Positions 1-64,000 of a stretch of DNA of 64,000 bases are shown here, piece after piece. The notes beneath the pieces were generated by a model that was given only the letters and a program-made list of their open reading frames with translations, was not told the origin of the DNA and did not search any database. The DNA is from an uncultured Phycisphaerales bacterium (GTDB taxonomy: Bacteria > Planctomycetota > Phycisphaerae > Tepidisphaerales > Tepidisphaeraceae): contig CAVWLP010000002.1 in the NCBI GenBank assembly GCA_963755915.1, positions 256,001-320,000 on the forward strand, written 5' to 3'. The position numbers and the translations under genes were made by a program. Positions within the stretch are counted from its first letter, which is position 1. The number at the start of each line of letters is the position of its first letter.

Positions 1-291
1 CTGGAAACGCTTCACAAGGCGGGAGTTGAGATTCCGCAGCGCGTCTCCATCGCCGCGTTAGGATGGACCGGCGGTGAAATTCCCTGCACGGGATGCTACG
101 TCGAGCCGCGGCAGCAGGCCGCCGCCGTTGCCGAAATCCTCGCCAATGGCCAGCCCGGCCGCCCGACCACGCTCTGGCTGACCGGAAACGTAATCGACCG
201 CGGCACGTCGGCGGGAATCCCCTCGCAAATCCCCCAGGCTGCCGCACAGGCCGCGCTGGCGGCGCAGGCTTCGGTTGGAATTACGCAGTAA
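1..291 (+). CDS. Partial LacI/GntR-type regulator, C-terminal sugar-binding domain (5' end outside window)
   Basis: Frame 1 is open from base 1: LETLHKAGVEIPQRVSIAALG...IDRGTS, resembling the LacI C-terminal G..VP.DvSv motif; TAA at 289-291. Confidence 0.6.
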   Translation: METLHKAGVEIPQRVSIAALGWTGGEIPCTGCYVEPRQQAAAVAEILANGQPGRPTTLWLTGNVIDRGTSAGIPSQIPQAAAQAALAAQASVGITQ

Positions 292-300
292 GCGAAATCG

Positions 301-2685
301 CTACACCGCCGTCCGGCCTTCATATTGCCCGTATTCCAGCCACTGGATAAATCCATCGGGATATTTCCCCGCGGTCACGGCCGCCGCCACGTCCGGATTG
401 TCCGCCAGATAAATCTGCTCGTTGTAATAGTCGCTGGCGACGCGCCCCTCGAACTGGCCGTATTCGACATATTGCTCGAAAGCTGAGGTGAACGGTTCAC
501 CGGTGATATAAGGAAGAATGTCCTGGTTGTCCGCCTCGTAAACCGACTGCGAGAAATAGAGCATCGGGCTGCGCCCCTCGTACTGACCGAAATCGGAGAA
601 GTGCTCAAAGGCGGAGCTCACGGTTCCCGATTGAACCGCCGCGGCCACGTCGGCGTTGTTCTGAAGGTAGTAGGTGTTGTTGAAATAAAGCAGTCCCCCG
701 CGGCCCTCATATTGCCCAAACTGGTAATACTGCATGAAGCCCGAGGTGACCGTGTGGAGTGCCACGGCCTGCGCCACATCCGGATTGTTCGCCAGGTACC
801 ACGCTTCGTTCCAATATGGACTGGGGCTATACCCCTCATACTGGCCGTACTCAAGATAATGGGCATACCCGCTGGCAAACTGCCCATCCGCCACCGCCGC
901 CGCCACGTTGGGATATTTCTGGAGATAGTAGCTCTCGTCGAAAAGCGAGTTCTGGCTGACGATCGTCTCCGTGCCCAGCAGCATCTTGGTGCCGTTGGTT
1001 AAAATGGCATAGATATAGGCCTCATGGCTGCCGGTGCTGAGCATTGGAGTCGAGTAGTCGAACCCGTGATTGGTGGAGCCGATGACGTCCTGGAGATCGC
1101 CGCGGCTCGTATCCGCTGAAAATGTCTGCGTCGTCCCGTCGAGGATTTCGACCTCAACATTGATCGACGCGGTGGGATCGGTTGGATCGAACGCCCACCC
1201 GCTGATCTGCCCCCAGTTGGCGACATCCACCCATCCCGGCGCGGCAACGGTGAACGCAACCGACGTGGCGCTGCTGAGCGACCCATCGCTGGCGGAAAGT
1301 GTGTAGCGCCCCGGCGTGTCGATGACGACGTCGTTAAACGTCGCCACGCCGTTGACGGCCGTCGCCGTCAGTGTCCCGCCAAGCGTTCCGGGCCCGCCGG
1401 CCAGCGAAAGCGTGACCGTCGAGTCGTCGGTGCCGATCAGGTGCCCCGCGCTGTCCTCGACTTCAACCACAATCGACGGCGCGATGGCTTCGTAAGGGTA
1501 AACCGTGGTCGGTTCCTGCACGAACGCCACTTGCGATGCCGATCCCAGCGTCACGTTTCCGCCAACCAGCGCGTTAACGATCTTGTCGACATTCGGGCTG
1601 CCCAGCCCCGTCAGTCCCCCGCCAGTGACATCGTTAAAATCGCCTGAAGGCAGCGCGTGAAGATCGGGAATCGTCTGGCTCGGCCCGTCCAGCGATCCGA
1701 CACCGCGCAGCGCCCGACCCTGATCCACCAGTGCGATAATCGCCGCCCACTGCGGCGACCCGGCGCTGGTCCCGCCCACAACCTGCCATCCTTCGTTTCC
1801 CTGGTATGGAATCGAATCATAAACCAGAAAACCCGTGCTGGGATTCGCATCGTAAGCCACGTCCGGCTTGTCCGTATGCTCGTAGGGGCTCACTCCCCCA
1901 CCGCTGTCAGACCAGGCCGACTCACTGAGCCAATCGCCGTTGTCATCCACGTTCAGCGTCGTCCCGCCAACCGCCAGAACTTCTGGCGATGTCGATGGAT
2001 AATTCGGCGCCCCGTCATCCCCCGAAGCCGCGACGAAAGTGACGCCCTCGTGCCCTGTGGGCGTTGTGAAATCCGAATCGTACGCCGTCTCTCCAGAAAA
2101 CTCCGGTGAATCGCCCCAGCTCATCGAAACCGCAACCACGCCCGCCTGGTCTGCCGCCCACGCCGCCGCGCTGCTGAGCGCGGGAACCGTATCCGAATTC
2201 GCCTCCACCAGGAGAATGTTCGCCTCGGGAGCGATCGCATGCGCCCATTCCACGTCCAGCGATTCCTCCGTGGCCCACCCGGCATTCGTTTGCACCGCCC
2301 CGCCCCCCGGCGTGGCGACCGTCAGCACGAACTGCCCATTGGCATTGTCATTGGTGATCCCGAAATTCGCGTCAAACGTCTCCAGATCGCTGGAGATGTC
2401 CGGATCACCAAACGCATCAACGATGGCAATTGTTTCACCCGCCCCGGTCGCGGAAACCGTCTGCCCATTGACGGAGAACGCCAGGTTGTCGAAATCGTAT
2501 GCCTGCTCGATCATCGCCGGCGAAAGGTTCTGCGGCGACCCGGAGACATCGTCCAGCGGCTTTTCAACGAGCGACAACTGCACCGTCGAAGTCGCCGACA
2601 GCAGGATTCGCGATTCAAGGGATTCAAGATTATGCCGGCCGGAAAATCGGCGGGATCTCTTTGCGGATTTACGACTTGCCACCAT
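301..2685 (-). CDS. Secreted S53 (sedolisin/kumamolisin-like) peptidase with planctomycete extracellular signal, Ig-like region and C-terminal repeats
   Basis: EESLDVE, SGDDG and GGTSAGSP motifs; LESLESRILLS signal; about 5 repeats of Y..nPDVAAAV..G...S...H...YGQyEGR; ATG at 2685 with GAGGT upstream. Confidence 0.85.
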   Translation of the reverse strand: MVASRKSAKRSRRFSGRHNLESLESRILLSATSTVQLSLVEKPLDDVSGSPQNLSPAMIEQAYDFDNLAFSVNGQTVSATGAGETIAIVDAFGDPDISSDLETFDANFGITNDNANGQFVLTVATPGGGAVQTNAGWATEESLDVEWAHAIAPEANILLVEANSDTVPALSSAAAWAADQAGVVAVSMSWGDSPEFSGETAYDSDFTTPTGHEGVTFVAASGDDGAPNYPSTSPEVLAVGGTTLNVDDNGDWLSESAWSDSGGGVSPYEHTDKPDVAYDANPSTGFLVYDSIPYQGNEGWQVVGGTSAGSPQWAAIIALVDQGRALRGVGSLDGPSQTIPDLHALPSGDFNDVTGGGLTGLGSPNVDKIVNALVGGNVTLGSASQVAFVQEPTTVYPYEAIAPSIVVEVEDSAGHLIGTDDSTVTLSLAGGPGTLGGTLTATAVNGVATFNDVVIDTPGRYTLSASDGSLSSATSVAFTVAAPGWVDVANWGQISGWAFDPTDPTASINVEVEILDGTTQTFSADTSRGDLQDVIGSTNHGFDYSTPMLSTGSHEAYIYAILTNGTKMLLGTETIVSQNSLFDESYYLQKYPNVAAAVADGQFASGYAHYLEYGQYEGYSPSPYWNEAWYLANNPDVAQAVALHTVTSGFMQYYQFGQYEGRGGLLYFNNTYYLQNNADVAAAVQSGTVSSAFEHFSDFGQYEGRSPMLYFSQSVYEADNQDILPYITGEPFTSAFEQYVEYGQFEGRVASDYYNEQIYLADNPDVAAAVTAGKYPDGFIQWLEYGQYEGRTAV

Positions 2686-2998
2686 ATACCTCGCGATTTC
2701 TTTGGACACAAACGAATCGGCAACCAGTAACTCTAGCCGCCGCAAACAACACGCGCCCCCGCAATTTCCGCGAAAAATCAATCTTTTTCTGACTTGATTC
2801 ATCCGCATGATTTGCTCGCCGGGGCCAGAAATAACGCACCCCGCCTTAAGGCAACATGACGGATTCATCAAATATCCCGGCTAAATCCCCAAACCTCGAA
2901 TTCCCCGATTTTCGCCACTGAAAAGCCGCCTGTTGCAAAAAACCACCCCCCGCGATAAAGTCCTAGGCTCGAATTTTTCAAAAAGATAAGGATCTGCA

Positions 2999-3259
2999 AT
3001 GGCACGCGCCTGCTACTTTACCGGCAAGAAAACCAGCTTCGGCAACAAGGTCAGCCACCGCGGCAAAGCGAAGTACCTCGGTGGCGTCGGAACCAAGATC
3101 ACCGGCATCACCTCTCGCAAATTCAAGGCCAACATCCAGAAAGTCCGCGCCGTCGTCAACGGCCGCATCGTCCGGATCAAGGTCAGCGCCAAGGCCATCC
3201 GCAATGGATTGGTCATCAAGCCCGTCCAGCGCAAGTATTCCAAGCCTGCCGCCGCCTGA
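2999..3259 (+). CDS. rpmB: 50S ribosomal protein L28
   Basis: MARACYFTGKKTSFGNKVSHRG...RKFKANIQK. Confidence 0.95.
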   Translation: MARACYFTGKKTSFGNKVSHRGKAKYLGGVGTKITGITSRKFKANIQKVRAVVNGRIVRIKVSAKAIRNGLVIKPVQRKYSKPAAA

Positions 3260-3271
3260 GGACTTTGGCAA

Positions 3272-3589
3272 ATGGCCGACCAGAAGATCACGCTCGATCA
3301 GGTCGCACACGTAGCCAAACTGTCGCGCCTGGCCCTGGACCAAGAGCGGCTGAGCAAGTTCTCGACTCAGCTCGCTTCTATCCTTGAGTATGTGGATAAA
3401 ATAGGGGAAGTGGACACAACCGGCGTCGAGCCCATGGCCCACGCCCTGCCGATTCATAATATTTTCAGAGAAGACGTCGTCGAGCCCAGCCTTCCCCTCG
3501 AAAAAGTGCTGGAAAACGCCCCGGAATCCGATGGGCCCTTCTTCAAGGTTCCCAAGGTCATCGGCGGCGACGAAGATTCAGCGGGTTGA
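3272..3589 (+). CDS. gatC: Asp/Glu-tRNA amidotransferase subunit C
   Basis: ITLDQVAHVAKLSRL...FRED...NAP...FFKVPKVI. Confidence 0.95.
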   Translation: MADQKITLDQVAHVAKLSRLALDQERLSKFSTQLASILEYVDKIGEVDTTGVEPMAHALPIHNIFREDVVEPSLPLEKVLENAPESDGPFFKVPKVIGGDEDSAG

Positions 3590-3801
3590 ACCGCCCACCG
3601 CGCGTAAAATTCACGCCAAATTTTTCAAAGATTTTTTTTACGCTAACGTCCGATTATTAGCATTGACTCGGATTACAGTTAGCCACTAAAGAGGTTAACC
3701 AGAGCCGCAGAAAGGTCGTTTCGCTCTGCATGGCTTAAGGTTAATAGCCGAAGATATAAGCTGACGCCGTGATGTAGCTGGCCCAGCGAAACCCCAATGA
3801 C

Positions 3802-4959
3802 ATGAACGGCGCAAGGCGATTATTGGACGCAGGCGTAATGTCGAGCCTTCCGCACAAAGCTTCCTTCATGGTGATCGGGTCCGAAAATCCGCGAATTCGC
3901 GACTTTTTCGGACAAGTCGGCCATTTTGGCGAAATCAGTTATCTGGATATGGAGCCGCTGAATCGGCGCACTTCAATCGACCAGATGGCCTCCTGCTGGC
4001 GCTGGCGCAAACCCCGCGAAGGATTCGAGGAAGCCCGCACCTGCGTCCCCCGCCGCTGGAGCGAAGTTTCCAGCGCCGTCGTCCATTGGTTCCTGCGCCG
4101 GCGTTTCGCCGATGCCGGCCGGCCCGACGCGGTCGTATTCACCTGGCCCCATCTTGCTCCCCTCTGCGAAAAATTGCCCGACCTTTTCCGAATCTATTAT
4201 TGCAAGGACCCCTTCGACCGCTGGCCCGGCGCGACGCCCGATACAAAAAAAATGGAGCAGCGCCTCCTCGACACCTGCGACATGGTCTTCGCCGTCTCCC
4301 GCCAGCTCGCCGAAGACTTCGCCCCGCGCTTGCGCGGCAAGGTGATCTATCTCCCCAATGCCGTCGACGACGGCTTCCTCACCCTCCCGCGCCAGCCCAG
4401 GCCGGAGGATCTCCCGACCGATCGCCCGATCGTCGGCTGTATCGGACAAATCAACTACACCTACGACCTCGGTTACATGCAGAAACTTGCCGCGCTCATG
4501 CCCGAAGTCACCTTCTGCTACATCGGAGAAGTAGTCGAATACGACTGGGCCCAGCGCAAGCGGCTTCTCGCCTGGCTCCGCCGCACCGAAAACGTCGTCT
4601 GGCTCGGCGCCAAGCCCCACCGCGAGCTGCCGGCCTATATCCATAATTTCGATCTCTGTCTCAATTGCCTGCACGTCGACGACAACAACAACCGCCGCTC
4701 GCCCCTGCGGCTTTATGACTATCTCACCACCGAGCGCCCCGTCGTCAGCACCCCGGTCCGCGAAGCCTACGAGCATCTTCCCCACATCCTGCTGGCCGAT
4801 TCCCCTGAGCAGGCCGCCGCAATGATCCGCGATTCTTTCAGCGGCAAACGCCGCGTCGATCTTCCCCGCCGCCGGGCCTACATCCGCCAGAACACCTGGT
4901 CCGTCCGCGCCCGGCAGTTCCTGGGCCATCTGCGCCAATCGGGATTGAAAGCAGCCTGA
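3802..4959 (+). CDS. GT-B glycosyltransferase (GT4/TuaH-like)
   Basis: VFAVS, YLPNAVD, WLGAKPHRELPAY, SPLRLYDYLTTERPVVST. Confidence 0.8.
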   Translation: MNGARRLLDAGVMSSLPHKASFMVIGSENPRIRDFFGQVGHFGEISYLDMEPLNRRTSIDQMASCWRWRKPREGFEEARTCVPRRWSEVSSAVVHWFLRRRFADAGRPDAVVFTWPHLAPLCEKLPDLFRIYYCKDPFDRWPGATPDTKKMEQRLLDTCDMVFAVSRQLAEDFAPRLRGKVIYLPNAVDDGFLTLPRQPRPEDLPTDRPIVGCIGQINYTYDLGYMQKLAALMPEVTFCYIGEVVEYDWAQRKRLLAWLRRTENVVWLGAKPHRELPAYIHNFDLCLNCLHVDDNNNRRSPLRLYDYLTTERPVVSTPVREAYEHLPHILLADSPEQAAAMIRDSFSGKRRVDLPRRRAYIRQNTWSVRARQFLGHLRQSGLKAA

Positions 4960-5100
4960 TCTGCCCAAAGCAAAAAGATCTGGGCGATCAGCAATCTCTC
5001 GCAACCCCTGAAATCAGGGTATTTTTGAGGTTTCCCGCTTGGTTTTGGCCCGCAATTGCGTGTAAATTGGGCTTGGGGTTTGCAGCGGTATAGAGACGTT

Positions 5101-5931
5101 ATGTCCAAATCGCAACGCCTCACGCTTAAGCAAATCCGCCAGGTTCATGAGTTGATCGATCGCATTCGCGACTTCGGCGATCGTCCCGAAATCTGGCAGC
5201 GCATCGCCCTCGAAGGGCTGCTGCGCCTTCTGGGGGGAAACATCGGCTTCTCCGTCGATATCCGCCTCTCACCGCAGGGCGTTCCCCAACTGATCGACCC
5301 CATCGACACCGGCTGGCAGACGGAATCCGCCCGGCGGCGGTTTGAAGAATATGCCGTCTCCGGCGAAATGGCCGCCGATCCCGGAACTATCAAACTGCTC
5401 GAAGCCCAGAAAAAATCCCGTTTCCTCACCGTGACGCGCCGCCAGTTGGTCGATGACCGAATCTGGTATCGCTCTCGCTGCGTCTCCGAAGCCCGGCGGT
5501 CGGGGGACGTGGACGACTTCGTGATCTATAGCGCCGCGCTCATGCCCAAGGGCAGCCAGGGATTGATTATCTACCGCGCCTGGGACGACAAGCCGTTTGA
5601 GCCGCGCCATCGCCGAATCATGCAGTTCTTTGGGTTCGAACTGCTGCGGGCAATCAGGAGCAGCCGCACGACCACGCCGGTTCACACCTATCTGCCCCAG
5701 CTCCCGCCACGGCTGCGCGGGACTTTCGAATTGATGCTCTCACCTCTCAGTCACAAGCAGATCGCTGAAACGCTTCATCTCAGCCACCACACCATCAACG
5801 ACTACCAGAAACAGATCTACAAAATGTTTTCCGTCAACAGCCGGCCGGAGCTTATGTGCCTGTTTCGCCCCAGTAAATTGCCGATTCGTCTGCCGCCAGG
5901 ACTATGGGAAGACGCGCCCGGTAGCGCATGA
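5101..5931 (+). CDS. LuxR-type HTH regulator with N-terminal sensor domain
   Basis: C-terminal LPPRLRGTFELML..LSHKQIAETLHLSHHTINDYQKQIYKMFSVNSR. Confidence 0.8.
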   Translation: MSKSQRLTLKQIRQVHELIDRIRDFGDRPEIWQRIALEGLLRLLGGNIGFSVDIRLSPQGVPQLIDPIDTGWQTESARRRFEEYAVSGEMAADPGTIKLLEAQKKSRFLTVTRRQLVDDRIWYRSRCVSEARRSGDVDDFVIYSAALMPKGSQGLIIYRAWDDKPFEPRHRRIMQFFGFELLRAIRSSRTTTPVHTYLPQLPPRLRGTFELMLSPLSHKQIAETLHLSHHTINDYQKQIYKMFSVNSRPELMCLFRPSKLPIRLPPGLWEDAPGSA

Positions 5932-6000
5932 CGCATCGTCGGCCACCTCCCGCGCAACCCTGTTTACTTTCCCCGCCCCCGCCTCTACCTTTTCCCCACT

Positions 6001-7470
6001 GTGACCCTCGAATTCGACACGCTTCTGGCCGCGCGCGACGCCGTCCGCACGCGCAAGATTTCTTCGCTGGAACTGACCCGCCAAGCGCTGGCCCGCATCG
6101 ACGCCGTCGAGGGGCAGATCCAGGCTTTCAACAGCGTCTATCCGGATCGCGCACTTCAAATCGCCAAGGAAGTCGACGAGGGCAAACGCAAAGGCCCGCT
6201 GGCCGGCGTGCCCATCGCTCTCAAGGACAATCTCTGCACGAGCTGGGGAACCACCACGTGCAGCTCGCGCATGCTGGCCAATTTCCGCGCCCCCTACGAC
6301 GCCACCATCTGCAAAATGCTCGATGCCGCCGGCGCGGTCGTCGTCGGCAAGACCAATCTCGACGAATTCGCCATGGGCTCTTCCACTGAAAACAGCGCCT
6401 TCAAGGTCACCCGCAACCCCTGGGACACCGCCCGCGTCCCCGGCGGCAGCAGCGGTGGGTCCGCCGCGGCGCTCGCCTCCGGAATGTGCTGCGCTTCCCT
6501 CGGCTCCGACACCGGTGGCTCCATCCGCCAGCCCGCTTCCCTCTGCGGCGTCGTCGGCCTCAAGCCCACCTACGGCCGCGTCAGCCGCTACGGCCTCGTC
6601 GCCTTCGCCTCCAGCCTCGATCAGATCGGCCCCTTCGGCTGGAACGTCCCGGACGTCGCCCTGATGATGAACGTCATCAGCGGTCGCGATCCCAAGGATT
6701 CCACCAGCGTCGACCGCGCCGTGCCCGACTATCTCCAGGACCTCGACCACCCCCTCAAGGGCCTGCGAATCGGCATCGCCAAAGAGTACCAGCTTGCCGG
6801 TGGATTAGATCCGCAAGTAAAAGATGCGATATCCGCCGCCGTGAAAAAATACCAGGAGATGGGCGCGACGCTCGTCGACGTCTCCCTCCCCCACACCGAA
6901 TACGGCATCGCCGCTTACTACGTCATCGCTCCCTGCGAAGCCAGCAGCAACCTCGCCCGCTACGACGGCGTCCACTTCGGCCACCGCACCAAGGAGCCGG
7001 TGAAGGACATCATCGAGCTCTTCAGCAAATCCCGCGCGGAAGGTTTCGGCGAGGAAGTCCAGCGCCGAATCATGATCGGAACCTTCGCCCTCTCCGCCGG
7101 TTATTCCAGCAAGTATTACCTCCAGGCCCTGAAAATGCGGGCCCTCATCAAGCGGGATTTCGACGAAGCTTTCGAGAAATGCGACGCAATCCTCTGCCCC
7201 ACCAGCCCAACCGCCGCCTTCAAGGCCGGCGAAAAAACCGGCGACCCGCTTCAGATGTATCTCTGCGACGTCTTCACCGTCACCTGCAACATCGCCGGCA
7301 TCGCTGGCATCAGCCTCCCCTGCGGCTTCACGACCGGACCCAAGCCCCTGCCCATCGGCATGCAACTCCTCGGACCCACCTTCGGCGAAGAAAAGCTCCT
7401 CCGAATCGCCCGGATGTATGAGATGGCTACCGATTGGCACAAACGCCGGCCGGCGCTGCACCCCGTGTGA
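6001..7470 (+). CDS. gatA: Asp/Glu-tRNA amidotransferase subunit A
   Basis: GKTNLDEFAMGSSTENS, GGSSGGSAAA, GSDTGGSIRQPAS, SSNLARYDGV. Confidence 0.97.
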   Translation: MTLEFDTLLAARDAVRTRKISSLELTRQALARIDAVEGQIQAFNSVYPDRALQIAKEVDEGKRKGPLAGVPIALKDNLCTSWGTTTCSSRMLANFRAPYDATICKMLDAAGAVVVGKTNLDEFAMGSSTENSAFKVTRNPWDTARVPGGSSGGSAAALASGMCCASLGSDTGGSIRQPASLCGVVGLKPTYGRVSRYGLVAFASSLDQIGPFGWNVPDVALMMNVISGRDPKDSTSVDRAVPDYLQDLDHPLKGLRIGIAKEYQLAGGLDPQVKDAISAAVKKYQEMGATLVDVSLPHTEYGIAAYYVIAPCEASSNLARYDGVHFGHRTKEPVKDIIELFSKSRAEGFGEEVQRRIMIGTFALSAGYSSKYYLQALKMRALIKRDFDEAFEKCDAILCPTSPTAAFKAGEKTGDPLQMYLCDVFTVTCNIAGIAGISLPCGFTTGPKPLPIGMQLLGPTFGEEKLLRIARMYEMATDWHKRRPALHPV

Positions 7471-7471
7471 A

Positions 7472-9343
7472 TCACGGCGAAGGCTGATCGAACAGATAAA
7501 TCGTCCCGTTCAAAACCTCAAACGGTTTCATCTTCGCAAATTTGCTGTAAATATCCCGGTAAACCTCCGGCGCGACATACGTCCCCTGAAGATTCACCGC
7601 GCTGATCGCATAAACCGGCGGCAACCCCGACGGCGACGATTCATCCTGATGCTCCAGCCCGCCTCCCTTCATCTCAATATACGCGATCTTGTAAAACCGC
7701 GGATCAGGCAGCGCAAACTGGCTCAGATATAGCTGCCGATCCGGATGCTCCCGCTGCCATTGCGCCAGCGCGGGAAGATCCTGCCCCCAATCGAGGTTCG
7801 CGTCGCTGAGCAACCGAATTCCCCCGCGCGATCCGCCCGCCGCCGCGTTGAAAAACGGAATGTAGTTTGGATACGCCGCGATGGTTTCAGTCAACAGCCC
7901 GCCCAGAAGCACGAGCAGAATTCCCGCGGTTAGCTTCGGCCTCCGCTGATAAGCTGCGGCCGCGGCCACTCCCACGAGAATAAATAGAAACGGATAGACC
8001 GGCAGAATATGCCGAAGCCCGATGTTGAGATTGCTGCGCATCGCAACCGCCATATAAAACACCGGTGCGATGGTCAGCGCGCAAATCGGCCAGCCCCTGG
8101 AAGCAATTTTGCTCCGCAACATCGCCGCGCCGATCACAAGCGCCGTCACCACCGCAATCAGAGTCGCAACCGGTGTCTTGAAGAGAATCGCCAGCGGAAA
8201 GTAATACCACCATCCCTGAATACGAATCTCCCCGCAGAGAAACGCCCGCCGAGCCATCGCCGTGCCGTAGGTATATAGGAATCCGAACAGCCACGCCTGG
8301 GGAACGAGATGGTCCGCATTGACGACCCGCCCCGCACGGACAACGAAATCCGGCTTCCACTGTGCAAGCCACTTGTTGTATTGCTCAATCGAAACCTCTG
8401 TAGGAACCGGATTCTGCCGAAGCTGCATCTCGTTTTCCCCGATGTCGACAATCGGCTCTTTGAAATCAAACTTGACCGAAGGGTCGGGGCTCGGCCCAAA
8501 CCGAAAGCCATAGCACAGCCAAATGAAGAAATACCCAAACAACAGACAAGAAATCAGTACTAGCGCCGACGCCCCCAGCCGCTTCGCGCGCGTCGTCAGC
8601 GTCCAGCCCCAAAATAGCCATTCGCACTTCATCATCGACCGGCAAAACAGCGCAATCACCAGCATCGGAATCGCCAGAACCCCCGAAAACTTCGTCGTCA
8701 GCGCCGCCCCCACCAGCACCATGATCGCGACACACCGCGGCCACGTTCCCCTCTCCCCCAGCAGCCAAACCGCCATCATCAGCAGCACAAACACCAGCGT
8801 AATCGGCACATCGTTTTTCACGATCGGCGTATTCGCCAGGAAATTCGGATCCAGCGCAAACACCCCCGCCGCCACCACCCCCGCCAGCGGCCCTCGCAAT
8901 CTCCACGCCCACCACGCAATAACCCCTCCCAGCGCCACGCCGATCAAAACCATCCGCAATCGCGCCGCCCGAAGCAATCCATCCGGATCCGCCCCCGGAG
9001 TCTGATAAAACGTCTCATCCGAAAACAAAACCTCCCCGCCCGGAATCGACCTCAGCATGTAATCCCACCGCGGCGACCGAAAATTAACTGCGATATCCTC
9101 CTGGCTCGTCCCCAGGGCCGCATAATATTTCCAAAGCGGCGGATCCTCCGGATTGCACCGGAAATCCCCATAGTGCATCTGAAGCCACCCCGAAAGATAA
9201 TGAAACGGCTCATCAAAAATCGCCGACTTTCCAGACCACGCTCCAAACCCAATCGCTCCAAACGCAATCAAAAATCCCACGCACGCGAGCAATGCGAGAA
9301 AGTTCTGCCGGCCGGAATTCGCGGAAATCTTAGGATTGCTCAT
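7472..9343 (-). CDS. Membrane GT-C glycosyltransferase (PMT/ArnT-like), paralog 1
   Basis: FDEP.H motif after TM1, NPEDPPLWK, many TM helices, GLRHILP, LSDANLDWGQDL. Confidence 0.8.
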   Translation of the reverse strand: MSNPKISANSGRQNFLALLACVGFLIAFGAIGFGAWSGKSAIFDEPFHYLSGWLQMHYGDFRCNPEDPPLWKYYAALGTSQEDIAVNFRSPRWDYMLRSIPGGEVLFSDETFYQTPGADPDGLLRAARLRMVLIGVALGGVIAWWAWRLRGPLAGVVAAGVFALDPNFLANTPIVKNDVPITLVFVLLMMAVWLLGERGTWPRCVAIMVLVGAALTTKFSGVLAIPMLVIALFCRSMMKCEWLFWGWTLTTRAKRLGASALVLISCLLFGYFFIWLCYGFRFGPSPDPSVKFDFKEPIVDIGENEMQLRQNPVPTEVSIEQYNKWLAQWKPDFVVRAGRVVNADHLVPQAWLFGFLYTYGTAMARRAFLCGEIRIQGWWYYFPLAILFKTPVATLIAVVTALVIGAAMLRSKIASRGWPICALTIAPVFYMAVAMRSNLNIGLRHILPVYPFLFILVGVAAAAAYQRRPKLTAGILLVLLGGLLTETIAAYPNYIPFFNAAAGGSRGGIRLLSDANLDWGQDLPALAQWQREHPDRQLYLSQFALPDPRFYKIAYIEMKGGGLEHQDESSPSGLPPVYAISAVNLQGTYVAPEVYRDIYSKFAKMKPFEVLNGTIYLFDQPSP

Positions 9344-9346
9344 CGC

Positions 9347-11173
9347 CTACGGTGGATTGTACAGGTAGATGCAGTGCCCAAGAACCGCCAGCGGACGCTC
9401 TCCCCGCAGCTCCTTGTAAAACTTCCGGTCGCTCTCCTCAATCCACGGATTCTGCGCCGCCGTCGCGCTCAGCGCGTAAACCCGCACCCTGCTCGGCGAC
9501 GGTGATTCATCCGCCGGCGCCAGACTCCCCGGCAGTTTCACATAATGAATCTCGTAATACCGCGGGTCCGCCGATCCAAAATAATCCAGGAAAATCTGAT
9601 ACTGTGGATGCTCCCGCTGCCACTGCGCCAGCGCCGGCAGGTCCTGCCCCCAGTCGACATTCGAATCCCCCAGCAGATTCGGTCCATTTTCCCACCCCCC
9701 CGCCGCCACGTTAAAAAATGGAATAAAATCCGGATAAGCCGCGTAACATTCCACCGCCAGCCCCACGACAAAAATCCCCGCCAGCAACAATGTCGCCTTG
9801 CGAAATCGCCTCATCGCATGTGCCGCCGTCACCCCCAGAAAAATAAACATCGCCGGATACACCGGCAAAACGTGCCGGATCCCCAGGTTCAAATCCGATC
9901 GCATCGCCACCGCGAGATAAAACACCGGCAGGATCGCCAGCACAAAAATGTCCCACGCTCGCCCAATCCGCCGAAGATTCGCAAGCCAATAGATCGCAGC
10001 GACACCCAACGCCCCTAGCGTCGCCACCGGCGTCTTCACCAGCATCGCCACCGGAAAATAATCCCACCTCCCGCGCATCGCCGAAGTCCCCAGCAAAAAC
10101 GCCGCCCGCCCCGGCGCCGTGCCGTACGTGAACAGCAATCCATACACCCACGCCTGCGGCAACAGCCGATGCTCCCCAATCCACAGCACGCCCCGAAAAA
10201 AAACATCCGGCTTCCACTGGCTTGTGAAGCTCTGCAACTGCGCATCGGTGAGATCAAACGCGTTATACGCCCCAAACGCCGCATGTCGCGCCCCGATCCG
10301 CAGAAGCTCCGAAAAATCCAGCAGCTGATTCGGATCGGCCCCCGGCGCATACCGAAATCGATAGCACGCCCACACAAATCCATACGCAAAAACGCAGGCC
10401 GCCCCAAAAATCCCCGCCGCAATCCCCACCCTCTTCCCGCGCGTCGCCACCGCGGATTTCAAAGTCGGCCAAGCCTCCGGCAGCATCGCCCGCAGCAGCA
10501 AACAGATCCCCAAAATCGGGACCGCCAGAATCCCCGAAAACTTCACCGTCAGCGCAACCCCCAGCAAAACCGCCACCGCCGCCACCCGAATCGGCGTCAC
10601 CCGCCTCCCCACCATCCAGACCGCCGCCATGAAAGCCAGCAGCGCCAGCGACATCGGAACATCGTCCTTCACCAGCGGCCCATGCGCCAGAAAATTCGGA
10701 TCAAAACAAAACCCCGCCGCCGCCACCACCGCCGCCACCGCCCCCCCAAGCCGCCACGACCACCACGCGATCACCGCCCCAAGCAATACCCCCAGCACGA
10801 CCATCCGTTCCCGCGCCCGCCCCAGAACCGAATCCGAATCATTCGCCGCCGTGTAATAAAAATTGTTTTTAACGTACTGACCCTCATACGCCCGGTCTTT
10901 CAGCATCGCATCATAAATGGACCCGCTCGTCGAAAGCTCCAGCTCACCGCTGGGCGCTCCCAGCGCAACGTAATACCGCCAAAGCGGCGGGTCCTCCGGA
11001 TCGCACCGAAAATCCCCGTGATACGTTTGCAGCCACGCCCCCACCAAGTGCAGCGGCTCATCAAAGGTGGCGCACTTGCTCTCCCACGCCGTCGCCCCCG
11101 TCACCGCAAACACAACCAGCAGAACCGCAATAATGCTGATAAACGGAGCCGAGCTGGCTTTCCAATTTGCCAT
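9347..11173 (-). CDS. Membrane GT-C glycosyltransferase (PMT/ArnT-like), paralog 2
   Basis: TFDEPLH, DPEDPPLWR, GIRHVLP, LGDSNVDWGQDL; colinear with neighbour. Confidence 0.8.
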   Translation of the reverse strand: MANWKASSAPFISIIAVLLVVFAVTGATAWESKCATFDEPLHLVGAWLQTYHGDFRCDPEDPPLWRYYVALGAPSGELELSTSGSIYDAMLKDRAYEGQYVKNNFYYTAANDSDSVLGRARERMVVLGVLLGAVIAWWSWRLGGAVAAVVAAAGFCFDPNFLAHGPLVKDDVPMSLALLAFMAAVWMVGRRVTPIRVAAVAVLLGVALTVKFSGILAVPILGICLLLRAMLPEAWPTLKSAVATRGKRVGIAAGIFGAACVFAYGFVWACYRFRYAPGADPNQLLDFSELLRIGARHAAFGAYNAFDLTDAQLQSFTSQWKPDVFFRGVLWIGEHRLLPQAWVYGLLFTYGTAPGRAAFLLGTSAMRGRWDYFPVAMLVKTPVATLGALGVAAIYWLANLRRIGRAWDIFVLAILPVFYLAVAMRSDLNLGIRHVLPVYPAMFIFLGVTAAHAMRRFRKATLLLAGIFVVGLAVECYAAYPDFIPFFNVAAGGWENGPNLLGDSNVDWGQDLPALAQWQREHPQYQIFLDYFGSADPRYYEIHYVKLPGSLAPADESPSPSRVRVYALSATAAQNPWIEESDRKFYKELRGERPLAVLGHCIYLYNPP

Positions 11174-11181
11174 TTAGACTG

Positions 11182-13932
11182 TTACGCCGACGCCCGCCCC
11201 GCCTGAAGCAATTCCAGCGGCTGCGCCAGCGCCACCCCCGCCGCCGGCCACAAGCTCGCCAACAGCGACACCACCACCAGCGCCCCGCAACCGCATCCGA
11301 CAATCCCCCACGGCACCTGCATCGCCGGCGCATATCCCAGCACTGCCCCGCTCAGCCGCCGCGCATCCACACTGATCTCCATCCCCGCCGCCAATCCCAG
11401 TGCCGCCCCCACCATCCCCAGCATCGCTGCCTCCGCCAGCACGAGCCGCAGCAGCCCCCCCGCGCCAGACCGATGCTCCGCAGAACCCCAAACTGCCACC
11501 GCCGCGACCGCACCGACGCCATGATCGTGTTCGTCACCCCCAGCGACGCTAGCGCCATCGCCGCCACCGCCACTGTGCTGATCAAATCCAGCAGATGATA
11601 AAACGCCCGCTCGATCCCATATTTCACATGCCGCACGTCCCCCGCGATCAGCCCCCGATTTCCTAGCGATTTCTGCACGTTCTTCAGCAAATCCATCTTG
11701 TCGATCCCCGGCGTGAGGTTCGCCGCAAACAGCCGCGCCCCGGTAATCCCAAAATCACGCTTCGCATCGTCGATCGACCCAAATACGCTCCCCACCGTCC
11801 GCTGATCCAGAATCTTCCCCAGGTCAAACATGCTCACCAGCACGTCCGCCCCCGGCGACCACACGATCGCGCTGATCGTATAATTCTGCACCCCATTCAC
11901 CGTCGTCATCAGCGGATAACTATCTCCCATCTTCAGCCGATGCGCCTGCCGGAATTCATCCGTCACAATCGCGTGCCGCGGCTTTTTCATCTCCTCCGCG
12001 GCCCGTCCCGCCGCCGCCGCCTGCTGATCCTCCGGCAGCGAATTCCCCCCGTCATCCCGAAAATCAAGCTGCACCATCTTCAGCGCCTGTTCCGGATTCA
12101 CCGCGAAAAACATCGCCCCCACGCTCTGCCCGCTCAGCATCGACGCCAGCATCAAGCTCCCCTTGCTGTCCCCCGACGATGTCGTCACGACCACCGGCAT
12201 CAAACTCCCCTTCGCAATCCCCTCCACATTCCCCAGCGTCTTCTGGTCCTGCCAGGAAATTATGTCCGGGCTCCAGATAAAAATATCCGGAAACTTATTC
12301 GGAATCTGCCACCCCCCAATCAGCGTATGCCCCTGCACCTGCATAGCGATCAGCGTCGCGAGCCCCACCATCAGCGCGGCCCCGGTCCCCGCCGCCCGCC
12401 AGATTCCCGTGCTCAATTGTTTTTTCAACAGGTTCGCCGGAACAAAAAAAACCGCCGCGATCACCGGCGCCGCCACCCGCTCAACCACCCACACAAACAT
12501 CGGCGCCAGCAGAAAAAATCCCCCCAGAATCCCCGGCAACCCAATACAGAAATGCCCGAAAAATTTGATCGTCCCCGCCACCCCCGCCGCATCCGAAACC
12601 CCAAACCTCCGCACGATTTCCTCCACCGGCCCAAAGAAAATCAGCGGATCCAAACTGATCAGCAGAAGCCCGATCAGCGCAATTCGAATCGGTGGCCCCG
12701 CCGCCGGCTCCGCGCCCTGCGCCGTCATCACCTCCAGCGGCGAAATCCGCGACGCCCACCATGCCGGCAGCACGCTCGCCGCCAGCGCCGTCAGCAGCGA
12801 CCCCCCCGCCGCAAATACCATCCCGTTGAAGCTGTACAAAACCCCCGCCGCGAAAAGCTCCATATACCGGTGATACAAAATCCGCATCCACAAAACCCCC
12901 AGCGGAATTCCGATCCCGATCCCCACGATCGACAAAGCCATCCCCTCCAGCGTGACCAGCCGAAAAACCTGAGACCTCACCGCCCCGATCGCCCGCAACA
13001 TCCCCAGCGTCCGCTGCCGCTCCGTCACCCCCATGCTTAGCGCGGAAAAAATAATGAACATCGCCGTGAGCATCGAAACCATCCCCCCCAGGTAAGCCGC
13101 GATACGCACCCCGCGCAAATTCTTTTCCAGGTCCCCCGGATTCTTCCTTCGCATCCGCAAATGCACGTTTGGATCGATCGTCGCCAGCCGCTGCGACCAC
13201 CGATTCTCAAACGCATCAAAATCCGCCCCCGCGTGCAGGTTCACCACGATGCTCGAAACCACCGGCGGATTGTCCTGTCCCGTAAAACGCTGCAGCGTCG
13301 CCAGCGGCAGATAAATCGTCGCCGTCCGCTCCGAAAAAAAGACCGGCTTATGCACCGTCCCCACCACCCTCACCGAAAGATCCTTTCCCGAAACCCCCGG
13401 AATCTTCAGCATATCCCCCACGCCCACCCCCATCTTTTCCGCGGCAATATCATCCAGCACCGCCTCCAACGCATCCGAGGTCCCGAACCACCGCCCGTTG
13501 TTCAAATCCAGCGCCTCAATCGTCGTATCATCCGGCCGGCGAATCCCCACCAGCTCCACATAAATCTTATCCGAAGGCACCGCCCCCGCCTCCAGCCTAT
13601 CCGCGCTGCGCCGGACCCTGCTGGTCCGCCGCCCGGTCCATATCCCGGTCCGACTCCAGCCGCCCCGAAACCTGCCGCAAGTCCGGGTCCTGCTTCAGCA
13701 GCGAAACGATACTCTCCGGCACCACCCCCTGAAGCTCATCCGTCGGCGTAATCACTGCATCCGACGCCCCCATATACCGATCCAGCCACTTCAGCGCCGC
13801 CCCCTGAAGCGACTTGTATCCCGTGGTAACCGCCACCACCAAGCTCACCGAAAGCGCAATCGCCGCCAGGGTCAGCAGCGTCCGAACGCTGCGAACTTTG
13901 AAATTTGAAATGGCTAAGCGAGTCAGAACCAT
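11182..13932 (-). CDS. FtsX/MacB-like ABC permease (two apparent frameshifts near 13590 and 11460)
   Basis: Joined ORFs 13597-13932, 11352-13580 and 11182-11499; two ERQRTLGMLRAIGA / RRWQFGVLRSIG motifs. Confidence 0.8.
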
Positions 13933-14000
13933 TGTTCCTTACTTTCTCCCTTCGGACGTACTTCTGACGATCCGATCCTCTTCAACCTCGAATAGAATAA

Positions 14001-14125
14001 GGCGCTTCTTTAAATACGAATGCAATGCAGGAGGGGCGAGGGGGAACCACATAGGACCCCAAGAGTTTCCCCCTCGCCCCTCCCGCACCCTCCCCACTCC
14101 CCTTCCTTTTCCCCTCAACTCTCCT
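14001..14125 (+). repeat. Palindromic intergenic repeat family B, copy 1
   Basis: GCAATGCAGG..., 20-bp stem 14027-14046/14067-14086; homologous to 19948-20060 and to the reverse complement of 21711-21845. Confidence 0.85.
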
Positions 14126-14286
14126 CCAAACAAAGCGCGTGCATGACGGCAGTCCTGCGATCGCGTGCCCCAACGCCCACCTATACGAAGCGCGCCAATT
14201 CCTCGCGATACGCGGCCGCATTTTGCGTTTCATCGATCGCCAATTTGAACAATGGGTAGGGGCTGCGACAGACATAAGCGCACCAC

Positions 14287-15021
14287 TCATCCCAACGATT
14301 CCGTATATCTCCCCGCCAACTCCTGCCCGTTCATCCCCTCCGTCGCAAACCGCTTAATGATCTGCCCATCCCGGATCACCGCCACTTCCTGTGCATACGC
14401 CCCCACCACTGGCTCGTGCGTCACCATCACGATCGTCTTGTTATGCTTCTCCGCCAAATCGCGCAGCAATTCACAAACGGACTTTGAATTCGCGCTATCC
14501 AGGTTGCCGGTTGGCTCATCCGCAAGGATGACAGCCGGATCCGAAACCAACGCCCTGCCAATCGCCACCCGCTGCTGCTCACCGCCACTGAGCGAATCGG
14601 GCCGATGCGTTCGTCGATCGGCAATCCCCAGATCCACCATCAGTCGCTCGATCTTCTCATGCGTCACCTGCCCATTCCTTCCCTCCAGCATCAGCGGCAG
14701 GGCAATATTCTCCTCTGCCGAGAGCGTCGGAATGAGATTGAACGACTGAAACACCAGCCCGATATTCCTCCGCCGAAAAATGGTCAGTTCCTTATCTCCC
14801 ATCCGCGCCAGATCGGTTCCGTTGATATAAACGCTTCCCGAATCCGGCTTGGCCAGCCCGGCCATGAGGTGCAGCAACGTGCTCTTTCCCGACCCGCTGG
14901 CCCCCATAATCGCCAGGAATCTCCCCTGCGGCACCGCCAGATCGATCGACGAAAGCGCCGTCACGGCCCGGCGGCCCTGGCGGAAGGTTTTGCTGACTTT
15001 TTCGACGGATAACGGATGCAC
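14287..15021 (-). CDS. ABC transporter ATP-binding protein (LolD/MacB type)
   Basis: GASGSGKST, LSGGEQQRVAIGRAL, LADEPTGNLD, VTHE. Confidence 0.95.
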   Translation of the reverse strand: MHPLSVEKVSKTFRQGRRAVTALSSIDLAVPQGRFLAIMGASGSGKSTLLHLMAGLAKPDSGSVYINGTDLARMGDKELTIFRRRNIGLVFQSFNLIPTLSAEENIALPLMLEGRNGQVTHEKIERLMVDLGIADRRTHRPDSLSGGEQQRVAIGRALVSDPAVILADEPTGNLDSANSKSVCELLRDLAEKHNKTIVMVTHEPVVGAYAQEVAVIRDGQIIKRFATEGMNGQELAGRYTESLG

Positions 15022-15222
15022 GAAATCTCCAGCGATCGGATCGCCATAACTATAGTGGAGATCACGGGGTTAATCATCAACCCAGGCGGAAGCGTCGATG
15101 GCGATTTTACATAATTTTACATTTTGTTACGTTTTTCGCGATTTAGATTAGTAAATGCTAACAAACCACAAACGCAGCGAGCTCAAGCACAGCGGCCGCT
15201 GGTGGCGGTGGGGCGCGGTAGG

Positions 15223-15813
15223 ATGGTTGCTGTGAAAGGCTGGGCGATTCAAATCCTGGTGGGCCTCTGGCTATTGTTTTGCCTCGCCATCGCCTTCATC
15301 TGGGCAGGCAGCCATTTGCCCCAGACAATCTTTCCACATCACTCCGACAAATGGCAGATCGGCCCATGGTCCTGTCGATTCGACAGCCGGATGACGGGAA
15401 AGGTCAGCATCCAGCTCTATCACGACTTCCCAACGCCGATCATCGGGCCGCAATTCGATCCGGGGCTGAAATACAATAATGCCGTGCTCGCCTGGTATGA
15501 CGGGCTCCCGATGGGATTTTCAGCCGGGGCGGGGGGATTTTTTGTTGAAGATGAGAAAGATTTCGCAATCGACGGCGCCAGGCACGACCTGTGGGTCGGA
15601 AAGGTCATTTATCTCTCCGTTCCCTATTGGTTTGCATGGCTCATCTGGCTGCCGCTGATCATTTTTGCCCACCGCCGATGGCAGCAGCACCAACGCCTCG
15701 TCAGGATCGACCGGGGATTATGCGTCACCTGCGGCTACGACCTCCGCGCCACGCCGGACCGCTGCCCCGAATGCGGAACAACCGCGAAGCCAAAAGAGCT
15801 CACTTCAGGCTGA
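15223..15813 (+). CDS. Membrane protein with C-terminal zinc ribbon
   Basis: Two TM segments, then [21 protein letters not shown]. Confidence 0.75.
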
Positions 15814-15892
15814 ATCACAGACTTGATTGGCGGTGCGGGCCATCGACGATTTTCTAAAGCCGATCGGCCTAGGTGCGGTAGAATTCGCCCAA

Positions 15893-16466
15893 ATGGTTCG
15901 CCTCCTTCGATGGATCGTTAATGGGCTTGCCGGGATGTCGCTTTTGCTCTGCATCGTATGGGGAATCTCGGAGTTGACGGATTTTGAGATATTGGATTGG
16001 CAATGGCCACGCGATCAGATTATGCGTCTGGGGCCAAACGGGGTTCCTGGGAATCTATGCTGGTAAAATTCCACGGTTGGATGGCTCAATATTCTCCATG
16101 AAAGATCGTCCTCTTTGGGAATTAAACCCCAAGACCACGATCTGGACGATCGAATATGCTTATTCCGCTTCGTTAACGCGGACGGTTAGCTTTTATCAAT
16201 TTTTTGGCGACTATTCGGCATCTAGCACCTATTGGAAAGGCGACCTACCAATCTTGAAGGACGCAGCGATCGGCATCAATTTCTCGCACATGGCCGTCAT
16301 CACAGGTTTTCCGATCTGCCTACAACTGGCTCTCAAATTGAGAAAACGGCTTTTGCAACGGGAAGGCGTCTGCCGAAATTGCGGCTACGATCTCCGCGCC
16401 ACGCCGGATCGATGCCCGGAATGCGGATCGATCCCGACGAAAAAGGAAATTGCTTCCAAATCGTAA
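15893..16466 (+). CDS. Paralogous membrane protein with C-terminal zinc ribbon (apparent frameshift around 16000-16060)
   Basis: N-terminal TM in ORF 15827-16066; remainder in ORF 15984-16466 ending [21 protein letters not shown]. Confidence 0.65.
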
Positions 16467-16518
16467 CCGCGATTCACGGGCATCCTCCTTGCCCGTGTGG
16501 CCGCCCACGCTTGCCGAA

Positions 16519-17130
16519 TCAAAGCACCCGCGGCCGCTCATCCTCAGGCGGAAACTGAACGCCGGTGTAAATTTCCGATAGCGGAAGCTGCGCCTCGACC
16601 GAAGTGAGCGGCACGCGCCCTTCCAATCCCGAAGCGGTCGCGAACCGCCAGCTCCCGTCGCTCTGGCGGGTAAATGTTTCCACCCGGGGCCGAACCTGTG
16701 AGACCAGAACGTATTCCTCCAGGCTGGCCAGGGAAAGATAGCGGCGGAACTTTTCACCCCGGTCGTCCGCTTCGGTAGCCGCCGAAAGCACCTCCACAAT
16801 CAGCCTCGGATTCGTCGCCGTCGTCCGCCCCGCATCCTCAGGATCAAACTGCATTTCACCACAGATCACGCTCACATCCGGATAGGTGTACAGCGGCGTG
16901 CGCGGAACCCGAATGCGTAGATTGCTGTCATAAACCCGGCACGGCTTGCCTTTGAGTTGGTTCCTCATCTCCCCGATCACGTTGGCGATTATCAAACTGT
17001 GTTCCGGCGAGCCCCCGGCCATGTCGATGATCCGGCCATCGCGGTACTCGTGCCGCTGCTTCGCCTCCACCTCCAGGCGTAGATATTCCTCAATCGTGAA
17101 GCGACCGGGCTTGATCGAACGCGACTCCAT
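16519..17130 (-). CDS. Uma2 family PD-(D/E)XK protein
   Basis: HEYRDG..MAGGSPEH, YPDVSV, IVEVLS, DRGEKF, SLEEYVLV. Confidence 0.92.
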   Translation of the reverse strand: MESRSIKPGRFTIEEYLRLEVEAKQRHEYRDGRIIDMAGGSPEHSLIIANVIGEMRNQLKGKPCRVYDSNLRIRVPRTPLYTYPDVSVICGEMQFDPEDAGRTTATNPRLIVEVLSAATEADDRGEKFRRYLSLASLEEYVLVSQVRPRVETFTRQSDGSWRFATASGLEGRVPLTSVEAQLPLSEIYTGVQFPPEDERPRVL

Positions 17131-17211
17131 GAGGAAAGTTTACCATACATCGAACATAGCGAATATCCTTTGGCAATCAGATCATTTGTCTCATAATGTC
17201 CAAGCCACAAA

Positions 17212-18003
17212 TCATCCCCCCGCCACAATCAACTCACACCCCGCCCCCTCAATCGCTTTGCGATGCTCCGCGGTTAATCCCTCATCCGTCACCACTACAT
17301 CGATCTCGCTGAGATTACACAGCTCCGCCAGCGCCTGCTGGCCGAACTTTTCGCTGTCGGCCAGCAGCACCACCTGCTGCGACTGCTCCATCATCCGCTT
17401 TTCGGCCGACACCAGCAGGAGGTTCTGGTTAAACAGCACGCCATCGCGAATCCCCGCCGAGCTGAAAAACATGCGGGATGCATGGACGGTGGAAATAAAA
17501 TTCTCCGCCGCCGGGCCCAGCATCACGCCGTAGCGCGGGTACATCAATCCGCCGGTGAGGATCAGCTCCACGTTGTTATCGTCCATGAACAGGTTCGCGA
17601 TCGGCAGCGAGTTGGTGATGATTTGAAGCGACCGCCCCCGTAGCTGCTCCGCCAGGTAAAACGTCGTCGTTCCGCCGCTCAGCAGGATCGTCTGCTCACT
17701 GGGAACCAGCGCCAGGACCGCCTTTGCGATCCGCCGCTTGGCCTCAACCTGCACCCCCATCCGCTGGTTAAAGGCATAGAGCCCCGCCTGCGTCCGCTGC
17801 GGGGCAGACGACAAACCCTGGTCCCCGATCCAGATCACCCCCCCATGCGTCGGCTGCACGAGCCCCTGCCTCTGAAGCTCATCCACATCGCGGCGGATGG
17901 TCGATTGCGAAACCCCCAGCTCCCGCGCCAGAGAATCCAGCGGCAGAATCCGCCGCTGTGCCAGCAGTTCCCGCAGCCGCGATTGCCTCTGGGCGATCAA
18001 CAT
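17212..18003 (-). CDS. DeoR/GlpR family regulator (BMC-associated)
   Basis: VSQSTIRRD HTH, THGG, AKRRIAKA, GGTTT, ITNS, LADSEKFG. Confidence 0.93.
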   Translation of the reverse strand: MLIAQRQSRLRELLAQRRILPLDSLARELGVSQSTIRRDVDELQRQGLVQPTHGGVIWIGDQGLSSAPQRTQAGLYAFNQRMGVQVEAKRRIAKAVLALVPSEQTILLSGGTTTFYLAEQLRGRSLQIITNSLPIANLFMDDNNVELILTGGLMYPRYGVMLGPAAENFISTVHASRMFFSSAGIRDGVLFNQNLLLVSAEKRMMEQSQQVVLLADSEKFGQQALAELCNLSEIDVVVTDEGLTAEHRKAIEGAGCELIVAGG

Positions 18004-18013
18004 GGAAACAATT

Positions 18014-18937
18014 TCATTTCAACTGAGCATATGTCGCATCCAGCGACTTCGCCCCGCTCTGGATCCCACTCACTTCCCGCGGCCACAGATCAAACTCAAA
18101 TCGCTTCACGACGCCGCCGCGATTCACGAGAGTCGGCAAGCTCGTGCAGGTGCCGCGAATCCCATACTCCCCCGCAAGCTGCGTGCTGACTGGAAAAACC
18201 TTCGGCTGATTCAGCGCGATCGCATGCACCACTTCCGCGATGGTCAGCCCCACGGCCCACCCCGCGCCCCCTTTGAGCTTGATGCACTCCGCCCCGCTGG
18301 TCTTGGTCCGCTCAAACACCCGCTGCTGCACCGCGGCGGAAAAGTTCGGCAGCTTCACCAGCGGCATGCCGCCCGCCGTCGCGCTCGACCAGATCGGCAC
18401 CATGCTGTCCCCATGCTCGCCCAGAATCACCGCCTTGATCTGGCTGGGCGGCAGCTCCGTCTCCAGCGCAATGAGCGAGCGAAACCGGGCCGTGTCCAAC
18501 TGCGTCCCCAGCCCGATCGTCCGATTCGGCTCATGCTTGAGATGATCGATCGCCAAGCGGGTGAGAATGTCGACCGGGTTGGAGACGACGAAAATAATCG
18601 CCTCCTTCTTCAGCCCCGCCGACTTGAGCGAATCGAGAATCTGCCTGAAGAGCACGACGTTGCGATTGATGAGATCGAGCCGGCTCTCGTCCGGCTTGCG
18701 CCGCAGGCCGGCGGTGATGACGATCACATCGCTGTCCGCGCATTTGTCATACCCGCCCGCGAAAATCTTCTGATCCCCCGCCACGCTGGCGCCGTGCAGA
18801 AGGTCGAGTGCTTCGCCCTGGGCCATCTGCTCGTTGGCGTCGAGAAGGTGGATTTCGCTGACGACCCCGGCGCACTGCATGGCGAAGGCCGCATTGCTGC
18901 CCACCCGCCCGCCGCCGCCGATGATGCTCACTTTCAT
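18014..18937 (-). CDS. Lactate/malate dehydrogenase family protein (BMC-associated)
   Basis: IIGGGGRVG, TAGLRRKPDESRLDL, SNPVD, LDTARFR, GEHGDS. Confidence 0.93.
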   Translation of the reverse strand: MKVSIIGGGGRVGSNAAFAMQCAGVVSEIHLLDANEQMAQGEALDLLHGASVAGDQKIFAGGYDKCADSDVIVITAGLRRKPDESRLDLINRNVVLFRQILDSLKSAGLKKEAIIFVVSNPVDILTRLAIDHLKHEPNRTIGLGTQLDTARFRSLIALETELPPSQIKAVILGEHGDSMVPIWSSATAGGMPLVKLPNFSAAVQQRVFERTKTSGAECIKLKGGAGWAVGLTIAEVVHAIALNQPKVFPVSTQLAGEYGIRGTCTSLPTLVNRGGVVKRFEFDLWPREVSGIQSGAKSLDATYAQLK

Positions 18938-18952
18938 TGAACGATTTCCTTT

Positions 18953-19885
18953 CTAACTTGCGCTGGCCATGATCTGATCGGTGATCACCTGCACGAGCTG
19001 CTCGATGTCCTGCTCCGAATAATTCTCCGGCGTAAGCGCCGCGACCGCTTTCTCAATCGGCGACTCCGCCGCGCCCTGGACGGGCCCGGTCCCGGTCCCG
19101 CCATCGATGCACATGCGCCCCTTCGTCGCGACCTCGCCGCCCACGCGGGTGACAAAATCGCTCGAGCAACTGAGGCCCTGGAGCTGGCCGTCTTTGAGCC
19201 GGGCGTCGGCCATGCCGAACCTCGCTTTTAAACCCAGCAGCTCTTTCATCTGATCGTTGGAAAGCGTCTGCACAGATCCGACCTGCTTGGCAAGCAGCAG
19301 AATCCGCGAATACGCGTCGACGATTTCCAGCTTGTAATAGGCATCCTCCAGATCGGTACCATAAGAAACCGTGCCGTGATTGCTGAGCAGGATCGTGTTG
19401 GCGTCTTTGACAAACGGTGCAAGCGATTCGCCGAGGCGCGTGTCGCCCGGCGTGACATATCGCGCCGTCGGCACCCGGCCCAGAAAAACCTCTGCCTCAG
19501 GGTGAACGCACGTCGGCAGCTCCATCCCCGCCACCGCGAAGGCCGTCGCGTGCGGCGGATGACTGTGAATGACCGCGCGAATATCGGGCCGATTTTTGTA
19601 AATGAACAAGTGGAGCAAAATCTCACTCGTTCGCCCGCGCTTACCGGAAACCTGTTTTCCTTCCATATCGACCACGCAAAGATCGTCCGGCTTGAGCTGC
19701 CCTTTGCTGATGCCCGTCGGCGTACACAGCACACGATCTTCCGAGAGGCGATAGGAATGGTTGCCTTCGTTGCCGGCGCAAAAACCCTTGTGCCAGATGC
19801 GGCGGCCGATGTCGCACATCTGCTCCTTGAGCTTCCATTCGGGGATTCGTGGGGCACTGCTATTTTTGCTTTTTTGATAAGCCAT
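18953..19885 (-). CDS. Class II aldolase (fuculose/rhamnulose-phosphate type) with C-terminal encapsulation peptide
   Basis: EGNHS, TPTG, TSEILLH, IHSHPPHA, LSNHG; terminal helix DIEQLVQVITDQIM; ATG at 19885 with GAGG upstream. Confidence 0.9.
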   Translation of the reverse strand: MAYQKSKNSSAPRIPEWKLKEQMCDIGRRIWHKGFCAGNEGNHSYRLSEDRVLCTPTGISKGQLKPDDLCVVDMEGKQVSGKRGRTSEILLHLFIYKNRPDIRAVIHSHPPHATAFAVAGMELPTCVHPEAEVFLGRVPTARYVTPGDTRLGESLAPFVKDANTILLSNHGTVSYGTDLEDAYYKLEIVDAYSRILLLAKQVGSVQTLSNDQMKELLGLKARFGMADARLKDGQLQGLSCSSDFVTRVGGEVATKGRMCIDGGTGTGPVQGAAESPIEKAVAALTPENYSEQDIEQLVQVITDQIMASAS

Positions 19886-19947
19886 TGGGAAAACCTCTTT
19901 AAAATCCCTCGTGACGAATTGGCGCTCCGATTCTTCGAGATGTCTTT

Positions 19948-20060
19948 GGCGCTCTTTTAAATGCGAATGCAATGCAGGGGAGGCGGGAGACAACCCATAT
20001 TTTTCCAAGGTTTTTCTCCCGCCTCCCCCGCACCCCCACCACCCTCTTTCCACTTCCCCT
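19948..20060 (+). repeat. Palindromic repeat family B, copy 2 (interrupted by IS110 at its distal end)
   Basis: GGCGCTCTTTTAAATGCGAATGCAATGCAGG and stem GGGGAGGCGGGAGA/TCTCCCGCCTCCCC; continues at 21595-21602 once the IS is removed. Confidence 0.8.
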
Positions 20061-20075
20061 GCTATGTTGGTTGTC

Positions 20076-20403
20076 AAGTGTGGGCCGCATTCGCCGCCTT
20101 TATTCTTTTGTCTTTTTAAGCTGTTGCTCGGCCTGTCAGTGTCCGCTCTGCATGGGCTGTTGCCATCATTGCGGCAACGCTCTTCCTGCTATCCGTACCT
20201 GGCGGTTTGCCAGTACACCATGGTCTAATACGTCCGTTGCAGGCGGTTCACGCTGACCCAATCTAACCGCCGAACGCTCAAGGGCGCTCATAGGGGAAAA
20301 CGGGCGCGTTACACCGTGGCTCGTCTCTTTCACTTTTATTCCAAGCTCTTTATCCGTCGTCCATCCAGGCTCCAGAAGTTCGGGGACAACCTTGGCCGGC
20401 TTT
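20076..20403 (-). ncRNA. Predicted bridge/seek RNA of IS110 element 1 (boundaries approximate)
   Basis: Target loop at about 20250-20310 and donor loop at about 20172-20240, with guides matching the reconstructed target and the element end. Confidence 0.7.
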
Positions 20404-21543
20404 TTACGCTGCCAGTTTCAAGCCCAGATCCTGCGCTTTGACCCGGCCGGTTTTGATCCGCCACAGGTCCACCGCCAGTTGCCGCGCCAAGGCCACCGCG
20501 GCTTTCTTGCGCATGGCTCTGGCTCCGGGGTTCTCGAAGACCTGCTTCCAGCGCTTCAGACGAAAATACTCCGGCTGGAACTTGGGCAGCAGCCACGCCA
20601 GTTCCACCAGCACCGTGCGCAGTCGGCGGTTGCCATGTTTGTCGATCGACAGATTCATCCGGCTCTGGCCTGAGGAGGATTCTCCAGGGCAAAGCCCGGT
20701 GTAGCTGGCGATCTGCCGGCGGTTCTGGAAGCGATTCCAGTCGACGATCTCACGATCCAGCAGCTCATAGCTGAGGTGTCCGATTCCCTTGATCCGGGCC
20801 GATTCGCGGGACTTGGCCTCCGCGCAGAGCTGGCGGGTCAGTTCATCTCGCTTCTGGTCCATCATCTCTACCATCTCCAGGTCGCGGGCAAGCTCCTTGC
20901 GGATCGGTTCGATCAGTTCTGAGCCGTAGAGTTCTTCCAGCTTTTTCAGCAGCGGCTCACACGCCAGCGGCTCCCACCATTTTCCCGGGCGATGGATGCC
21001 GAGGCTGTGCAGCAGGCTTCGTCCACGGGCGATCCAGCGCTGCCGTTCCTTTCGGTAGGTGTTGCGCTCGCGCCCCAGGCGGCGGTGGATCTCCTGGGCC
21101 ACCGTGGGGACACGCACCAGACGCAGCGCCGTCGTGTTGCCGGCGAGATGCCGGTCCAGACGCGAGAGCAGTTCGGTGGCGTCGATCTTGTCGTTGACTC
21201 TCTTGCGGCCGCGGGACAGACGTTCGGGGGCACAGACCAGGCACTCTACGCCCAGGGCGGTGGCTTCGCGGTGCAACGCGAAGCCGTAGGGACCGGCTTC
21301 GTAGACCATCACCACGCGTTTGGCCAGCGTCAGCTGCTTTTTGAGAAACTCGATGAAGACGGCCGGCGAGAGTTTTTGGGCCGGTTGAATCCCCTGATGA
21401 TCGACCATCCGTGCGAAGGTATATTGCTGGCTGTGGGTATCCACGCCGAGTTTGATCACCTCGTGCGACTGATTGGGCTTCGAGACTCTCTCCCCTCGAA
21501 CTTGGGAGGCCTTGCGGCTACCTTTAGAAGAATTGTGTTTCAT
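20404..21543 (-). CDS. IS110 DEDD recombinase/transposase
   Basis: LGVDTH, VYEAGPYG, NDKIDA, ASYTGLCPGESSSG, KHGNRRLR, AVALARQL. Confidence 0.95.
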   Translation of the reverse strand: MKHNSSKGSRKASQVRGERVSKPNQSHEVIKLGVDTHSQQYTFARMVDHQGIQPAQKLSPAVFIEFLKKQLTLAKRVVMVYEAGPYGFALHREATALGVECLVCAPERLSRGRKRVNDKIDATELLSRLDRHLAGNTTALRLVRVPTVAQEIHRRLGRERNTYRKERQRWIARGRSLLHSLGIHRPGKWWEPLACEPLLKKLEELYGSELIEPIRKELARDLEMVEMMDQKRDELTRQLCAEAKSRESARIKGIGHLSYELLDREIVDWNRFQNRRQIASYTGLCPGESSSGQSRMNLSIDKHGNRRLRTVLVELAWLLPKFQPEYFRLKRWKQVFENPGARAMRKKAAVALARQLAVDLWRIKTGRVKAQDLGLKLAA

Positions 21544-21710
21544 GGTTGTCGGGTTTAGTCGACGGTGGCTAGCCCGACAACCAACATGCCATCTAACCGT
21601 CCAAGGCAAAAGACAGAAGCCGGAGACGGTGGCGCGAAACTCAGGGGCATCTTTTTCGCGTGATTGGGGGCACACGCCTGCGCGGGGCGTTGCCGAGTCT
21701 TTTCTTAGGG

Positions 21711-21845
21711 GGACGGTTGAGAGGAAAAGGACGGGGAGTGGGGTGGGTGCGGGAGGGGCGAGGGGGAAACCCTTGGGGCGCCCTTGCGACTCCTCTCGCG
21801 TGGTTCCCCCTTGCCTCTCCTGCATTGCTTTTAGCATTTTGAATT
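21711..21845 (-). repeat. Palindromic repeat family B, copy 3 (inverted relative to copy 2)
   Basis: Reverse complement GCAATGCAGGAGAGGCAAGGGGGAACCAC...GTTTCCCCCTCGCCCCTCCCGCACCC closely matches copy 1. Confidence 0.85.
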
Positions 21846-21870
21846 TTGTCGCGATGAATTGCATGGCCGA

Positions 21871-22163
21871 CTAGACCTCCATCCCAACCACGGCCGCATC
21901 GAGAATCGCCGCGTTATACGCATCCAGCGGCACGCGCTTTTCGGGATAAAACGGCATCGCCGCCTCGCGGCTCTCCGTAAACGCGATCAGGTCCCCCTCG
22001 GCCGCGCCCACTCGTCGTAAACCACGAGTGATTCACTGCTCTTCCGCGCCTTGCCTGCGAGGCTGAAACGATCCTGCACTTCGACGAGCAGAAAACGCCC
22101 GCCGACGAGCGTTGAATAGAGGGGCTGAAGCGTGACGCGGCCAATGACCTTGCCTACGCGCAT
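21871..22163 (-). CDS. eutN: BMC vertex (EutN/CcmL) protein (apparent frameshift near 22010)
   Basis: MRVGKVIGRVTL...LVVYDE|LGAAEGDLIAFTESREAAMPF...LDAYNAAILD. Confidence 0.8.
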
Positions 22164-22868
22164 GACGCCAGCTCCTTCAGCCGATGCTGGACTTGTTCCG
22201 GAGCGGTTCGCGGCCCGCGCGAAACGCGCGAGCAGATTGCGAATCTGCGGCAGACTTTTGTACGGATATTCCAGGATCAGCACGTTGGCGCCGATGGCGG
22301 TCATCGCCTGATCGACCGATTCGAGGCAGGTGCCCACGATCGCGCGGAGGCTCGAGCAGCGGTTGGCGTAAACGATCGCCTCGGCGGCTGATTTGACGAG
22401 GAGAACGCCGCCGCCGGCCTGGGAGGATTTGATCTGCGACGCGAGGTGCTTGATGACGGCGGTGAGTTGGGTGGGCTCGCTGGTGAGATCGATGGGGGCC
22501 AGCCGCGTTTCGCGCGATTGAGCCGCCAGGGCGGCTTTGGCGGCGCCGCAGGGGCCGTCGCACCACCAGAGAATGGCGCCCTTTACCCCCTCGGCCGGTA
22601 CCCCGGGAGAGGGTTGGGGTGAGAGACCCCCTCCCCTACCCTCCCCCGGAGTACCGGGGGCGGGGGAATTAAGAGTACCAGGGGAGGGGAAATTGGGAGT
22701 ACCAGTGGAGGGTAGAAGAGAGTCGGGCCCGTAACCTACGCTGATGCGCTTGCTGCGGATCCAGTCGGCCGCCAACGGCGTGAGGCGCGCACCGTAGGGC
22801 AGCACGATCTGCCCGTCGCCCGATCCGCGGGCGTGAAGGTCCTGAAGTTGGCGGGCAGTCACGATCAT
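22155..22868 (-). CDS. BMC-associated protein: N-terminal TPLA.D motif plus RpiB/LacAB-like C-terminal domain (probable frameshift near 22215)
   Basis: ARLTPLAADWIRSKRISV; YANRCSSLRAIV...IGANVLILE; alternative-frame end RTAPEQVQHRLKELASCA*. Confidence 0.65.
22586..22712. repeat. REP-like family A cluster inside a coding region
   Basis: Inverted pair of CCCTC.CCCC.ACCCTC.CCCGGAGTACCGGG.G.GGG plus two partial GAGTACCAG.GGAGGG units. Confidence 0.85.
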
Positions 22869-23131
22869 TCCATTTCCTCATCCACGAGCCCGACGACGTA
22901 CCATCGCGCGGGGCTTTTTTCGTTGCCGACATATTCGCGTGCGCCTTTGCCGTCGCTGCTGAGCACGACGATCTGCCCGAGACCTGCGCCCAGGCGATCG
23001 ACCGCTACGAGCACATCCCCCTCGGGCTTTCGATCGGGCCCCAGCACCTGCACGAGCGGCATGCGGAGCCCGACCAGGCTCGGATGTTTCACCGTTGCCG
23101 TCGCGTGGCCGATGACGAGTCCCTGAAGCAT
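22865..23131 (-). CDS. eutN: BMC vertex (EutN/CcmL) protein
   Basis: VIGHATATVKHPSL...AVDRLGAGLGQIVVL. Confidence 0.92.
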   Translation of the reverse strand: MLQGLVIGHATATVKHPSLVGLRMPLVQVLGPDRKPEGDVLVAVDRLGAGLGQIVVLSSDGKGAREYVGNEKSPARWYVVGLVDEEME

Positions 23132-24539
23132 CTAGATCACCCTCAATGCTCGCGTCATCATCACCCGGCGATAACGCGTGAACGTGAGCGGCGTCGTGAT
23201 CCCCTCGCCGGTCGGCGTGGCGATCGAATAGCTCAGATATCCCTCACCCCCCAGTCCCAGCCCCGCCATGCTTGGGCCGTTGACGACAAACAGCGTCGTG
23301 TTCGCCTTGCGGCCAAAGCGCGTGATGGTGTCGAGGTTTTGGCTGTGGATCAGGGCAGTGTGGCGATAGCCATGCTCACTTTCGATGGCCAGTTCCATCG
23401 CCTCGTCGACATTTTTAACGCGCACGAAGGGAACGAACGGCATCATCTGCTCTTCCTGTACAAACGCGTGATCCGCACTGGTTTCGCCGACAAGAAGCTG
23501 CGTAACCGGCGGCACCGAAACCCCGGCCGCCCGCGCCAAAACCGAGGCGTCTTTGCCGACGAAATCCTTGTTCACGTGCGGGTGGCCTTCCTTGTCGGGC
23601 TTGAACGCGGACTTGGTGAGGGCGTCGATCTGCGATGAATTCAGGACGAACCCGCCGGCCATTTTCATCTGTTCGAGAAACTTGTCGAAGACGCTGTCGA
23701 CGCAGAAGACCTGTTTTTCGCCGATGCACAGAAGGTTGTTGTCGTAGGCGGCTCCTTTGACGATCGACGTCGCCGCGTTTTGAAGGCAGGCGGTTTCGTC
23801 GACGACGACCGGCGGATTTCCCGGGCCGGCAACGATCGAGCGCTTGCGCTTTCATGGCCGCTCGCGCCACGCCGGGGCCGCCGGTGATGACCAGCAGCGC
23901 GACCCCGCGATGGTTGAAAAGCTCCTCGGCGCTTTCCAGCGTCGGCGGCAGCACGCAGGTGATGAGATTGTCGATCCCGTATTTCGCGGCGATCTGCTTG
24001 TTATATTCCGTGATCGCATGAGCCGCGCAGTTGGCCCCGCTGGGATGGGCGTTGGCGACGAGCGAATTTCCCGAGGCGATCATGTTGATGGCGTTGGCCG
24101 TCAGCGTGGGAACGCTGTGCGTCACCGGCGTAACCACGCCGATGACACCGAAGGGGGCGAATTCTTCCAGGCACAGGCCGTTGGATCCGCTGGAAGCGTG
24201 GGTCTGCAAATATTCGACGCCGGGCACGAGTTCGAGGATTTGGAGCTTTTCGATCTTGTGATCGAGCCGGCCGACTTTCGTCTCGGCCAACTCCATCGCG
24301 CCCCACTCGCGGGCGTTTTGTTTGGCGATCGACTTGATCAGCTTCACGATGCCGTCGCGATCGTCCATCGAGAGCTTCACGAGCTTCTTCTGGGCCTCGC
24401 CTGCGGCGGCAACGCAGTCGTCGATTTTCGCGTAAACGCCGTGACCTCCGGCGCTGCTTGAAGATGCCGGCGCCGGCCGATCGTCGCCAAGCCGGCGCAT
24501 CACTTCGCTGACCACATCCTGGATAAGCGTTGCGTTCAT
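23132..24539 (-). CDS. CoA-acylating aldehyde dehydrogenase (EutE/PduP type) with N-terminal encapsulation peptide (apparent frameshift near 23845)
   Basis: [56 protein letters not shown]. Confidence 0.9.
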
Positions 24540-24542
24540 GGC

Positions 24543-24872
24543 TTATTTTTCCCCCGTGGCGGAGTAAAACGATTTGCCCGAATAAACCGCCGAGTCGACG
24601 ATCCCGACAATCACCGCGTCGGCCGGCATGTTTTTCGTCTGGTCGGTCATGCGGGCGCTGCTTCCCTGAACGACGAGTACAAGCTGTCCGTCGCCCACGC
24701 CGACGACGTCGATGGCGACGATGGCGCGGCCGGTGTTTCCCAGGCTCGCGGGCGTTGTCGTGTTGGGCTCATACTTCACGTTCAGCGGCTCGACGACCAT
24801 CAGCTTCTGGCCCCCCAGGGCCTTGTCTTTCTTGGTCGAAACCACGTGACCGGTAACTCTTGCGAGGAACAT
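24543..24872 (-). CDS. eutN: BMC vertex (EutN/CcmL) protein
   Basis: MFLARVTGHVVSTKK...QGSSAR...DAVIVGIVD. Confidence 0.93.
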   Translation of the reverse strand: MFLARVTGHVVSTKKDKALGGQKLMVVEPLNVKYEPNTTTPASLGNTGRAIVAIDVVGVGDGQLVLVVQGSSARMTDQTKNMPADAVIVGIVDSAVYSGKSFYSATGEK

Positions 24873-24929
24873 CGGGTTCACCTCATTGGATAGCGCTCCC
24901 CTGCGGGTCGCGGCTAAACGGGCGGATCA

Positions 24930-25199
24930 TCAGCCCATCTTGGCGACGTCGGAATGCGGACGGGCGATGACGTGCACCGAGACGATCTCGCCGACTTTTC
25001 CGCCCGCTTCCGCGCCGGCGTCGACGGCGGCGCGAACGGCGGCCACGTCGCCGCGGAGGGTGATCGCCACCAGCCCGCTGCCGACCTTGTGCTGCTCGAC
25101 GAACTCCACGTTGGCGGACTTCAGCGCCGCATCCAGCGCTTCGACGGCCGCCACGATGCCCTTGGTTTCGATCAATCCGATTGCTTCTGAGTTTGCCAT
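24930..25199 (-). CDS. BMC-H shell hexamer protein
   Basis: AIGLIETKG...DAALKSANV...[11 protein letters not shown]...HVIARPH. Confidence 0.95.
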
Positions 25200-25220
25200 G
25201 ACTGTTCTCCGAAAAAAATT

Positions 25221-26335
25221 TTAGTTGGCTGTTAAAACCGATTCCGTTTGCAATGCGACGATAAGTTCTTCGTTGGCGGGGACGATCCAGATTTCTCCGT
25301 TCGATTCGACCTTGCTGATGCGCTCTTCCTTCCCGCGCGTCTGGTTTTTCTGCGGATCGAGAACCAGGCCGGCGAAATCGAGGTCTTTGCAGATTGCCTG
25401 CCGCAGCGATGTCGCGTTTTCGCCCATTCCACCGGTGAAGGCGAGCACATCGCACCCGCCGAGGACGACGAGGAACGCCCCGATATAGTGGCGGACAGTT
25501 TCGACGAACGCGTCGATCGCCAGCTTGGCGCGGTTGTCTCCCGCGGCGGCGGTGCGCTCGATGTCGCGCATGTCCGGCGACACGCCGCTCATTCCTAACA
25601 GTCCGCCCTCTTTGCCCAGCCGGCGAAAAATCTCGTCCAGCGAAATTCCCTGCTTCAGCAGCTTCATGATCGCGAAGGTGTCGAAATCCCCGACGCGATT
25701 GTTATGCGGCAAGCCTGACTGCACGGTCATGCCGAAGCTGTTGGCGACGGATTTTCCGCTATCGATCGCGCAGACCGAGCAGCTTCCGCCGAGGTGGCAA
25801 CTGATAATCCGGCGGGCCGAGTCCCGACCCACCAGCTCTGGGACGCGCATCGAGATATATCGATGGCTGGCGCCGTGGAAGCCATAGCGGCGAATGCCCA
25901 GCTTCTCCGTCCACTCGTGGGGGATCGCGTAAATTTGGCGAGACAGCGGAATTGTCTGGTGAAACGCCGTCTCAAACGCCGCCACCTGCGGTACGTTCGG
26001 CAGCTTCTCGCGAAAGGCACGCATCGCCGCGATGTACGGCGGATTGTGCGCCGGCGCAACATCCGCAAACTGCTCCATCGTCGCCAGCACCTCATCCGTC
26101 ACGCGCACGGCCCCGCTGATCGGCCCGCCGTGTACGGCCTTGAAGCCAATGGCGTCGGGTTTATGCGGCAGCGCAGCCATGATCTCATCCAGGCAATCGC
26201 CATGGGTTTTGTGGGGACAATCCTTCTGCCCGATGCGCTCGAAACTGCCTGCGCAAGTTCCGCGCCGCTGGACGCCATGTCCAGCAACTTATACTTGAAG
26301 CTGGTGCTGCCGAGGTTGGCCACAAGAACGAACAT
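25221..26335 (-). CDS. ackA: Acetate/propionate kinase (apparent frameshift near 26250)
   Basis: NLGSTSFKY, VHGG, PAHNP, ETAFH, RRYGFHGASH, CHLGG, FTGGMGEN, ANEEL. Confidence 0.9.
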
Positions 26336-26338
26336 CGT

Positions 26339-26641
26339 TTAGAGCGCCGCGCCGCCGCCACCGGCGCCGTATCCTTCGAGCAGATCCGGATGCGGGCGCG
26401 CGATGACGTGATGCGCCACCAGCTCGCCGACTTTTCCAGCCGCTTCCGCGCCGGCGTCGACGGCGGCCTTCACGCTGCCCACGTCGCCGCGGACGATCGT
26501 CGTTACGAACGCCCCGCCGATCTGGATCGTCTTGATGATCTCCACATTGGCGGCCTTGCACATGGCGTCGGTCGCCTCGACGAGGCCGACCCACCCCTTG
26601 GTCTCAATCAATCCCAATGCCTGACTCGATTTCTCTGACAT
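26339..26641 (-). CDS. BMC-H shell hexamer protein
   Basis: ALGLIETKG...DAMCKAANV...RGDVGSVKAAV...HVIARPH. Confidence 0.95.
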   Translation of the reverse strand: MSEKSSQALGLIETKGWVGLVEATDAMCKAANVEIIKTIQIGGAFVTTIVRGDVGSVKAAVDAGAEAAGKVGELVAHHVIARPHPDLLEGYGAGGGGAAL

Positions 26642-26663
26642 GATCTGGTCCTTGTAAAAAAGA

Positions 26664-26963
26664 TTATTTCTTCGCCGCAGCGGCAGCCTTCGGCTTGGGC
26701 GTCATCCCGACGAGCTCGTCATGAGGCCGGGCGATGACGTGAACGGAAATGACCGTTCCCACGCGTCCCGCAGCTTCCGCGCCAGCGTCGATGGCCGCCT
26801 TCACCGCGGCCACGTCGCCCTTCACAAACGCGGTAACCATTCCGCTGCCGCACTTGTCCCAACCGAGCATCACGACGTTGGCGGTTTTCAACATCGCGTC
26901 GGTTCCCTCGATGAGGGAAACCAGCCCTTTGCATTCAAGAAGACCCAGTGCTTCACTTGCCAT
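26664..26963 (-). CDS. BMC-H shell hexamer protein
   Basis: ALGLLECKG...DAMLKTANV...KGDVAAVKAA...HVIARPH. Confidence 0.95.
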   Translation of the reverse strand: MASEALGLLECKGLVSLIEGTDAMLKTANVVMLGWDKCGSGMVTAFVKGDVAAVKAAIDAGAEAAGRVGTVISVHVIARPHDELVGMTPKPKAAAAAKK

Positions 26964-27007
26964 AAAAAAATCCTTTCGGTGAAATCAGTTCACCCTAGTT
27001 GAGCAGT

Positions 27008-27727
27008 TCACTTGATCAATTCCATGTTCGTTGCCGACTCCAGATCGCAGGCGTTTCCTTCATCCGTGTCGATATGCACTTCCAGGATCACCTTGGGGTG
27101 ATAGCGAACCCTCAGGTTGTGAAACGTCAGCCCGGATGGCCCGGTGATTTTCAGTTTCATTTCGTCGCCGTCTTTCACGCCGTAGAAGGCCATGTCTTCC
27201 GTGGACATATGCACGTGCCGCTGGGCACGGATGACGCCCTTGGAAAGTTGGATCGCGCCGGCGGGGCCAAGGACCGTGCACCCCGGCGTGTTTTCGTGGT
27301 TGCCGCTGATTCGCAGCGGCAGATCGATGCCCAGGTAAATGCCATCGGTGTAGCTGAGTTCGATCTGCGTGTAATCGCGGATCGGGCCCAGGATGCGGAC
27401 ATTGGGGATGATTCGCTGCCGCGGGCCGACGACGGTCACGAGCTGCTCCGAAGCAAATTCGCCCTGCTGGTAAAGATCTTTGAGCTTGGTGAGCTTCGCG
27501 CCGGCGCCGAAAAGAATTTCCAGGTTCGCCTGGCTGACGTGCATGTGCCGGGCGGAAACATTCACTACCAGCGGATGGGGCGGCCCCCCCGCGCCGGACG
27601 GAGCAGAAGCCGATTGCACCCTTTCGCCTGGCGGGTTGATCTGCCCGCGCAGCTTCTGGCGCAGCACTTCCCGGACAAGCCGCTCCACTTCCGAGCGATT
27701 AAGGACCGAACCGCCTGATGCCACCAT
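27008..27727 (-). CDS. pduL: Phosphate propanoyltransferase PduL with N-terminal encapsulation peptide
   Basis: SARHMH, VRILGP, TQIELS.TD, RHVHM, HIDTDEGNA; N-terminal helix RSEVERLVREVLRQKL; GAGGAG RBS. Confidence 0.95.
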   Translation of the reverse strand: MVASGGSVLNRSEVERLVREVLRQKLRGQINPPGERVQSASAPSGAGGPPHPLVVNVSARHMHVSQANLEILFGAGAKLTKLKDLYQQGEFASEQLVTVVGPRQRIIPNVRILGPIRDYTQIELSYTDGIYLGIDLPLRISGNHENTPGCTVLGPAGAIQLSKGVIRAQRHVHMSTEDMAFYGVKDGDEMKLKITGPSGLTFHNLRVRYHPKVILEVHIDTDEGNACDLESATNMELIK

Positions 27728-27732
27728 CTGAA

Positions 27733-27880
27733 CTCCTCATTTCCGATATCGCCATTATTATGCATATTATTCCAGAACTTTCCAATGTTTTTCAGACGGT
27801 CATAACTACTTTTATGTAAGAATGATAGAATCGATGCAATATGATGGATAATCCGATTATGAGATATTATGATTTTGCGA
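27733..27880 (-). promoter_or_regulatory. AT-rich upstream control region of the BMC operon
   Basis: Sharp AT enrichment; ATTATGA repeats at 27856 and 27866; imperfect palindrome 27754-27771. Confidence 0.5.
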
Positions 27881-28093
27881 ACGAGAATCGAAGCCGCGAT
27901 GTCACCCACCGCTGAAAGGAATTTTGTGCATTGTCGGTTTGGCAGCGAGGGTTTTATTCTGAGGGATGGCAATGGCCAGCGATCTTTGCCCCTGGGCTAG
28001 TCGTAAAATCTGGCTGGAAGATTGTCGGGGATGAAGGCTGGCATATTTGATCCACTGGCCTTGATCCATTTTTTGACGCCGATCAGTTCTGAC

Positions 28094-29331
28094 ATGGACC
28101 GTCCGCCTACGACAACGGGTAATTTATCTGCGCTTCATGAAAAGGAAGCGCACCTTCGTCAATTGGTGGAGGAGCTGAAGGGGAGCCAAGACGCGCTAAA
28201 GGCAGCGAAAGAATCGGCTGAAGCCGCGAATCGACTCAAAGACCGTTTTCTTGCGGGACTCAGCCACGAGCTGCGAACGCCCCTGACACCGGTTTTGATG
28301 GCGGTGGCGGCGCTGGAAGCTAATCCCGGCCTGCCGCAATCGGCGCACGATGAACTGGCGCTGATCCGCCGGAATATCGAACTGGAAACCCGGCTCATCG
28401 ACGATCTCCTGGAACTGAGCTGCATCGCCTCGGGAAAGTTTACGCTTCGCAACCAGCGGGTGGTCCTTGCCGAGGTCATCCGGCATGCGTGCGATTCCGG
28501 CGCAAGCTGCTGGAGGGAACCAACGTACGGTTGCACTGCCTGGCAGACTCCGGCCTGGGGGAGATCAATGCCGACCCTGCCCGGCTTGAACAGATTCTCT
28601 TAAACCTGGTCCAGAACGCCGTCAAATTCACGCCGGCCGGGGGAGAGATATTCGTTGCCGCCCAGCGCATCGGCGCAAGCGTGCGGATCAGCGTGCGCGA
28701 TACCGGGGTGGGAATTTCATCGGAAATCCTCGACCGAATCGGCGCGGTGCTTCAGCGCGGGGAAATGGGAATCGCCCGCCCCTTTGGGGGCCTGGGGCTG
28801 GGGCTCTCGATTTGCAAAGCCCTGACAGAGCTTCATCGCGGTAAAATCACCGCGGAAAGTGATGGACCCGGGCAGGGATCGGTGTTTACAATAGACCTGC
28901 CGACGCAGGATGTGACTATGGGCAGCAGCGAATGGGAAGCTGGGGGAAGCAACGCGGCCCAAACCGCAAAATTACGGTTGCTCGTCGTCGAAGACCATGC
29001 CGATACCGCGCGCATGCTCGGCAAGCTGCTGGGTTCGGCGGGGTATGCCGTTAAAACCGCCACCGATGCGGCTGGGGCGCTCGACCTGGCCTCGCGAGAG
29101 ACGTTTGACCTGGTGGTGAGCGACATCGGACTTCCGGACGCGACGGGATACCAGCTCATGCGCGAGATCAAGACGCGCTACGGAATCAGCGGAATCGCCA
29201 TGAGCGGATATGGGATGGATGAAGACGTGCGCAAGAGCCGGGAGGCGGGGTTCAGCGATCATCTGGTGAAGCCGATCAGCTTCGCGCAGCTTGACGAGGC
29301 GATTCACCGGGTCGTTAAAAGCGTTCCATAA
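28094..29331 (+). CDS. Hybrid histidine kinase/receiver (apparent frameshift near 28500)
   Basis: LSHELRTPL, NLVQNAVKFT, DTGVG, GLGLGL, REC domain VVEDH..SDIGLPD..HLVKP. Confidence 0.88.
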
Positions 29332-29360
29332 AAAAGCCCGCGAATATTCGCGGGCTTTTT
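29331..29360. terminator. Bidirectional intrinsic terminator
   Basis: Perfect 30-bp palindrome AAAAAGCCCGCGAATATTCGCGGGCTTTTT between convergent genes. Confidence 0.9.
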
Positions 29361-29388
29361 GTGAGCGAGTCTGAAATTCAACGTAAAT

Positions 29389-30093
29389 TTAATTGCGCGA
29401 CGTATCGAGTTGCGCGATCTTGGCGCGGGCGTCTTCGAGGGTGGGATCGCACGCCAGGGCCTGTTCATATTCCGCCTTGGCTTCGGACTTGCGGCCGTTG
29501 GTCTGGTAGATCGAGGCCAGGTTGTAATGGATCTGGGCGTCGGTCAGGGCGGGCGTCCACATGCGGATCGCCTCCTGGATCTTGTTCTGGCGGGCGAGCA
29601 TCAGGCCGTAGTTGGCGCGGCAGGGGCCGTTCTTGTAGTCCATCGCGATCCCCTTTTGATAGGTCGCGACGGCCTGCTTGGGCATGCCGGCCAGTTCGTA
29701 GCAGTAACCAAGGTTTCCGTAGGCAAAGGGGGCGTTGTTGGTTGCCGTGATGTAGCGCTGCCAGATCGCGATCGACGTGGGGAAATCCTTGACCTCGGCG
29801 TAAATCACGCCCAGGCGGTAGAGCGCGGGGAGGAATTTCGGATCGAGGTCGAGGCAGGCCTCGTACTGATGGGTGGCGGCGCCGAGGTGGCCCTGTGTTT
29901 CGTCAAGCTGGCCGGCCGCGAAGCGGGTATTGATCTTCAGCGGCTGAGGCTTGACCTCGCTGATCTTGACGTTGTTGTTGTTCTGCATCTTCTGAGCGTC
30001 AGAATCGCTCAGCCCCGAGATCGATGCATTGTGCTGCGTGCTGCACGCACAGAGGAAAATCGTCAGTCCGAACAGGGTCGCGATGTTCTTCAT
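29389..30093 (-). CDS. TPR-repeat lipoprotein
   Basis: Lipobox LCAC; TPR-like ALYRLG, AYGNLG, ANYGLML, HYNLA. Confidence 0.85.
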   Translation of the reverse strand: MKNIATLFGLTIFLCACSTQHNASISGLSDSDAQKMQNNNNVKISEVKPQPLKINTRFAAGQLDETQGHLGAATHQYEACLDLDPKFLPALYRLGVIYAEVKDFPTSIAIWQRYITATNNAPFAYGNLGYCYELAGMPKQAVATYQKGIAMDYKNGPCRANYGLMLARQNKIQEAIRMWTPALTDAQIHYNLASIYQTNGRKSEAKAEYEQALACDPTLEDARAKIAQLDTSRN

Positions 30094-30170
30094 ATAGTAA
30101 TTCCTCGGTCAAACGATGCGGCAAGTTAAGCAGCAACGCCAAAGCTTGACGGTCATATCGGCTATTTGGT

Positions 30171-31115
30171 TTATGAGGTGAACCGAAGTTCGGGATTGGG
30201 CAATTGGACGAGGTTATGGGACGGGCGCAGGGCGGCCTGTCTCTCCAGCGGCTCGACGGCATCGTCCAATAATTGTTGGCCGAGCTGGCGCAGAGCGGCC
30301 ACGCTGACGCCCATGCCGCTGAGCAAACCGGCATCGGTCATCAATCTTGTGTGCTGCATATAGGTGTCGTCACGAAGCAGCTCACGAAGCCCGGATCCTG
30401 CGAGCTTCGCATGCTCGCGCCAGGAATCCGGGAAGGACATTTCCAGCGCTTCGCGCCAGCGATCGACCCATACCCTGGTCCTCTCGCGGCCCACGAGATG
30501 GGCCAGGGCAAGGACGCGGCCAAGGTCTTTGGCGCATCGGTAAAGCCCACAGAATTCTCCGGATTTGATTCGGCGGGCGGTGAGTTTGGTGTAGGAGATC
30601 AGGTTGACGATGGCGATCATTTCCGGAGCGGCGTAGTCGAGCCCCTCGGTGGAGCGTTGTCGGAACCAGTTGAGCAAATCCATGAATTTGAAGCTGGGAA
30701 TGCCGTACCAGCCGGCGTGGGAACCGCTCAAATGAACGGGAATCCACTCTTTTTCGTTCTCCTGCTGAACGGAGGGAATGCTGAGGAATTCAATGAAATA
30801 TTGGGTTGAATTGGGGGGCATGAGGCGGATGGCCCAGAGGTCATTTTTATTTGGGGGGAGCTCCGGCAGCGGCTTGCAACGATCGGTCGGGCGCCAGCCG
30901 ATTTTGATCAGGGCTTCGGCTGCCGCCTGGACCGAAACAGTGTTTCCGGCGGAATGGACGAGGAGGTCGGCGTCCTTGGTGGCGACGCCATGGCCTGAGA
31001 GGATGGCGCGGAAGGGGTAGGCGGCGGCGAGGCTGCCGGCGACCAGGATATTGCCTTGATGCTCGATGGGGATATCGCGGTGGAGGGTGCGAAAGAGGTC
31101 GGCTGGATCGAGCAT
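30171..31115 (-). CDS. Hypothetical nucleotidyltransferase-fold protein
   Basis: ILVAGSLAAA...ATKDADLL (GS plus DxD); KDLGRV near the C-terminus. Confidence 0.55.
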   Translation of the reverse strand: MLDPADLFRTLHRDIPIEHQGNILVAGSLAAAYPFRAILSGHGVATKDADLLVHSAGNTVSVQAAAEALIKIGWRPTDRCKPLPELPPNKNDLWAIRLMPPNSTQYFIEFLSIPSVQQENEKEWIPVHLSGSHAGWYGIPSFKFMDLLNWFRQRSTEGLDYAAPEMIAIVNLISYTKLTARRIKSGEFCGLYRCAKDLGRVLALAHLVGRERTRVWVDRWREALEMSFPDSWREHAKLAGSGLRELLRDDTYMQHTRLMTDAGLLSGMGVSVAALRQLGQQLLDDAVEPLERQAALRPSHNLVQLPNPELRFTS

Positions 31116-31246
31116 CCTATCGATTCAGATCGGTTGGGAGAGAACTGGACTTCAACGAGATTGCGCTAAGGGGAGTGGGTGGATGCGTAAGCGTTTGGGG
31201 ATATCTCTCCCGGCGGTGTAAACACCGCCGGCTTTGGTAGCGATGG

Positions 31247-33547
31247 TTAGGGTGAGGTCCAGGTGCTGGTGTGGTGAAGGTCGTGGGCGAACATGGGCCA
31301 TTGGGCCCATTTTGGGGTGAATTTCAGGTTGGTGTGGTAGATGAAGACGCGGCCGTCTTCGGTGCCGATGAGGATTTCGGCTTGGCCGTCGTGATAGACG
31401 TCGGCGATGGTGTCCTGGCATTGGGTGTCGGGGGCGGCGGGAATCATCAGGTGCGTTTGGGTGGCGCCGTCTTTGGTGCGGTGAATCCACCAGGGTCCGG
31501 CGAAGAAATCGAAGCTGCCGGAGGCATCGGGGCCGGCGACGCTTACGCCGATGACATCGGCGGGGCCGAGCTGGGCGATGATTCCGTCGGGGTTGCCGAA
31601 GCCGGTGCCGTCGCCGTGCCAGGCGCGGAGGGTGTGGGTTTTGTCGTCGATGGCGATGATTTCGGCGAGGCCGTCACCGTCAAGATCGGCGAGGGAGACG
31701 GGGCCGTCACATTCGATGTTGTCTTTGAAGATGCTTTGGATTTTTTCTGATTGGGCCTGCTCGGGGGAGAGGGGGGAGCCGTCGGCGCTTTGGGCGGAGG
31801 ATTCTGGTGCGCAGGCGCCGAAGGGTTTTCCGTCCCAGGTCCAGGCGAGGATCTGGCTACGGACGTCGGGGAGAATGACCTGCATGGTGCGGCGATCGAA
31901 GACGCTGCCGAGGGCTGGTGGCCAGTGGGATTTGACGCCGATTTTCTGGGGCCAGGAGCCGAAGGATTTTCCGGAGGCGTCGAAGGCGTCGACGACGGCG
32001 TTGGCGGGGCCGCGGCGTTGGGAGGCGATATAGCTGCGGATGCGGCCGTCGCGTGCGGTGTCAGCGGCGCTGGCGCAGAAGCCGCTGGGAACTTTGCCGC
32101 CGCGCCAGGCGGGGACGTGAGAGCCGCTGAGCGTGCAGAAGGTTCCACCGCCGAGGATGGCAACTGTTCCCTTGGGTGGGAGGGAGACCAACTGGAAGGT
32201 TGTGCCGGGGTCGGGGTTGGCGAAATTTGGGAGGAGTTTTTGGGAGGAGCCGTCGGCCTGGATGACGAGTGCGCCGCGGTCGCGCTTGGCGGGCCCGCTG
32301 GGGCGGGAGACAACCACGAAGCCGGGGGAATCGGGAGTGCCGGGCTGGATCGCGGGGTAGCTGATCCAGTAATTGGGATATTGGTAGAAATCGGGGGAAT
32401 CGGAGGGGGCGGCCAATTCGTGGTCCTGGGCGGACATGACTTTGACGGGGAAGCCGGGCAGCGGAGAGCCGTCGAGATTGAAGGCGGCGACGTAGGCGGC
32501 GGCATCAGGGGTAAGCCCGGTGGTGGGGAGTGGATCGGGCTGGCGGGTTAGCAAGTTAACCATGCCCATGTAGGTGAGAACGATTTCGGTTTTACCGTCG
32601 CCCCTGAGGTCGACGGGGACGGGAGAAGCGTTGATGCAACCGGGGAGGGTGAGGAAGGGAGTGGTTGAGTCGGGGAGAGTTTTGTTTTTGGCAACGACGG
32701 GGGCGGGTGGCGGCGGAACGGGAATGACGGACTGAATGGTCGGAGTGGGTGAAGAGGGGGTGGCCTCATAGATCCAACCGCAAATGCCGGCGAGGAGGGA
32801 TGAGCCGATGGCGATGGCGGCGATCGTGCGGAGCAGGGTCAGGCGGGTGAATTTTTCGGCGAGGAGCCAGGCGGTTTTGGAGGCGGCGGTGGATTGGCCG
32901 GCGGCAATGGCGCCCAGCGACGCGTGAAGGGAGGGGGGCATCGCCTCGGCGGCGCGAGCGGAGAGGGCTGCGCCGAGGGCGACGGCGCTGAGGGTGGCGG
33001 CGCGGGATCCGAGAAGGTTTCGCAGGCGCTGGAGGCCGCGGGAGAGGCGCTTCTTGGTGGCTTCTTCGGAGACGGACATGGCGGCGGCGACTTCGGGGAG
33101 GCTGAGGCCCTGGAAATAGCGGAGGAGGATGGATTGGCGATCGTGCTCGGGGAGGCGGGCCATGGCGCGATCGAGGATGGGGGAGATTTCATCCCAATCG
33201 AGATCGTCGGACAGATCGCTGGTTTGCCGGGCGTTTTCGGCGGCGGCTTGGTGTTCGTGACGCTTGCGGCGGTTTTCGATTCTCATGGCGTTTCGCGCGG
33301 TGAAATAGGTTGTTTTAAAGAGCCATCCGGCGAGGGCGGCGGGATTGCGAATCGAGGAGGCTTTGGAAAAGAGCAGGAGAAAGACGGCCTGGGTTACGTC
33401 CTGGGCGAGATGCTCATCGCGCACCTGACGGCGGGCGGCGGAATAGACGAGGGTAGCGTGGCGCTGGGCGAGCTGGCCGAGGAGGTCGCGAGAAAGAGTC
33501 TGGCGGCCCGGCTCCAAAAGGGCGGCATGCTGGGGCGGTGGGGGCAT
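31247..33547 (-). CDS. ECF sigma factor with TM segment and C-terminal FG-GAP/VCBS-like repeats
   Basis: LVYSAARRQV..LAQDVTQAVF, LAGWL, LLRYFQGLS; DLRGDGKTEI, ADLDGDGLAEII, WPMFAHD. Confidence 0.88.
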   Translation of the reverse strand: MPPPPQHAALLEPGRQTLSRDLLGQLAQRHATLVYSAARRQVRDEHLAQDVTQAVFLLLFSKASSIRNPAALAGWLFKTTYFTARNAMRIENRRKRHEHQAAAENARQTSDLSDDLDWDEISPILDRAMARLPEHDRQSILLRYFQGLSLPEVAAAMSVSEEATKKRLSRGLQRLRNLLGSRAATLSAVALGAALSARAAEAMPPSLHASLGAIAAGQSTAASKTAWLLAEKFTRLTLLRTIAAIAIGSSLLAGICGWIYEATPSSPTPTIQSVIPVPPPPAPVVAKNKTLPDSTTPFLTLPGCINASPVPVDLRGDGKTEIVLTYMGMVNLLTRQPDPLPTTGLTPDAAAYVAAFNLDGSPLPGFPVKVMSAQDHELAAPSDSPDFYQYPNYWISYPAIQPGTPDSPGFVVVSRPSGPAKRDRGALVIQADGSSQKLLPNFANPDPGTTFQLVSLPPKGTVAILGGGTFCTLSGSHVPAWRGGKVPSGFCASAADTARDGRIRSYIASQRRGPANAVVDAFDASGKSFGSWPQKIGVKSHWPPALGSVFDRRTMQVILPDVRSQILAWTWDGKPFGACAPESSAQSADGSPLSPEQAQSEKIQSIFKDNIECDGPVSLADLDGDGLAEIIAIDDKTHTLRAWHGDGTGFGNPDGIIAQLGPADVIGVSVAGPDASGSFDFFAGPWWIHRTKDGATQTHLMIPAAPDTQCQDTIADVYHDGQAEILIGTEDGRVFIYHTNLKFTPKWAQWPMFAHDLHHTSTWTSP

Positions 33548-33611
33548 GGGATATAGTGTACGTTGGGATTTGGGTGGGGACAGGAAAAGTTGGGGGCTGG
33601 GGATATCCCAC

Positions 33612-34641
33612 TAGAGCATTTCCTTTTCCAAACTAGCGCCAGGCATCGACCTGTGCTAACCTCCGAAACAACAAGGAGGTTTTCATGGCTTCCCAGATCA
33701 CCCTCACCCGTCGATGGATCATCTCGGCCTATCAAGCCGGCAAGGGCACCAAGGAAATCGCCGCGATCTTCGGCCGGTGCGAATCAGCCGTTCGCCGCGT
33801 GCGGCAGAATCATCGCGAGCGCGGAACCGCGGACCCGCTGCTCCACCTTCGCGGCCGCAAAGGAAAACTCACCGACCAGATCAAAACGCAGCTCGGGCAA
33901 TTCGTGGCGGATCATCCCGACGCCACGCTCGCTGAAATCAAGGAGCAATTGCAACTGGACGTGGCGCTCTCCACGGTGGACCGTTGGGTCGGGAAGCTGG
34001 ATTTGTCCTTTAAAAAAAGTCCCTCCACGCCGCCGAGCAGGAGCGGCCCGACGTCGCCGAGGCGCGTGCGCAATGGGAACAAAACGTAAAGCAGGTCGAT
34101 CCCAATCGCCTGGTTTTTCTGGATGAATCCGGGGCCAAAACCAACTTCACCCGCCTGCGTGGCCGCTGCGCCCGGGGTGAACGATTGGTGTGCAGGGTCC
34201 CGGCCGGACACTGGAGCACGACCACCATGATCGCCGCGGTGCGAGTCGGCGGCGCCATCGCCGGCGCGGTGGTGAAAGGACCGATGGACGGCGACGTTTT
34301 CGTCGTGTGGGTGCGTGAGGCGCTGCTTCCAGGACTGCGGCCCGGCGACATCGTGGTGATGGACAATCTGCCGGCTCACAAGCGGCCGGCGGTGCGGGCG
34401 ATGATCGAAGCGGCGGGCTGTGAATTACGGCTGCTGCCGCCTTATTCTCCGGATTGGAATCCGATCGAGATGATGTGGAGCAAGGTGAAGCAGTTGATCC
34501 GCGGCGCCGAGCCCAGAACATTCGAAGCGTTGGTGGAGGCGGTGTTCAAGGCGATGGATGCAATCACGGCCAGCGACGCCGAGGGATTCTTTGAGCACTG
34601 CGGCTATCACCTTCCGCTAGCTTAATTTGGGAAATGCTCTA
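33612..34641 (+). mobile_element. IS630 family element
   Basis: Terminal IR TAGAGCATTTCC-N9-CTAGCG at both ends; TA duplication at 33612 and 34640. Confidence 0.92.
33685..34625 (+). CDS. IS630 transposase (orfA+orfB, probable programmed -1 frameshift at 34008-34019)
   Basis: HTH orfA ends LSFKK; -1 frame gives KSLHAAEQERPDV..FLDES..MDNL..LPPYSPDWNPIE. Confidence 0.9.
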
Positions 34642-34848
34642 ACTCTCAAAATATCTCACTTTTAGGGGAAAGTGGAGCGGGAGATGGCCCGACCCGAGAA
34701 TGGCCGATGTTCTGCAAATGTGCGCGCCCGCGGACGAAAGGGGGAATTGGATTCCCCACTTTTCCCCAATTTTCCCCAATTTTTCTCAACTCTTCACGGA
34801 GGGAGGTCTTCGGGTGAGGGATAGTGCTAAACTCGATGTCCCGGAATG

Positions 34849-36340
34849 TTAATCCCGTTCGGCACGCAGGCTTCATCGGAGCATTCCAAAGCTGTGGAGG
34901 ACGCGAAACAATTGAAGCTTAGATACTTTTACTTTCCCCTGCTGCACGCCGGCGTCCGCAAGAGCGCAGCATCAACCGCGAGGTCTCCGCGGCGACGGAT
35001 TCCCCTTCAGTTTACTCCCAGTTTTTTCAAGGCCTCCGCTCTTGCCCTCAGCTTAATCCCGGTGTTATCCGGCTTGTTCAGGAATCGAAGCACGTCCTGT
35101 TCCTCGGCCAGCCCCAGCAGATACCAGCCGATCATGTTCCGCATCGCCTTGTTCGGCTTCCTGCCGCTGATCAGCTGAATCAGCACGCAGACGATCAGCG
35201 CGCAGTGGATTTGGATGTCGATCCCCTCCTGGCGTTGGCTCAGCAGGTGACGCATGCCCAGCAGTTGCTTGAAGATCCGGAAGAACAACTCAACGGTGTA
35301 GCGGTACAGATAAATCAGGGCGATCAATTCCGCCGGCAGGTCCAGCAGGTTCGTGTACAGGATGATCAGGTCCGTCGGCTTGTTGCCGCTGCGCGTGCGG
35401 CGCGGATGGGGTTTCACCTGCACTTCCACCCGTCGCACCACCCTATCCGCCGCCGTCTCCAGGCCGTCGAGTTTCACCAGCGCGTCTCGCACCACGCCGC
35501 CGTCCAATGCTTCCTGTGAAAGCAATCGTTCTTCAAACAGCTCAAACACCGAGTTTTCCGCGGCCCGCATCACAAAGGAGCTTTGCGCCGCGGCGATGTC
35601 CGCAAAGAGGCTCCGGTCGGCGTAGCCGCCGTCTCCTACATAGCACCGTCCTGCTTCCAGGCTGCGCCGCAGGACGTTGTTTTCACGGTTGGCCCCCGCG
35701 TTGCGAGCGCCAGTGCGGTCGAGGCGATGGACTTTGAACGTCTCCAGATCGAATTGAACGTGCAAACGCCAGCCATAGACCGCTTTCCCGTCCCGGGAGG
35801 TGTTGTAGCGCGCATCGATGCCGCAAGCGGATTTGGCCAGCCGACTCAGCGCCGTCAGCACCGTCCCGTCGACCAGCGTGATCGCCTGCCCAAAGTCCGC
35901 AAGACGCGGATCGGGCGCCTGGGGCAGTTCCCCCGCCAATTCCTCAATCAGCGGCGTCAAACGCCCCGGCTCGAACACCCGAACCGATTCAGAGAAACTG
36001 CCCACGGAAAAACGCTTAATTCCCAGCGCCTTGGCCACCTTGGGCAGTTCAGCAACCTCCTGAAGATCCCGCAGGGATTGGATCAGCGGATTCCAGGTGT
36101 AAAGCAAAACCAGCTTGCAATAATCGTCGAAGTGAAGCTGGCGGTTCCCGGCTCGATCCCGCTCACAGCCCACATCCCGCAGCGTGGGCAGCAGCGCGAA
36201 GACGCGCCGCAGATGTCCGAGGCACAGGATCTCTTTTTCCTTCAGTCTTGCCTGCACGTCCGGCAGCATGCCATAAAAAGATCAAAGGCGCAATCTCAAT
36301 ATCTTGCTGCTTGCGCGAACCCCGTGCCGAACGGGATTAA
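34849..36340 (-). mobile_element. IS4 family element
   Basis: Perfect 18-bp IR TTAATCCCGTTCGGCACG; direct repeat CGGAATG at 34842-34848 and 36341-36347. Confidence 0.92.
35007..36269 (-). CDS. IS4 family DDE transposase
   Basis: VDGT, DGGY, YLYRYTVELFFRIFKQ (YREK motif). Confidence 0.93.
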   Translation of the reverse strand: MLPDVQARLKEKEILCLGHLRRVFALLPTLRDVGCERDRAGNRQLHFDDYCKLVLLYTWNPLIQSLRDLQEVAELPKVAKALGIKRFSVGSFSESVRVFEPGRLTPLIEELAGELPQAPDPRLADFGQAITLVDGTVLTALSRLAKSACGIDARYNTSRDGKAVYGWRLHVQFDLETFKVHRLDRTGARNAGANRENNVLRRSLEAGRCYVGDGGYADRSLFADIAAAQSSFVMRAAENSVFELFEERLLSQEALDGGVVRDALVKLDGLETAADRVVRRVEVQVKPHPRRTRSGNKPTDLIILYTNLLDLPAELIALIYLYRYTVELFFRIFKQLLGMRHLLSQRQEGIDIQIHCALIVCVLIQLISGRKPNKAMRNMIGWYLLGLAEEQDVLRFLNKPDNTGIKLRARAEALKKLGVN

Positions 36341-36651
36341 CGGAATGTCCCGTTTTGGCCCGAATCTACGGAATTTTCTTTCGGATAGTGCGCGCGTCGA
36401 AGGCAAATTTTGTCGACTGGAAACATCCGGCTCGTTCCCATCATAGAGATCGTGCATGGGAAATATCACGCCTCTATATACAGGTCCAAAGGGTGTACGT
36501 TTTGGACCTATTTTGGAAAAATCTCGCGGATTTTTTTGCGGGTGATGAGAATGCAAAGGATTTGATAAACGGGGTGGTGGTTATCGGAAGACGCGCCCCG
36601 CAAGCGGGGGCGGCTACACGGGGGAGAGGGGATGTGTTTGAGTGATACGAT

Positions 36652-36954
36652 TCAGTCGGGCTGGAGAAAACCGGGCGCGACGCGCCAGGGGATGCCGGCG
36701 TCGGTGATGATGGTGACGGATTTGCGGTTGTGGGATTTGATGAAGCCGCGGACAAGTTCGCCGGTGGAGGAGGTGAAGCGGACGCGCTGGCCGAGGCGGA
36801 AATTCATCATCTGGCCGTGACTGCGGATCTGCTGCATGAGGCGCAGGCGGGCGACGACGATCTGGTTTAGCTGGGCGAGCTCGTCTTCGGTGAGGAGATC
36901 GAGGACTGAGAGGACTGCAGGGAGATTTTGGGTTTCGGGCATGCGGGAGATCAT
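36652..36954 (-). CDS. Small hypothetical protein (helical N-terminus, beta-rich C-terminus)
   Basis: Protein-like composition FRLGQRVRF...NRKSVTI...WRVAPGFL; start uncertain (36954 or 36942). Confidence 0.65.
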   Translation of the reverse strand: MISRMPETQNLPAVLSVLDLLTEDELAQLNQIVVARLRLMQQIRSHGQMMNFRLGQRVRFTSSTGELVRGFIKSHNRKSVTIITDAGIPWRVAPGFLQPD

Positions 36955-37000
36955 CTGGAATTGGGGGGAGAGTGTCGAGGGATTTTCGCGGGCGACCAAA

Positions 37001-37040
37001 CCCCCTCCCCAACCCTCCCCCGGAGTACCGGGGGCGGGGG
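37001..37040 (+). repeat. REP-like family A copy
   Basis: CCCCCTCCCCAACCCTCCCC..GGAGTACCGGGGGCGGGGG. Confidence 0.85.
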
Positions 37041-37162
37041 AAGATACGGGAGATGGTCGCAAGGTTGTCCGCGCAATCCGTGGCATCTTGTCGCGGGCGT
37101 TGCGGTGGGGTTGCGTCGCGGAGGTAAATCGAGAGAGTGATACGCTTTTCCGGCCAAATTGC

Positions 37163-38269
37163 GTGCGAAGCGAAGGGTATAATCCGGCAGTTCACTGGAT
37201 GGCGCTGATTACGGCGGCGGCGACGTTTCCGCTGATTTTTATGGGGGGGCTGGTGACGAGCCATGGGGCCGGGATGTCGGTGCCGGACTGGCCGAACTCG
37301 TGGGGATATAACATGTTCACCTTTCCGCCCAGTAAATGGGTGGGGGGAATCCTTTTCGAGCATACGCATCGGCTGGCTGGGGCGTTTGTGGGGATGCTTT
37401 CGATTGCGCTAGCGGCTACCGCGTGGGCGAGCGATGGGCGAAGATGGGTGAGGTGGACGGCTACGGCCGTTCTGCTGGCGGTTTGTGTGCAGGGGACGAT
37501 CGGGGGGCTGCGAGTCGTGCTGAGCCAGAAAGATCTGGCGATCGTTCATGGGTGCGCGGCGCAGATTTTCTTCTGCTTTATCGCGTCGTTTTGCGTGATG
37601 ACCTCGAGGTTCTGGGCCGAGGAGAGGGAAACGGGCGATTTTCGCGGAGCGAGGCGCGTCATGGGGGCGGCGATGATTGCGACGGGGATTATTCTGGTAC
37701 AGCTTGTCGTCGGAGCGATCATGCGGCACAGCGACGCCGGGCTGGCGATTCCGGATTTTCCGACGAGCTATGGAAACTGGCTGCCGCCGACACGGATCGA
37801 TGCGGCGTTTCGGGAGCGGGCGATTCATCAGTTTGGGTATAACCTGGGGCTGAATCGGGTGACGCTGTTTCAGATCTGGATTCATTTTTCGCACCGGATT
37901 GGGGCGGTGCTGGTGAGTGCGGCGGTGATTTCGCTGGCGGGAGTTATTTTTGTCGGGGGGCCGCGGCGGAAGGCGTTTATGCGGCCGGGGGTGGGGGTGC
38001 TGATCCTGCTGGTGACGCAGGTAACGCTGGGAATCCTCACGGTTTTGCTGCGCAAGCCGGCGGATGTGGCTTCGGCGCATGTGGCGGTGGGGTCGCTACT
38101 GCTGGTGACGGTGTGGACGATCGCCATGCGGGCGATTGGGGTGGTAATGGCCCGCCGGGCTGCGCAAGGAGATCACAGGTCGTTCGAAACTTACTCGGGG
38201 CCCTCACCCCAACCCTCTCCCGGATTACCGGGAGAGGGGGATAAGAGCGGAATGCAGCTTCAATATTGA
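37163..38269 (+). CDS. ctaA: Heme A synthase (COX15/CtaA)
   Basis: GGLVTSHGAGMSVPDWP, FEHTHR, VHG, HFSHR, SAHV; GTG start inferred. Confidence 0.88.
   Translation: MRSEGYNPAVHWMALITAAATFPLIFMGGLVTSHGAGMSVPDWPNSWGYNMFTFPPSKWVGGILFEHTHRLAGAFVGMLSIALAATAWASDGRRWVRWTATAVLLAVCVQGTIGGLRVVLSQKDLAIVHGCAAQIFFCFIASFCVMTSRFWAEERETGDFRGARRVMGAAMIATGIILVQLVVGAIMRHSDAGLAIPDFPTSYGNWLPPTRIDAAFRERAIHQFGYNLGLNRVTLFQIWIHFSHRIGAVLVSAAVISLAGVIFVGGPRRKAFMRPGVGVLILLVTQVTLGILTVLLRKPADVASAHVAVGSLLLVTVWTIAMRAIGVVMARRAAQGDHRSFETYSGPSPQPSPGLPGEGDKSGMQLQY
38200..38240 (+). repeat. REP-like family A copy within the ctaA 3' end
   Basis: GCCCTCACCCCAACCCTCTCCCGGATTACCGGGAGAGGGG, read as PSPQPSPGLPGEG. Confidence 0.85.
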
Positions 38270-38303
38270 CAGCATGAAGCCTAAGATGGCGAGACCATAG
38301 AAC

Positions 38304-39203
38304 GTGAATACCGCGACGAACATTTACGATCTGACATCCGCAGAACCCGTAGCGGCGTGGCGGGATTTTTATGAGCTGACCAAGCCGCGGATGAATTTGT
38401 TGATTCTGGGGACGACGACGGTGGGGTTTTCGATCGCGGCGCGGACGATGGAGCAGTGGCGGCATCTGCCGGCGACGCTCATCGGCACGGCGCTGTGCGC
38501 CGCCAGCGCGGCGATTTTGAACCAGGTGCTGGAGCGCGAGCATGATGCCAAGATGCGGCGGACGGCGCAGCGGCCGCTGCCGACGGGGAGGATTCCGGTT
38601 CGGCAGGCGGTGGCGCTGGGAATTGCGGCGGGGATCGCGGGGAGCGTTTTTCTGTTGCTGTTCGTGAACTGGATGACGGCGCTGCTGGGGACGGTGACGC
38701 TGGCGAGTTACATCCTGGTTTATACGCCGCTGAAGCGGATTACCACGCTGAATACGATTGTGGGGGCGATTCCGGGGGCGATTCCGCCGGTGATGGGGTG
38801 GACGGCGGTGACGGGGTCGATGGCGCCGGCGGCGCTGACATTGTTCGGCATTCTGTTCGTCTGGCAGGTGCCGCATTTTCTGGCGATCGCGACGCTCTAT
38901 CGCGAGGATTACCGGCTGGGGGGGTTTAAGATGCTGCCCGTCGAGGATCCGGGGCTGGGGCGGACGGCGCGGCAGATGGTGCTTTATAGCGCGGCGCTGT
39001 TGCCTGTCAGCTTGATGCCGGTGATGGCGCATGTGGCGGGGCAGGTTTACGCGGTGTGTGCCGTGGGGCTGGGAGTGATGTTTTTTGGGTTTGCGGTTTT
39101 GTGTGCGACACATCGGACGAGAACCGCTGCGAGGAAATTGTTTTTTGCTTCGATTATTTATCTGCCGGTGCTGCTGGGGGTGCTGGTGTTGGACAGAATT
39201 TGA
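38304..39203 (+). CDS. cyoE: Heme O synthase (protoheme IX farnesyltransferase)
   Basis: ELTKPR, NQ..E...D..M.RT..RPLP, YTPLKR, GAIPP, WQVPHF. Confidence 0.95.
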   Translation: MNTATNIYDLTSAEPVAAWRDFYELTKPRMNLLILGTTTVGFSIAARTMEQWRHLPATLIGTALCAASAAILNQVLEREHDAKMRRTAQRPLPTGRIPVRQAVALGIAAGIAGSVFLLLFVNWMTALLGTVTLASYILVYTPLKRITTLNTIVGAIPGAIPPVMGWTAVTGSMAPAALTLFGILFVWQVPHFLAIATLYREDYRLGGFKMLPVEDPGLGRTARQMVLYSAALLPVSLMPVMAHVAGQVYAVCAVGLGVMFFGFAVLCATHRTRTAARKLFFASIIYLPVLLGVLVLDRI

Positions 39204-39204
39204 A

Positions 39205-39287
39205 TTGCCTATTTCCTATTGCCTATTTCCTATTGAAGGGCGGGCACTTCTTTTTAAATAGGTAATGGGAAATGGGAAATAGGCAAT
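39205..39287. repeat. Heptamer-periodic imperfect inverted repeat
   Basis: (TTSCCTA-like)x4 followed by the complementary (AATRGGH)x4. Confidence 0.7.
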
Positions 39288-39298
39288 AAGATACTTCG

Positions 39299-40006
39299 AT
39301 GTGGTTCCGCATCCTGATTAATTCTGCGATTGCTCTGGCGTTATTGTCTATCGCCGGCTGCGGGCGGGATTCTTATGATAATTCCGCGCGGCCTGTGGCT
39401 TCGGGGGATGGGGTGATTGAGGGGAAGGTGACGATTTCGGGGTTTGTGCCGGCGATGAAGACGATTCCGGGGTCGCCAATGGCGCCGGATGAGTCGATTG
39501 TTGTGGGGACGGGACAAGGGCTCAAGAATGTGATTGTGTTTTTGAAGGATGCGCCGCGGGCGAATTTTGTTTTGGCGGAGCCGGCGGTGCTGGATCAGAT
39601 CAAGTGCATTTACGTGCCGCACGTGCTGGCGGTGCAGGTGGGGCAGACGCTGCGGATCAAGTCGAGCGATGCGTGCATGCATAACGTGCATTTCAAATCG
39701 GCGGTGAATCCGGATTCGAATTATGGGTTTCCCACCATGGGGCAGAAGGATATTACGCTGGCGTATGCGGAGGCGCCGTTTCCGGTAAGGTGCGATGTGC
39801 ATCCGTGGATGAATGCGTGGGTTGGGGTGTTCGATCATCCGTGGTTTGCGGTTACCGGGGAGGATGGGAGTTTCAGGATTGGGAAGGTGCCGGCGGGGAA
39901 ATATACGCTGGTGGCGTGGCAGGAGACGCTGCCGGAGCAGGAGGAGGAGATTACGGTGACTTCGCCGGGGAGTATTGAAGCGGATTTTACGTTTGAGGCG
40001 CCGTGA
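39299..40006 (+). CDS. Lipoprotein with cupredoxin-like/carboxypeptidase-regulatory domain
   Basis: Lipobox IAGC; DQIKC.YVPHV, HNVH, CDVHPWM. Confidence 0.8.
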   Translation: MWFRILINSAIALALLSIAGCGRDSYDNSARPVASGDGVIEGKVTISGFVPAMKTIPGSPMAPDESIVVGTGQGLKNVIVFLKDAPRANFVLAEPAVLDQIKCIYVPHVLAVQVGQTLRIKSSDACMHNVHFKSAVNPDSNYGFPTMGQKDITLAYAEAPFPVRCDVHPWMNAWVGVFDHPWFAVTGEDGSFRIGKVPAGKYTLVAWQETLPEQEEEITVTSPGSIEADFTFEAP

Positions 40007-40049
40007 TGGAGGCAAGGGGTGATCAAATTCTCGACCGGACTGCGCGGGG

Positions 40050-40089
40050 CTCTCACCCCTGCCCTCTCCCGGAGTACCGGGAGAGGGGG
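40050..40089 (+). repeat. REP-like family A copy
   Basis: CTCTCACCCCTGCCCTCTCCCGGAGTACCGGGAGAGGGG. Confidence 0.85.
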
Positions 40090-40139
40090 AGAAGGGGGAA
40101 AATGCGCGGCAAAAGGAGGCGGTTGTTGAGATTGAGAGG

Positions 40140-41123
40140 TTGAGCCATCGGTATGGGGATCGGGCGGCGCTGAGCGATCTTTCGCTTCAGGTGTTTCGGG
40201 GGGAGATATTTGGATTTTTGGGGCCGAATGGGAGCGGGAAGACGACGCTGTTTCGGATTCTCTCTACGCTGATTCCGGCGGAGCCGGGGAAGGTGAAGAT
40301 TCTGGGGTATGGGTTGCCGGGGGAGCGCGATTCGGTGCGACGGCATATCGGGGTGGTGTTTCAGTCGCCTAGTCTCGATAAGCAGTTGTCGGCGGAAGAG
40401 AATCTTCGGCAGCAGGGGAGGCTTTATGGGTTGTATGGGAAGGAATTGACGGGGCGAATCGATCGGCTGCTGGAGCGGGTGAATCTGCTGGATCGAAAGA
40501 GGGAACGCGTGGATGGGTTTTCGGGGGGGATGCGGAGGCGGGTGGAGATCGCCAAGGGGCTGTTGCATGGGCCGAAGATTTTGCTGCTGGATGAGCCGAG
40601 TACCGGGCTGGATCCGGCGGCGCGGATCGACCTTTGGCGATTGCTTACCGAGATTCAGCGGAATGAGGGGGTGACGGTTTTGCTGACGACGCATTTGATG
40701 GATGAGGGGGACCGGTGCTCGCGGCTGGCGATCCTGGACCGGGGGAAGCTGGCGGCGTGCGATACGCCAATGGCGATGAAGGAGAAGATCGGGGGGGATG
40801 TGATCAGTCTGTCTACGCGGGAACCAGCGAGCGTGGCGAGGACGATTCGGGAGCGGTTTGGGTTGGAGACGGAGCCGGTGGAGAATGTGGTGAGGCTGGA
40901 GCGGCCGCGCGGGCATGAGTTTGTGCCGCAGCTCATCGAGGCGATGCCGGGGCTGATCGATTCGGTGTCGGTGGGGAAGCCGACGCTGGAGGATGTGTTT
41001 ATCCGGGTGACGGGGCGGTTTTTTCGGGATGATGAGCCTCAAGGCCGGGAGGGTGGGTCACGGGGGAGTGGCTCGCCGCGGGGTGGGTCAGGGGGGAATG
41101 GGTCATCGGAGAATGGGCGGTGA
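40140..41123 (+). CDS. ABC-2 type transporter ATP-binding protein (start uncertain)
   Basis: GPNGSGKTT, FSGGMRRR, LLDEP, TTH, PTLEDVF. Confidence 0.9.
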   Translation: MSHRYGDRAALSDLSLQVFRGEIFGFLGPNGSGKTTLFRILSTLIPAEPGKVKILGYGLPGERDSVRRHIGVVFQSPSLDKQLSAEENLRQQGRLYGLYGKELTGRIDRLLERVNLLDRKRERVDGFSGGMRRRVEIAKGLLHGPKILLLDEPSTGLDPAARIDLWRLLTEIQRNEGVTVLLTTHLMDEGDRCSRLAILDRGKLAACDTPMAMKEKIGGDVISLSTREPASVARTIRERFGLETEPVENVVRLERPRGHEFVPQLIEAMPGLIDSVSVGKPTLEDVFIRVTGRFFRDDEPQGREGGSRGSGSPRGGSGGNGSSENGR

Positions 41124-41451
41124 GGGCGCGGCGGGCGATTTTGACGCTGAGGTTTTGGCCGCCGATCTCCAGCATGCCGTCTTCGCTGAGGGTGACGGCG
41201 CCGTGGAGGGAGTAGAAGACTTGCTTTCCCTTCCGGCGATTGGCGATCATGTTGTTGATTCGAAGCAGCCCCAGATGATGGCTTACCGTCGGTTGAGGGA
41301 GCTTCAATTCATCGCAAATGGATGTTACGTTTCGCTCCCCCTTGGCGAGGGAGAGAAGGATGTTTACGCGTGTTTTGTCGGAGAGGAGGCGGAAGAGGAA
41401 GACGAGACGATCGAGATCCTGGTCCAACGCCGAGACGTCCAGCAAAGACAT
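40999..41451 (-). CDS. ArsR/SmtB regulator with His-repeat tail
   Basis: FRLLSDKTR..IL, QPTVSHHLGLLR, RRKGKQVFYSL. Confidence 0.88.
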   Translation of the reverse strand: MSLLDVSALDQDLDRLVFLFRLLSDKTRVNILLSLAKGERNVTSICDELKLPQPTVSHHLGLLRINNMIANRRKGKQVFYSLHGAVTLSEDGMLEIGGQNLSVKIARRALTAHSPMTHSPLTHPAASHSPVTHPPGLEAHHPEKTAPSPG

Positions 41452-41588
41452 ACAGACTCCTGCATTCGTTCTTGGGCATTCATGGAGGAGCTCGTGGTGA
41501 AGCTCATGGCGGTTGGAGAGATTATATTAACCTAAATTTGTCCTGAGGGAAGAGCAGCATATTTTGTTTCGACAAGGCGAGAGAACCA

Positions 41589-43178
41589 ATGCATTTTCAA
41601 TACTTAGGGCGGATTATTTGCGGGATGTTAATCATGGTGTTTGCAGCAGGGACAGTCGGGGCGGCGACGGGCGGGGCGGCGGGGGTGCCGCAGTGGGGGA
41701 TATTCGAATTGGCGCTGAAGGGTCCGGCGGAGGGGAATCCATTTGTTGATGTGAAGCTGGCCGGGAAGTTTAGCAGCGGGGGGCAAAGCCTGACCGTGGA
41801 CGGGTTTTATGATGGGGATGGTATCTACCGGATTCGATTTATGCCGACGGTGCAGGGGCATTGGGAATATGTCACCAGCAGCAATGGCAAGGGGCTGGAT
41901 GGGGTGAGCGGGTCGTTTGATTGTTCGGCGCCGGAGGCGGGGAACCATGGGCCGGTGCGGGTGGCGTATACGTATCACTTTGCCTATGCGGATGGGATGC
42001 CGTTCGTGCAGATCGGAACGACGGCTTATGGGTGGGCAAATGAGCCGGAGGATGTGGAGGAGCGAACGCTCCAGTCATTGCGGGCTTCGCCGTTTAACAA
42101 GGTGAGGATGATGCTTTTGCCGTCGAAGAATTCGCCGGTGGGGTATCCGTATAAGCGGGATTCATCCGGGAAGTGGGATCAGGATCGGTTCAACCCAGAG
42201 TTTTTTCAACATTTTGAGAAACGGATCGGGGAGCTTGGAGACCAGGGCGTTGAGGCGGATGTGATCCTTTTTAATCCGTACAAGAAGGGGGAGATGCAGT
42301 GGTTTGATGAGCTCGATGATGCGGCGGATGAACGGTATATCCGGTACGCGGTCGCGCGGCTGGGGGCGTATCACAATGTCTGGTGGTCGCTGGCAAATGA
42401 GTATGGGCAGGTGAAAAACAAAACCGATGCGGATTGGGATCAATTCTTTCAGTTGGTGCAGGCGTGCGATCCGTATGGGCATATGAGGTCGATTCACAAC
42501 GCGGCCAGGTTTTACGACGCGAATAAGCCGTGGGTGACGCACGCTTCGGTTCAGAATGGGTCGGCGGTGGCGGATTTTGGGAGGGCGGTGCTTTATCGGG
42601 AGCTGGTGCGCAAGCCGATCGTTTATGATGAGGTTTGTTATGAGGGGAATATCGATCGGCGCTGGGGGAGGCTTACGGGACAGGAGATGGTGAAGCGGTT
42701 TTGGCTGGGGACGATTGCGGGGACGTATGTGGGACATGGGGAAACTTTGTCGGCGCCGGAGGGGACTTCCTGGACGGGGAGCGGGGGAAGGTTGATGGGG
42801 CAGAGCCCGGCGCGGTTGGCGTTTTTGCGGAAGGTGCTGGAGGCGGGTCCGAAGGAGGGGATTGAGCCGATGGATGAGTATTTCGAAACGCACATTGGGG
42901 GGAAGGCGGGGGAATATTATCTGGTTTATTTCGGGGAGGAGTCGCCGGCGGCGTGGAAGTTTGCGCTGCCGCGCGATCCGCCGGAGAAGAATGCGCTGGA
43001 GGAGGGGATGAAATTTCGCATCGACGTTTTGGACACCTGGAACATGACGGTGACGCCGGTGGAGGGAACATTTACGACCGGGAAGCTGGATGTGGCGACT
43101 TTTCGGGATGTGAATGGGGGAAGCGTTGCGCTGCCGGGAAAGCCGTATATCGCGCTGCGGATTGAGCGGGTGAAGTGA
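41589..43178 (+). CDS. Secreted DUF5060/DUF4038(apiosidase-like)/DUF5605 glycoside hydrolase
   Basis: Signal peptide; GFYDGDG.YRIRFMP, GTTAY, WWSLANEY, DEVCYEG, GHGET. Confidence 0.8.
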   Translation: MHFQYLGRIICGMLIMVFAAGTVGAATGGAAGVPQWGIFELALKGPAEGNPFVDVKLAGKFSSGGQSLTVDGFYDGDGIYRIRFMPTVQGHWEYVTSSNGKGLDGVSGSFDCSAPEAGNHGPVRVAYTYHFAYADGMPFVQIGTTAYGWANEPEDVEERTLQSLRASPFNKVRMMLLPSKNSPVGYPYKRDSSGKWDQDRFNPEFFQHFEKRIGELGDQGVEADVILFNPYKKGEMQWFDELDDAADERYIRYAVARLGAYHNVWWSLANEYGQVKNKTDADWDQFFQLVQACDPYGHMRSIHNAARFYDANKPWVTHASVQNGSAVADFGRAVLYRELVRKPIVYDEVCYEGNIDRRWGRLTGQEMVKRFWLGTIAGTYVGHGETLSAPEGTSWTGSGGRLMGQSPARLAFLRKVLEAGPKEGIEPMDEYFETHIGGKAGEYYLVYFGEESPAAWKFALPRDPPEKNALEEGMKFRIDVLDTWNMTVTPVEGTFTTGKLDVATFRDVNGGSVALPGKPYIALRIERVK

Positions 43179-44935
43179 TGGGAAGATTGCTCATCCTGTT
43201 GGTGGCGATGGTGGTTGCGGTGCCGGCGTTGGCGGAGGATCCGATCCGGATCGAGGGGTCGGAGCAGCAGAAGCTTACGGGTAAATTTCCGGACGGAGGA
43301 TTGCCGCCGGTGGTGGGGGTGGAGAATTTTGAGGTGTTCCGGGCCTGCCGCGATTTGGCTTATGCGACGGATGGGAAGGGGTGGACGTATAACCATCACG
43401 TCGACTTGGCGTGCTGGAAGGGGCGGCTTTACGTGGCCTGGGAGAACGGGCAGAAGGATGAGGATACGTATCCGGCGCATGAGGTGATTTCGTCTTCGGG
43501 GGATGGGGTTTCGTGGTCGGTGCCGCGGGAGATTTTTCCGGTGGGATTGTCGAACACGCTACGGATGGATTTTTACCTGGCGAAGAATGGAAGGATGCTG
43601 CTGATCGCGGCGCGGCGGGTGGTGTTTGAGAGGATCACGGATGTGACGGAAGGGGGCGTGGTGGTGAGGGAAATGCTGGGGGATGGATCGATGGGGCCGA
43701 TTTCCACGCTGATCAAATCGCCGGAGGCTTCCAAGGGGCCGGCTTACTTTGGGGAATCGACGGATGCGGGGTTTCGCAAGGCGTGCGAGCAGTTGCTGGC
43801 GGACCATACGTTTCTTGAAGAGCAGGATGGAGGAGCGCTGCTGGGGGATGGGCGGATGAAGCCGTACGAAGATGCGGCATCGGATTTCGGGAAGGCGTTT
43901 TGTTTTTTTCATCGGCCGGATGGGACGCTGGTGGGGATCTGCAAGAAGGGGTACGTGGTGACTTCCAAAGATGAGGGGATCACCTGGGACGGGCCGACGC
44001 AGCTTCAGGATTTTCAAGCGGGGACGGCGAAGGAATGGATCCAGCAGATTCCCGGCGGGAAATATACCAGAGGAGAATATATTTGGGCGCACGATCCGTT
44101 TCCGGCCGAGCGATTTCCTCTGGTGATGATGACCGGAACGGACGGCGTGGTTTTTCGAAACATGCGCGTCGTCCACGGCGAGGTTCCGCGGCAGCGATAT
44201 GAGGGGCTGAACAAGAATATCGGGCCGCAATACGTGCGCGGGCTTTCGGTGTGGAACGATGATGGCTCGCGAAGTGATAACGCGATCTGGCTTGGGTATA
44301 GCGTGAACAAGGAGGACATCTGGGTGAGCCGGATTCCGCTGCCGGTGCGGGCGGATGGGGCGGGGGCGGTGGATGATGAGTTTGGAAAATTCTCTGCCGG
44401 GCGGGTTGTTCCGGGATGGAATACCTATTGCCCGAAATGGGGGGATGTTTCGGTTCAGCAGGGCAGTTTGTCGCTGGAGGATCATGAGCCGTATGACTAC
44501 GCGCGGGCGGATCGGGTTTTTGCGGATAGTCCGGCGGTAAATGTGGAATTTGAGGTTAGCGCGGCACGCGTGGGGGATGGCGATTTGGAAATTGAGTTGT
44601 GGAATCGGTTTGGGGATGTGCGGCCGGTGCGCGTGGTGCTGAATCCCGATGGGAACATTTCGGCGGCGGGTAGAAATGTTGGCCGCTACTCGGTGGGCAA
44701 AGGGGTGAAATTCAAGATTGAGGCGAACGGGCCGGGTGGGGTGTTTTCGGTTTCGATCGAAGGGGGAGCGGCGATTTCGTTGAATGCGGAGGGGAAGACG
44801 GATTCGTTTGATCGGATCGTGTTTCGCACGGGTGGGTATCGGTTGCTGCCGGTGCGGGGGGATGAGGTTCCAGGGGGGACGGACAAGCCGGTGGAAACTT
44901 CGGCGTATCTGATTGGATATCTGCGATTGAAATAA
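43178..44935 (+). CDS. Secreted BNR/sialidase-like glycosidase
   Basis: Signal peptide; Asp-box-like SGDGVSWS and SKDEGITW; WTYNHH, YSVNKEDIW. Confidence 0.65.
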   Translation: MGRLLILLVAMVVAVPALAEDPIRIEGSEQQKLTGKFPDGGLPPVVGVENFEVFRACRDLAYATDGKGWTYNHHVDLACWKGRLYVAWENGQKDEDTYPAHEVISSSGDGVSWSVPREIFPVGLSNTLRMDFYLAKNGRMLLIAARRVVFERITDVTEGGVVVREMLGDGSMGPISTLIKSPEASKGPAYFGESTDAGFRKACEQLLADHTFLEEQDGGALLGDGRMKPYEDAASDFGKAFCFFHRPDGTLVGICKKGYVVTSKDEGITWDGPTQLQDFQAGTAKEWIQQIPGGKYTRGEYIWAHDPFPAERFPLVMMTGTDGVVFRNMRVVHGEVPRQRYEGLNKNIGPQYVRGLSVWNDDGSRSDNAIWLGYSVNKEDIWVSRIPLPVRADGAGAVDDEFGKFSAGRVVPGWNTYCPKWGDVSVQQGSLSLEDHEPYDYARADRVFADSPAVNVEFEVSAARVGDGDLEIELWNRFGDVRPVRVVLNPDGNISAAGRNVGRYSVGKGVKFKIEANGPGGVFSVSIEGGAAISLNAEGKTDSFDRIVFRTGGYRLLPVRGDEVPGGTDKPVETSAYLIGYLRLK

Positions 44936-44947
44936 GCCGATTGACAA

Positions 44948-45151
44948 TCAGTCGCGAAACGCTGCCCTCAAAAAGAGCAACCCGAATACCACCGCGAGAA
45001 CAATCCAAAACGCATCATAGGCCAGATTCGCGGGGTCGTATTTGTGGGAGGGAATCACGGCGAAATCCCCGGCCCATAAAAAGAAGAGGCAAATCCAGAA
45101 CAGAAGTGCCCAGAAAAGACGCCTGACGATTGGACTTCTGCTCATGCGCAT
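44948..45151 (-). CDS. Small two-TM membrane protein
   Basis: Two hydrophobic helices in 67 aa. Confidence 0.5.
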   Translation of the reverse strand: MRMSRSPIVRRLFWALLFWICLFFLWAGDFAVIPSHKYDPANLAYDAFWIVLAVVFGLLFLRAAFRD

Positions 45152-45229
45152 GGGTGCGTCTTATTCTACGCAAAATTTGACCGCAGAGATTACCGGGGCA
45201 ATCGCGTGCAGTCCGAAAAAATGCCGAAG

Positions 45230-45306
45230 ACCCCCTCCCCTACTCCCGACAAGTCGGGACTTCGCTTCGCTCAGCCTCCAATCCCCTGGAGTACCGGGGG
45301 CGGGGG
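45230..45306 (+). repeat. REP-like family A copy with an internal insertion
   Basis: CCCCCTCCCCTACT...CCCCTGGAGTACCGGGGGCGGGGG split by a CCCGACAAGTCGGG hairpin. Confidence 0.65.
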
Positions 45307-45312
45307 TAACTT

Positions 45313-46050
45313 CTAGAGATTGCGCTGGCCGAGGAAATGGTTGGCGAGAGAGGCGAGACCGGTGACGAGGTGGGCATGTTCATCGGCACTGAAGTTGTCG
45401 ATGGAGGCCATGCCGTAGCCTTCGATTTCGGGCTGGATCGACGACACTGCATCGGCTTCTCGCCGGGCGTCCTGGAGTTCCTGCAATTCGATATTGCGGG
45501 CTTTGTCGAGGCCTCCGCCGCGGATGAATTCGATGATCTGGCGGATTTCCTCGCGGTCGAGCCATATACCGTGGCGGCCGCAGACGTTGATGATGATGCC
45601 GGAGCGGCCGGCGTAGTTCATGCGGTTCATGATGTTGCCGCATTGCGGGCATTTGAGATAGCGGACGCTGGGATCGAAGGCAACGGGCGGCGGGACGCGT
45701 AAACCGGTCGCGGCCTGCTGGGCCTCGGCTGTGGAACAAATGTGCTCGAAGTTAGAGACGTCGATCCACAGGCCGCCGCAGCGCATGCACTCTTCCAGCG
45801 GCGTGGTCGCGACCTCGACGGCGGTGAGCTTTTCATTGCAGCGCGGGCAGGAGTGAGTGGTTGCCTGGCCTTGGGCGATGTTCTGAGCGACGGCGCCGCA
45901 GTGGGGGCAGAATTTTGAGCCGGCGAACATCATGCCCAGGCATTTCGGGCAGGCGACGGTTTGGAGCAGGGCGTGGCAGTATTGGCACTGAGTGGAATCG
46001 GAGGAGACGGCGGAGCCGCAGTTGGGGCAGTTGAGGGTGCCGGCTTGCAT
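45313..46050 (-). CDS. Multi zinc-ribbon protein (double zinc ribbon plus zf-TFIIB-like domains)
   Basis: Repeated CxxC pairs; CGGLWID, HGIWLDREE. Confidence 0.85.
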   Translation of the reverse strand: MQAGTLNCPNCGSAVSSDSTQCQYCHALLQTVACPKCLGMMFAGSKFCPHCGAVAQNIAQGQATTHSCPRCNEKLTAVEVATTPLEECMRCGGLWIDVSNFEHICSTAEAQQAATGLRVPPPVAFDPSVRYLKCPQCGNIMNRMNYAGRSGIIINVCGRHGIWLDREEIRQIIEFIRGGGLDKARNIELQELQDARREADAVSSIQPEIEGYGMASIDNFSADEHAHLVTGLASLANHFLGQRNL

Positions 46051-46105
46051 GGGTGCGAGTATAACCGCGGAGGTGGGTTCTTTAAATTTCTCTTGTCTTT
46101 GTCTT

Positions 46106-46154
46106 TCTTGGCGCTCTTGGCGTCTTGGCGGTTACAGGATTTTTAACCGCCAAG
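46106..46154. repeat. Left part of the CTTGGCG-heptamer hairpin repeat interrupted by IS110 element 2
   Basis: TCTTGGCGCTCTTGGCGTCTTGGCGGTTA..TAACCGCCAAG, completed by ACGCCAAGAGCCAAGA at 47640-47655. Confidence 0.85.
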
Positions 46155-46266
46155 AAACTATGAAGCCGAGCCTTTCTCGGGACGTGAACGGGGTCAAAAT
46201 GCCCCAAGTATGAACGAGCGTACCGCGTAGGTCGCTCAAACGTCTTTTTTGAGAAAGGACTCGGCA

Positions 46267-47310
46267 ATGCGAATTCTCGCTTTGGACCTGGGAAAGAACA
46301 AGAGCGTTTTTGTGGATTATGTCACCGGCGGTGGAGAAAGAACGTTCGGCAAGATCGGCACCAATGCCCACGAGGTGCAAAAACTACTCGAGCGGGTGCG
46401 TCCGGATCGACTGGTCATCGAGGCCGGTCCGGCGGCAGGATGGGTTTGTGATCTGGCGGAGCGGAACAATGTTCCCGTCCAGGTGGCCAATGGCAACGAT
46501 GAACGCTGGCGCTGGAAGACGGTGAAGGAGAAGAGTGATCGTAAAGACGCGCTGAAGATGGCGGCGATGTCGGAGATGGATTCGCTGCCGACGGTGCACG
46601 TGCCCAAGGCATCGGTTCGGCAGTGGCGTTCATTGATTGAATACAGACACGGCCTGGTGGATCGCCGCACGGCGCTCAAGAACTCGATCCGATCAATCTA
46701 CGAGCGGCAGGGTTTGTATTTGCCCTCGGCGACCAAGGCGTGGACGAAAGCGCGACTGGAGGAAATGAGGAAGGAAGCAGCGGCCGCATCGGCGGAAGAT
46801 CTGTGGCTGTTTCAGATCGGTTGTGAGGTGGCGCAACTGGAGCACCTGGAGAAGCAGATCGAAACTGTCGAAAGCAAGCTTCAGGAGTTGGGCCAGGCCA
46901 ACAAAGCGGTGAAACGATTGCAGGAGGTGCCCGGCGTTGGTCCGCGGCTGAGCGAGGCGGTGGCGGTGATCATTGATGATCCCAGGCGATTCAAGAATGC
47001 ACGTCAGGTGGGATGTTACGTGGGTCTGACGCCGCGGCGCTGGCAGAGCGGCGACAGCGATCGCCAGGGGCGGATCAGCAAGGCAGGCAACGCGCTGCTG
47101 CGGGAGTTGCTGGTGGAGGTGGCGTGGCTGGGGGTTCATCGCAATACGTGGATGAAGGACGTGTACGAGAGGGTTCTACGTGACAGCGAGAAGCGCAAGA
47201 AGATCGCGATTGTTGCGGTAGCCAGGAGATTACTGGTGAAGCTGTGGGCGATGCTGCGGGACGGAACCCGATGGAGAGAACCCCAGCGATCGCTGACGGC
47301 GGCCACTTGA
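46267..47310 (+). CDS. IS110 DEDD recombinase/transposase
   Basis: ALDLGK, VIEAG, KSDRKDA, VPGVGP, YVGLTPRRWQSG, ISKAGN, AVARRL. Confidence 0.96.
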   Translation: MRILALDLGKNKSVFVDYVTGGGERTFGKIGTNAHEVQKLLERVRPDRLVIEAGPAAGWVCDLAERNNVPVQVANGNDERWRWKTVKEKSDRKDALKMAAMSEMDSLPTVHVPKASVRQWRSLIEYRHGLVDRRTALKNSIRSIYERQGLYLPSATKAWTKARLEEMRKEAAAASAEDLWLFQIGCEVAQLEHLEKQIETVESKLQELGQANKAVKRLQEVPGVGPRLSEAVAVIIDDPRRFKNARQVGCYVGLTPRRWQSGDSDRQGRISKAGNALLRELLVEVAWLGVHRNTWMKDVYERVLRDSEKRKKIAIVAVARRLLVKLWAMLRDGTRWREPQRSLTAAT

Positions 47311-47620
47311 AAATCGAAAAGGCGATGACTGTCCCGACAAGTCGGTACAGGCGATGGAGTATCTCCCCTCCGGAAGACACCGTGTCAGAAAGCCGTTGTC
47401 TTCTGTGCAGGGGATTGAGTAGAGTTGAAGTGAAGTGGAATTGACGCGTTCGTGCAGGTTGAATGAGCAAGGCCAGACCCCGGTTGGCGTCTTAAGCTTC
47501 AAAGCTTGCCGCTAAGAATAGGGCTGGCCATTTGTACAGTTGAATAGGCCCGCCGCCAGGCGAGAGCACTGAATAGAAGGCTCACCCAATCGACCGCATG
47601 AGCGATCAACGCCCCTTGAC
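47311..47620 (+). ncRNA. Predicted bridge/seek RNA of IS110 element 2 (boundaries approximate)
   Basis: Target loop 47471-47529 with guides TTGGCGTCTT and CCGCTAAGA; donor-like ATAGAAG at 47573-47579. Confidence 0.72.
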
Positions 47621-47682
47621 AAGGCTCGGCTCATAGAAGACGCCAAGAGCCAAGAAAATGCAGGAGGGTGAGATTTAACGCG

Positions 47683-49165
47683 CTAGCGTAATCCAAGTTC
47701 GTCGAGCGCGGCGCCTGCGCCGGAGAGATGGTCTGGATTCATTTCGGAATAGTTGCGGCAGAGGACTACGCCGTCGGCGCCGCCTTTGAAGGCGGCGATG
47801 GTGGCGGCTTTTACGCCTTCGGCGGTGGACTTGCTCGCGCCGGGGGGGACGGGGACGTCGATGTCGATTCCCGGCCAGACGGAGACACCCCGGCTCTTCA
47901 CGTCGTCCACCGCCCTGGCGGTTTCGCGCTGGACGTAATCGGGAGAGAGGCCGGTGGCCATGACCTTGTCGAAAGGGGCCTCGTTGTAATCGAGGAAGCG
48001 ATAGAGCGCGCCCAGCGCTTCGGGCTTGGAAAAATCTCCCAGGATATTTTGGGTGGCGCTTTCGGTGAAGCTGTGAATCCGCTCGCCGGCGGCGTTGTTG
48101 TAGAGGACGGGTTTAATAAAATCGGAGAATTCGGCGATCCGCGTATAATCCATCTCGGCGCGATGCAGGGGGCTGAAGGAGACGTTGTGCCAGATGTGCC
48201 AGCCGATGGGGATTTGGGGCTTGATCGACTTGACCAGCTTGTAGATCTGCTTCTGCAAGTCTTCGCGGCTGGTGATCCAGAGGTTTTCCCAGGCGAGGAG
48301 CTCGGGGTAGTTGAGGAGAAGGCGGAAGAACTGGACGAAATAGCCGTCGCGGGGGCGGGTGTTGGCGCGGCCCTGGCGGACGAATTTTTCGAGCTCGGCA
48401 AAGCCGCGGCGGGCGCGGTCGGGGTCGATGCCGGTGTCCTTGGCGCGCTTTACGCAGAATTCGCAGAAGCAGGTGGCTTTGCCGGGGTCGGCGGACTGGC
48501 CGTGGGCGTAGGCGCCGAGAGCGTTGAAGAAACCGCCCTGGCGTTCGGAGGACCACATGACGCCGTCGATGTCGTAGGAGCGAGTAAGGTCTTCGATGAG
48601 GCCTAGCACGAAGCCGAGATAGAGGGGGTTGTTGTAGCACGGGCCGGCGGGGTGGGAGAGGGCGCGGCGGCCGTGGAAGTCGATCTCGTAGAGTTTTTCC
48701 CAGGCGGCGGAGGGGGCGTGGTCGTGATCTTCGAGGACCCAGGCGAAGGTTTTCATGCCGTGCTTTTTGGCGACGGGGATGATGCGGGCCATCACGTCGG
48801 TCTCGCCGAAATCGGGGGCACGCATGTCGGCATAGGTGAGGGAGGTCTGCTGGTAATATTGCATGTGGGGGATGGCGAAGTTTCCGCCGTGGAATCCGGC
48901 GGCGGGCATGCCGGCAGTGATGTGGGCGTAGGTGTAAATGAAGGGGAAGAGGGTGTTGACGCCGCCGCGATGATTCAAGTCGTCGAAGAGGTGGTCGAGG
49001 TTGCCTGTGGCGAGGGGTGGGAGTCCCATTTGGATTCCGATGGTCGGGGGCTTGCGCGGGCGGGGTTGATTGGGCGTTGGTTTCTACGCCCGAGACCGCG
49101 GCGACGCCGATCGCGGCGGCGGCTTTCAATACATCGCGGCGCGTCCAGGGGGTAATAGGCGCCAT
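47683..49165 (-). CDS. Tat-exported TIM-barrel glycoside hydrolase-like protein (apparent frameshift near 49050)
   Basis: TRRDVLK Tat motif; PCYNNP, YDIDGVMW, CFCEFC, WPGIDID. Confidence 0.7.
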
Positions 49166-49254
49166 GGTTTTCTCCTAATTCCCCACGGCGGCGCGGCTCG
49201 ACTGAGCTCGCCGAAGTCCGTGGGGGTTCCGGGATGAGAGTGACTGAGCGCCGT

Positions 49255-50009
49255 TCATTGGCCCGGCGATTCTTCCTGGTCGACTTCGCTGGCGTTGTAG
49301 TGGAGATAGCGTTCCTTCATCCATCTGACGCCAAAGAGATCGACGAGGCCGCGCCAGGCGCGGTTGCGGAAGCCGTATTTGGCGGTGCCGGCAAAGCGGC
49401 GGAATGCTTGACGGGGGTTTCGAGGACTTTATAGCCGCGCATTTTTACCAGCGTCGGCATGAAGCGGTGGGCGCCGGTGAAGAGGTGGATGCCGTCGAGG
49501 CAATGACGGCGATAGACCTTGAGGCTGCTGGCGGAGTCGTTGATGGTTTCCTTGCTGATCCAGTTTCGAATGCGGTTGGCCATGCGGGTTTGGAAAAGGC
49601 GGAAGGCGCTGTCCTGGCGGTGCTTGCGCCAGCCGGTGATCATGTCGTTGCCGTCGAGCATGGGGAGGAGGCGGCTGATTTCTTTGGGGTCGTTTTGCAG
49701 GTCGGCGTCGATGGTGGCGATGATCTGGCCCTTGGCGGCTTTGAAGCCGGCGTCGAAGGCGGCGCTTTGGCCGCAGTTCCTGGCCATGCGCACGACGCGG
49801 AGCCAGGGGCGGGTTTTCATCGCTTCGGATAAGAGGCGCGGGGTGTCGTCGGTGCTGCCGTCGTCGATGATGAGGACTTCGAAGGATTTGTTGGTGAGGC
49901 GCATGGCCGGCTCGATTCGGCGAAGAAGCTCGGGGACGACTTCCTGCTCGTTAAACGCCGGGATCACGAGGGATAGTTCGATTGGGGATAATTCGATTGG
50001 GTCGGTCAT
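49255..50009 (-). CDS. GT2 polyprenol-phosphate glycosyltransferase (ArnC/DPM-like; apparent frameshift near 49400)
   Basis: VIPAFNE, DDGSTD, GQSAA, DADLQND, HRFMP; +1 frame AGTAKYGFRNR. Confidence 0.88.
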
Positions 50010-50034
50010 TTCCTGATTTGAGAATAACTCAGGC

Positions 50035-50820
50035 TTAAGTAAATGTCTCCGGAGGGGGGTTTTGTGACAGTTTACTTGTGAATGGCGATGGATTCGTGGA
50101 AAGGCCCTCACCCCTGCCCTCTCCCGGAGTACCGGGAGAGGGAGAAAGAGGAGTACCAGGGGAGGGGATAAAGAGGCAGAAGCGGACGATTTTTTCGGCG
50201 GCGAGGGCGACGGTGCAACCCAAAGCCGCGCCGGCCACCACGTCGCTGGGATAGTGGGCGTTTTCGCAGACTCTTTCCACGCCGACGATGATCGCCAGCG
50301 TCCACCAGAGGATGCGCTGGCGGGGGGCGACGATGGTGAGACTCATGGCCATGGCGAAGGCGAGGCTGGCGTCGCCCGAGGGGAAGGAGAAGCTGGCCTC
50401 GGCTTCGATCAGGCCTTTGCCGAAAGGATGGAGCTGGAAGGGAGGCACGCCGTGATATGGACGGATTCGGCCGATGGACCATTTCAGAAAAACGTTGGTG
50501 CCGGAAAGAATTCCGGCGAGGAGGACGATGGCGGGTTTTTCCCAGAGGTCGCGTCCGCGGCGGATTCCGGCTTTCCAGGGGAGCCAGAGGAGGACGGCGC
50601 AGGCGGCGATGGTGTAAAGAAAGTGGCCGGGCTTGCGGATGGTGAGGGAGATAAAGAGATGCTCCTTGAGCCAGGGGGCGATGCCGCTGGTGTGGGCGAG
50701 GGTGGAGAGGGGAATGTCGAGGAACAGAGCGGCCACGAATGCCACGGCAAATGCTGCCACGGCGATCCAAATGCGGCCTGCGCCTTTCTTTTCGGCCAGT
50801 AGATCGGGCTGAACAGACAC
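50035..50820 (-). CDS. PAP2 family phosphatase
   Basis: K....R.RP, SFPSGD, ERV...HYPSDV. Confidence 0.88.
   Translation of the reverse strand: MSVQPDLLAEKKGAGRIWIAVAAFAVAFVAALFLDIPLSTLAHTSGIAPWLKEHLFISLTIRKPGHFLYTIAACAVLLWLPWKAGIRRGRDLWEKPAIVLLAGILSGTNVFLKWSIGRIRPYHGVPPFQLHPFGKGLIEAEASFSFPSGDASLAFAMAMSLTIVAPRQRILWWTLAIIVGVERVCENAHYPSDVVAGAALGCTVALAAEKIVRFCLFIPSPGTPLSPSPGTPGEGRGEGLSTNPSPFTSKLSQNPPPETFT
50104..50168 (+). repeat. REP-like family A copy within the PAP2 3' end
   Basis: GCCCTCACCCCTGCCCTCTCCCGGAGTACCGGGAGAGGG plus a partial unit. Confidence 0.85.
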
Positions 50821-50925
50821 GATTCACCGATGATCGAAGGGGCTGGGCTAAAGTCAAGGTTTCGTCGCGGCGGGCGGTTCTGGAAAATGAGGCGAATCGG
50901 TGGTGGGGTTGTACTATTATTCCAC

Positions 50926-52286
50926 ATGCAATCTATGAATCCCGCGACCGGGCAGGTGATAGCGTCTTATCCGGATCACACGCCGGAGGAGATTGAGAAG
51001 CGGCTTGGGGTTGCTGAAGCGGCTTTTGCGGAGTGGCGGGAGACGCCGCTTGCGGCGCGATCGGAGCTTTTCCGTCGGCTGGCGGCGTGTTTGAGAAAAT
51101 CGAGGGATTCGCTTTCGCGGACGATGACCGCGGAGATGGGCAAGCCGATCACCGCGTCGGAAGGCGAGGTGGAAAAGTGCGCGGGGGCTTGCGAATATTT
51201 CGCCGATCATGCGGGGGAATTTCTGGCGCCCAAAACGATTTCGTCGGATGCGTCGGAAAGTTTCGTGCGGTTTGATCCGATCGGGCCAGTGCTGGCGATC
51301 ATGCCGTGGAATTTTCCGCTCTGGCAGGTGATTCGATTTGCGGCGCCGGCGCTGATGGCGGGAAATGTGGGGCTGCTCAAGCATGCGCCGAATGTGCCGG
51401 GGTGTGCGATTGCGCTTGAGATAGTTTTTGCCGAAGCGGGATTTCCGGCCGGGGTTTTTTCGGCGCTGCTTATCTCCGACAACGCGGCGGCGGAGAATCT
51501 GATTTCGCACAATGCGGTTCGCGCGGTGACGCTGACCGGCAGCGAGCGCGCGGGCCGGGCGGTTGCTTCGGCAGCGGGGCGCGCTTCAAAAAGACCGTCA
51601 TGGAGCTTGGGGGATCGGACCCGTTCATCGTTCTGGCGGATACGGATATTGCCACCGTCGCGGCGCGTGCTGCCGAATCGCGCTGCATCAACAACGGGCA
51701 GAGTTGTATCGCGGCCAAGCGGTTCATCGTTGAGCGGGCGATTCTGGGCGAATTCGAAGGGGCGTTCATCGCGGCGATGGCGGGGATGAAAATCGGCGAC
51801 CCGATGGATCGGGCGACGCAGATCGGCCCGCTTGCCCGGCTCGATCTTCTGGAAACCCTTCACGACCAGGTTCGGCGGAGCATCGCCAAGGGGGCGAAAT
51901 TGAAATTGGGGGGGAAGCGCTGGGGCGACAAAGGATATTTTTATGAGCCGACTGTGCTGAGCGACGTTGGGCCCGGCATGGCGGCTTTTGATGAGGAGAC
52001 GTTCGGGCCGGTCGGGGCTGTCGTGGCCGCCGAGGATGCGGATGAGGCGGTCGCTCTCGCGAACGCGTCGCGGTATGGGCTGGGGGCGAGCATCTGGTCC
52101 AATAATCTGCAAAAAGCCCAATCGCTTGCTGCCCGGATTGAATCGGGGTCCGTTTTCATCAACGGGATCGTGAAATCGGACGCGCGGCTGCCGTTTGGCG
52201 GCGTGAAAAACAGCGGGTGGGGAAGGGAGCTGGGGTGTTTTGGGATTCAGGAGTTTGTAAACATCAAAACGGTGTGGGTTAAATGA
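50926..52286 (+). CDS. NAD(P)-dependent succinate-semialdehyde dehydrogenase (apparent frameshift near 51585)
   Basis: MPWNFPLWQ, LTGSE, ELGGSDP, GQSC, ETFGP, PFGGVK.SG.GRE. Confidence 0.9.
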
Positions 52287-52394
52287 CGTGAGTCGGTTCG
52301 CGCGGTGAGTTAGCTCTTTTAACTTAATGTGGAAATCCCTGACGCCACAGGGTCTAATATCCCGTCGATAGAGTCAGGGGCCAAAGGAATATCG

Positions 52395-53529
52395 ATGTTT
52401 CGTCAAATGATCGTTGGTCTGTTTGCGGCCGGTTTTGTGGGTATGGCGGTGGTTTCCGGGTGCAATCGCGCCAGCGCCTCGGGCGGGTTTCAGATGCCGC
52501 CGCCGCAGGTGACGACGGCGCCCGTTGTGTTTCAGGATGTGCCGTCTTATCTGGATGAGATTGGGCGGACGACCGCGACGGAGGCCGTGAACATCGTGCC
52601 GCAGGTTTCGGGGCAGATTATTGAGCGATATTTTGAGGATGGGGCCGATCTGAAAAAGGGGCAGAAACTTTTCCTGATTGCGCAGACTCCGTTCGAGGCG
52701 CTTTTGGATCAGGCCTTGGCCGCGCGAGCAGGCTCAGGCCCAGCTCGAAAATGCGAAGACGAATTTCGATCGTGTCGCCAGCGAGCTGCCGAGCAAGGCC
52801 GTCTCCCAGCAGGACTACGACAACGCGAAGAACACCGTCGATGTCGGCCAGGCGAATGTGAAGGCGGCGCAGGCGCAGATCGAAACCGCGAAGTGGAATC
52901 TGGACAACTGCTCGATCGTTTCCCCCACCGACGGGCGAGCGGGGCAGCGGCTGGTTGACGTGGGCAACGTGGTGATGGCCAACAATACGAACCTCTTGAG
53001 CGTTCAGAAGATCGTGCCGATTTATGTGGATTTCACGGTGCCGGAGGATCAGCTCGACAGCGTGCGCGAGAATCTGGCGAAGGGGCCGCTGAAGGTGATT
53101 GTCAGTACGCCGGACCTTCCGGATCGGCAGATCGAGGGGAGCGTGAATTTTCTGGACAACTCGGTTCAGGACGGCACGGGAACGATTCGGCTGCGGGCGA
53201 CGGTTGCGAATTCGAATCGGCAGCTCTGGCCCGGTCAGTTTGTGAATGTGCGTTTGATCCTTACGACGTTGAACCACGCGATGTTGATCCCCAATGAAGC
53301 CGTGCAGATCGGGCAGCAGGGGCCGTTTGTGTTCATCGTGGGAAGCGACAACAAGGCGGATCAGCGCGATGTGACGCCGGGGCAGAGGCAGGGGGATATG
53401 GTGGTGATTACCAAGGGGTTGAAGGGTGATGAAAGCATTGTGCGCACGGGGCAGTTCATGCTGAATCCGGGAATGCAGGTAATCATTGTGAATGCCGCGG
53501 CGCCTTCCGCGCCGGGAGCCGGTACATGA
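52395..53529 (+). CDS. RND efflux periplasmic adaptor, MdtA-like (apparent frameshift near 52720)
   Basis: Lipoprotein signal; PQVSG, SPTDGRAG.RLVDVGN, LWPGQFV. Confidence 0.88.
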
Positions 53530-56500
53530 ATCTCTCCGAGCCGTTTATTCGTCGGCCGGCGATGACGACGCTGCTGACGGTCACGTGCATTTTGTTTGGG
53601 GTGATGGCGTATCGCGCGCTGCCGGTGAACGATCTGCCGGCGGTGGATTACCCGGTGATCCAGGCGACGGTGAGTTATCCGGGGGCGAGCCCGCAAACGA
53701 TGGCGGCGAACTGCGCCACGCCGCTGGAAAAGCAGTTCATGCAGATTCCGGGGCTGCAGGTTGTGACCAGCTCGAGCCAACAGGGGATTACGAATTTCGT
53801 TCTTCAGTTTGATCTGAGCAAGAGCATCGACGCGGCGGCGACGGATGTACAGGCGGCGATTACGCAGGCGCAGGGGAGCTTGCCGACGGATTTGCCATCG
53901 CCGCCGACGTTTACCAAGACGAACCCGAACGATCAGCCGATTCAGTACATCGCGCTGACGAGCAATTCGGTGACGGCGGGGCAGATTTACGATTATGCGA
54001 GCACGGAGGTTTCGCAGCGGATGAGCATTCTTCCGGGCGTTTCGCGGGTGGCGGTGTATGGGTCGAAGGCGGCGGTGCGGATCGACGCGAATCCATCGGC
54101 GCTGGCGATTCGCGGGATGACGATGAACGACCTCGCGACCGCCATTCGCGCGGGGACCAGTTACCAGGGCGCCGGGCAGTTTGACGGGCCGCACATGACC
54201 TTCCTGCTTCAGCCGCAGGGGCAACTGAATGACGCGGAAGACTATCGCAAGCTGGTGATCGCTTTCCGCGGTGGGAATCCGGTTTATCTGGGAGACGTGG
54301 CGCAGGTGAAGGACACCGTCGAAGACGAGCGGATGAACATGCACTTCTGGGTGCGCGATGTCACCGTTCCGACGGCCACGGTCGTCCTGGCGGTTTTTCG
54401 GCAGGCGGGGTCGAACGCGGTCGAGGTGGCCAAGAGCGTGCGCGATCTGATCCCGGTAATTCAGACCCAGCTTCCGCCATCGGTGAGACTGACGCTGATT
54501 TACGACCGGTCGGCATCGATCGTCAATTCGGCCAAGGACGTGCAGGAGACGCTGGTGATTGCGTTTGTCCTGGTCGTGTTGGTGATTTTCGCCTTCCTGG
54601 GGCGGGCGGCGGATACGCTGATTCCGGTCGTGGCGCTGCCGCTTTCGCTGCTGATCACGTTCATCGTGATGCAGATGCTGGGGTACAGCCTGGACAATCT
54701 TTCGCTTATGGCGCTCACGCTGGCGATTGGATTTCTGGTGGATGACGCCATTGTGTTTCTGGAAAACACGGTGAGCCGGATGGAGCATGGGGAGGGGCCA
54801 TTGGTGGCCTCGATCAACAGCGCCAAGCAGATCAGCTTTACGATTTTGTCGATGACGATTTCGCTGGCGGTGGTGTTTTTGCCGCTGGTGTTCATGCCGG
54901 GGCTGGTGGGGCGAATCTTCCGCGAGTTTGCGATTACGATCGTTGTTTCGATCTTCGCATCGGGCATCGTTTCGCTGACGCTGACGCCGATGATGTGCTC
55001 GCGCATGCTGGCGATGCGCGGCAAGGAGCATCACAAGACGCTCATGGAGCGGATCGGCAACTATGTCATCGACCGGGTGCTGACGGTCTATGGAGATTCG
55101 CTCACCTGGTTCCTGAACCACCGGCCGATCTCGCTGATCATCTGGATCGCGACGCTGGTGGGGACGGTCTGGCTGCTGATGAATATTCCCAAATCATTTT
55201 TGCCGATTGGGGACAGTAGTTTGGCGTTTGGAGTGATGATTGCCAAGCAGGGAGCGTCGCCCGAGCAGATGCATACGTACCAGGACCAGGCGGACAAGAT
55301 CATTCGGGCCGATCCGGCGGTGCATGTGAGCTTTACGCTGACGGGGCTGTCGCAGTTTCTGCCGCCGAACCAGGGATTTCTGATTGCGTTTTTATATCCC
55401 CCGACCCAGCGGCCGCCGATTGCAATGGTTACCGGCATGTTAATGGGGAAGCTGCATGCGGTGCTGAATACGCTTTCGGTGATGACGCCGCAGCCGGTGC
55501 TTCAGATCAGCACGGGGGCGACGGCAACGCAATTGGGCGACAATGCCTATGCCGTCTCCGGCATCGACAGGGATGAGGTCGATCTGACGGCGATGAAAAT
55601 GATGGGGGCGATGTCGAAGTTTACCTATAACGGGCACATGGGGTTCGCGAGCATTCAGCCGGACCTTTATAACGAGACTCCGTTCCTTCAGATCGACATT
55701 TTGCGCGATCAGGCGTCGACCTACGGCATCTCGGCGACGGCGATCGAAAACACGCTGAGCCAGGCTTATTCGCAGAACTATGTCTACCTGATCAAGAAAC
55801 CGGAGGATCAATTCCAGGTGATTCTTGAGACCAGCGCGAGTGATCGGTCGCTGCCGATGGATCTTTCGCTTCTGTACGTTCGCACGGACGACGGGCAGCG
55901 GATCGTGCCGCTGTCGGCGGTGGCGAAGTGGCATGAGATTCTTGGGCCGCAGTCGGTGAATCACATCAATCAATTTGCGTCAGTGACGATTTACTTTAAT
56001 CTCCCGCCCGATGTGCCACTGAGCGCGGCGACGGATTATATTAACAAGGCGGCGGCAACGATCGTTCCGGCGGGAATTCGCGGGAGCCTGCAGGGCAAGG
56101 CCAAGGACTTCGCCGATACGATTTCGTCGCTGGCGATTTTGATGCTACTGGCTGTATTCGTGATGTATGTCGTGCTGGGCATTCTTTACGAGAGCTACAT
56201 TCATCCGATCACGGTGCTGTCATCCCTGCCGGTCGCACTCGTTGGCGGTTTGCTCACCCTCTTCCTCTTCGGCGAAGAGGCGTCCCTCTACGCCTACATC
56301 GGCATGTTCATGCTCATGGGGATCGTCAAGAAAAACGGCATCATGATGATCGACTTCGCGCTTCAGCGCATGGCCCAGGGGCAGAACAGCGTGGACGCGA
56401 TCCACGACGCCAGCATGAACCGCTTCCGGCCGATCATGATGACGACGCTGGCGGCCCTAATGGGGGCGTTGCCGATTGCGCTGGGGTTTGGCGCGGATGG

Positions 56501-56756
56501 TGCTTCGCGCCGGCCGCTGGGGCTCGTGATCGTCGGCGGGTTGATCGTTTCGCAGTTCATTACGCTCTACATCACGCCGGTGATTTACCTTTACCTGGAG
56601 CAATTCCAGGAGCGGGTGCTGAATCGCACCAGCTTTTTCCATTCCGTTCGCCATGTCACGGCCGAAGGCGTCGCCGTCATGGGCCACGACGTGAATGGAA
56701 ATGGCAACGGTGCAGGCGCGGAATCTCCTGAAGCACAGATCACCTCTCATAAATGA
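53526..56756 (+). CDS. RND efflux permease (MdtB/MdtC-like)
   Basis: FIRRP, LP.VDYP, GFLVDDAIV, GIVKKNGIMMID, RFRPIMMTT. Confidence 0.95.
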   Translation: MNLSEPFIRRPAMTTLLTVTCILFGVMAYRALPVNDLPAVDYPVIQATVSYPGASPQTMAANCATPLEKQFMQIPGLQVVTSSSQQGITNFVLQFDLSKSIDAAATDVQAAITQAQGSLPTDLPSPPTFTKTNPNDQPIQYIALTSNSVTAGQIYDYASTEVSQRMSILPGVSRVAVYGSKAAVRIDANPSALAIRGMTMNDLATAIRAGTSYQGAGQFDGPHMTFLLQPQGQLNDAEDYRKLVIAFRGGNPVYLGDVAQVKDTVEDERMNMHFWVRDVTVPTATVVLAVFRQAGSNAVEVAKSVRDLIPVIQTQLPPSVRLTLIYDRSASIVNSAKDVQETLVIAFVLVVLVIFAFLGRAADTLIPVVALPLSLLITFIVMQMLGYSLDNLSLMALTLAIGFLVDDAIVFLENTVSRMEHGEGPLVASINSAKQISFTILSMTISLAVVFLPLVFMPGLVGRIFREFAITIVVSIFASGIVSLTLTPMMCSRMLAMRGKEHHKTLMERIGNYVIDRVLTVYGDSLTWFLNHRPISLIIWIATLVGTVWLLMNIPKSFLPIGDSSLAFGVMIAKQGASPEQMHTYQDQADKIIRADPAVHVSFTLTGLSQFLPPNQGFLIAFLYPPTQRPPIAMVTGMLMGKLHAVLNTLSVMTPQPVLQISTGATATQLGDNAYAVSGIDRDEVDLTAMKMMGAMSKFTYNGHMGFASIQPDLYNETPFLQIDILRDQASTYGISATAIENTLSQAYSQNYVYLIKKPEDQFQVILETSASDRSLPMDLSLLYVRTDDGQRIVPLSAVAKWHEILGPQSVNHINQFASVTIYFNLPPDVPLSAATDYINKAAATIVPAGIRGSLQGKAKDFADTISSLAILMLLAVFVMYVVLGILYESYIHPITVLSSLPVALVGGLLTLFLFGEEASLYAYIGMFMLMGIVKKNGIMMIDFALQRMAQGQNSVDAIHDASMNRFRPIMMTTLAALMGALPIALGFGADGASRRPLGLVIVGGLIVSQFITLYITPVIYLYLEQFQERVLNRTSFFHSVRHVTAEGVAVMGHDVNGNGNGAGAESPEAQITSHK

Positions 56757-56896
56757 CGGATTGCCGAGTTTCGAATTTCACTTTAAAATTTCAGATTTGA
56801 GATTTCCCATTTTTTCTGAAACCCGCCGAGCCCGCCGCGCATATTGATTGCATCGGGAGCGCAAGGATCCTTCGAACCACCATCGGAGATCCCCCT

Positions 56897-58081
56897 ATGC
56901 CGGCCCAACCCACCGCCCGCTCGATTCTGCGGTCTTTCCTCGATTCCAACCCATTTTACCTGATCAGCGCCTGCTGCATGCTGGCAGGGTGTTTGGCGCT
57001 CACCAATTCGCTCTCCTGGCTGAGCATCTCCACCAATCGCCTTCTGGTGCTGATTACGACGCTTAACATTTATGAAGCGTCGGTCCTCGCGCTGGCCGCC
57101 TATCTGCTTCTTTATCGCGGGCTGCGCCACGACGGGATGATGCTGGTGATGGTCGAGGCGTTTTTCTTCATCGACATCACCTTCCTCAACGCGGAAATCT
57201 CCACGCAGAAATCGTGGATCGGGCCGCTGGTGGCGCTTTTGTGCTTCCTGGCGGCGATCGCGAAGCTGGCGGTCATCATGCGCATCCTCGGCGCCCGCCG
57301 GCGCTACGCGGAATTCGTCTTCATCCTGATCCAGATTGCCGGGATCCTTGCCCTGCCGATTCTTTTCGGGCGGACGCCGGACGGGCGGGTTTCGCCGATG
57401 GCGTTTTACGCGGGGTGGTGGATCGTGGGGCTCATGCCGGCGGTTTACAGGTTTCTCGCGCGATATCTGGCCTCGGATGGGGAGGCTTCGCCGCTGACGC
57501 CGTCCCTTATCGTCTTTACGGTTTTGCCGACGCTTTCGCTGGCGGCGCATCTTGGCATCCTGCACTACGTTTACGACGTGCCGTTTTACGGCGCGATGGC
57601 GGCGCCAGCGCTGCTCGCCCTGACGATGATTCTGAGCTTCGCGCAAAACTCGCTGCCGATGCCGCGCAAGGACATTGTGCTGCTGCAGATTCTTCTGCCG
57701 ATCGCGGCGATCATTGTCTCCGCGAGCTGTCCGGGCGAGCTGACGATTTACACCGGCCGCATCGGGCATGTCTTCGTCACGACGCTGCGGCTGACGACCA
57801 TCGCGGCTTATCTTGATCTGACGTACTGCTTCCTGCGGCCGTACTGGCTCTGGTCCCTAGCGGCCGGAGCGACGGCGATTCTCGCGATCGACTATGGCCC
57901 GACCGCCGATCAGATCGGCCACTGGTACGTTCGACTCTGGAACGCTTTTTTGAAAGAGGTGGTGGACCTGATTCCTACGACGCCGGAAAGCTGGGGGACG
58001 GTGCTGGTGGCCTTCGCGTTTATTTTTTTGGCGGTGGGGGCTATTGTCAGCCTCCGCAGATCACCCCCGCCCCCCGTGTAG
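56897..58081 (+). CDS. Polytopic membrane protein of unknown function
   Basis: About 11-12 hydrophobic segments; NPFYLISA. Confidence 0.75.
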   Translation: MPAQPTARSILRSFLDSNPFYLISACCMLAGCLALTNSLSWLSISTNRLLVLITTLNIYEASVLALAAYLLLYRGLRHDGMMLVMVEAFFFIDITFLNAEISTQKSWIGPLVALLCFLAAIAKLAVIMRILGARRRYAEFVFILIQIAGILALPILFGRTPDGRVSPMAFYAGWWIVGLMPAVYRFLARYLASDGEASPLTPSLIVFTVLPTLSLAAHLGILHYVYDVPFYGAMAAPALLALTMILSFAQNSLPMPRKDIVLLQILLPIAAIIVSASCPGELTIYTGRIGHVFVTTLRLTTIAAYLDLTYCFLRPYWLWSLAAGATAILAIDYGPTADQIGHWYVRLWNAFLKEVVDLIPTTPESWGTVLVAFAFIFLAVGAIVSLRRSPPPPV

Positions 58082-58121
58082 GCGAGGGCAGTCGTGTGTA
58101 ATCAAGCACGTTTTTTCCAAG

Positions 58122-58162
58122 GCCCTCACCCCAACCCTCTCCCGGCGTACCGGGCGAGGGGG
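58122..58162 (+). repeat. REP-like family A copy
   Basis: GCCCTCACCCCAACCCTCTCCCGGCGTACCGGGCGAGGGG. Confidence 0.85.
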
Positions 58163-58217
58163 TAAGAGGGGGGCGAGACTTGCCCGACGAGCCTCCTGCA
58201 AATAGATTACTCTTTCC

Positions 58218-58637
58218 ATGACCCTCACCCTCCTCGCCCAGCAGCAACCCCTCTCCCCCGTCGGCTCCTGGATGCCGGTCGTTTTGCTGATCATCATCGG
58301 CGTCGGCTTTTCCGCCATGAATATCGCCCTTTCCATCTGGGTCGGCCCCAGTCGAACCGGGCCCGGCAAGGAAACGACGTACGAAAGCGGGATGGTGCCC
58401 ATCGGGGACGCGAGAAAGCGGTTCAACGTCCGGTTCTATATCGTGGCCATGATTTTCCTGGTGTTCGACGTGGAAATCGTCTTTTTCTACCCCTGGGCCA
58501 CGATTTTCGCCCAGCATGTGCGCAAGGACACCAGCTCCAACGGCTGGATTCTGCTGATGGAAATGATCACCTTCGTGGTGATCCTGCTTGTGGCTTATAT
58601 TTACGCCTGGGGTAAAGGCGTATTTCGTTGGGATTAA
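58218..58637 (+). CDS. nuoA: NADH-quinone oxidoreductase subunit A
   Basis: YESGM, RFYIVAMIFLVFDVE..F.YPWA, KGVFRW. Confidence 0.95.
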   Translation: MTLTLLAQQQPLSPVGSWMPVVLLIIIGVGFSAMNIALSIWVGPSRTGPGKETTYESGMVPIGDARKRFNVRFYIVAMIFLVFDVEIVFFYPWATIFAQHVRKDTSSNGWILLMEMITFVVILLVAYIYAWGKGVFRWD

Positions 58638-58667
58638 TGCCGATATTTGTTCTATAATTGAGCACCC

Positions 58668-59237
58668 ATGGACACGCAGACGTTGCCCGACAATTTCCTG
58701 ACCACGCAGCTTAAGAAGGTCGTCAACTGGGCGCGGCGCAGCTCGCTTTGGCCGATGCCGTTCGCGACCGCCTGCTGCGGGATCGAGCTGATGGCGACTG
58801 CCTCGAGCCGGTATGACCTCGCCCGCTTCGGCGCCGAGGCGATGCGCTTCAGCCCCCGGCAGAGCGATCTGCTGATCGTCGCGGGGCGGGTGACCAGCAA
58901 GATGATGCCCGTGCTTCAGCATATTTATCAGCAGATGACCGAGCCCAAGTGGGTCATCAGCATGGGAGCTTGTGCGAGCACGGGCGGTGTGTTTGACGTT
59001 TATGCGACGATTCAGGGGATCGACCAGTTTATGCCGGTGGATGTTTACGTGCCTGGCTGCCCGCCGCGGCCGGAAACGTTGATCGAGGGGATCATGGCCA
59101 TCCAGCGGATCATCGACGAAGACGGGCTTCCGCCAGCGGGAAAGCGCCGGCCGCTGCAGTTGGCGATCGAGCCGAGCTATGCTCCGCACCCCCAGCCTGT
59201 GGGCATTCCTGTCACAATCGGCGGCAAGTCGCTCTGA
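58668..59237 (+). CDS. nuoB: NADH-quinone oxidoreductase subunit B
   Basis: [27 protein letters not shown]. Confidence 0.97.
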
Positions 59238-59252
59238 TCAATTCCAGCGCAT

Positions 59253-59300
59253 AAAAAAAGCGAGCTGCGAGAGATGGCTCCATCCGGCTCGCAAGCTCGC
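59253..59300 (-). terminator. Probable intrinsic terminator between nuoB and the convergent small genes
   Basis: Stem GCGAGCTGCGAG/CTCGCAAGCTCGC with an A7 run (U-tract on the minus strand). Confidence 0.65.
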
Positions 59301-59325
59301 TGCGTCATTAGCGATTCAAACACAA

Positions 59326-59550
59326 TTATCGATGCCAGTCGTTCGGATCGTCATGGAAGGTGTTGTGTTCGTCGGTCCACCCGCCGTGCCAGGCGTGGCT
59401 GTCGTCGTAGTATCCCTTGTGGTGATACCCCTGGGCATCCACGATATCGACCTGCTCGTGATCATGGCGATACATGCAGCCGCTGGAGAGGCTCATTAAA
59501 ACGCCGGCTGTCACGCTGGCCGCCACGACTCCTTGAAGAATGTTTCTCAT
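59326..59550 (-). CDS. Small His/Asp/aromatic-rich lipoprotein, paralog 1
   Basis: GAGGAG RBS; lipobox LSSGC; VDIVDAQGYHHKGYYDDSHAWHGGW...NDWHR. Confidence 0.75.
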   Translation of the reverse strand: MRNILQGVVAASVTAGVLMSLSSGCMYRHDHEQVDIVDAQGYHHKGYYDDSHAWHGGWTDEHNTFHDDPNDWHR

Positions 59551-59629
59551 GTCGCTTCGCTCCTCGCCAACAAAGTTGCGAGTTGCAAGCGGATTTGCTT
59601 GCAACTCGCAACTGGCAATTCACCCACAA

Positions 59630-59887
59630 TCAGCGGTGCCAATCGTTTCTATCCGCGTGATAGACGTGGCCGCTGTCGTAATATCCTCCGTGCCAATTAT
59701 GGTGATCGTCGTAATACCCATGATGGTGATATCCATAGGCATCGACGACGTCGACCTGGGCGCCGATAACGAAGCCGGGTGGCGGCGGCGGTCCTGGGGC
59801 CACGACGGTGGCCTCGCAGGCCCACAGCATCGACATCGCACCCACAGCCAGCATTGCCGTTGTCGCTTTGCGTAATGTGCTTCTCAT
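59630..59887 (-). CDS. Small His/Asp/aromatic-rich lipoprotein, paralog 2
   Basis: AGGAG RBS; lipobox LWAC; VDVVDAYGYHHHGYYDDHHNWHGGY...NDWHR. Confidence 0.78.
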   Translation of the reverse strand: MRSTLRKATTAMLAVGAMSMLWACEATVVAPGPPPPPGFVIGAQVDVVDAYGYHHHGYYDDHHNWHGGYYDSGHVYHADRNDWHR

Positions 59888-59986
59888 GTAAGCTCCTTTC
59901 TATGTAACAACGTACCTACAGAGTAAACCCCGGCGAGCTGAGCTGTGAACGGGCAAAATTAAGGTTTTTGGGCGGAGATTAAAGGA

Positions 59987-62436
59987 CTATTTTCTGGCCC
60001 GCGCCATTTTGCCGGGCTTAGCCGCGACATTTTTCCGCGTTACCGCCCCCAGGGCGATTTTCAGGACCTGGTCGATGTTTTCGACGAAATGGAACTTCAG
60101 CGTGTCGCGAACCTCGGGGGGAAGATCGGGCAAATCGCGCTCGTTGCGCTTGGGAACGATAACTTCTTTGATCCCCGCTCGCTTGGCCGCCAGCGTCTTT
60201 TCCTTCAACCCGCCGATGGGCAGAACCAATCCGCGCAGGGTGATCTCGCCGGTCATCGCGACGTCGTGCCGGACGGGCTTATTGAGCATCAGCGACGCCA
60301 GCGCCGTGAACATCGCCACGCCGGCGCTGGGGCCGTCTTTGGGGACGGCGCCCTGCGGCACGTGGATGTGAATGTCACTCTCGGCGACGAGTTTCGGATC
60401 GATCCCCAGGCTCTGCGACCGCGAGCGGATCAGGCTGTAGGCGGCCGTCGCGGATTCTTTCATCACCTCGCCAATCTGGCCCGTGAGAGTGATCGTTCCG
60501 CGCCCGGCATGCGGGTGGCTTCGATAAACAGGATTTCCCCGCCCACAGGCGTGTAGGCCAAACCCGTGGCCACGCCCGCCACGCTCGTGCGGCTGGCAAG
60601 CTCCGGGTCGAATTTTCGCGGGCCGAGGATTTCGCTCACCCGCTCCTTGGTGATGGTGGCTTTCTGTGCTTTGCCTTCGACGATGTCGGCGGCCACGGAG
60701 CGGGCGATCGCGCCGATCTGCCGCTCGAGATTTCGCACCCCCGCCTCGCGGGTGTAGCCTTCGATGATCCACATCAGCGCCTGGTCCTGGAATTTCACAT
60801 CCTTGATCGGGACGCCGTTGGCTTCCAGTTGGCGCGGGACGAGGTATCGGCGGGCGATGTCGAGCTTGTCGCTGTTGGTGTAGCCGGGGATTTCGATCAC
60901 TTCCATGCGGTCGCGCAGGGGACCGGGCACCGGGTCCATCGTGTTGGCGGTGGCGATGAACAGAACGTGGGATAGATCGAACGGCACGTCGAGGTAGTGA
61001 TCGGTGAAGGTGTGATTTTGTGCGGGGTCGAGGACTTCCAGCAGGGCGGCCGCGGGATCGCCGCGGAAATCGGCGCCGACTTTGTCGATTTCATCGAGCA
61101 TCATGACGGGGTTTCGCGTACCGGCCTTGCGAAGCTCGGCGATGATCCGCCCGGGCATGGAGCCGATGTAGGTGCGGCGATGGCCGCGGATATCGGCTTC
61201 ATCGCGCACACCGCCGAGGGCGACGCGGATGAATTTCCGTCCCATCGCCTCGGCAATGCTTTTGCCGAGCGAAGTTTTGCCGACGCCCGGCGGGCCGACG
61301 AAGCAGAGGATCGCCCCGCCGCCATCGGGCTTCAGTTTTCGCACGGCCAGGTATTCGAGGATTCGGCGTTTCACCTTTTCCAGGTCGTGATGATCGCGGT
61401 CCAGGATCTTGCGCGCCTCTTTGAGGTCGATCTTGTCGGTCGTCATGACCGACCAGGGCAACTCGCTGACGATCTGGAGATAGGTCCGGATCACGCCGTA
61501 TTCGGGACTGGCGCTGGGGATGGTGTCGAGCCGGTTCAGCTCGCGGGTCGCTTCCTTCATCACCGCTTCGGGAAGCTGCGCCGCCTCCAGCCGCTGACGC
61601 AGCGTATCAAGCTCGCTGCCGCCACCGGCGGATTCGCTGTCGCCCAGTTCCTTGCGGATGGCCTTGAGCTGCTCCTGCAGATAGTACCGCCGCTGGCTCT
61701 TGTCGATGTTTTCCTTCACCTGCGACTGGATTTTGTTCTGAAGCTCCAGCACGTCGAGCTGGGTCGCCAGGCGGGAGGCGATGATTTGCAGACGCTTCTC
61801 GACGTCGGTTTCATCGAGCATCCGCTGTTTTTCGGCGATGTCGTCTTTTTCGATCGGCAGGTTGGCGGCCAGAAAATCCGCCAGCGCCGAGGGCGTCGTG
61901 ATGCTGTTGAGCACCTGCGCCGCTTCGTCCGGCGTGTTGGGGGAAAGCTCGATCACTCGATTCGCCTGCTGGCGAACCGATGCCACGAGAGCGTCGAGCT
62001 GTGTGCCCGGCGAGAGAACGTCTTCGAGCACCTCGATCCGCCCCATCGCGAAAGGCTCGGTCTGTTCGATCCCCAGCAGCCGGAAGCGGACCAGGCCATG
62101 CACGATGATTGATTGGTTGCCGTCCGGCAGCTTGAAGAGCTTCAGGATCATGCACGCCGTGCCGACCGTGAACAGATCGCCGTTGCCGGGATCCTCCACC
62201 TCGGCGTTTTTCTGGGTCACCACGCCGATCAATTTTTCGGCGGGCATCACCTCATCGAGGAGGTTCTTGCTCTTCTGGCGTCCCACGTTCAGCGGCATAA
62301 CCGTGCCGGGGAAAACCACGATGTTCCGGATCGGCAGGATGGGAATCAGGCTGGGGATGGAGAGCGACTGCCCATTGCCGGCCGTGCGGATTACCGTCGC
62401 CGTCGGACTCCGTTCAATGACTTGTGATTCGGACAT
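59987..62436 (-). CDS. lon: Lon protease (apparent frameshift near 60500)
   Basis: LON N-domain, [28 protein letters not shown]. Confidence 0.95.
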
Positions 62437-62439
62437 TTT

Positions 62440-62865
62440 TTAATGTTTCTTAGGCAGTTCGATCCAAAGCATGCCGTCGCGATACCGCGCGTTGATGCGC
62501 TCGTGATGCACGTCCTGCGGCAACTCAACGTCCCGCACAAAGGCCCCGTGATCGATTTCCATCAGGTGAACCCTCACCCGCTCGCCCGGCGCCGTCGTGC
62601 TGTCAGCCCTCATCGGCACAATTCGATTCCCCTGAAGCCGCAGCCGCCCGTCGGCGACTTCAATGTCGATCTTCTCCTTGTCCACGCCGGCGAGGTCCAC
62701 GCAAACCAGGTAGGCCGAATCGCTCTCGTAGAGATTCACGCTCGGCTGCCAGGTTTCGTTGGAAAAATAGCTGTAGTAACCCTTGTTCTGGACCTGCTCC
62801 AGAAGCTTGTTGGGGGTGTGCGAGGGATTCCTGCCGGGCTTCTCAGTGCATCGGATGGCTACCAT
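62440..62865 (-). CDS. Hsp20/alpha-crystallin
   Basis: WQPSVNLYE, DLAGV, EIDHG.F.R, YRDGML.I.LPK. Confidence 0.9.
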   Translation of the reverse strand: MVAIRCTEKPGRNPSHTPNKLLEQVQNKGYYSYFSNETWQPSVNLYESDSAYLVCVDLAGVDKEKIDIEVADGRLRLQGNRIVPMRADSTTAPGERVRVHLMEIDHGAFVRDVELPQDVHHERINARYRDGMLWIELPKKH

Positions 62866-62907
62866 AGTCGCACCTTCTGGTTGATTGTTTCGATTCTATG
62901 GTCGGTC

Positions 62908-63456
62908 TCACTCAATTTCACCAGCCCACATCGGACTTTTATTCGGCGACCGCGCGCCCGCGGTAATTTCCACACGGGTTTTAGCCGCTACCGATCCTCC
63001 GAGCAATCCGCTCGCCTCGAAAGAATAGATGCTGCTCCCCGCCTTGGCCTGGATACTGGCAAGCTTCACCGCGCCGTCGGCAGAACTGATCGCCCAGACT
63101 TCATATTCATCGCCCTGATCGAGCACCGGTAACTGGTCGCACATCAGATATCCGCGCTGCTCGCTGCTGTTCCACGCGATCACCGCCCCGGCAAACCCCG
63201 AATCGGCTGTTGAGGCAAGGTGAATCAGTTGGGTTTGCGGATTGGAGAGGAATTTTCCAAGATCCTCCATCCGCCCTTCCATCACCGAATCGACCGCCGC
63301 CAATACGTCCGCCCGGTCGCGCTGCGCTGTCGCGGTCACCCGTTCATATTCCACGGCGCTGGCCGCAAAACCGAGCCCCAGGCACGCGAAAAACAAAACC
63401 ATCGGCCAGGTTGTCCGCTCTTCCCCGCTCTCCTCATTGCGCTTCTCATCCGTCAT
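62908..63456 (-). CDS. Membrane-anchored RskA-like (anti-sigma C-terminal) domain protein
   Basis: TM helix, then LPVL...EYEVWAI. Confidence 0.55.
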   Translation of the reverse strand: MTDEKRNEESGEERTTWPMVLFFACLGLGFAASAVEYERVTATAQRDRADVLAAVDSVMEGRMEDLGKFLSNPQTQLIHLASTADSGFAGAVIAWNSSEQRGYLMCDQLPVLDQGDEYEVWAISSADGAVKLASIQAKAGSSIYSFEASGLLGGSVAAKTRVEITAGARSPNKSPMWAGEIE

Positions 63457-63623
63457 ATCGACACTCCTGCAACTACCCTCACGATTTTCCCTCCAACCCC
63501 GTCACAAGGGAAGCCCCAGGCACCGCACAATTTATTCATCCGCCCCAATTTCTGTCTATCGGGAGGATAGCACTCTTGTTAGACTTTATCTCTTGAACAA
63601 CCGCGGGAAAGAACAGTCGTATT

Positions 63624-64000
63624 ATGCTAATCCGCATCGGTTTTGACGTTATATTCGATATCCCCGCTCCCACTCCCATGATCCTGATGCTCTATACGCA
63701 TCCCTCCAGGCTGGGGAGCCTCTCTGCGCCCGAAGTGATCCAATCCTCCCCTTCGGTACCGATTTCCACCTTCATCGACTCCTTCGGCAACCGCTGTGGC
63801 CGGTTGCTCGCCCCCATCGGACAGCTTCGGCTTACCCACGAGGCCATCGTCCGCGATACCGGCCTTCCCGATGCCATTCAGCCCGACGCCAGACAGTGGG
63901 ACGTCCATGCCCTGCCGCCCGAGGCGATCCAGTTCCTCTTCGCCAGCCGATATTGCGAAACCGATCATCTCAGCCAGATTGCCTGGGACCTGTTTGGAAA
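63624..64000 (+). CDS. Transglutaminase-like family protein (partial, runs off window)
   Basis: MLIRIGFD...HPSR...DSFGNRC.R...FLFASRYCETD.LS.IAWDLFG. Confidence 0.85.
   Translation, partial: MLIRIGFDVIFDIPAPTPMILMLYTHPSRLGSLSAPEVIQSSPSVPISTFIDSFGNRCGRLLAPIGQLRLTHEAIVRDTGLPDAIQPDARQWDVHALPPEAIQFLFASRYCETDHLSQIAWDLFG

Follow-up and report, generated by a model that had tools for sequence, protein, structure and literature searches.

Publications of 2024 described guide RNAs encoded in the non-coding regions of IS110 and IS1111 elements. Siddiquee et al. demonstrated seekRNAs by experiment in four IS1111 elements and one IS110 element (PMC11187229). Durrant et al. showed bridge RNAs with IS621 and, in the portion of their article on which we draw, used covariance models to predict such RNAs at the right ends of IS1111 elements, for 93% of those in ISfinder, with manual models that included ISPpu10 and ISPa11 (PMC11208160). 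For IS1111, a 2026 review cites, in the sections considered here, only those 2024 papers (PMC13604230). According to the relevant passages of two reports, transcription of both gene and RNA in these elements starts at a promoter that is put together at the circle junction (PMC11187229, PMC12288879). As far as the main text of the two founding papers goes, one point is left open, namely, the reading of the donor by IS1111-type RNAs, and the locus described below bears on that point.

The locus lies in a window of 64,000 nt (the whole stretch of DNA that was analyzed) and is an insertion sequence of the IS110 family and the IS1111 type that is intact and has been active recently. It occupies 20059 to 21592 on the minus strand, to which all features below refer unless marked otherwise, and measures 1534 bp with one copy of the AG core counted; these boundaries were placed by the divergence of flanks between copies and by 12 empty sites. 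The host genome (3 contigs, 6.6 Mb) carries six copies, each 1534 bp long and 100% identical, and all six stand in a single orientation exactly at GGACGGTT-AG-GGGAA(G/A). The left flank is GGACGGTTAG in every copy, and the right flank is GGGAAG in four and GGGAAA in two. The joined empty site, GGACGGTTAGGGGAA, is found uninterrupted at 12 places in the same genome, with GGGAAG (10 sites), GGGAAA (1 site), or GGGAAC (1 site) as its right half. Each empty site holds a single AG; insertion occurs after this AG, without a classical target duplication. An earlier note on this DNA had proposed the empty site GGACGGTT-AG-GGGAAG and suggested a genome-wide survey of insertion sites; the site is real, because the joined sequence occurs 12 times without an insertion, and the survey returned 6 filled and 12 empty occurrences of one site, such that about one third of usable sites are occupied. 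All of the strings quoted in that note were found in their places on the minus strand. We propose that the 3′ non-coding region of this element encodes a guide RNA, in the sense of tnp, that reads both the target and the ends of the element, a reading that we consider very probable.

The ends have the layout expected of the IS1111 group. The left junction reads GGACGGTT-AG and then ATGGC (21602 to 21588), and the right junction reads ATAGC-AG and then GGGAAG (20063 to 20053). The left target half GGACGGTT together with the core AG (21594 to 21593) spans 21593 to 21602 and is identical at the 6 filled and 12 empty sites. The left end (21576 to 21592), also found in close relatives, is made up of the extension ATGGC (21592 to 21588) and the subterminal inverted repeat ATGTTGGTTGTC (21587 to 21576). 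The right end (20059 to 20077) contains TTGACA (20077 to 20072), the inverted repeat GACAACCAACAT (20075 to 20064), AGC (20063 to 20061), and AG (20060 to 20059). The inverted repeat (I16) is perfect over 12 nt; on the left, 5 nt separate it from the tip, and on the right, 3 nt plus the core. We call these repeats subterminal because the perfect 12-mers stand inside the ATGGC and AGC-plus-AG tips, and their 12 bp fall within the 7 to 17 bp, with short extensions, that characterize the IS1111 group. Of the two non-coding regions, the one downstream of tnp is the longer, again as in that group, with 345 nt (20403 to 20059) versus 49 nt upstream (21592 to 21544). Beyond the right junction, the right target half GGGAAG (20058 to 20053) and the remainder of a REP-like repeat with a G-rich hairpin (I4) extend over 19960 to 20058; the target site sits within a repeat of about 100 nt that gives 22 BLAST matches in the genome. 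On the opposite side of the element, at 21720 to 21831, there is an inverted second copy of the REP-like repeat (repeats I1, I2, and I5).

The transposase gene (20404 to 21543; ATG at 21543, stop at 20404 to 20406) encodes a recombinase of 379 amino acids. It matches the NCBIfam model NF033542, “IS110 family RNA-guided transposase,” over residues 33 to 363 (163.8 bits versus a cut-off of 140) and PF02371 (E value of 8e-16); the Pfam N-terminal model PF01548 gave no match at an E value of ≤1. The family model score above its cut-off and the site- and orientation-specific insertion place the element in the IS110 family. D35, E82, D118, and D121, which have the D..E..DxxD spacing and are invariant in 41 homologues, are what we take to be the DEDD catalytic residues. 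The sequence GLCPGESSSG fits the C-terminal GL-P----S(t)G motif of the IS1111 group; among homologues, G283, L284, G287, and G292 are invariant, and P286, S290, and S291 are nearly so. The anatomy is likewise of the IS1111 type, with subterminal repeats, a long 3′ non-coding region, and a top-strand match that lies 5′ of the bottom-strand match. The length of the protein, 379 amino acids in a clade of 379 to 458, falls outside the 330 to 350 amino acids quoted for the IS1111 group, which weakens strict membership in that group and leaves the shared anatomy unaffected. An open reading frame of 486 amino acids starting at 21864 was rejected as a spurious upstream extension through the flank and the repeat, because homologues begin at a Met equivalent to 21543.

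The transposase belongs to a large family (2,355 proteins at an E value of ≤1e-20 among 8,000 candidates scored). Named relatives on plasmids carry the labels “IS110 family” or the ISMno20, ISRel9, ISSso6, and ISEc45 families, and the best of these matches reach at most 37% identity; these labels do not settle a subgroup. A PDB sequence search returned nothing at an E value of ≤0.01. The window holds another IS110-family element at 46249 to 47310 on the plus strand, and the two share 35% identity over merely 139 amino acids; the description of the present locus in the earlier note as a second, divergent IS1111-type element is thereby supported.

Does the non-coding region encode a folded RNA? 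Folded on its own, it is unexceptional (minimum free energy z = −1.12; 14 of 100 shuffles fold equally well), and because the single sequence folds no better than chance, evidence for a fold must be comparative. DNA of relatives was taken in as 2 genome relatives, then 79 loci, and then 80 loci. The close set consists of the window and fourteen loci at 63 to 73% protein identity (L007, L008, and twelve of L087 to L100), whose ends are the same and whose non-coding RNA regions closely resemble that of the element. A covariance model trained on the window and the fourteen loci, the kind of model from homologous right ends that the earlier note had called for, matched 75 of the 100 sources searched (E value of ≤0.05), with matches that are full length, on the strand of the gene, and shortly downstream of the transposase match; 60 of the 75 sources are loci at about 40% protein identity, mostly metagenome-assembled genomes of Verrucomicrobiota and Acidobacteriota. 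In the window, the model finds one site only. No family of Rfam 15 reached its gathering score in the window, and within 20000 to 20450 the sole match at an E value of ≤10 is a spurious lncRNA (E value of 6.1).

The fold is kept in these relatives. When 71 distinct sequences are aligned, 96.0% of cells are paired, versus 75.2% in shuffles and 16 to 45% with slid partners, and two-sided changes occur in 23 of 29 pairs. The alignment behind these counts was fitted to the covariance model and thus favors structure; nonetheless, the size of the effect and the slid controls make helices P1, P2, P3, and P5 secure by sequence comparison. Three G·U pairs are invariant in 15 of 15 close sequences and would give A·C on the opposite strand; therefore, the tnp-sense strand is the strand that folds. 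At a minimum, the structured bridge or seek RNA extends over 20137 to 20318.

The first internal loop of this RNA corresponds to the insertion site. The target-binding module (20250 to 20309) comprises P2 (20309 to 20301 with 20260 to 20250), a 5′ loop, UUUUCCCCUA (20300 to 20291), P3 (20290 to 20271), and a 3′ loop, GCGGUUAGAU (20270 to 20261); outside it, P1 pairs CGGU (20316 to 20313) with ACCG (20247 to 20244). Within 20300 to 20291, TTCCCCTA is the reverse complement of T-AG-GGGAA; that is, the part of the 5′ loop that reads UUCCCCUA is complementary to the top strand, and at GGGAAAA sites this complementarity covers all ten bases of the loop. On the other side, GGCGGTTAG (20271 to 20263) equals GACGGTTAG except for a single G for A, which would form a G·T wobble with the bottom strand, in agreement with the one-wobble match to the left flank and core that had been claimed. 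In the 3′ loop, CGGUUAG is identical to the left half plus the core and is preceded by the G that closes P3 (20271). The identity continues two bases into the element (CGGTTAGAT, repeat D3), such that the last two bases of the loop, AU, are the first two bases of the element. The two target matches overlap over TAG, with the top-strand match 5′ of the bottom-strand match, and this order and overlap are those of the IS1111 group.

Among the close relatives, the scaffold is nearly constant, and both loop stretches differ, following the flanks of each element. For example, locus L097 combines the 5′ loop TGATGTCACC with the right flank GTGACATCC and the 3′ loop GTGAAAAGAT with the left flank GTGAAAAG; L007, L008, and L094 have the 5′ loop (C)CCGACCCC and the right flank GGGTCGGG; and L093 has the 3′ loop CCCGAAGAT and the left flank CCCGAAG. 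Across all clades, the run of complementarity to the right flank averages 5.4 for an element's own flank (n = 57) versus 2.68 for the flanks of others, and identity to the left flank beyond the core averages 2.16 (n = 58) versus 0.93. In a permutation test on the summed score, with one representative for each distinct guide pair, 30 pairs scored 227 versus 112.0 ± 11.4, and the 9 pairs of the close clade scored 89 versus 42.8 ± 8.0; in both cases 0 of 10,000 permutations did as well, with the caveat that some relatives have targets in common and the guide-flank events are not fully independent. Four loci match poorly, L087, L100, and L094 with merely 1 to 2 bases of the left flank beyond the core and L092 with 3 bases of the right flank, and they may have inserted off target. 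Relative to P3, the 5′ guide does not keep one register: the stem is preceded by CUAU, CUU, or CU, a displacement of one base either way between relatives. Taken together, these comparisons strongly support the first internal loop (20309 to 20250) as a target-binding loop with guides for both strands, as the earlier note had it, and as one that has been naturally retargeted in relatives. The same note had named the persistence of the same loops despite different flanks as an outcome that would refute it; in the fourteen relatives, the loops differ along with the flanks.

Could the conserved non-coding region instead act as DNA, that is, as protein-binding sites or single-stranded hairpins, with the similarities to the flanks being leftovers of insertion or chance? 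Such a view would be at ease with a scan of 19950 to 21700 that gave zero sigma-70-like sites and hence no promoter-like site inside the element. It does not account for invariant G·U pairs that are strand specific, nor for guides that are separated from the right-end junction by 130 to 240 nt and from the left one by about 1.3 kb and yet change with the flanks while the ends stay unchanged. In addition, RNAs of related elements of this family have been shown experimentally (PMC11187229; PMC11208160). We regard a role as DNA alone as extremely improbable and return to the guide RNA reading.

The second module of the RNA corresponds to the ends of the element. The donor-binding module (20143 to 20246) comprises P4, a 5′ loop (20238 to 20219), P5 (20218 to 20195), a 3′ loop, GGAUAGCAGGAAGA (20194 to 20181), and P6 (20180 to 20156). 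Two matches described in the earlier note are present, ATAGCAG at 20192 to 20186 and CCAT at 20223 to 20220. The first of these lies in the 3′ loop, where AUAGCAG reproduces the final bases of the right end together with the core and is followed by a G, the base with which the right flank starts; the resulting 8-nt identity, ATAGCAGG, is unpaired in 15 of 15 close sequences. The ends are constant within the close clade, and the 3-nt extension of the right end varies in more distant loci. There, a search for the longest exact inverted repeat proved too noisy to locate the ends, and copy-to-copy boundaries and a pattern were used instead. This pattern, which fixed the neighboring bases, located the right end in 59 of 75 aligned loci, and in all 59 the donor-loop triplet after GGAU equals the 3-nt extension (AGC in 15, AGG in 43, and AAG in 1, locus L067), a concordance that amounts to about two independent changes. 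The base after the core agrees with the first base of the right flank in 54 of the 59 loci (G with G and T with T). The covariation of donor triplet and right end is good evidence, drawn from sequence comparison, that the 3′ guide of the donor loop is coupled to the right end, as the claimed identity of ATAGCAG with the right end and core would suggest.

The 5′ side of the donor loop is a different matter. Within 20238 to 20219, CCAU (20223 to 20220) alone pairs with the ATGG of the left tip, and there is no complement to the core. In 62 loci whose left end could be placed, the base facing position 4 of the left end is U in 38 of 38 cases in which that position is A; where it is G, the facing base is C in 12 of 24 and U in 12 of 24. 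Position 4 is thus compatible with pairing in 62 of 62 loci, with the informative variation in one clade, to which the C state is confined. The partial left-end match that the earlier note had seen in CCAT is therefore present and able to pair, and with 4 nt, no core, and support from one clade, CCAU as a left-end guide is unproven. What, then, becomes of the complete bridge RNA, target loop followed by donor loop, that had been proposed? The target loop and the 3′ side of the donor loop stand, the 5′ side of the donor loop is weak, and the closing helix has to be redrawn.

In the redrawn version, the donor module is closed by P4, a long-range helix between CCGCCUGC (20246 to 20239), just after the first module, and GCAG-a-GCGG (20151 to 20143), about 30 nt beyond the donor 3′ loop. 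The pairs CCGGUCUGC/GCAGACCGG, UUCCUCUUCC/GGAAGAGGAA, and UUCCGCUUC/GAAGCGGAA form this helix in other clades, and CUUCUCUGGC/GCCGGAGAAG, CUCCUUCGCG/CGCGAGGGAG, and others do so in further clades. Of the 71 sequences, 62 can form a contiguous P4 helix of at least 7 bp, and in most of them the offset is the same; 2,242 of 4,970 controls with unmatched partners also reach 7 bp, and because length alone is thus weak, support for P4 lies in sequences that change at a fixed place. P5 covaries in the 71-sequence alignment, P4 covaries across clades, and P4 and P6 together are 92.7% paired. The P6 hairpin (GCGUUGCC...GGCAACaGC, 20180 to 20156) recurs at the same position in the folds of relatives, among those listed. 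As the closing helix, the earlier note had drawn an outer stem, GCAACG (20240 to 20235) with CGTTGC (20179 to 20174). This stem is perfect in the present copy, its CGTTGC strand also belongs to the conserved downstream hairpin, and in 11 of the 15 close sequences it has lost one of its six pairs; by this comparison it is unlikely to be what closes the donor module. A further candidate, CCUGC/GCAGG, which RNAalifold draws from the 15 close sequences, was set aside for P4 because it is invariant and hence untestable, because it buries the donor guide, and because a distant clade favors P4. The 3′ limit at 20174 that went with the earlier drawing also falls, since the structured RNA runs to about 20137. 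On the extended alignment, RNAalifold indicates that ACACUG (20137 to 20142) could pair with CGGUGU (20316 to 20311) as an alternative to P1, and relatives maintain both pairings. With these two options, the RNA would extend at least from 20318 to 20137 and could adopt a three-way junction.

Is the second module needed for guidance at all? One could argue that the first module (about 70 nt, 20318 to 20244) is the whole guide, as in a seekRNA, that the subterminal repeats are recognized by the transposase, and that the second module is a precursor tail with a part in processing, stability, or regulation. For ISEc11, an 82-nt RNA moved a mini-IS better than a 154-nt form did, and the authors leave recognition of the ends to the protein (PMC11187229). 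Given that this 82-nt RNA, with target matches alone, sufficed, the donor module may be dispensable. The first module here is self-closing through P1, and the left-end match is only 4 nt long, without the core. The donor side of the alignment argues otherwise: the donor triplet tracks the right-end extension through three states in 59 of 59 loci, P5, P4, and P6 are kept with compensatory changes down to about 40% protein identity, and the 8-nt identity to the right end is unpaired throughout the 15 close sequences. We judge guidance by the first module alone to be unlikely, though a good deal less far-fetched than a role as DNA, and favor an RNA that reads both target and donor.

The public sequencing runs in which the element occurs are metagenomes of soil and rhizosphere. 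A variant of the element (X5), with 20 differences over 1,561 nt and different flanks, is present in an independent DNA run on soil. Three metatranscriptomic libraries gave Logan contigs for parts of the element, at a depth of 2 to 4.5; one of these contigs, 226 nt long, spans 20203 to 20426 and takes in the last stretch of the gene, the target module, and part of P5. Such contigs are only a hint of RNA, as they may stem from DNA carry-over and say nothing of strand, ends, or abundance. The covered parts of the contigs of the three RNA libraries and one DNA run showed no circle junction. The scan of 19950 to 21700 also gave two terminator-like sites, both on the plus strand and within the range of shuffles. 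In the inferred circular copy, joined as RE-AG-LE, the junction would read ...CAACATAGC-AG-ATGGCATG..., and a 17-nt spacer across it would set CATGTT of the left end opposite the TTGACA of the right end (20077 to 20072). We speculate that this consensus TTGACA could be the −35 element of a circle-junction promoter.

In our model, the guide RNA would be transcribed from the 3′ non-coding part in the same sense as the transposase gene, possibly from such a junction promoter, and would be processed and bound by the transposase. In the target module, the 5′ side would pair with the core and right half of the target on the top strand, and the 3′ side with the left half and core on the bottom strand, which would direct orientation-specific insertion after the AG of GGACGGTT-AG-GGGAAG within the REP-like repeat. 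In the donor module, the 3′ loop would pair with the right end and core on their bottom strand, and the 5′ loop may touch the left end over a short stretch at its tip. In this way, the RNA would bridge the putative circular donor RE-AG-LE to the target, and the DEDD/serine recombinase would recombine the two, presumably by the chemistry of its family. The target loop carries the AT of the left end and the donor loop carries the G of the right flank; thus, both 3′-side guides match product junctions. By analogy, these product-matching bases resemble handshake pairing, or they may indicate that the same RNA is used for excision.

A further observation comes from the verrucomicrobial and acidobacterial clade, where the donor core is AG and the target core is GG, such that the first base differs. 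Left junctions in this clade are AG over GG by 26 to 2, and right junctions are GG over AG by 40 to 2. Might IS1111-type RNAs be true two-loop bridge RNAs of a design unlike that of IS621, with a three-way junction closed by P4 and with handshake-like extensions on the bottom strand, and might the bias at the core junctions then report the polarity of strand exchange or the resolution of a heteroduplex? We put this forward tentatively and would sooner doubt it than assume it; if two-loop reading is true, the clade would be a natural experiment on strand-exchange polarity.

What we describe adds a well-documented example to a known kind, and its mechanism is not a new one. It accounts for six identical copies and for a strict preference for one position in a low-copy repeat. 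It also provides a natural data set, in which one recombinase and RNA scaffold with constant donor ends is combined with at least 8 target sites among close relatives and which the donor-guide changes in more distant relatives enlarge. Such data could aid the choice of compact recombinases for engineering in GC-rich hosts. Two points go slightly beyond the published text, although figures or supplements may already show them: the reading of the donor right end by an IS1111-type RNA, which has comparative support here, and the product-matching bases on the bottom-strand guides.

Compared with the seekRNA elements ISEc11, ISPa11, ISKpn4, and ISPst6 (PMC11187229), the present element shares a non-coding region downstream of tnp, subterminal repeats with short extensions, a top-strand-complementary segment that lies 5′ of the bottom-strand one and overlaps it in the target, site- and orientation-specific insertion of the kind that is often found in repeats, and the GL-P----SG motif. 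Natural retargeting among close relatives also has a counterpart there, in ISEc11 versus ISXne4 (PMC11187229). In contrast to those elements, the transposase is 379 rather than about 340 amino acids long and is distant in sequence (≤37% identity to named plasmid relatives), and the host is a soil planctomycete-like genome. The second module, for which we find comparative evidence of donor pairing, is not the subject of such a claim in the text of PMC11187229.

With the IS621 bridge RNA, as far as the text of PMC11208160 and PMC11208158 describes it, the present RNA has in common two internal-loop modules, a guide for each strand around a 2-nt core, independent specificities for target and donor, guide-adjacent bases that match the other partner after exchange, and a DEDD and serine recombinase. 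Judged against the same text, the differences are that the RNA here is encoded in the right end after the gene and not in the left end, that the order of the strand matches is reversed, that the core is AG rather than CT, and that the product-matching bases extend the bottom-strand guides, whereas the handshake guides of IS621 extend the top-strand guides (PMC11208158). Unlike that of IS621, the donor module has a long-range helix as its closing stem, with an additional hairpin inside it, and the register shift of the 5′ target guide among relatives has no precedent in what that text reports for IS621. The right-end location and the two-loop logic of target and donor guides are, in turn, those of the IS1111 predictions in the corresponding part of Durrant et al. 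(PMC11208160). Thus, in anatomy, strand-match order, protein motif, site specificity, and retargeting, the RNA of this element fits the class described in 2024.

The donor and target cores of the element's more distant relatives are not the same. In this distant clade (loci L010-L086 and L101-L166, about 40% protein identity to the transposase of our IS1111-type element), the empty target reads ...T-GG-TTAGA in 87 instances among the fetched flanks, and the clade's RNA carries AG in both the donor loop and the 3' target loop. Counted over distinct flanks, left junctions hold AG in 26 cases and GG in 2, and right junctions hold GG in 40 and AG in 2. Taken together, the GG of the empty targets, the AG of the RNA loops and these junction counts indicate that the donor core has a different first base from the target core, and the counts further indicate that the core found at a junction is in most cases that of the partner to its right.

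Among the close relatives of the element (within L007-L100), the core complement on the 5' side of the target loop is displaced by one base, in either direction, with respect to the inner stem, giving endings of …CUAU|stem, …CUU|stem or …CU|stem. Pairing is often missing at the base that faces the first position of the core, which is A or G in L008, L088 and L094 at this loop position. Further 3', the spacer that separates the right inverted repeat from the structured RNA ranges from about 108 to 353 nt and is without conservation among these relatives; it seems to tolerate insertions.

Can the predicted RNA adopt more than one fold? The 5' strand CGGUGU (20316-20311) has two possible partners, either ACCG (20247-20244), just 3' of the target module, or ACACUG (20142-20137), at the RNA's 3' end. 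The distant clade retains this three-way ambiguity with other sequences, GGAACG, CGUUCC and GUUCC. These alternative pairings may represent two conformations, or long and short forms of the RNA. In the donor module, X5, an element variant from an independent soil DNA run, has U in place of C at 20202 (minus strand), within the 3' strand of the P5 hairpin (20218-20195); a G-C pair thus becomes G.U, and the helix is preserved.

The window holds a second IS110-family transposase gene (46249-47310, plus strand; 353 aa), of which only the C-terminal 139 aa align with the element's transposase, at 35% identity. The genome has 19 such genes, which fall into three families with 9, 6 and 4 members. The covariance model of the RNA of the 21592-20059 element found no match in the 46249-47310 element.

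The element lies inside a probable microcompartment operon, given that it is preceded by an EutN/CcmL-like (microcompartment vertex) gene immediately upstream (21870-22170, minus strand) and followed by a class II aldolase gene (ORF 18953-20077; Pfam E 1.4e-48). A frameshift near 22000 splits the EutN/CcmL-like reading frame into an N-terminal part ending ...VVYDEWARPRGT and a C-terminal part, ...GAAEGDLIAFTESREAAMPF...MEV, in a different frame; this could be a genuine break or an assembly error.

Two of the six genomic copies of the element, L005 (G000 C2:1386065-1387640) and L002 (G000 C2:1812294-1813868), lie in opposite orientations and share an identical left flank of at least 90 nt, with differing right flanks, which points to either a duplication or a rearrangement mediated by the IS. 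The target itself belongs to a REP-like repeat (19960-20058) that is about 100 nt long and includes a G-rich hairpin; BLAST returned 22 hits for this repeat in the genome. Similar G-rich hairpin repeats occur within the 3' non-coding regions of the relatives L090, L092 and L093. About 125 nt past the element's left end there is a second, inverted copy of the REP-like repeat (21720-21831), an arrangement like that of paired REP clusters.

Follow-up and report, generated by a model that had tools for sequence, protein, structure and literature searches.

Two elements in the window (the whole 64,000-nucleotide stretch of DNA analysed, within which all positions are numbered) are insertion sequences of the IS110 family, IS1111 group, and represent further examples of the RNA-guided mechanism described in 2024; the mechanism itself is not new. 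The best explanation, which we consider very probable, is that both are autonomous, each encoding a recombinase together with a seek/bridge RNA aimed at its own repeat. This reading draws on observations made here: the anatomy of the elements, their copy number, empty sites and core, and the matches between guides and targets with their covariation in relatives.

Anatomy, copies and crossover core of the two elements

The elements and their parts are arranged as follows (IR, inverted repeat).

20059..21594, minus strand: element 1, including both AG core copies; boundaries from empty sites
21593..21594, minus strand: element 1 left AG core copy, from copies and empty sites
21588..21592, minus strand: element 1 left terminal extension ATGGC, which with the core makes a 7-nt extension; unchanged in loci L043 and L044
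21576..21587, minus strand: element 1 left subterminal IR, 12 nt, 100% complementary
20404..21543, minus strand: element 1 recombinase gene, 379 aa; PF02371 and NF033542; catalytic and GLxPxxxxSG motifs aligned
20064..20077, minus strand: element 1 right subterminal IR (20064-20075) and the overlapping TTGACA (20072-20077)
20059..20063, minus strand: element 1 right extension AGC (20061-20063) and right AG core (20059-20060)
46153..47639, plus strand: element 2, including both AG core copies; boundaries from empty sites
46153..46159, plus strand: element 2 left AG core copy and extension AAACT
46160..46174, plus strand: element 2 left subterminal IR
46267..47310, plus strand: element 2 recombinase gene, 347 aa; PF01548, PF02371 and NF033542
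47616..47639, plus strand: element 2 right end, with TTGACA (47616-47621), IR (47621-47634), AGA (47635-47637) and AG (47638-47639)

With one core counted, element 1 proper is 1534 bp and element 2 proper 1485 bp. The genome holds six copies of element 1, which are 100% identical (0/1536 variable columns), and nine of element 2, each 1487 nt long with 2/1487 columns variable; such near-identity suggests recent activity of both. The host of the two elements is an uncultured soil bacterium.

Along their full length (residues 33-363 of the element 1 protein), both proteins match NF033542 ('IS110 family RNA-guided transposase'), scoring 163.8 bits for element 1 and 216.6 bits for element 2 against a cutoff of 140. 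Their catalytic motifs align (GVDTH/ALDLG, YEAGP/IEAGP and NDKIDA/KSDRKDA), as in the IS110 family, and both carry the motif GL-P----S/TG (GLCPGESSSG and GLTPRRWQSG) by which IS1111 members are defined in the C-terminal domain (PMC11187229). PF02371 is found in both; PF01548, the Pfam N-terminal domain, is found in the element 2 protein only and is absent from that of element 1 even at an E of 10. The two recombinases are as divergent as the preliminary description held, being 26% identical over 339 aligned columns. The open reading frame of 486 aa listed for element 1 runs on upstream into the flank; from the conserved start the protein has 379 aa.

No named relative of either protein was identified, known IS1111 proteins being distant, and no solved structure has a sequence match to the element 1 protein. 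Only two of the 401 same-class genomes match element 1 at an E of 1e-40 or better (its own genome and G014), and an all-species scan yielded two loci in metagenome-assembled genomes (MAGs), the nearest relatives being Phycisphaeraceae and Tepidisphaeraceae MAGs. Locus L044 was used as DNA only (ends, RNA region and junction comparisons). L010 (G037), whose protein is 46% identical to that of element 2, was left out of all counts: its left side is truncated, and its donor-like segment disagrees with the flank on its right.

In their own orientation, the ends of element 1 read AG-ATGGC-ATGTTGGTTGTC ... GACAACCAACAT-AGC-AG and those of element 2 AG-AAACT-ATGAAGCCGAGCC ... GGCTCGGCTCAT-AGA-AG, with junctions constant in 6/6 and 9/9 copies. 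The pattern of AG-N5 on the left and N3-AG on the right thus stands for both. The IRs of element 1 are perfect over 12 nt and those of element 2 (14/15 nt) differ by one indel, against the 11-13 bp usual in IS1111; counting one AG with the left end, the asymmetric extensions are 7 nt on the left and 3 nt on the right, and no further target sequence is duplicated. The end geometry that had been singled out as shared by the two elements is therefore real but not special to this pair, because it is the published IS1111 rule of 7-bp left and 3-bp right terminal extensions outside subterminal IRs (PMC11187229), and it is this rule that places the elements in the IS1111 rather than the IS110 group. 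Likewise, a TTGACA box is present at both right IRs, but it overlaps the IR by 4 nt in element 1 and by 1 nt in element 2 rather than strictly abutting it. The IRs themselves differ between the elements, as do the RNA scaffolds and target guides, in line with the earlier account.

The AG crossover core proposed for both elements is proven by empty sites, since unoccupied host repeats run straight through a single AG: ..GGACGGTT-AG-GGGAAG.. for element 1 (10 exact genome matches to a 15-mer) and ..CCGCCA-AG-ACGCCAAG.. for element 2 (21 exact genome matches to a 16-mer), rising to 14 and 31 sites when up to one mismatch is allowed. All ten repeat copies inspected for empty sites lack the element. 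For element 2 only, as many as 4 nt (AAGA) can be counted as duplicated. The division of host repeats between the elements is borne out as well: element 1 lies in family A, a roughly 110-nt G-rich repeat, in 6/6 copies, and element 2 in family B, a long palindromic repeat of CGCCAAG units at one arm of which it is aimed, in 9/9 copies.

Guides in the non-coding regions and their natural covariation

As in IS1111 members, the longer non-coding region of each element follows the gene: it measures 340 nt in element 1 and 324 nt in element 2, with about 50 and 113 nt on the upstream side. In these regions, guides were sought as anchored exact matches and compared with 2000 dinucleotide shuffles, counting every shuffle with an equal or longer match; an unanchored pairing search allowing G:U had too high a background, and the anchored exact test was used instead.

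20064..20403, minus strand: element 1 3' non-coding region, 340 nt, presumed seek/bridge RNA template
20292..20298, minus strand: element 1 top-strand guide TTCCCCT, the complement of core and right target as read on the top strand; 9/2000 shuffles as good
20261..20269, minus strand: element 1 guide CGGTTAG(AT), identical to left target and core; 33/2000 shuffles
20186..20192, minus strand: element 1 donor-like guide ATAGCAG, equal to right end and core; 52/2000 shuffles; invariant in L043 and L044
47311..47634, plus strand: element 2 3' non-coding region, 324 nt
47350..47405, plus strand: hairpin module within the element 2 non-coding region, also present in IS21-family elements and absent from the G011 variant
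47484..47493, plus strand: element 2 top-strand guide TTGGCGTCT(T), the complement of core and right target as read on the top strand; 3/2000 shuffles
47508..47518, plus strand: element 2 guide GCCGCTAAG(AA), matching left target and core with one C-to-U (wobble) difference
47573..47579, plus strand: element 2 donor-like guide ATAGAAG, equal to right end and core; 43/2000 shuffles

In both elements the guide complementary to the top strand comes first, followed by a hairpin and then the guide identical to the top strand, and the predicted folds place both guides in one stem-closed, hairpin-capped internal loop (a symmetric 10 x 10 nt loop in element 1). For a predicted RNA, this order, read at the sequence level and supported by covariation, is that of IS1111 seekRNAs, in which the top-strand match lies 5' of the bottom-strand match (PMC11187229). 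The guides CGGTTAG(AT) and GCCGCTAAG(AA) each extend 2 nt into the left extension; the former, being identical to left target and core, is able to pair with the bottom strand, and the latter has an exact anchored match of only 2+2 nt and needs the G:U wobble. The donor-like guide of the form ATAG-N-AG reported earlier is present in both 3' non-coding regions. This left-donor-type guide tracks the core in relatives with a TG core (G007 and G034), where it reads ATAGATG, the top-strand guide ends in CA and the bottom-strand guide ends in TG, so the core itself appears to be copied into the guides. A right-donor guide, complementary to core and left end, was not found by anchored matching, which reached 1 and 2 nt beyond the core; candidates picked by eye are 4 nt long (CCAU in element 1, AGUU in element 2) and too short to claim. 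The two-loop bridge-RNA picture is consequently only half documented on the donor side. Rfam 15 gave no match at the gathering score in the window, and at E up to 10 only chance-level matches in the RNA regions.

Across related genomes, each scaffold is found with several targets, three on that of element 2 and two on that of element 1. In G001, which has the element 2 scaffold and a recombinase of 90% aa identity to that of element 2, 4/4 copies sit an 8-nt unit beyond the element 2 site in the same repeat; the guide is TTGGCGCTCT, and the shift is accompanied by a change in the top-strand guide alone. The same guide also changes with the target in G011 (72% aa identity, element 2 scaffold), where 14/14 copies lie at CAGGCC-AG-CC(A/C), 13 with CCA and one with CCC. 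There the guides are GTTGGCT and AGGCCAG, and AGGCCAG(A) replaces the bottom-strand guide of element 2 at a left target that reads CAGGCC. On the element 1 scaffold, where the sequence at the TTCCCCT position varies among relatives in step with their targets, two MAG relatives keep the ends and core at a different site, ..CAA-AG-GGGTCGGG, with guides CCGACCCC(T) and CAAAG; these are single copies, and the bottom-strand match is short (3+2 nt).

Two readings would dispense with RNA guidance or with site specificity altogether. Because each copy is bordered by 15-60 nt of conserved sequence, these flanks might be parts of longer elements, with no host target repeats involved; this is contradicted by the empty sites, for the same flanks are joined without an element at 10 and 21 exact places, and at more with mismatches. 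The repeat bodies also outnumber the elements, with about 80 family B hairpins against nine copies of element 2 and 14-19 family A bodies against six of element 1, so we give this reading practically no weight. Scarcely more credible is that the protein alone chooses the target and the non-coding matches arose by chance. Taken singly, the matches are indeed short (7-9 nt), with shuffle frequencies of 0.15-2.6%, but in each element a pair of guides shares a single loop in the order expected, a new target goes with new guides on unchanged ends and scaffold in five other lineages, and the mechanism is reported as experimentally established for the family (PMC11187229 and the available text of PMC11208160). 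We therefore retain RNA-guided targeting by autonomous IS1111 elements.

On this account, each element would encode a DEDD/RuvC-type recombinase and, from the long non-coding region downstream of its gene, a seek/bridge RNA, with an internal loop carrying the two target guides and a second region copying right end and core as left-donor guide. In the complex of RNA and protein, the excised circle, in which right end, AG and left end are joined, would meet a host repeat matching around AG, and strands would be exchanged at AG, so that the inserted element would have an AG at either side and no other sequence would be duplicated. The joined ends would create a promoter, with a perfect -35 box in the right end and a weak -10 box that extends over core and left end. 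By analogy with the family, the RNA would be made and bound, the circle would form and its joined ends would act as a promoter.

Circle junction, leader structures and partition of targets

The junction arithmetic given in the preliminary description is right: TTGACA would be followed, after 17 nt, by CATGTT in element 1 and GAAACT in element 2. In this putative promoter the -35 box is perfect in both elements, and each -10 hexamer matches TATAAT at 3/6 positions and falls below the promoter-scan criteria; the hexamer 17 nt from TTGACA keeps A2 and T6 in 8/8 lineages examined. The scan found no sigma-70-like promoter inside either integrated element. When element 2 was compared with four of 20 listed public runs (all 20 being assembled contigs), these broke at the element ends and contained no joint joining the ends back together.

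Structures are predicted in both leaders.

21543..21583, minus strand: element 1 leader hairpin; -20.5 kcal/mol, z -3.17
46165..46265, plus strand: element 2 leader structure; -51.9 kcal/mol, z -5.27, 0/200 shuffles as stable

In element 1 the inner left IR pairs with an 11-nt stretch whose last base is the A of the start codon, and in element 2 the left IR region pairs with a purine-rich stretch just 5' of the start codon; the arms of the latter covary, as read by eye, in the TG-core relatives.

We infer both a circle-junction promoter and orthogonality of the pair from sequence. The strictest form of this reading, in which the elements are co-adapted, never use each other's RNA or ends and both stay silent until circularisation makes the promoter, is conceivable, though the balance tips against it. 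The proteins are only 26% identical, no DNA similarity between the elements is detected at an E below 1e-5, IRs and scaffolds are distinct, none of the 15 copies is inserted in the other element's repeat family, and anchored matching of either RNA region to target and donor of the partner element found nothing beyond shuffles (lowest 164/2000, all others at least 333/2000). The conserved spacing to a hexamer with A2 and T6, and the lack of internal sigma-70-like promoters in the scan, fit silence before circularisation. However, a single IS1111 seekRNA fold can serve transposases only 46% identical (PMC11187229), and co-adaptation is not needed to explain the partition because different guides suffice. 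The -10 boxes are weak, four of the six bases of the element 1 -35 box lie in the IR, so that its conservation is confounded, and ISPpu9 minicircles have no junction promoter in the available text of PMC12288879, which suggests that such a promoter is not universal in the family. A little less probable still, and in our view unlikely, is the broader combination of active, mutually orthogonal recombinases, a natural series of retargeted guides and a shared, previously unreported control by pairing between the left IR and the translation-start region; if true, then for element 1 at least only transcripts starting inside the element, at the circle-junction promoter, would be translatable.

We similarly doubt that a constraint within this recombinase lineage, and not coincidence, explains why both elements have AG as their core. 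AG is used in all three lineages of the element 1 clade and in three of the element 2 clade, the G at the second core position is retained even where the core is TG, AG is the complement of the CT core strongly preferred by IS621 according to the available text of PMC11208160, and ISPpu9 likewise has an AG core, experimentally known according to that of PMC12288879. Yet AG is not fixed in the clade, since TG serves as the core, in an unchanged geometry, in relatives whose protein is 34-36% identical to that of element 2; the insertion points TG*AA, GG*CG and AA*CG in a review table (PMC13604230, as available) imply other cores among IS1111 members, and chance agreement of two lineages has odds of about 1 in 16.

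Relation to known systems

With this pair, a soil lineage that has been little studied contributes two clearly bounded IS1111-type systems, whose cores are verified by empty sites and whose guide assignments are backed by natural covariation. Especially informative is G001, with its shift by a single 8-nt unit through the top-strand guide alone. Such pairs would be raw material for compact recombinases without cross-talk, and this one may help to clarify the reading of the donor by IS1111 RNAs, a step less well documented than in IS621. Current understanding of the mechanism is left unchanged, and the interest of the pair is modest.

The closest likeness is to the IS1111 seekRNA elements ISEc11, ISPa11 and ISKpn4/ISPst6 (Siddiquee et al. 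2024, PMC11187229), which have the same subterminal IRs with 7-nt left and 3-nt right extensions, the same long non-coding region downstream of the gene, the same top-then-bottom guide order, and insertion that is likewise specific for site and orientation. ISPa11 also targets REP sequences, and natural retargeting between relatives is seen in ISEc11 and ISXne4. In contrast to those members, the element 1 protein has 379 aa, against 330-350 aa given for the family, and no detectable PF01548, and the targets and AG core found here differ from those listed in that paper.

As described in the available text on the IS621 bridge RNA system (Durrant et al. 2024, PMC11208160), that element resembles ours in its -35 box in the right end and its REP-type targets, but its RNA lies upstream of the gene with the guide order reversed, its IRs are only 2-3 bp, its core is CT, and it differs from our elements in that only one donor guide is identified here. 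Pseudomonas putida KT2440 offers a precedent for two co-resident IS110-family elements, ISPpu9 and ISPpu10, each of which lies in REP sequences; in the available text of PMC12288879, sequenced minicircle junctions show that ISPpu9 recombines at AG, the core found here. That pair is described there as IS110-group, with the same REP insertion site and different cores (AG and CT), whereas the two elements described here share one core and are divided between different repeat families.

Element architecture and the AG core

The two insertion sequences, element 1 (20059-21594, minus strand) and element 2 (46153-47639, plus strand), each carry one recombinase gene:

20404-21543, minus strand: element 1 recombinase gene, 379 aa, IS110 family
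46267-47310, plus strand: element 2 recombinase gene, 347 aa, IS110 family
20064-20075 and 21576-21587: element 1 inverted repeat, perfect, 12 nt

Both proteins passed the NCBIfam model NF033542 ('IS110 family RNA-guided transposase'; cutoff 140 bits) over their full length, with 163.8 bits for element 1 and 216.6 bits for element 2. Both contain the Pfam domain PF02371 and, in a protein alignment, share the catalytic motifs and a GLxPxxxxSG motif, with 26% identity over 339 aligned columns. The N-terminal Pfam domain PF01548 was detected in the element 2 protein only and went undetected in that of element 1 even at an E-value of 10. A 486-aa ORF listed for the element 1 recombinase is a spurious upstream extension.

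The genome holds six copies of element 1, without differences over 1536 nt, and nine of element 2, with 2 of 1487 columns variable; the inverted repeat of the latter is 14/15 nt long, with one indel. All six element 1 copies have the junctions ..GGACGGTT-AG-ATGGC-[IR ... IR]-AGC-AG-GGGAAG.., and all nine element 2 copies ..AACCGCCA-AG-AAACT-[IR ... IR]-AGA-AG-ACGCCAAGAG.., while host repeat copies lacking an element show a single AG in uninterrupted sequence. For the element 1 repeat, 10 of 10 inspected copies were without the element, and GGACG(G/T)TT-AG-G is kept in 9 of them.

Empty target sites, genome-wide
Element 1, 15-mer: 10 exact; 14 with up to 1 mismatch; 32 with up to 2
Element 2, 16-mer: 21 exact; 31 with up to 1 mismatch; 54 with up to 2

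The constant junctions and single-AG empty sites therefore define AG as the crossover core, 5 nt past the left repeat and 3 nt past the right, as the preliminary description had it; in element 2 alone, the duplicated stretch can be read as up to AAGA. That description also stressed the identical end geometry of the pair, which is indeed present in both elements but is not special to them. If one AG is counted with the left end, the terminal extensions beyond the subterminal inverted repeats measure 7 nt and 3 nt. Extensions of these lengths, together with a long non-coding region 3' of the gene, are the published signature of IS1111 elements (PMC11187229). Since the 7/3-nt extensions and the long downstream non-coding regions (340 nt in element 1 and 324 nt in element 2, compared with about 50 and 113 nt upstream) fit this signature, the geometry is a family trait and both elements are IS1111-group members of an already known mechanism type.

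Guides, host repeats and covariation in relatives

Guides were sought on the sense strand of both downstream regions, as exact core-anchored matches, and compared with 2000 dinucleotide-preserving shuffles, with guide strands defined after PMC11208160.

Guide matches and number of shuffles (of 2000) scoring as well
Element 1, TTCCCCT, complement of AG + right target: 9
Element 1, CGGTTAG, left target + AG: 33
Element 1, ATAGCAG, right end + AG: 52
Element 2, TTGGCGTCT, complement of AG + right target: 3
Element 2, ATAGAAG, right end + AG: 43

The bottom-strand guide of element 2, GCCGCTAAG, has a poor exact anchored score because of one C-to-U difference from the target, at which a wobble pair is still possible. 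Cross-tests of each RNA region against the target and donor of the other element gave no signal (lowest 164/2000 shuffles, the rest at least 333/2000), and anchored exact matching revealed no guide forming the complement of core and left end in either downstream region. In both elements the top-strand match precedes the bottom-strand match in the 5'-to-3' direction, the order of IS1111 seekRNAs and the opposite of that in IS110-type RNAs (PMC11187229), and the predicted fold places the two target guides on opposite sides of one internal loop, stem-closed and hairpin-capped. The earlier interpretation of these segments as target and donor-like guides is right.

The bottom-strand guides extend 1-2 nt beyond the core into the left extension:

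20261-20269, minus strand: element 1 bottom-strand guide
47508-47518, plus strand: element 2 bottom-strand guide

This overrun reads AG-AU, AG-AA or UG-AA and was seen in 8/8 lineages, which amount to only about three independent groups; it is possibly the equivalent of the IS621 handshake bases.

Element 1 sits in host repeat family A and element 2 in family B, and the constant flanks in 6/6 and 9/9 copies bear out the proposed division of repeat families between them. Family A has few members: scanning with a 30-mer and allowing up to 4 mismatches gave 14 bodies, of which 4 are occupied, 8 have their target empty and 2 fall in neither class. The remaining two element 1 copies adjoin more diverged bodies. 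Family B comprises about 80 central hairpins by scan; because the repeat is palindromic, each presents the target once per strand, and in the family B copy of the window the opposite arm is still unoccupied. The targets of both elements adjoin hairpins, and in ISPpu10 a stem-loop beside the target has been suggested to act as an additional determinant of specificity (10.64898/2026.03.19.712850). A second, diverged family A copy (21713-21831), separated from the element 1 left end by about 120 nt, is inverted relative to the occupied one, and its target is degenerate and unoccupied.

Two congeneric genomes also carry the element 2 scaffold. In the closer one (G001; 90% protein identity), ends and AG are unchanged in 4/4 copies, all of which are shifted onward by one 8-nt CGCCAAG unit within the same palindromic repeat (..GACGCCA-AG-AGCGCC..), with the top-strand guide reading TTGGCGCTCT, versus TTGGCGTCTT in element 2. 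In the other (G011; 72%), 14/14 copies lie at CAGGCC-AG-CC(A/C), 13 with CCA and 1 with CCC, and the guides are GTTGGCT and AGGCCAG. Two distant relatives (G007, 34%; G034, 36%) retain the geometry with TG at both junctions; here three segments track the new core: the donor-like segment reads ATAGATG, the top-strand guide ends in CA and the bottom-strand guide in TG. In G034, the empty site is visible in upstream repeat copies without the element. Relatives of element 1 occur at two MAG loci, from Phycisphaeraceae and Tepidisphaeraceae (64-65% identity by tblastn; 68% by protein alignment for one, L043), which retain ATGGC, AGC, AG and ATAGCAG but are inserted at ..CAA-AG-GGGTCGGG... In the aligned RNA region, the two variable patches coincide exactly with the guide positions. 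An unpublished genome (G014, locus L004) adds a fourth lineage with the same pattern, and the conclusion is independent of it.

Predicted circle junctions and leader hairpins

Joining the ends by script reproduced the predicted junction arithmetic, TTGACA followed by 17 nt and then CATGTT (element 1) or GAAACT (element 2), an arrangement present in 8/8 lineages examined. Against a junction promoter, each second hexamer matches TATAAT at 3/6 positions, although A2 and T6 are present, and would fall below the criteria of the scan tool; moreover, four bases of the element 1 TTGACA lie within the inverted repeat. The promoter scan found no sigma-70-like promoter inside either integrated element. 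Several members of the family have a documented junction promoter, but ISPpu9 does not (PMC12288879); that the joined ends of elements 1 and 2 create one is therefore an inference.

In both leaders, the inner left subterminal repeat pairs with a stretch just 5' of the start codon:

21543-21583, minus strand: element 1 leader pairing, z -3.2
46165-46265, plus strand: element 2 leader pairing, z -5.3

In TG-core relatives (L018, L019) the repeat sequence differs and the partner arm, by eye, has changed to match. Such a hairpin could block translation of read-through transcripts. In this model, an element 1 transcript from the junction promoter would begin within the 5' arm and thereby avoid the block; that of element 2 probably would not.

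Surroundings and known systems

Further features lie in or around the elements:

18953-27727: gene cluster resembling a bacterial microcompartment operon, with element 1 in an intergenic repeat
35007-36269, minus strand: DDE_Tnp_1 transposase gene, between elements 1 and 2
47350-47405: hairpin, about 58 nt long, shortly 3' of the element 2 stop codon

The cluster encodes a class II aldolase, an EutN/CcmL-like protein, an aldehyde dehydrogenase, an acetate kinase and a PduL-type phosphotransacylase. The cumulative GC skew has its minimum near 26-28 kb. The hairpin after element 2 shares 84-93% identity with a segment close to the 3' end in two IS21-family (istA/istB) elements (L001, at about 2832-2889, and L002), present in the genome in about 35 and 9 copies. 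Because it is kept in the G001 variant of element 2 and absent from the G011 variant, it looks like an optional module common to unrelated insertion sequences. A third, more distant IS110-family element of about 1.6 kb has four copies, at 1052291-1053881 of the contig whose stretch 256001-320000 is the window and at three more places outside the window; its protein is 22% identical to that of element 2, and it has no obvious subterminal repeats.

The observation of two AG-core elements with shared ends in different repeats is confirmed. The wider preliminary reading, a naturally orthogonal pair with expression switched on by circularisation, is partly supported: core, guides and repeat partition were read rightly, the shared geometry was over-read, and orthogonality and the expression switch are proposals. 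The closest known systems are the IS1111 seekRNA elements ISEc11, ISPa11 and ISKpn4, with IS621 as the mechanistic model. ISPpu9 and ISPpu10 of P. putida provide a precedent for two co-resident elements, both targeting REP sequences, and for ISPpu9 an AG core, as in elements 1 and 2, has been shown experimentally (PMC12288879).

Follow-up and report, generated by a model that had tools for sequence, protein, structure and literature searches.

The window, i.e., the entire 64,000-nucleotide stretch of DNA analyzed here, contains a 1485-bp insertion sequence whose sole long open reading frame codes for a DEDD transposase/recombinase, with 112 nucleotides of non-coding DNA upstream of the gene and 329 nucleotides downstream of it (Table 1). 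Re-reading of the window sequence gives AAACTATGAAGCCGAGCC as the left end and GGCTCGGCTCATAGAAG as the right end, such that the element starts with AAACTATG at position 46155 and finishes with CATAGAAG at position 47639. In silico excision of this segment joins TAACCGCCAAG to ACGCCAAGAG and restores the 3' arm of a palindromic hairpin. These limits and the restored site had been proposed in a preliminary description of this DNA, and the window sequence agrees with it at every coordinate. As judged from uninterrupted sites, the two junctions share only AAGA, with no target duplication beyond the shared core, and the core dinucleotide is ambiguous from the window copy alone. It was taken as AG because the right end in relatives reads CATAG+N and their left end AAACTATG, the core being the two nucleotides that precede AAACTATG and follow CATAG+N, which here are AG.

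Table 1. Features of the insertion sequence, its predicted guide RNA and the repeat that it interrupts (window positions)
Feature	Position	Strand	Basis or remark
Palindromic repeat, left arm	46104-46134	+	sequence, fold
Palindromic repeat, loop	46135-46143	+	sequence, fold
Palindromic repeat, right arm, proximal part TAACCGCCAAG	46144-46154	+	last two bases AG are the left core copy
IS1111-type insertion sequence, 1485 bp	46155..47639	+	nine genomic copies, junctions identical in all nine
Left subterminal inverted repeat CTATGAAGCCGAGCCTT	46158..46174	+	against 47621-47636 reverse-complemented: 16 identities, one 1-nt indel
DEDD transposase/recombinase gene, 347 aa	46267..47310	+	Pfam PF01548 and PF02371, NCBIfam NF033542
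Predicted bridge/seek RNA core, target loop and donor loop	47468..47583	+	covariance model, 119.1 bits, E 1.9e-29, + strand only
Closing stem P1, 5' strand GGCCAG.CCC(CG)	47471..47482	+	pairs with 47519-47529
Right-target guide TTGGCGTCTT	47484..47493	+	exact 10-nt reverse complement of AAGACGCCAA (core and right flank)
Inner hairpin P2, AAGCT-UCAA-AGCTT	47494..47507	+	compensatory changes in 6/6 pairs
Left-target guide CCGCTAAGA	47509..47517	+	equals CCGCCAAGA (left flank and core) except T for C
Closing stem P1, 3' strand (TA)GGGCTGGCC	47519..47529	+	pairs with 47471-47482
Donor-loop hairpin P3	47545..47571	+	compensatory changes in 3/4 pairs of helix 3
Left-donor guide ATAGAAG	47573..47579	+	same sense as right end (ATAG), A and core AG
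TTGACA, -35-like hexamer, putative function	47616..47621	+	sequence
Right subterminal inverted repeat AAGGCTCGGCTCATAG	47621..47636	+	sequence
Palindromic repeat, right arm, distal part ACGCCAAGAGCCAAGAAA (right target flank)	47640..47657	+	sequence

The genome searched, a metagenome assembly of three contigs (81% complete, 8% contamination), carries nine near-identical copies of the element, all printed at 100% identity and two of them with slightly lower bit scores. The insertion point TAACCGCCAAG|ACGCCAAGAG is common to all nine, the left flanks ending in TAACCGCCAAG and the right flanks beginning with ACGCCAAGA; the CCGCCA-AG-ACGCCAA site that had been predicted for further copies is thus present at every one of them.

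The transposase matches DEDD_Tnp_IS110 (PF01548, E 2.9e-10) and Transposase_20 (PF02371, E 2e-24), both above the curated cut-offs, and reaches 216.6 bits, the cut-off being 140, with the NCBIfam equivalog NF033542, 'IS110 family RNA-guided transposase'. Its residues 253-262 read GLTPRRWQSG, and GL-P----S(T)G is the motif named for transposases of the IS1111 family in the available text of PMC11187229. The closest solved structures are the recombinases of ISCro4 (E 3e-18) and IS621 (E 1.3e-16), which align over the C-terminal half only, including GLTPRRWQSG. Of the putative catalytic D-E-D-D residues and conserved Ser, D91/D94 as well as S261 in this motif have counterparts in the alignment to the ISCro4 chain 9t56_A, and D7 and E52 are placed by local motifs only, namely LALDLGK and VIEAG. 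The features by which the IS1111 subgroup is set apart from IS110 proper, as far as the published descriptions at hand extend, include subterminal inverted repeats of 7-17 bp (PMC11208160), a longer non-coding region downstream of the gene, and a transposase of 330-350 aa (PMC11187229); the window element has the inverted repeats, the longer 3' non-coding region, a 347-aa transposase, and site-specific insertion in which only the core is shared. No named insertion sequence close to the element was found, a search of a plasmid collection giving at most 40% identity. Likewise, a literature search that paired IS110 with Planctomycetes or REP returned nothing on this lineage, ISfinder and the supplementary ortholog tables of the papers lying outside this comparison.

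The 3' non-coding end folds with the layout stem, loop strand, hairpin, loop strand, stem, followed downstream of P1 by a linker, the P3 hairpin and then AATAGAAGG; with a z-score of -4.0, the fold is better than all of 100 shuffles. The 5' loop strand complements the top strand A-AG-ACGCCAA, and the 3' loop strand is the same as the top strand CCGCC-AAG-A except for U in place of C, so that its pairing with the bottom strand includes a single rU.dG at that base. The top-strand and bottom-strand guides overlap at AAGA. In IS1111 seekRNAs, as presented in the available text of Siddiquee et al. 2024 (PMC11187229), the top-strand match likewise lies 5' of the bottom-strand match and the two overlap at the insertion point. 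The closing stem, the AAGCT/AGCTT inner stem and the two loop strands, all pointed out in the preliminary description, are upheld at 47471-47529, as are its exact reverse complementarity of TTGGCGTCTT to the core plus right flank and its equation of CCGCTAAGA with the left flank plus core with one U-G wobble. Its reading of the system as one with a bridge (seek) RNA is in keeping with the guide order. The guide order, the subterminal inverted repeats, the 3' non-coding region and the transposase length all fit an element of the IS1111 subgroup with a seekRNA/bridge RNA.

The match by itself should not be overrated: an exact match of at least 10 nucleotides between the 329-nt non-coding end and the 27-nt site, on either strand, occurs in 62 of 5000 dinucleotide shuffles, such that the 10-mer alone is only moderately unlikely and is suggestive, not decisive. 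What gives the guide match its weight is instead that it lies in a conserved loop and that homologues show covariation. An Rfam scan of 45900-47900 at E-values up to 10 returned chance-level matches only. As a separate observation, the left-target guide has a U (47513) where a perfect match needs C, both in the window clade and in the relative L061. The two window guides can also pair with each other, on account of the target being a direct heptamer repeat, and the U at 47513 turns a G-C into a G-U pair there.

To assess conservation of this scaffold, a covariance model was seeded with 7 sequences and a hand-given structure, which together with realignment to the model was used since MAFFT alignments misplaced gaps in P1 and P2. 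The model finds the module on the expected strand in all 7 seeds and at 9 further loci, 8 of which place it downstream of their own transposase gene, the module at the remaining locus (L067) belonging to a neighboring upstream element. Across the 16 homologues, standard pairs occupy 93.9% of the pair cells, as opposed to 22-42% when the 3' partners are slid, and compensatory double changes are seen in 17/21 pairs, values that none of 500 shuffles reach and that come from an alignment fitted to the model, which favors the structure. Independently, RNAalifold on the plain MAFFT alignment detects compensatory changes in 7/11 pairs, recovering the inner 11 pairs only. The fold that had been suggested for the 3' end is therefore a conserved one.

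Downstream of the target loop, ATAGAAG had been noted to copy the right end of the element plus the core, and the comparison confirms this. On the 3' side of P3, the strand has the form AU(A/G)G + N + core, which is identical to the right end in 13/13 elements with a known right end; the N + core variants are AAG, GAG, AGG, CGG and ATG, and AUGG occurs where the end is CATGG. This covariation speaks for ATAGAAG being a left-donor guide. The P3 pairs themselves are U-G, A-U and G-C in the window and U-G, G-C and G-C in most relatives. Alternatively, only the first loop might guide, in the manner of a short seekRNA, with the protein reading the ends via the subterminal inverted repeats and the ATAGAAG match being a by-product of ancestry. 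This we consider unlikely, in that the N + core match holds through all the above variants in 13/13 elements, AUAG switches to AUGG together with the end, and the segment follows directly on the 3' side of P3, a hairpin conserved through compensatory changes, in a mirror image of the target loop; nucleotides of IS1111 RNAs that bind the donor have also been predicted earlier, going by the available text of PMC11208160. What the alternative can draw upon is the 82-nt RNA of ISEc11, which with only two target matches is described in the available text as sufficient for transposition (PMC11187229), the near-invariance of the AUAG part, which leaves just 3-4 informative positions, and the right-donor guide, for which no consistent candidate was found in the window element and the relatives compared.

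One such candidate, AGUU (47538-47541), situated just 5' of GAAU and proposed to pair with left-end positions 2-5, was rejected because G300 and G344 keep the same left end yet have GUCU. The position does change fittingly in L039 (GGAU with ATCC) and partly in L064. A pairing of AGUUGA with the downstream CCAAUC/UCGAC was likewise unsupported, L064 and L066 differing on the 5' side only. In IS1111 RNAs, the donor-binding bases are often located in a multi-loop, according to the available text of Durrant et al. (PMC11208160).

Returning to the target, the restored site folds as a hairpin of ~30 bp (-51.6 kcal/mol), and the repeat is built of CTTGGCG heptamers. The palindromic repeat offers 22 empty and 9 occupied exact sites and is intergenic at the window copy; the term 'REP' is used here in this sense alone, for a small palindromic intergenic repeat family. 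The empty sites are those at which the 15-mer CCGCCAAGACGCCAA stands uninterrupted, at 22 further places in the genome against ~0.02 expected and, owing to the palindromic nature of the repeat, often on the two strands of a single hairpin. Two registers can be distinguished in the repeat, register 1 being CCGCCAAG|ACGCCAAG and register 2 ACGCCAAG|AGCGCCAAG. Register-2 sites (CGCCAAGAGCGCCAA) number 22 in the genome of the window, and none of them is occupied. Among the occupied sites, 6/9 are full hairpins and 3/9 are solo arms without a partner arm, which indicates that the sequence, and not the hairpin shape, is their common denominator. As an aside, the left arm of the occupied hairpin (46117-46131, - strand) provides a complete and empty target site on the opposite strand, so that the hairpin could accept a second, inverted copy; an intact target on the opposite arm is also seen beside two other copies.

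The sister element (L031), from a MAG labeled Phycisphaerales, has a transposase 91% identical to that of the window element and ~89% identical DNA. Its copies (4/4) are all situated one heptamer further along the same repeat, at GACGCCAAG|AGCGCCAAG. Its 5' guide TTGGCGCTCT is the exact complement of AG+AGCGCCAA, its right flank, and differs from that of the window RNA by TCT>CTC, the same three bases by which the right flanks differ; the two RNAs are otherwise the same. The 3' guide is unchanged, as is to be expected because both left flanks end in CGCCAAG. The sister's genome has 47 matches to the register-1 15-mer, and none of its 4 copies is in register 1. Target specificity is thus reciprocal between the two elements, neither genome showing an insertion in the register of the other element.

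More distant relatives (transposase identity 36-72%), with loci taken from metagenomic contigs and from further genomes in the phylum, keep the scaffold and have other loop sequences, which match their own flanks. For instance, the guide CTTATCCCCT accompanies the flank AG|GGGATAAG in L061, TATTCAATCCT accompanies AGG|ATTGAAT in L062, ACGGGTGCCAT accompanies ATG|GCACCCG in G344, and AGTAGCGACAT accompanies ATG|TCGCTAC in the upstream element of L067, with L038 having a perfect 3' guide CCGCCAAGA for the left flank CCGCCAAG. In a 12 x 12 matrix of 5'-guide/right-flank runs, cognate pairs average 9.1 nt as against 3.0 nt for non-cognate ones, and the cognate 5' guide is strictly best in 10/12 elements, the other two sharing one target. 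Exact matching of 3' guides to left flanks gives a cognate mean of 6.7 nt versus a non-cognate mean of 3.3 nt. The observed sum is reached by 0/100,000 permutations for the 5' guide and by 0/100,000 for the 3' guide, figures that overstate independence, the compared elements being related. These matrices cover the elements with placed cores and known flanks, leaving out L039 and L068-70 (cores not placed), L043 and L065 (without flanks), as well as L059, whose guide and site are the same as those of the window element. Within G344, two variants (L042 versus L047, L051, L055 and L058) carry the 3' guides AGCAGUGA and AACUGUGA, each of which fits its own left flank; the 3' guide, the P2 hairpin and the left flank change together, the 5' guide and right flank remaining constant. 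This constitutes another natural case of retargeting, in this instance on the left. The covariation of guide and target for which homologous ends were to be compared is hence found both in the sister and in the 12-element matrices.

These results bear directly on whether the protein might pick the target by the repeat sequence or the hairpin shape, with the RNA matches being coincidental. Loop sequences vary in step with the flanks across 12 elements with unrelated targets, and the sister distinguishes two registers of one repeat by a three-base change in its guide. Together with the insertions in solo arms, this makes such recognition by the protein highly improbable, even though two-thirds of the occupied sites are full hairpins, a stem-loop contributes to the target choice of ISPpu10 in the available account of that element (10.64898/2026.03.19.712850), and a match of at least 10 nucleotides arises in ~1.2% of shuffles. 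More improbable still is that the matching segments are a captured repeat fragment, i.e., a non-functional recombination relic, which is conceivable for an element that lives inside the repeat and has a further 6-nt sense match, CCGCCA (47553-47558), in the P3 stem; however, capture would give a contiguous, single-sense fragment, whereas here one segment is sense and the other antisense, a conserved hairpin separates them, they overlap in the core bases, and relatives with unrelated targets have theirs at the same scaffold positions.

The fit is not equally close in all relatives. The left-target guide match is weak in L062 (3-4 nt) and L066 (5 nt), and L060 has a right match of only 7 nt with a one-base offset, its left flank being absent from the data. 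The loci L068, L069 and L070 represent one element, with a transposase 44% identical to that of the window element, that has three different flanks on each side and a loose loop fit; either its boundaries may be mis-set or the element may be less specific.

The reading that we favor, with a probability of about 0.88 for the whole of it including guidance by RNA, is that of an active or very recently active element of the IS1111 subgroup of the IS110 family. The DEDD recombinase would be guided by an RNA from the 3' non-coding end with a conserved core at ~47468-47583, in which the two target guides would together specify CCGCC-A-AG-ACGCCAA in the 3' arm of the CTTGGCG-heptamer repeat. The 3' strand of the second loop (47573-47579) would read the element's own right end plus core for donor recognition, and recombination at the AG core would join the excised circle to the target. 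The circle junction is predicted to assemble a promoter (TTGACA, 17 nt, GAAACT) that would drive the transposase gene and the RNA. Of this reading, the site specificity, the guide matches, the covariation of guides with target and donor, and the conserved RNA fold are observed. Expression of the RNA, its association with the transposase, circularization, promoter activity at the junction and the exchange of strands are posited on the model of the published IS1111/IS110 mechanism.

Junction promoters and circles are established for the IS110/IS1111 family. In the window element, TTGACA comes to lie 17 nt from G47639+AAACT (46155-46159) only in an excised circle, and a search of the + strand inside the integrated element gave no sigma-70-like site. 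The same TTGACA hexamer and spacing recur in the relatives L061, L062, L066, G300 and G344. RNA-library contigs from two metatranscriptome runs extend over parts of the element (X9, covering 47270-47474 at 100% identity, and pieces of X20), it being understood that contigs do not show transcription. Runs with the element are from soil and other metagenomes and are kept as contigs; in the contigs of the four sequencing runs examined there was neither a circle junction nor an empty-site joint, which is evidence neither for nor against a circle.

A further property of the guides might concern the base adjoining the core. The base after the donor guide is the first right-flank base in 8/9 lineages, the exception being the window's own clade with a G opposite A, possibly a G.T wobble, and the 3' strand of the target loop is invariably followed by A, which is also the base with which the left end begins. 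It is conceivable, if doubtful, that both bottom-strand guides in this clade extend their reading by one base beyond the core, to include partner DNA. In IS621, the 'handshake' bases are on the top-strand guides, and the one-base extension proposed here would be the mirror image of this, on the bottom-strand guides. If true, the RNAs would be tuned to the product or integrated junctions, e.g., for bottom-strand exchange or excision, and the sisters could partition one repeat into separate registers via three guide bases.

With respect to known systems, the seekRNA elements ISEc11, ISPa11 and ISKpn4, as far as the available text of PMC11187229 describes them, share with the window element the long downstream non-coding region, the subterminal inverted repeats, a transposase of the size given above with the GL-P----S(T)G motif, and the order and overlap of the guides; ISPa11 also targets a REP. 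The natural redirection by guide bases between ISEc11 and ISXne4 reported in the same text parallels that between the window element and L031. However, none of the named insertion sequences compared comes close (40% identity for the best relative on a plasmid), the host lineage and target differ, and of the guides of the sisters described here only the right one differs, their insertion points in the one repeat being 8 bp apart. Further, a donor-reading segment is evident here, whereas the available text of the seekRNA paper stresses target matches only (PMC11187229). The bridge RNA of IS621 is comparable to the predicted RNA of the window element, on the available text of PMC11208160 and PMC11208158, in that a single molecule combines a target loop and a donor loop, each of which reads both DNA strands, in having guides that overlap at a 2-nt core, and in serving a DEDD plus Ser recombinase, the catalytic residues in the window element being candidates. 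Per the same text, it differs in that the RNA of IS621 is located in the 5' (left) end and that of the window element in the 3' end, the strand order in each loop is the reverse, and the IS621 inverted repeats are only 2-3 bp; the similarity of the proteins is limited (E 1.3e-16) and confined to the C-terminal part.

Insertion into a palindromic intergenic repeat is shared with the REP-targeting IS110 elements in the accessible part of Tobes & Pareja 2006 (PMC1525189) and with ISPpu10, for which it is likewise RNA-guided and site-specific according to the available text (10.64898/2026.03.19.712850). In contrast to ISPpu10, which is reported there to need a target stem-loop as a second determinant, 3/9 insertions of the window element being in solo arms implies that the hairpin is not obligatory for it. 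The element is thus a clear new example of the known RNA-guided IS110/IS1111 mechanism, which it leaves unchanged, and not a new mechanism. Its value lies in a well-documented natural instance of targeting by a bridge/seek RNA, from a soil lineage remote from the model hosts, and in the natural experiment that it contains, namely the three-base retargeting between sister elements. Additionally, the 16-locus clade-wide RNA alignment, with its scaffold, guides and donor-reading segment, could seed a covariance model for IS1111-type guide RNAs, and the relatives provide further orthologues for recombinase engineering.

Some observations pertain to the surroundings of this element and its clade. 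Two other types of IS110-family element are present in the genome, one in 6 copies and the other in 4; one copy of the 6-copy type lies in the window at ~20572-20796 (- strand), where the covariance model has no match. Between the transposase gene and the guide RNA of the element studied here, there is a strong hairpin module of ~56 nt at 47350..47405 (+ strand) with the core GGAAGACA...TGTCTTC, which recurs in 43 other places in the genome at ~84-93% identity and has no match among Rfam families. A hairpin of this type sits at the 3' end of an IS21-type IstB gene at L010 and L019 (one locus sampled per top-copy group), and is also found in the non-coding ends of L066, at a different position, and of L060. 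Possibly, it serves as a terminator or RNA-stability module that unrelated insertion sequences share and have exchanged.

On one metagenome contig (L067:1110-1480), two different IS1111-type elements lie ~150 nt apart, the right end and guide RNA of one being followed by the left end of the other type, AATCCATGTAAGCC. Finally, the target of the G300 and G043 elements (L040, L041 and copies), CTAGAGCAGTT-TG-CTCTAC, is also an inverted repeat, such that palindromic targets are recurrent in this IS1111 clade.
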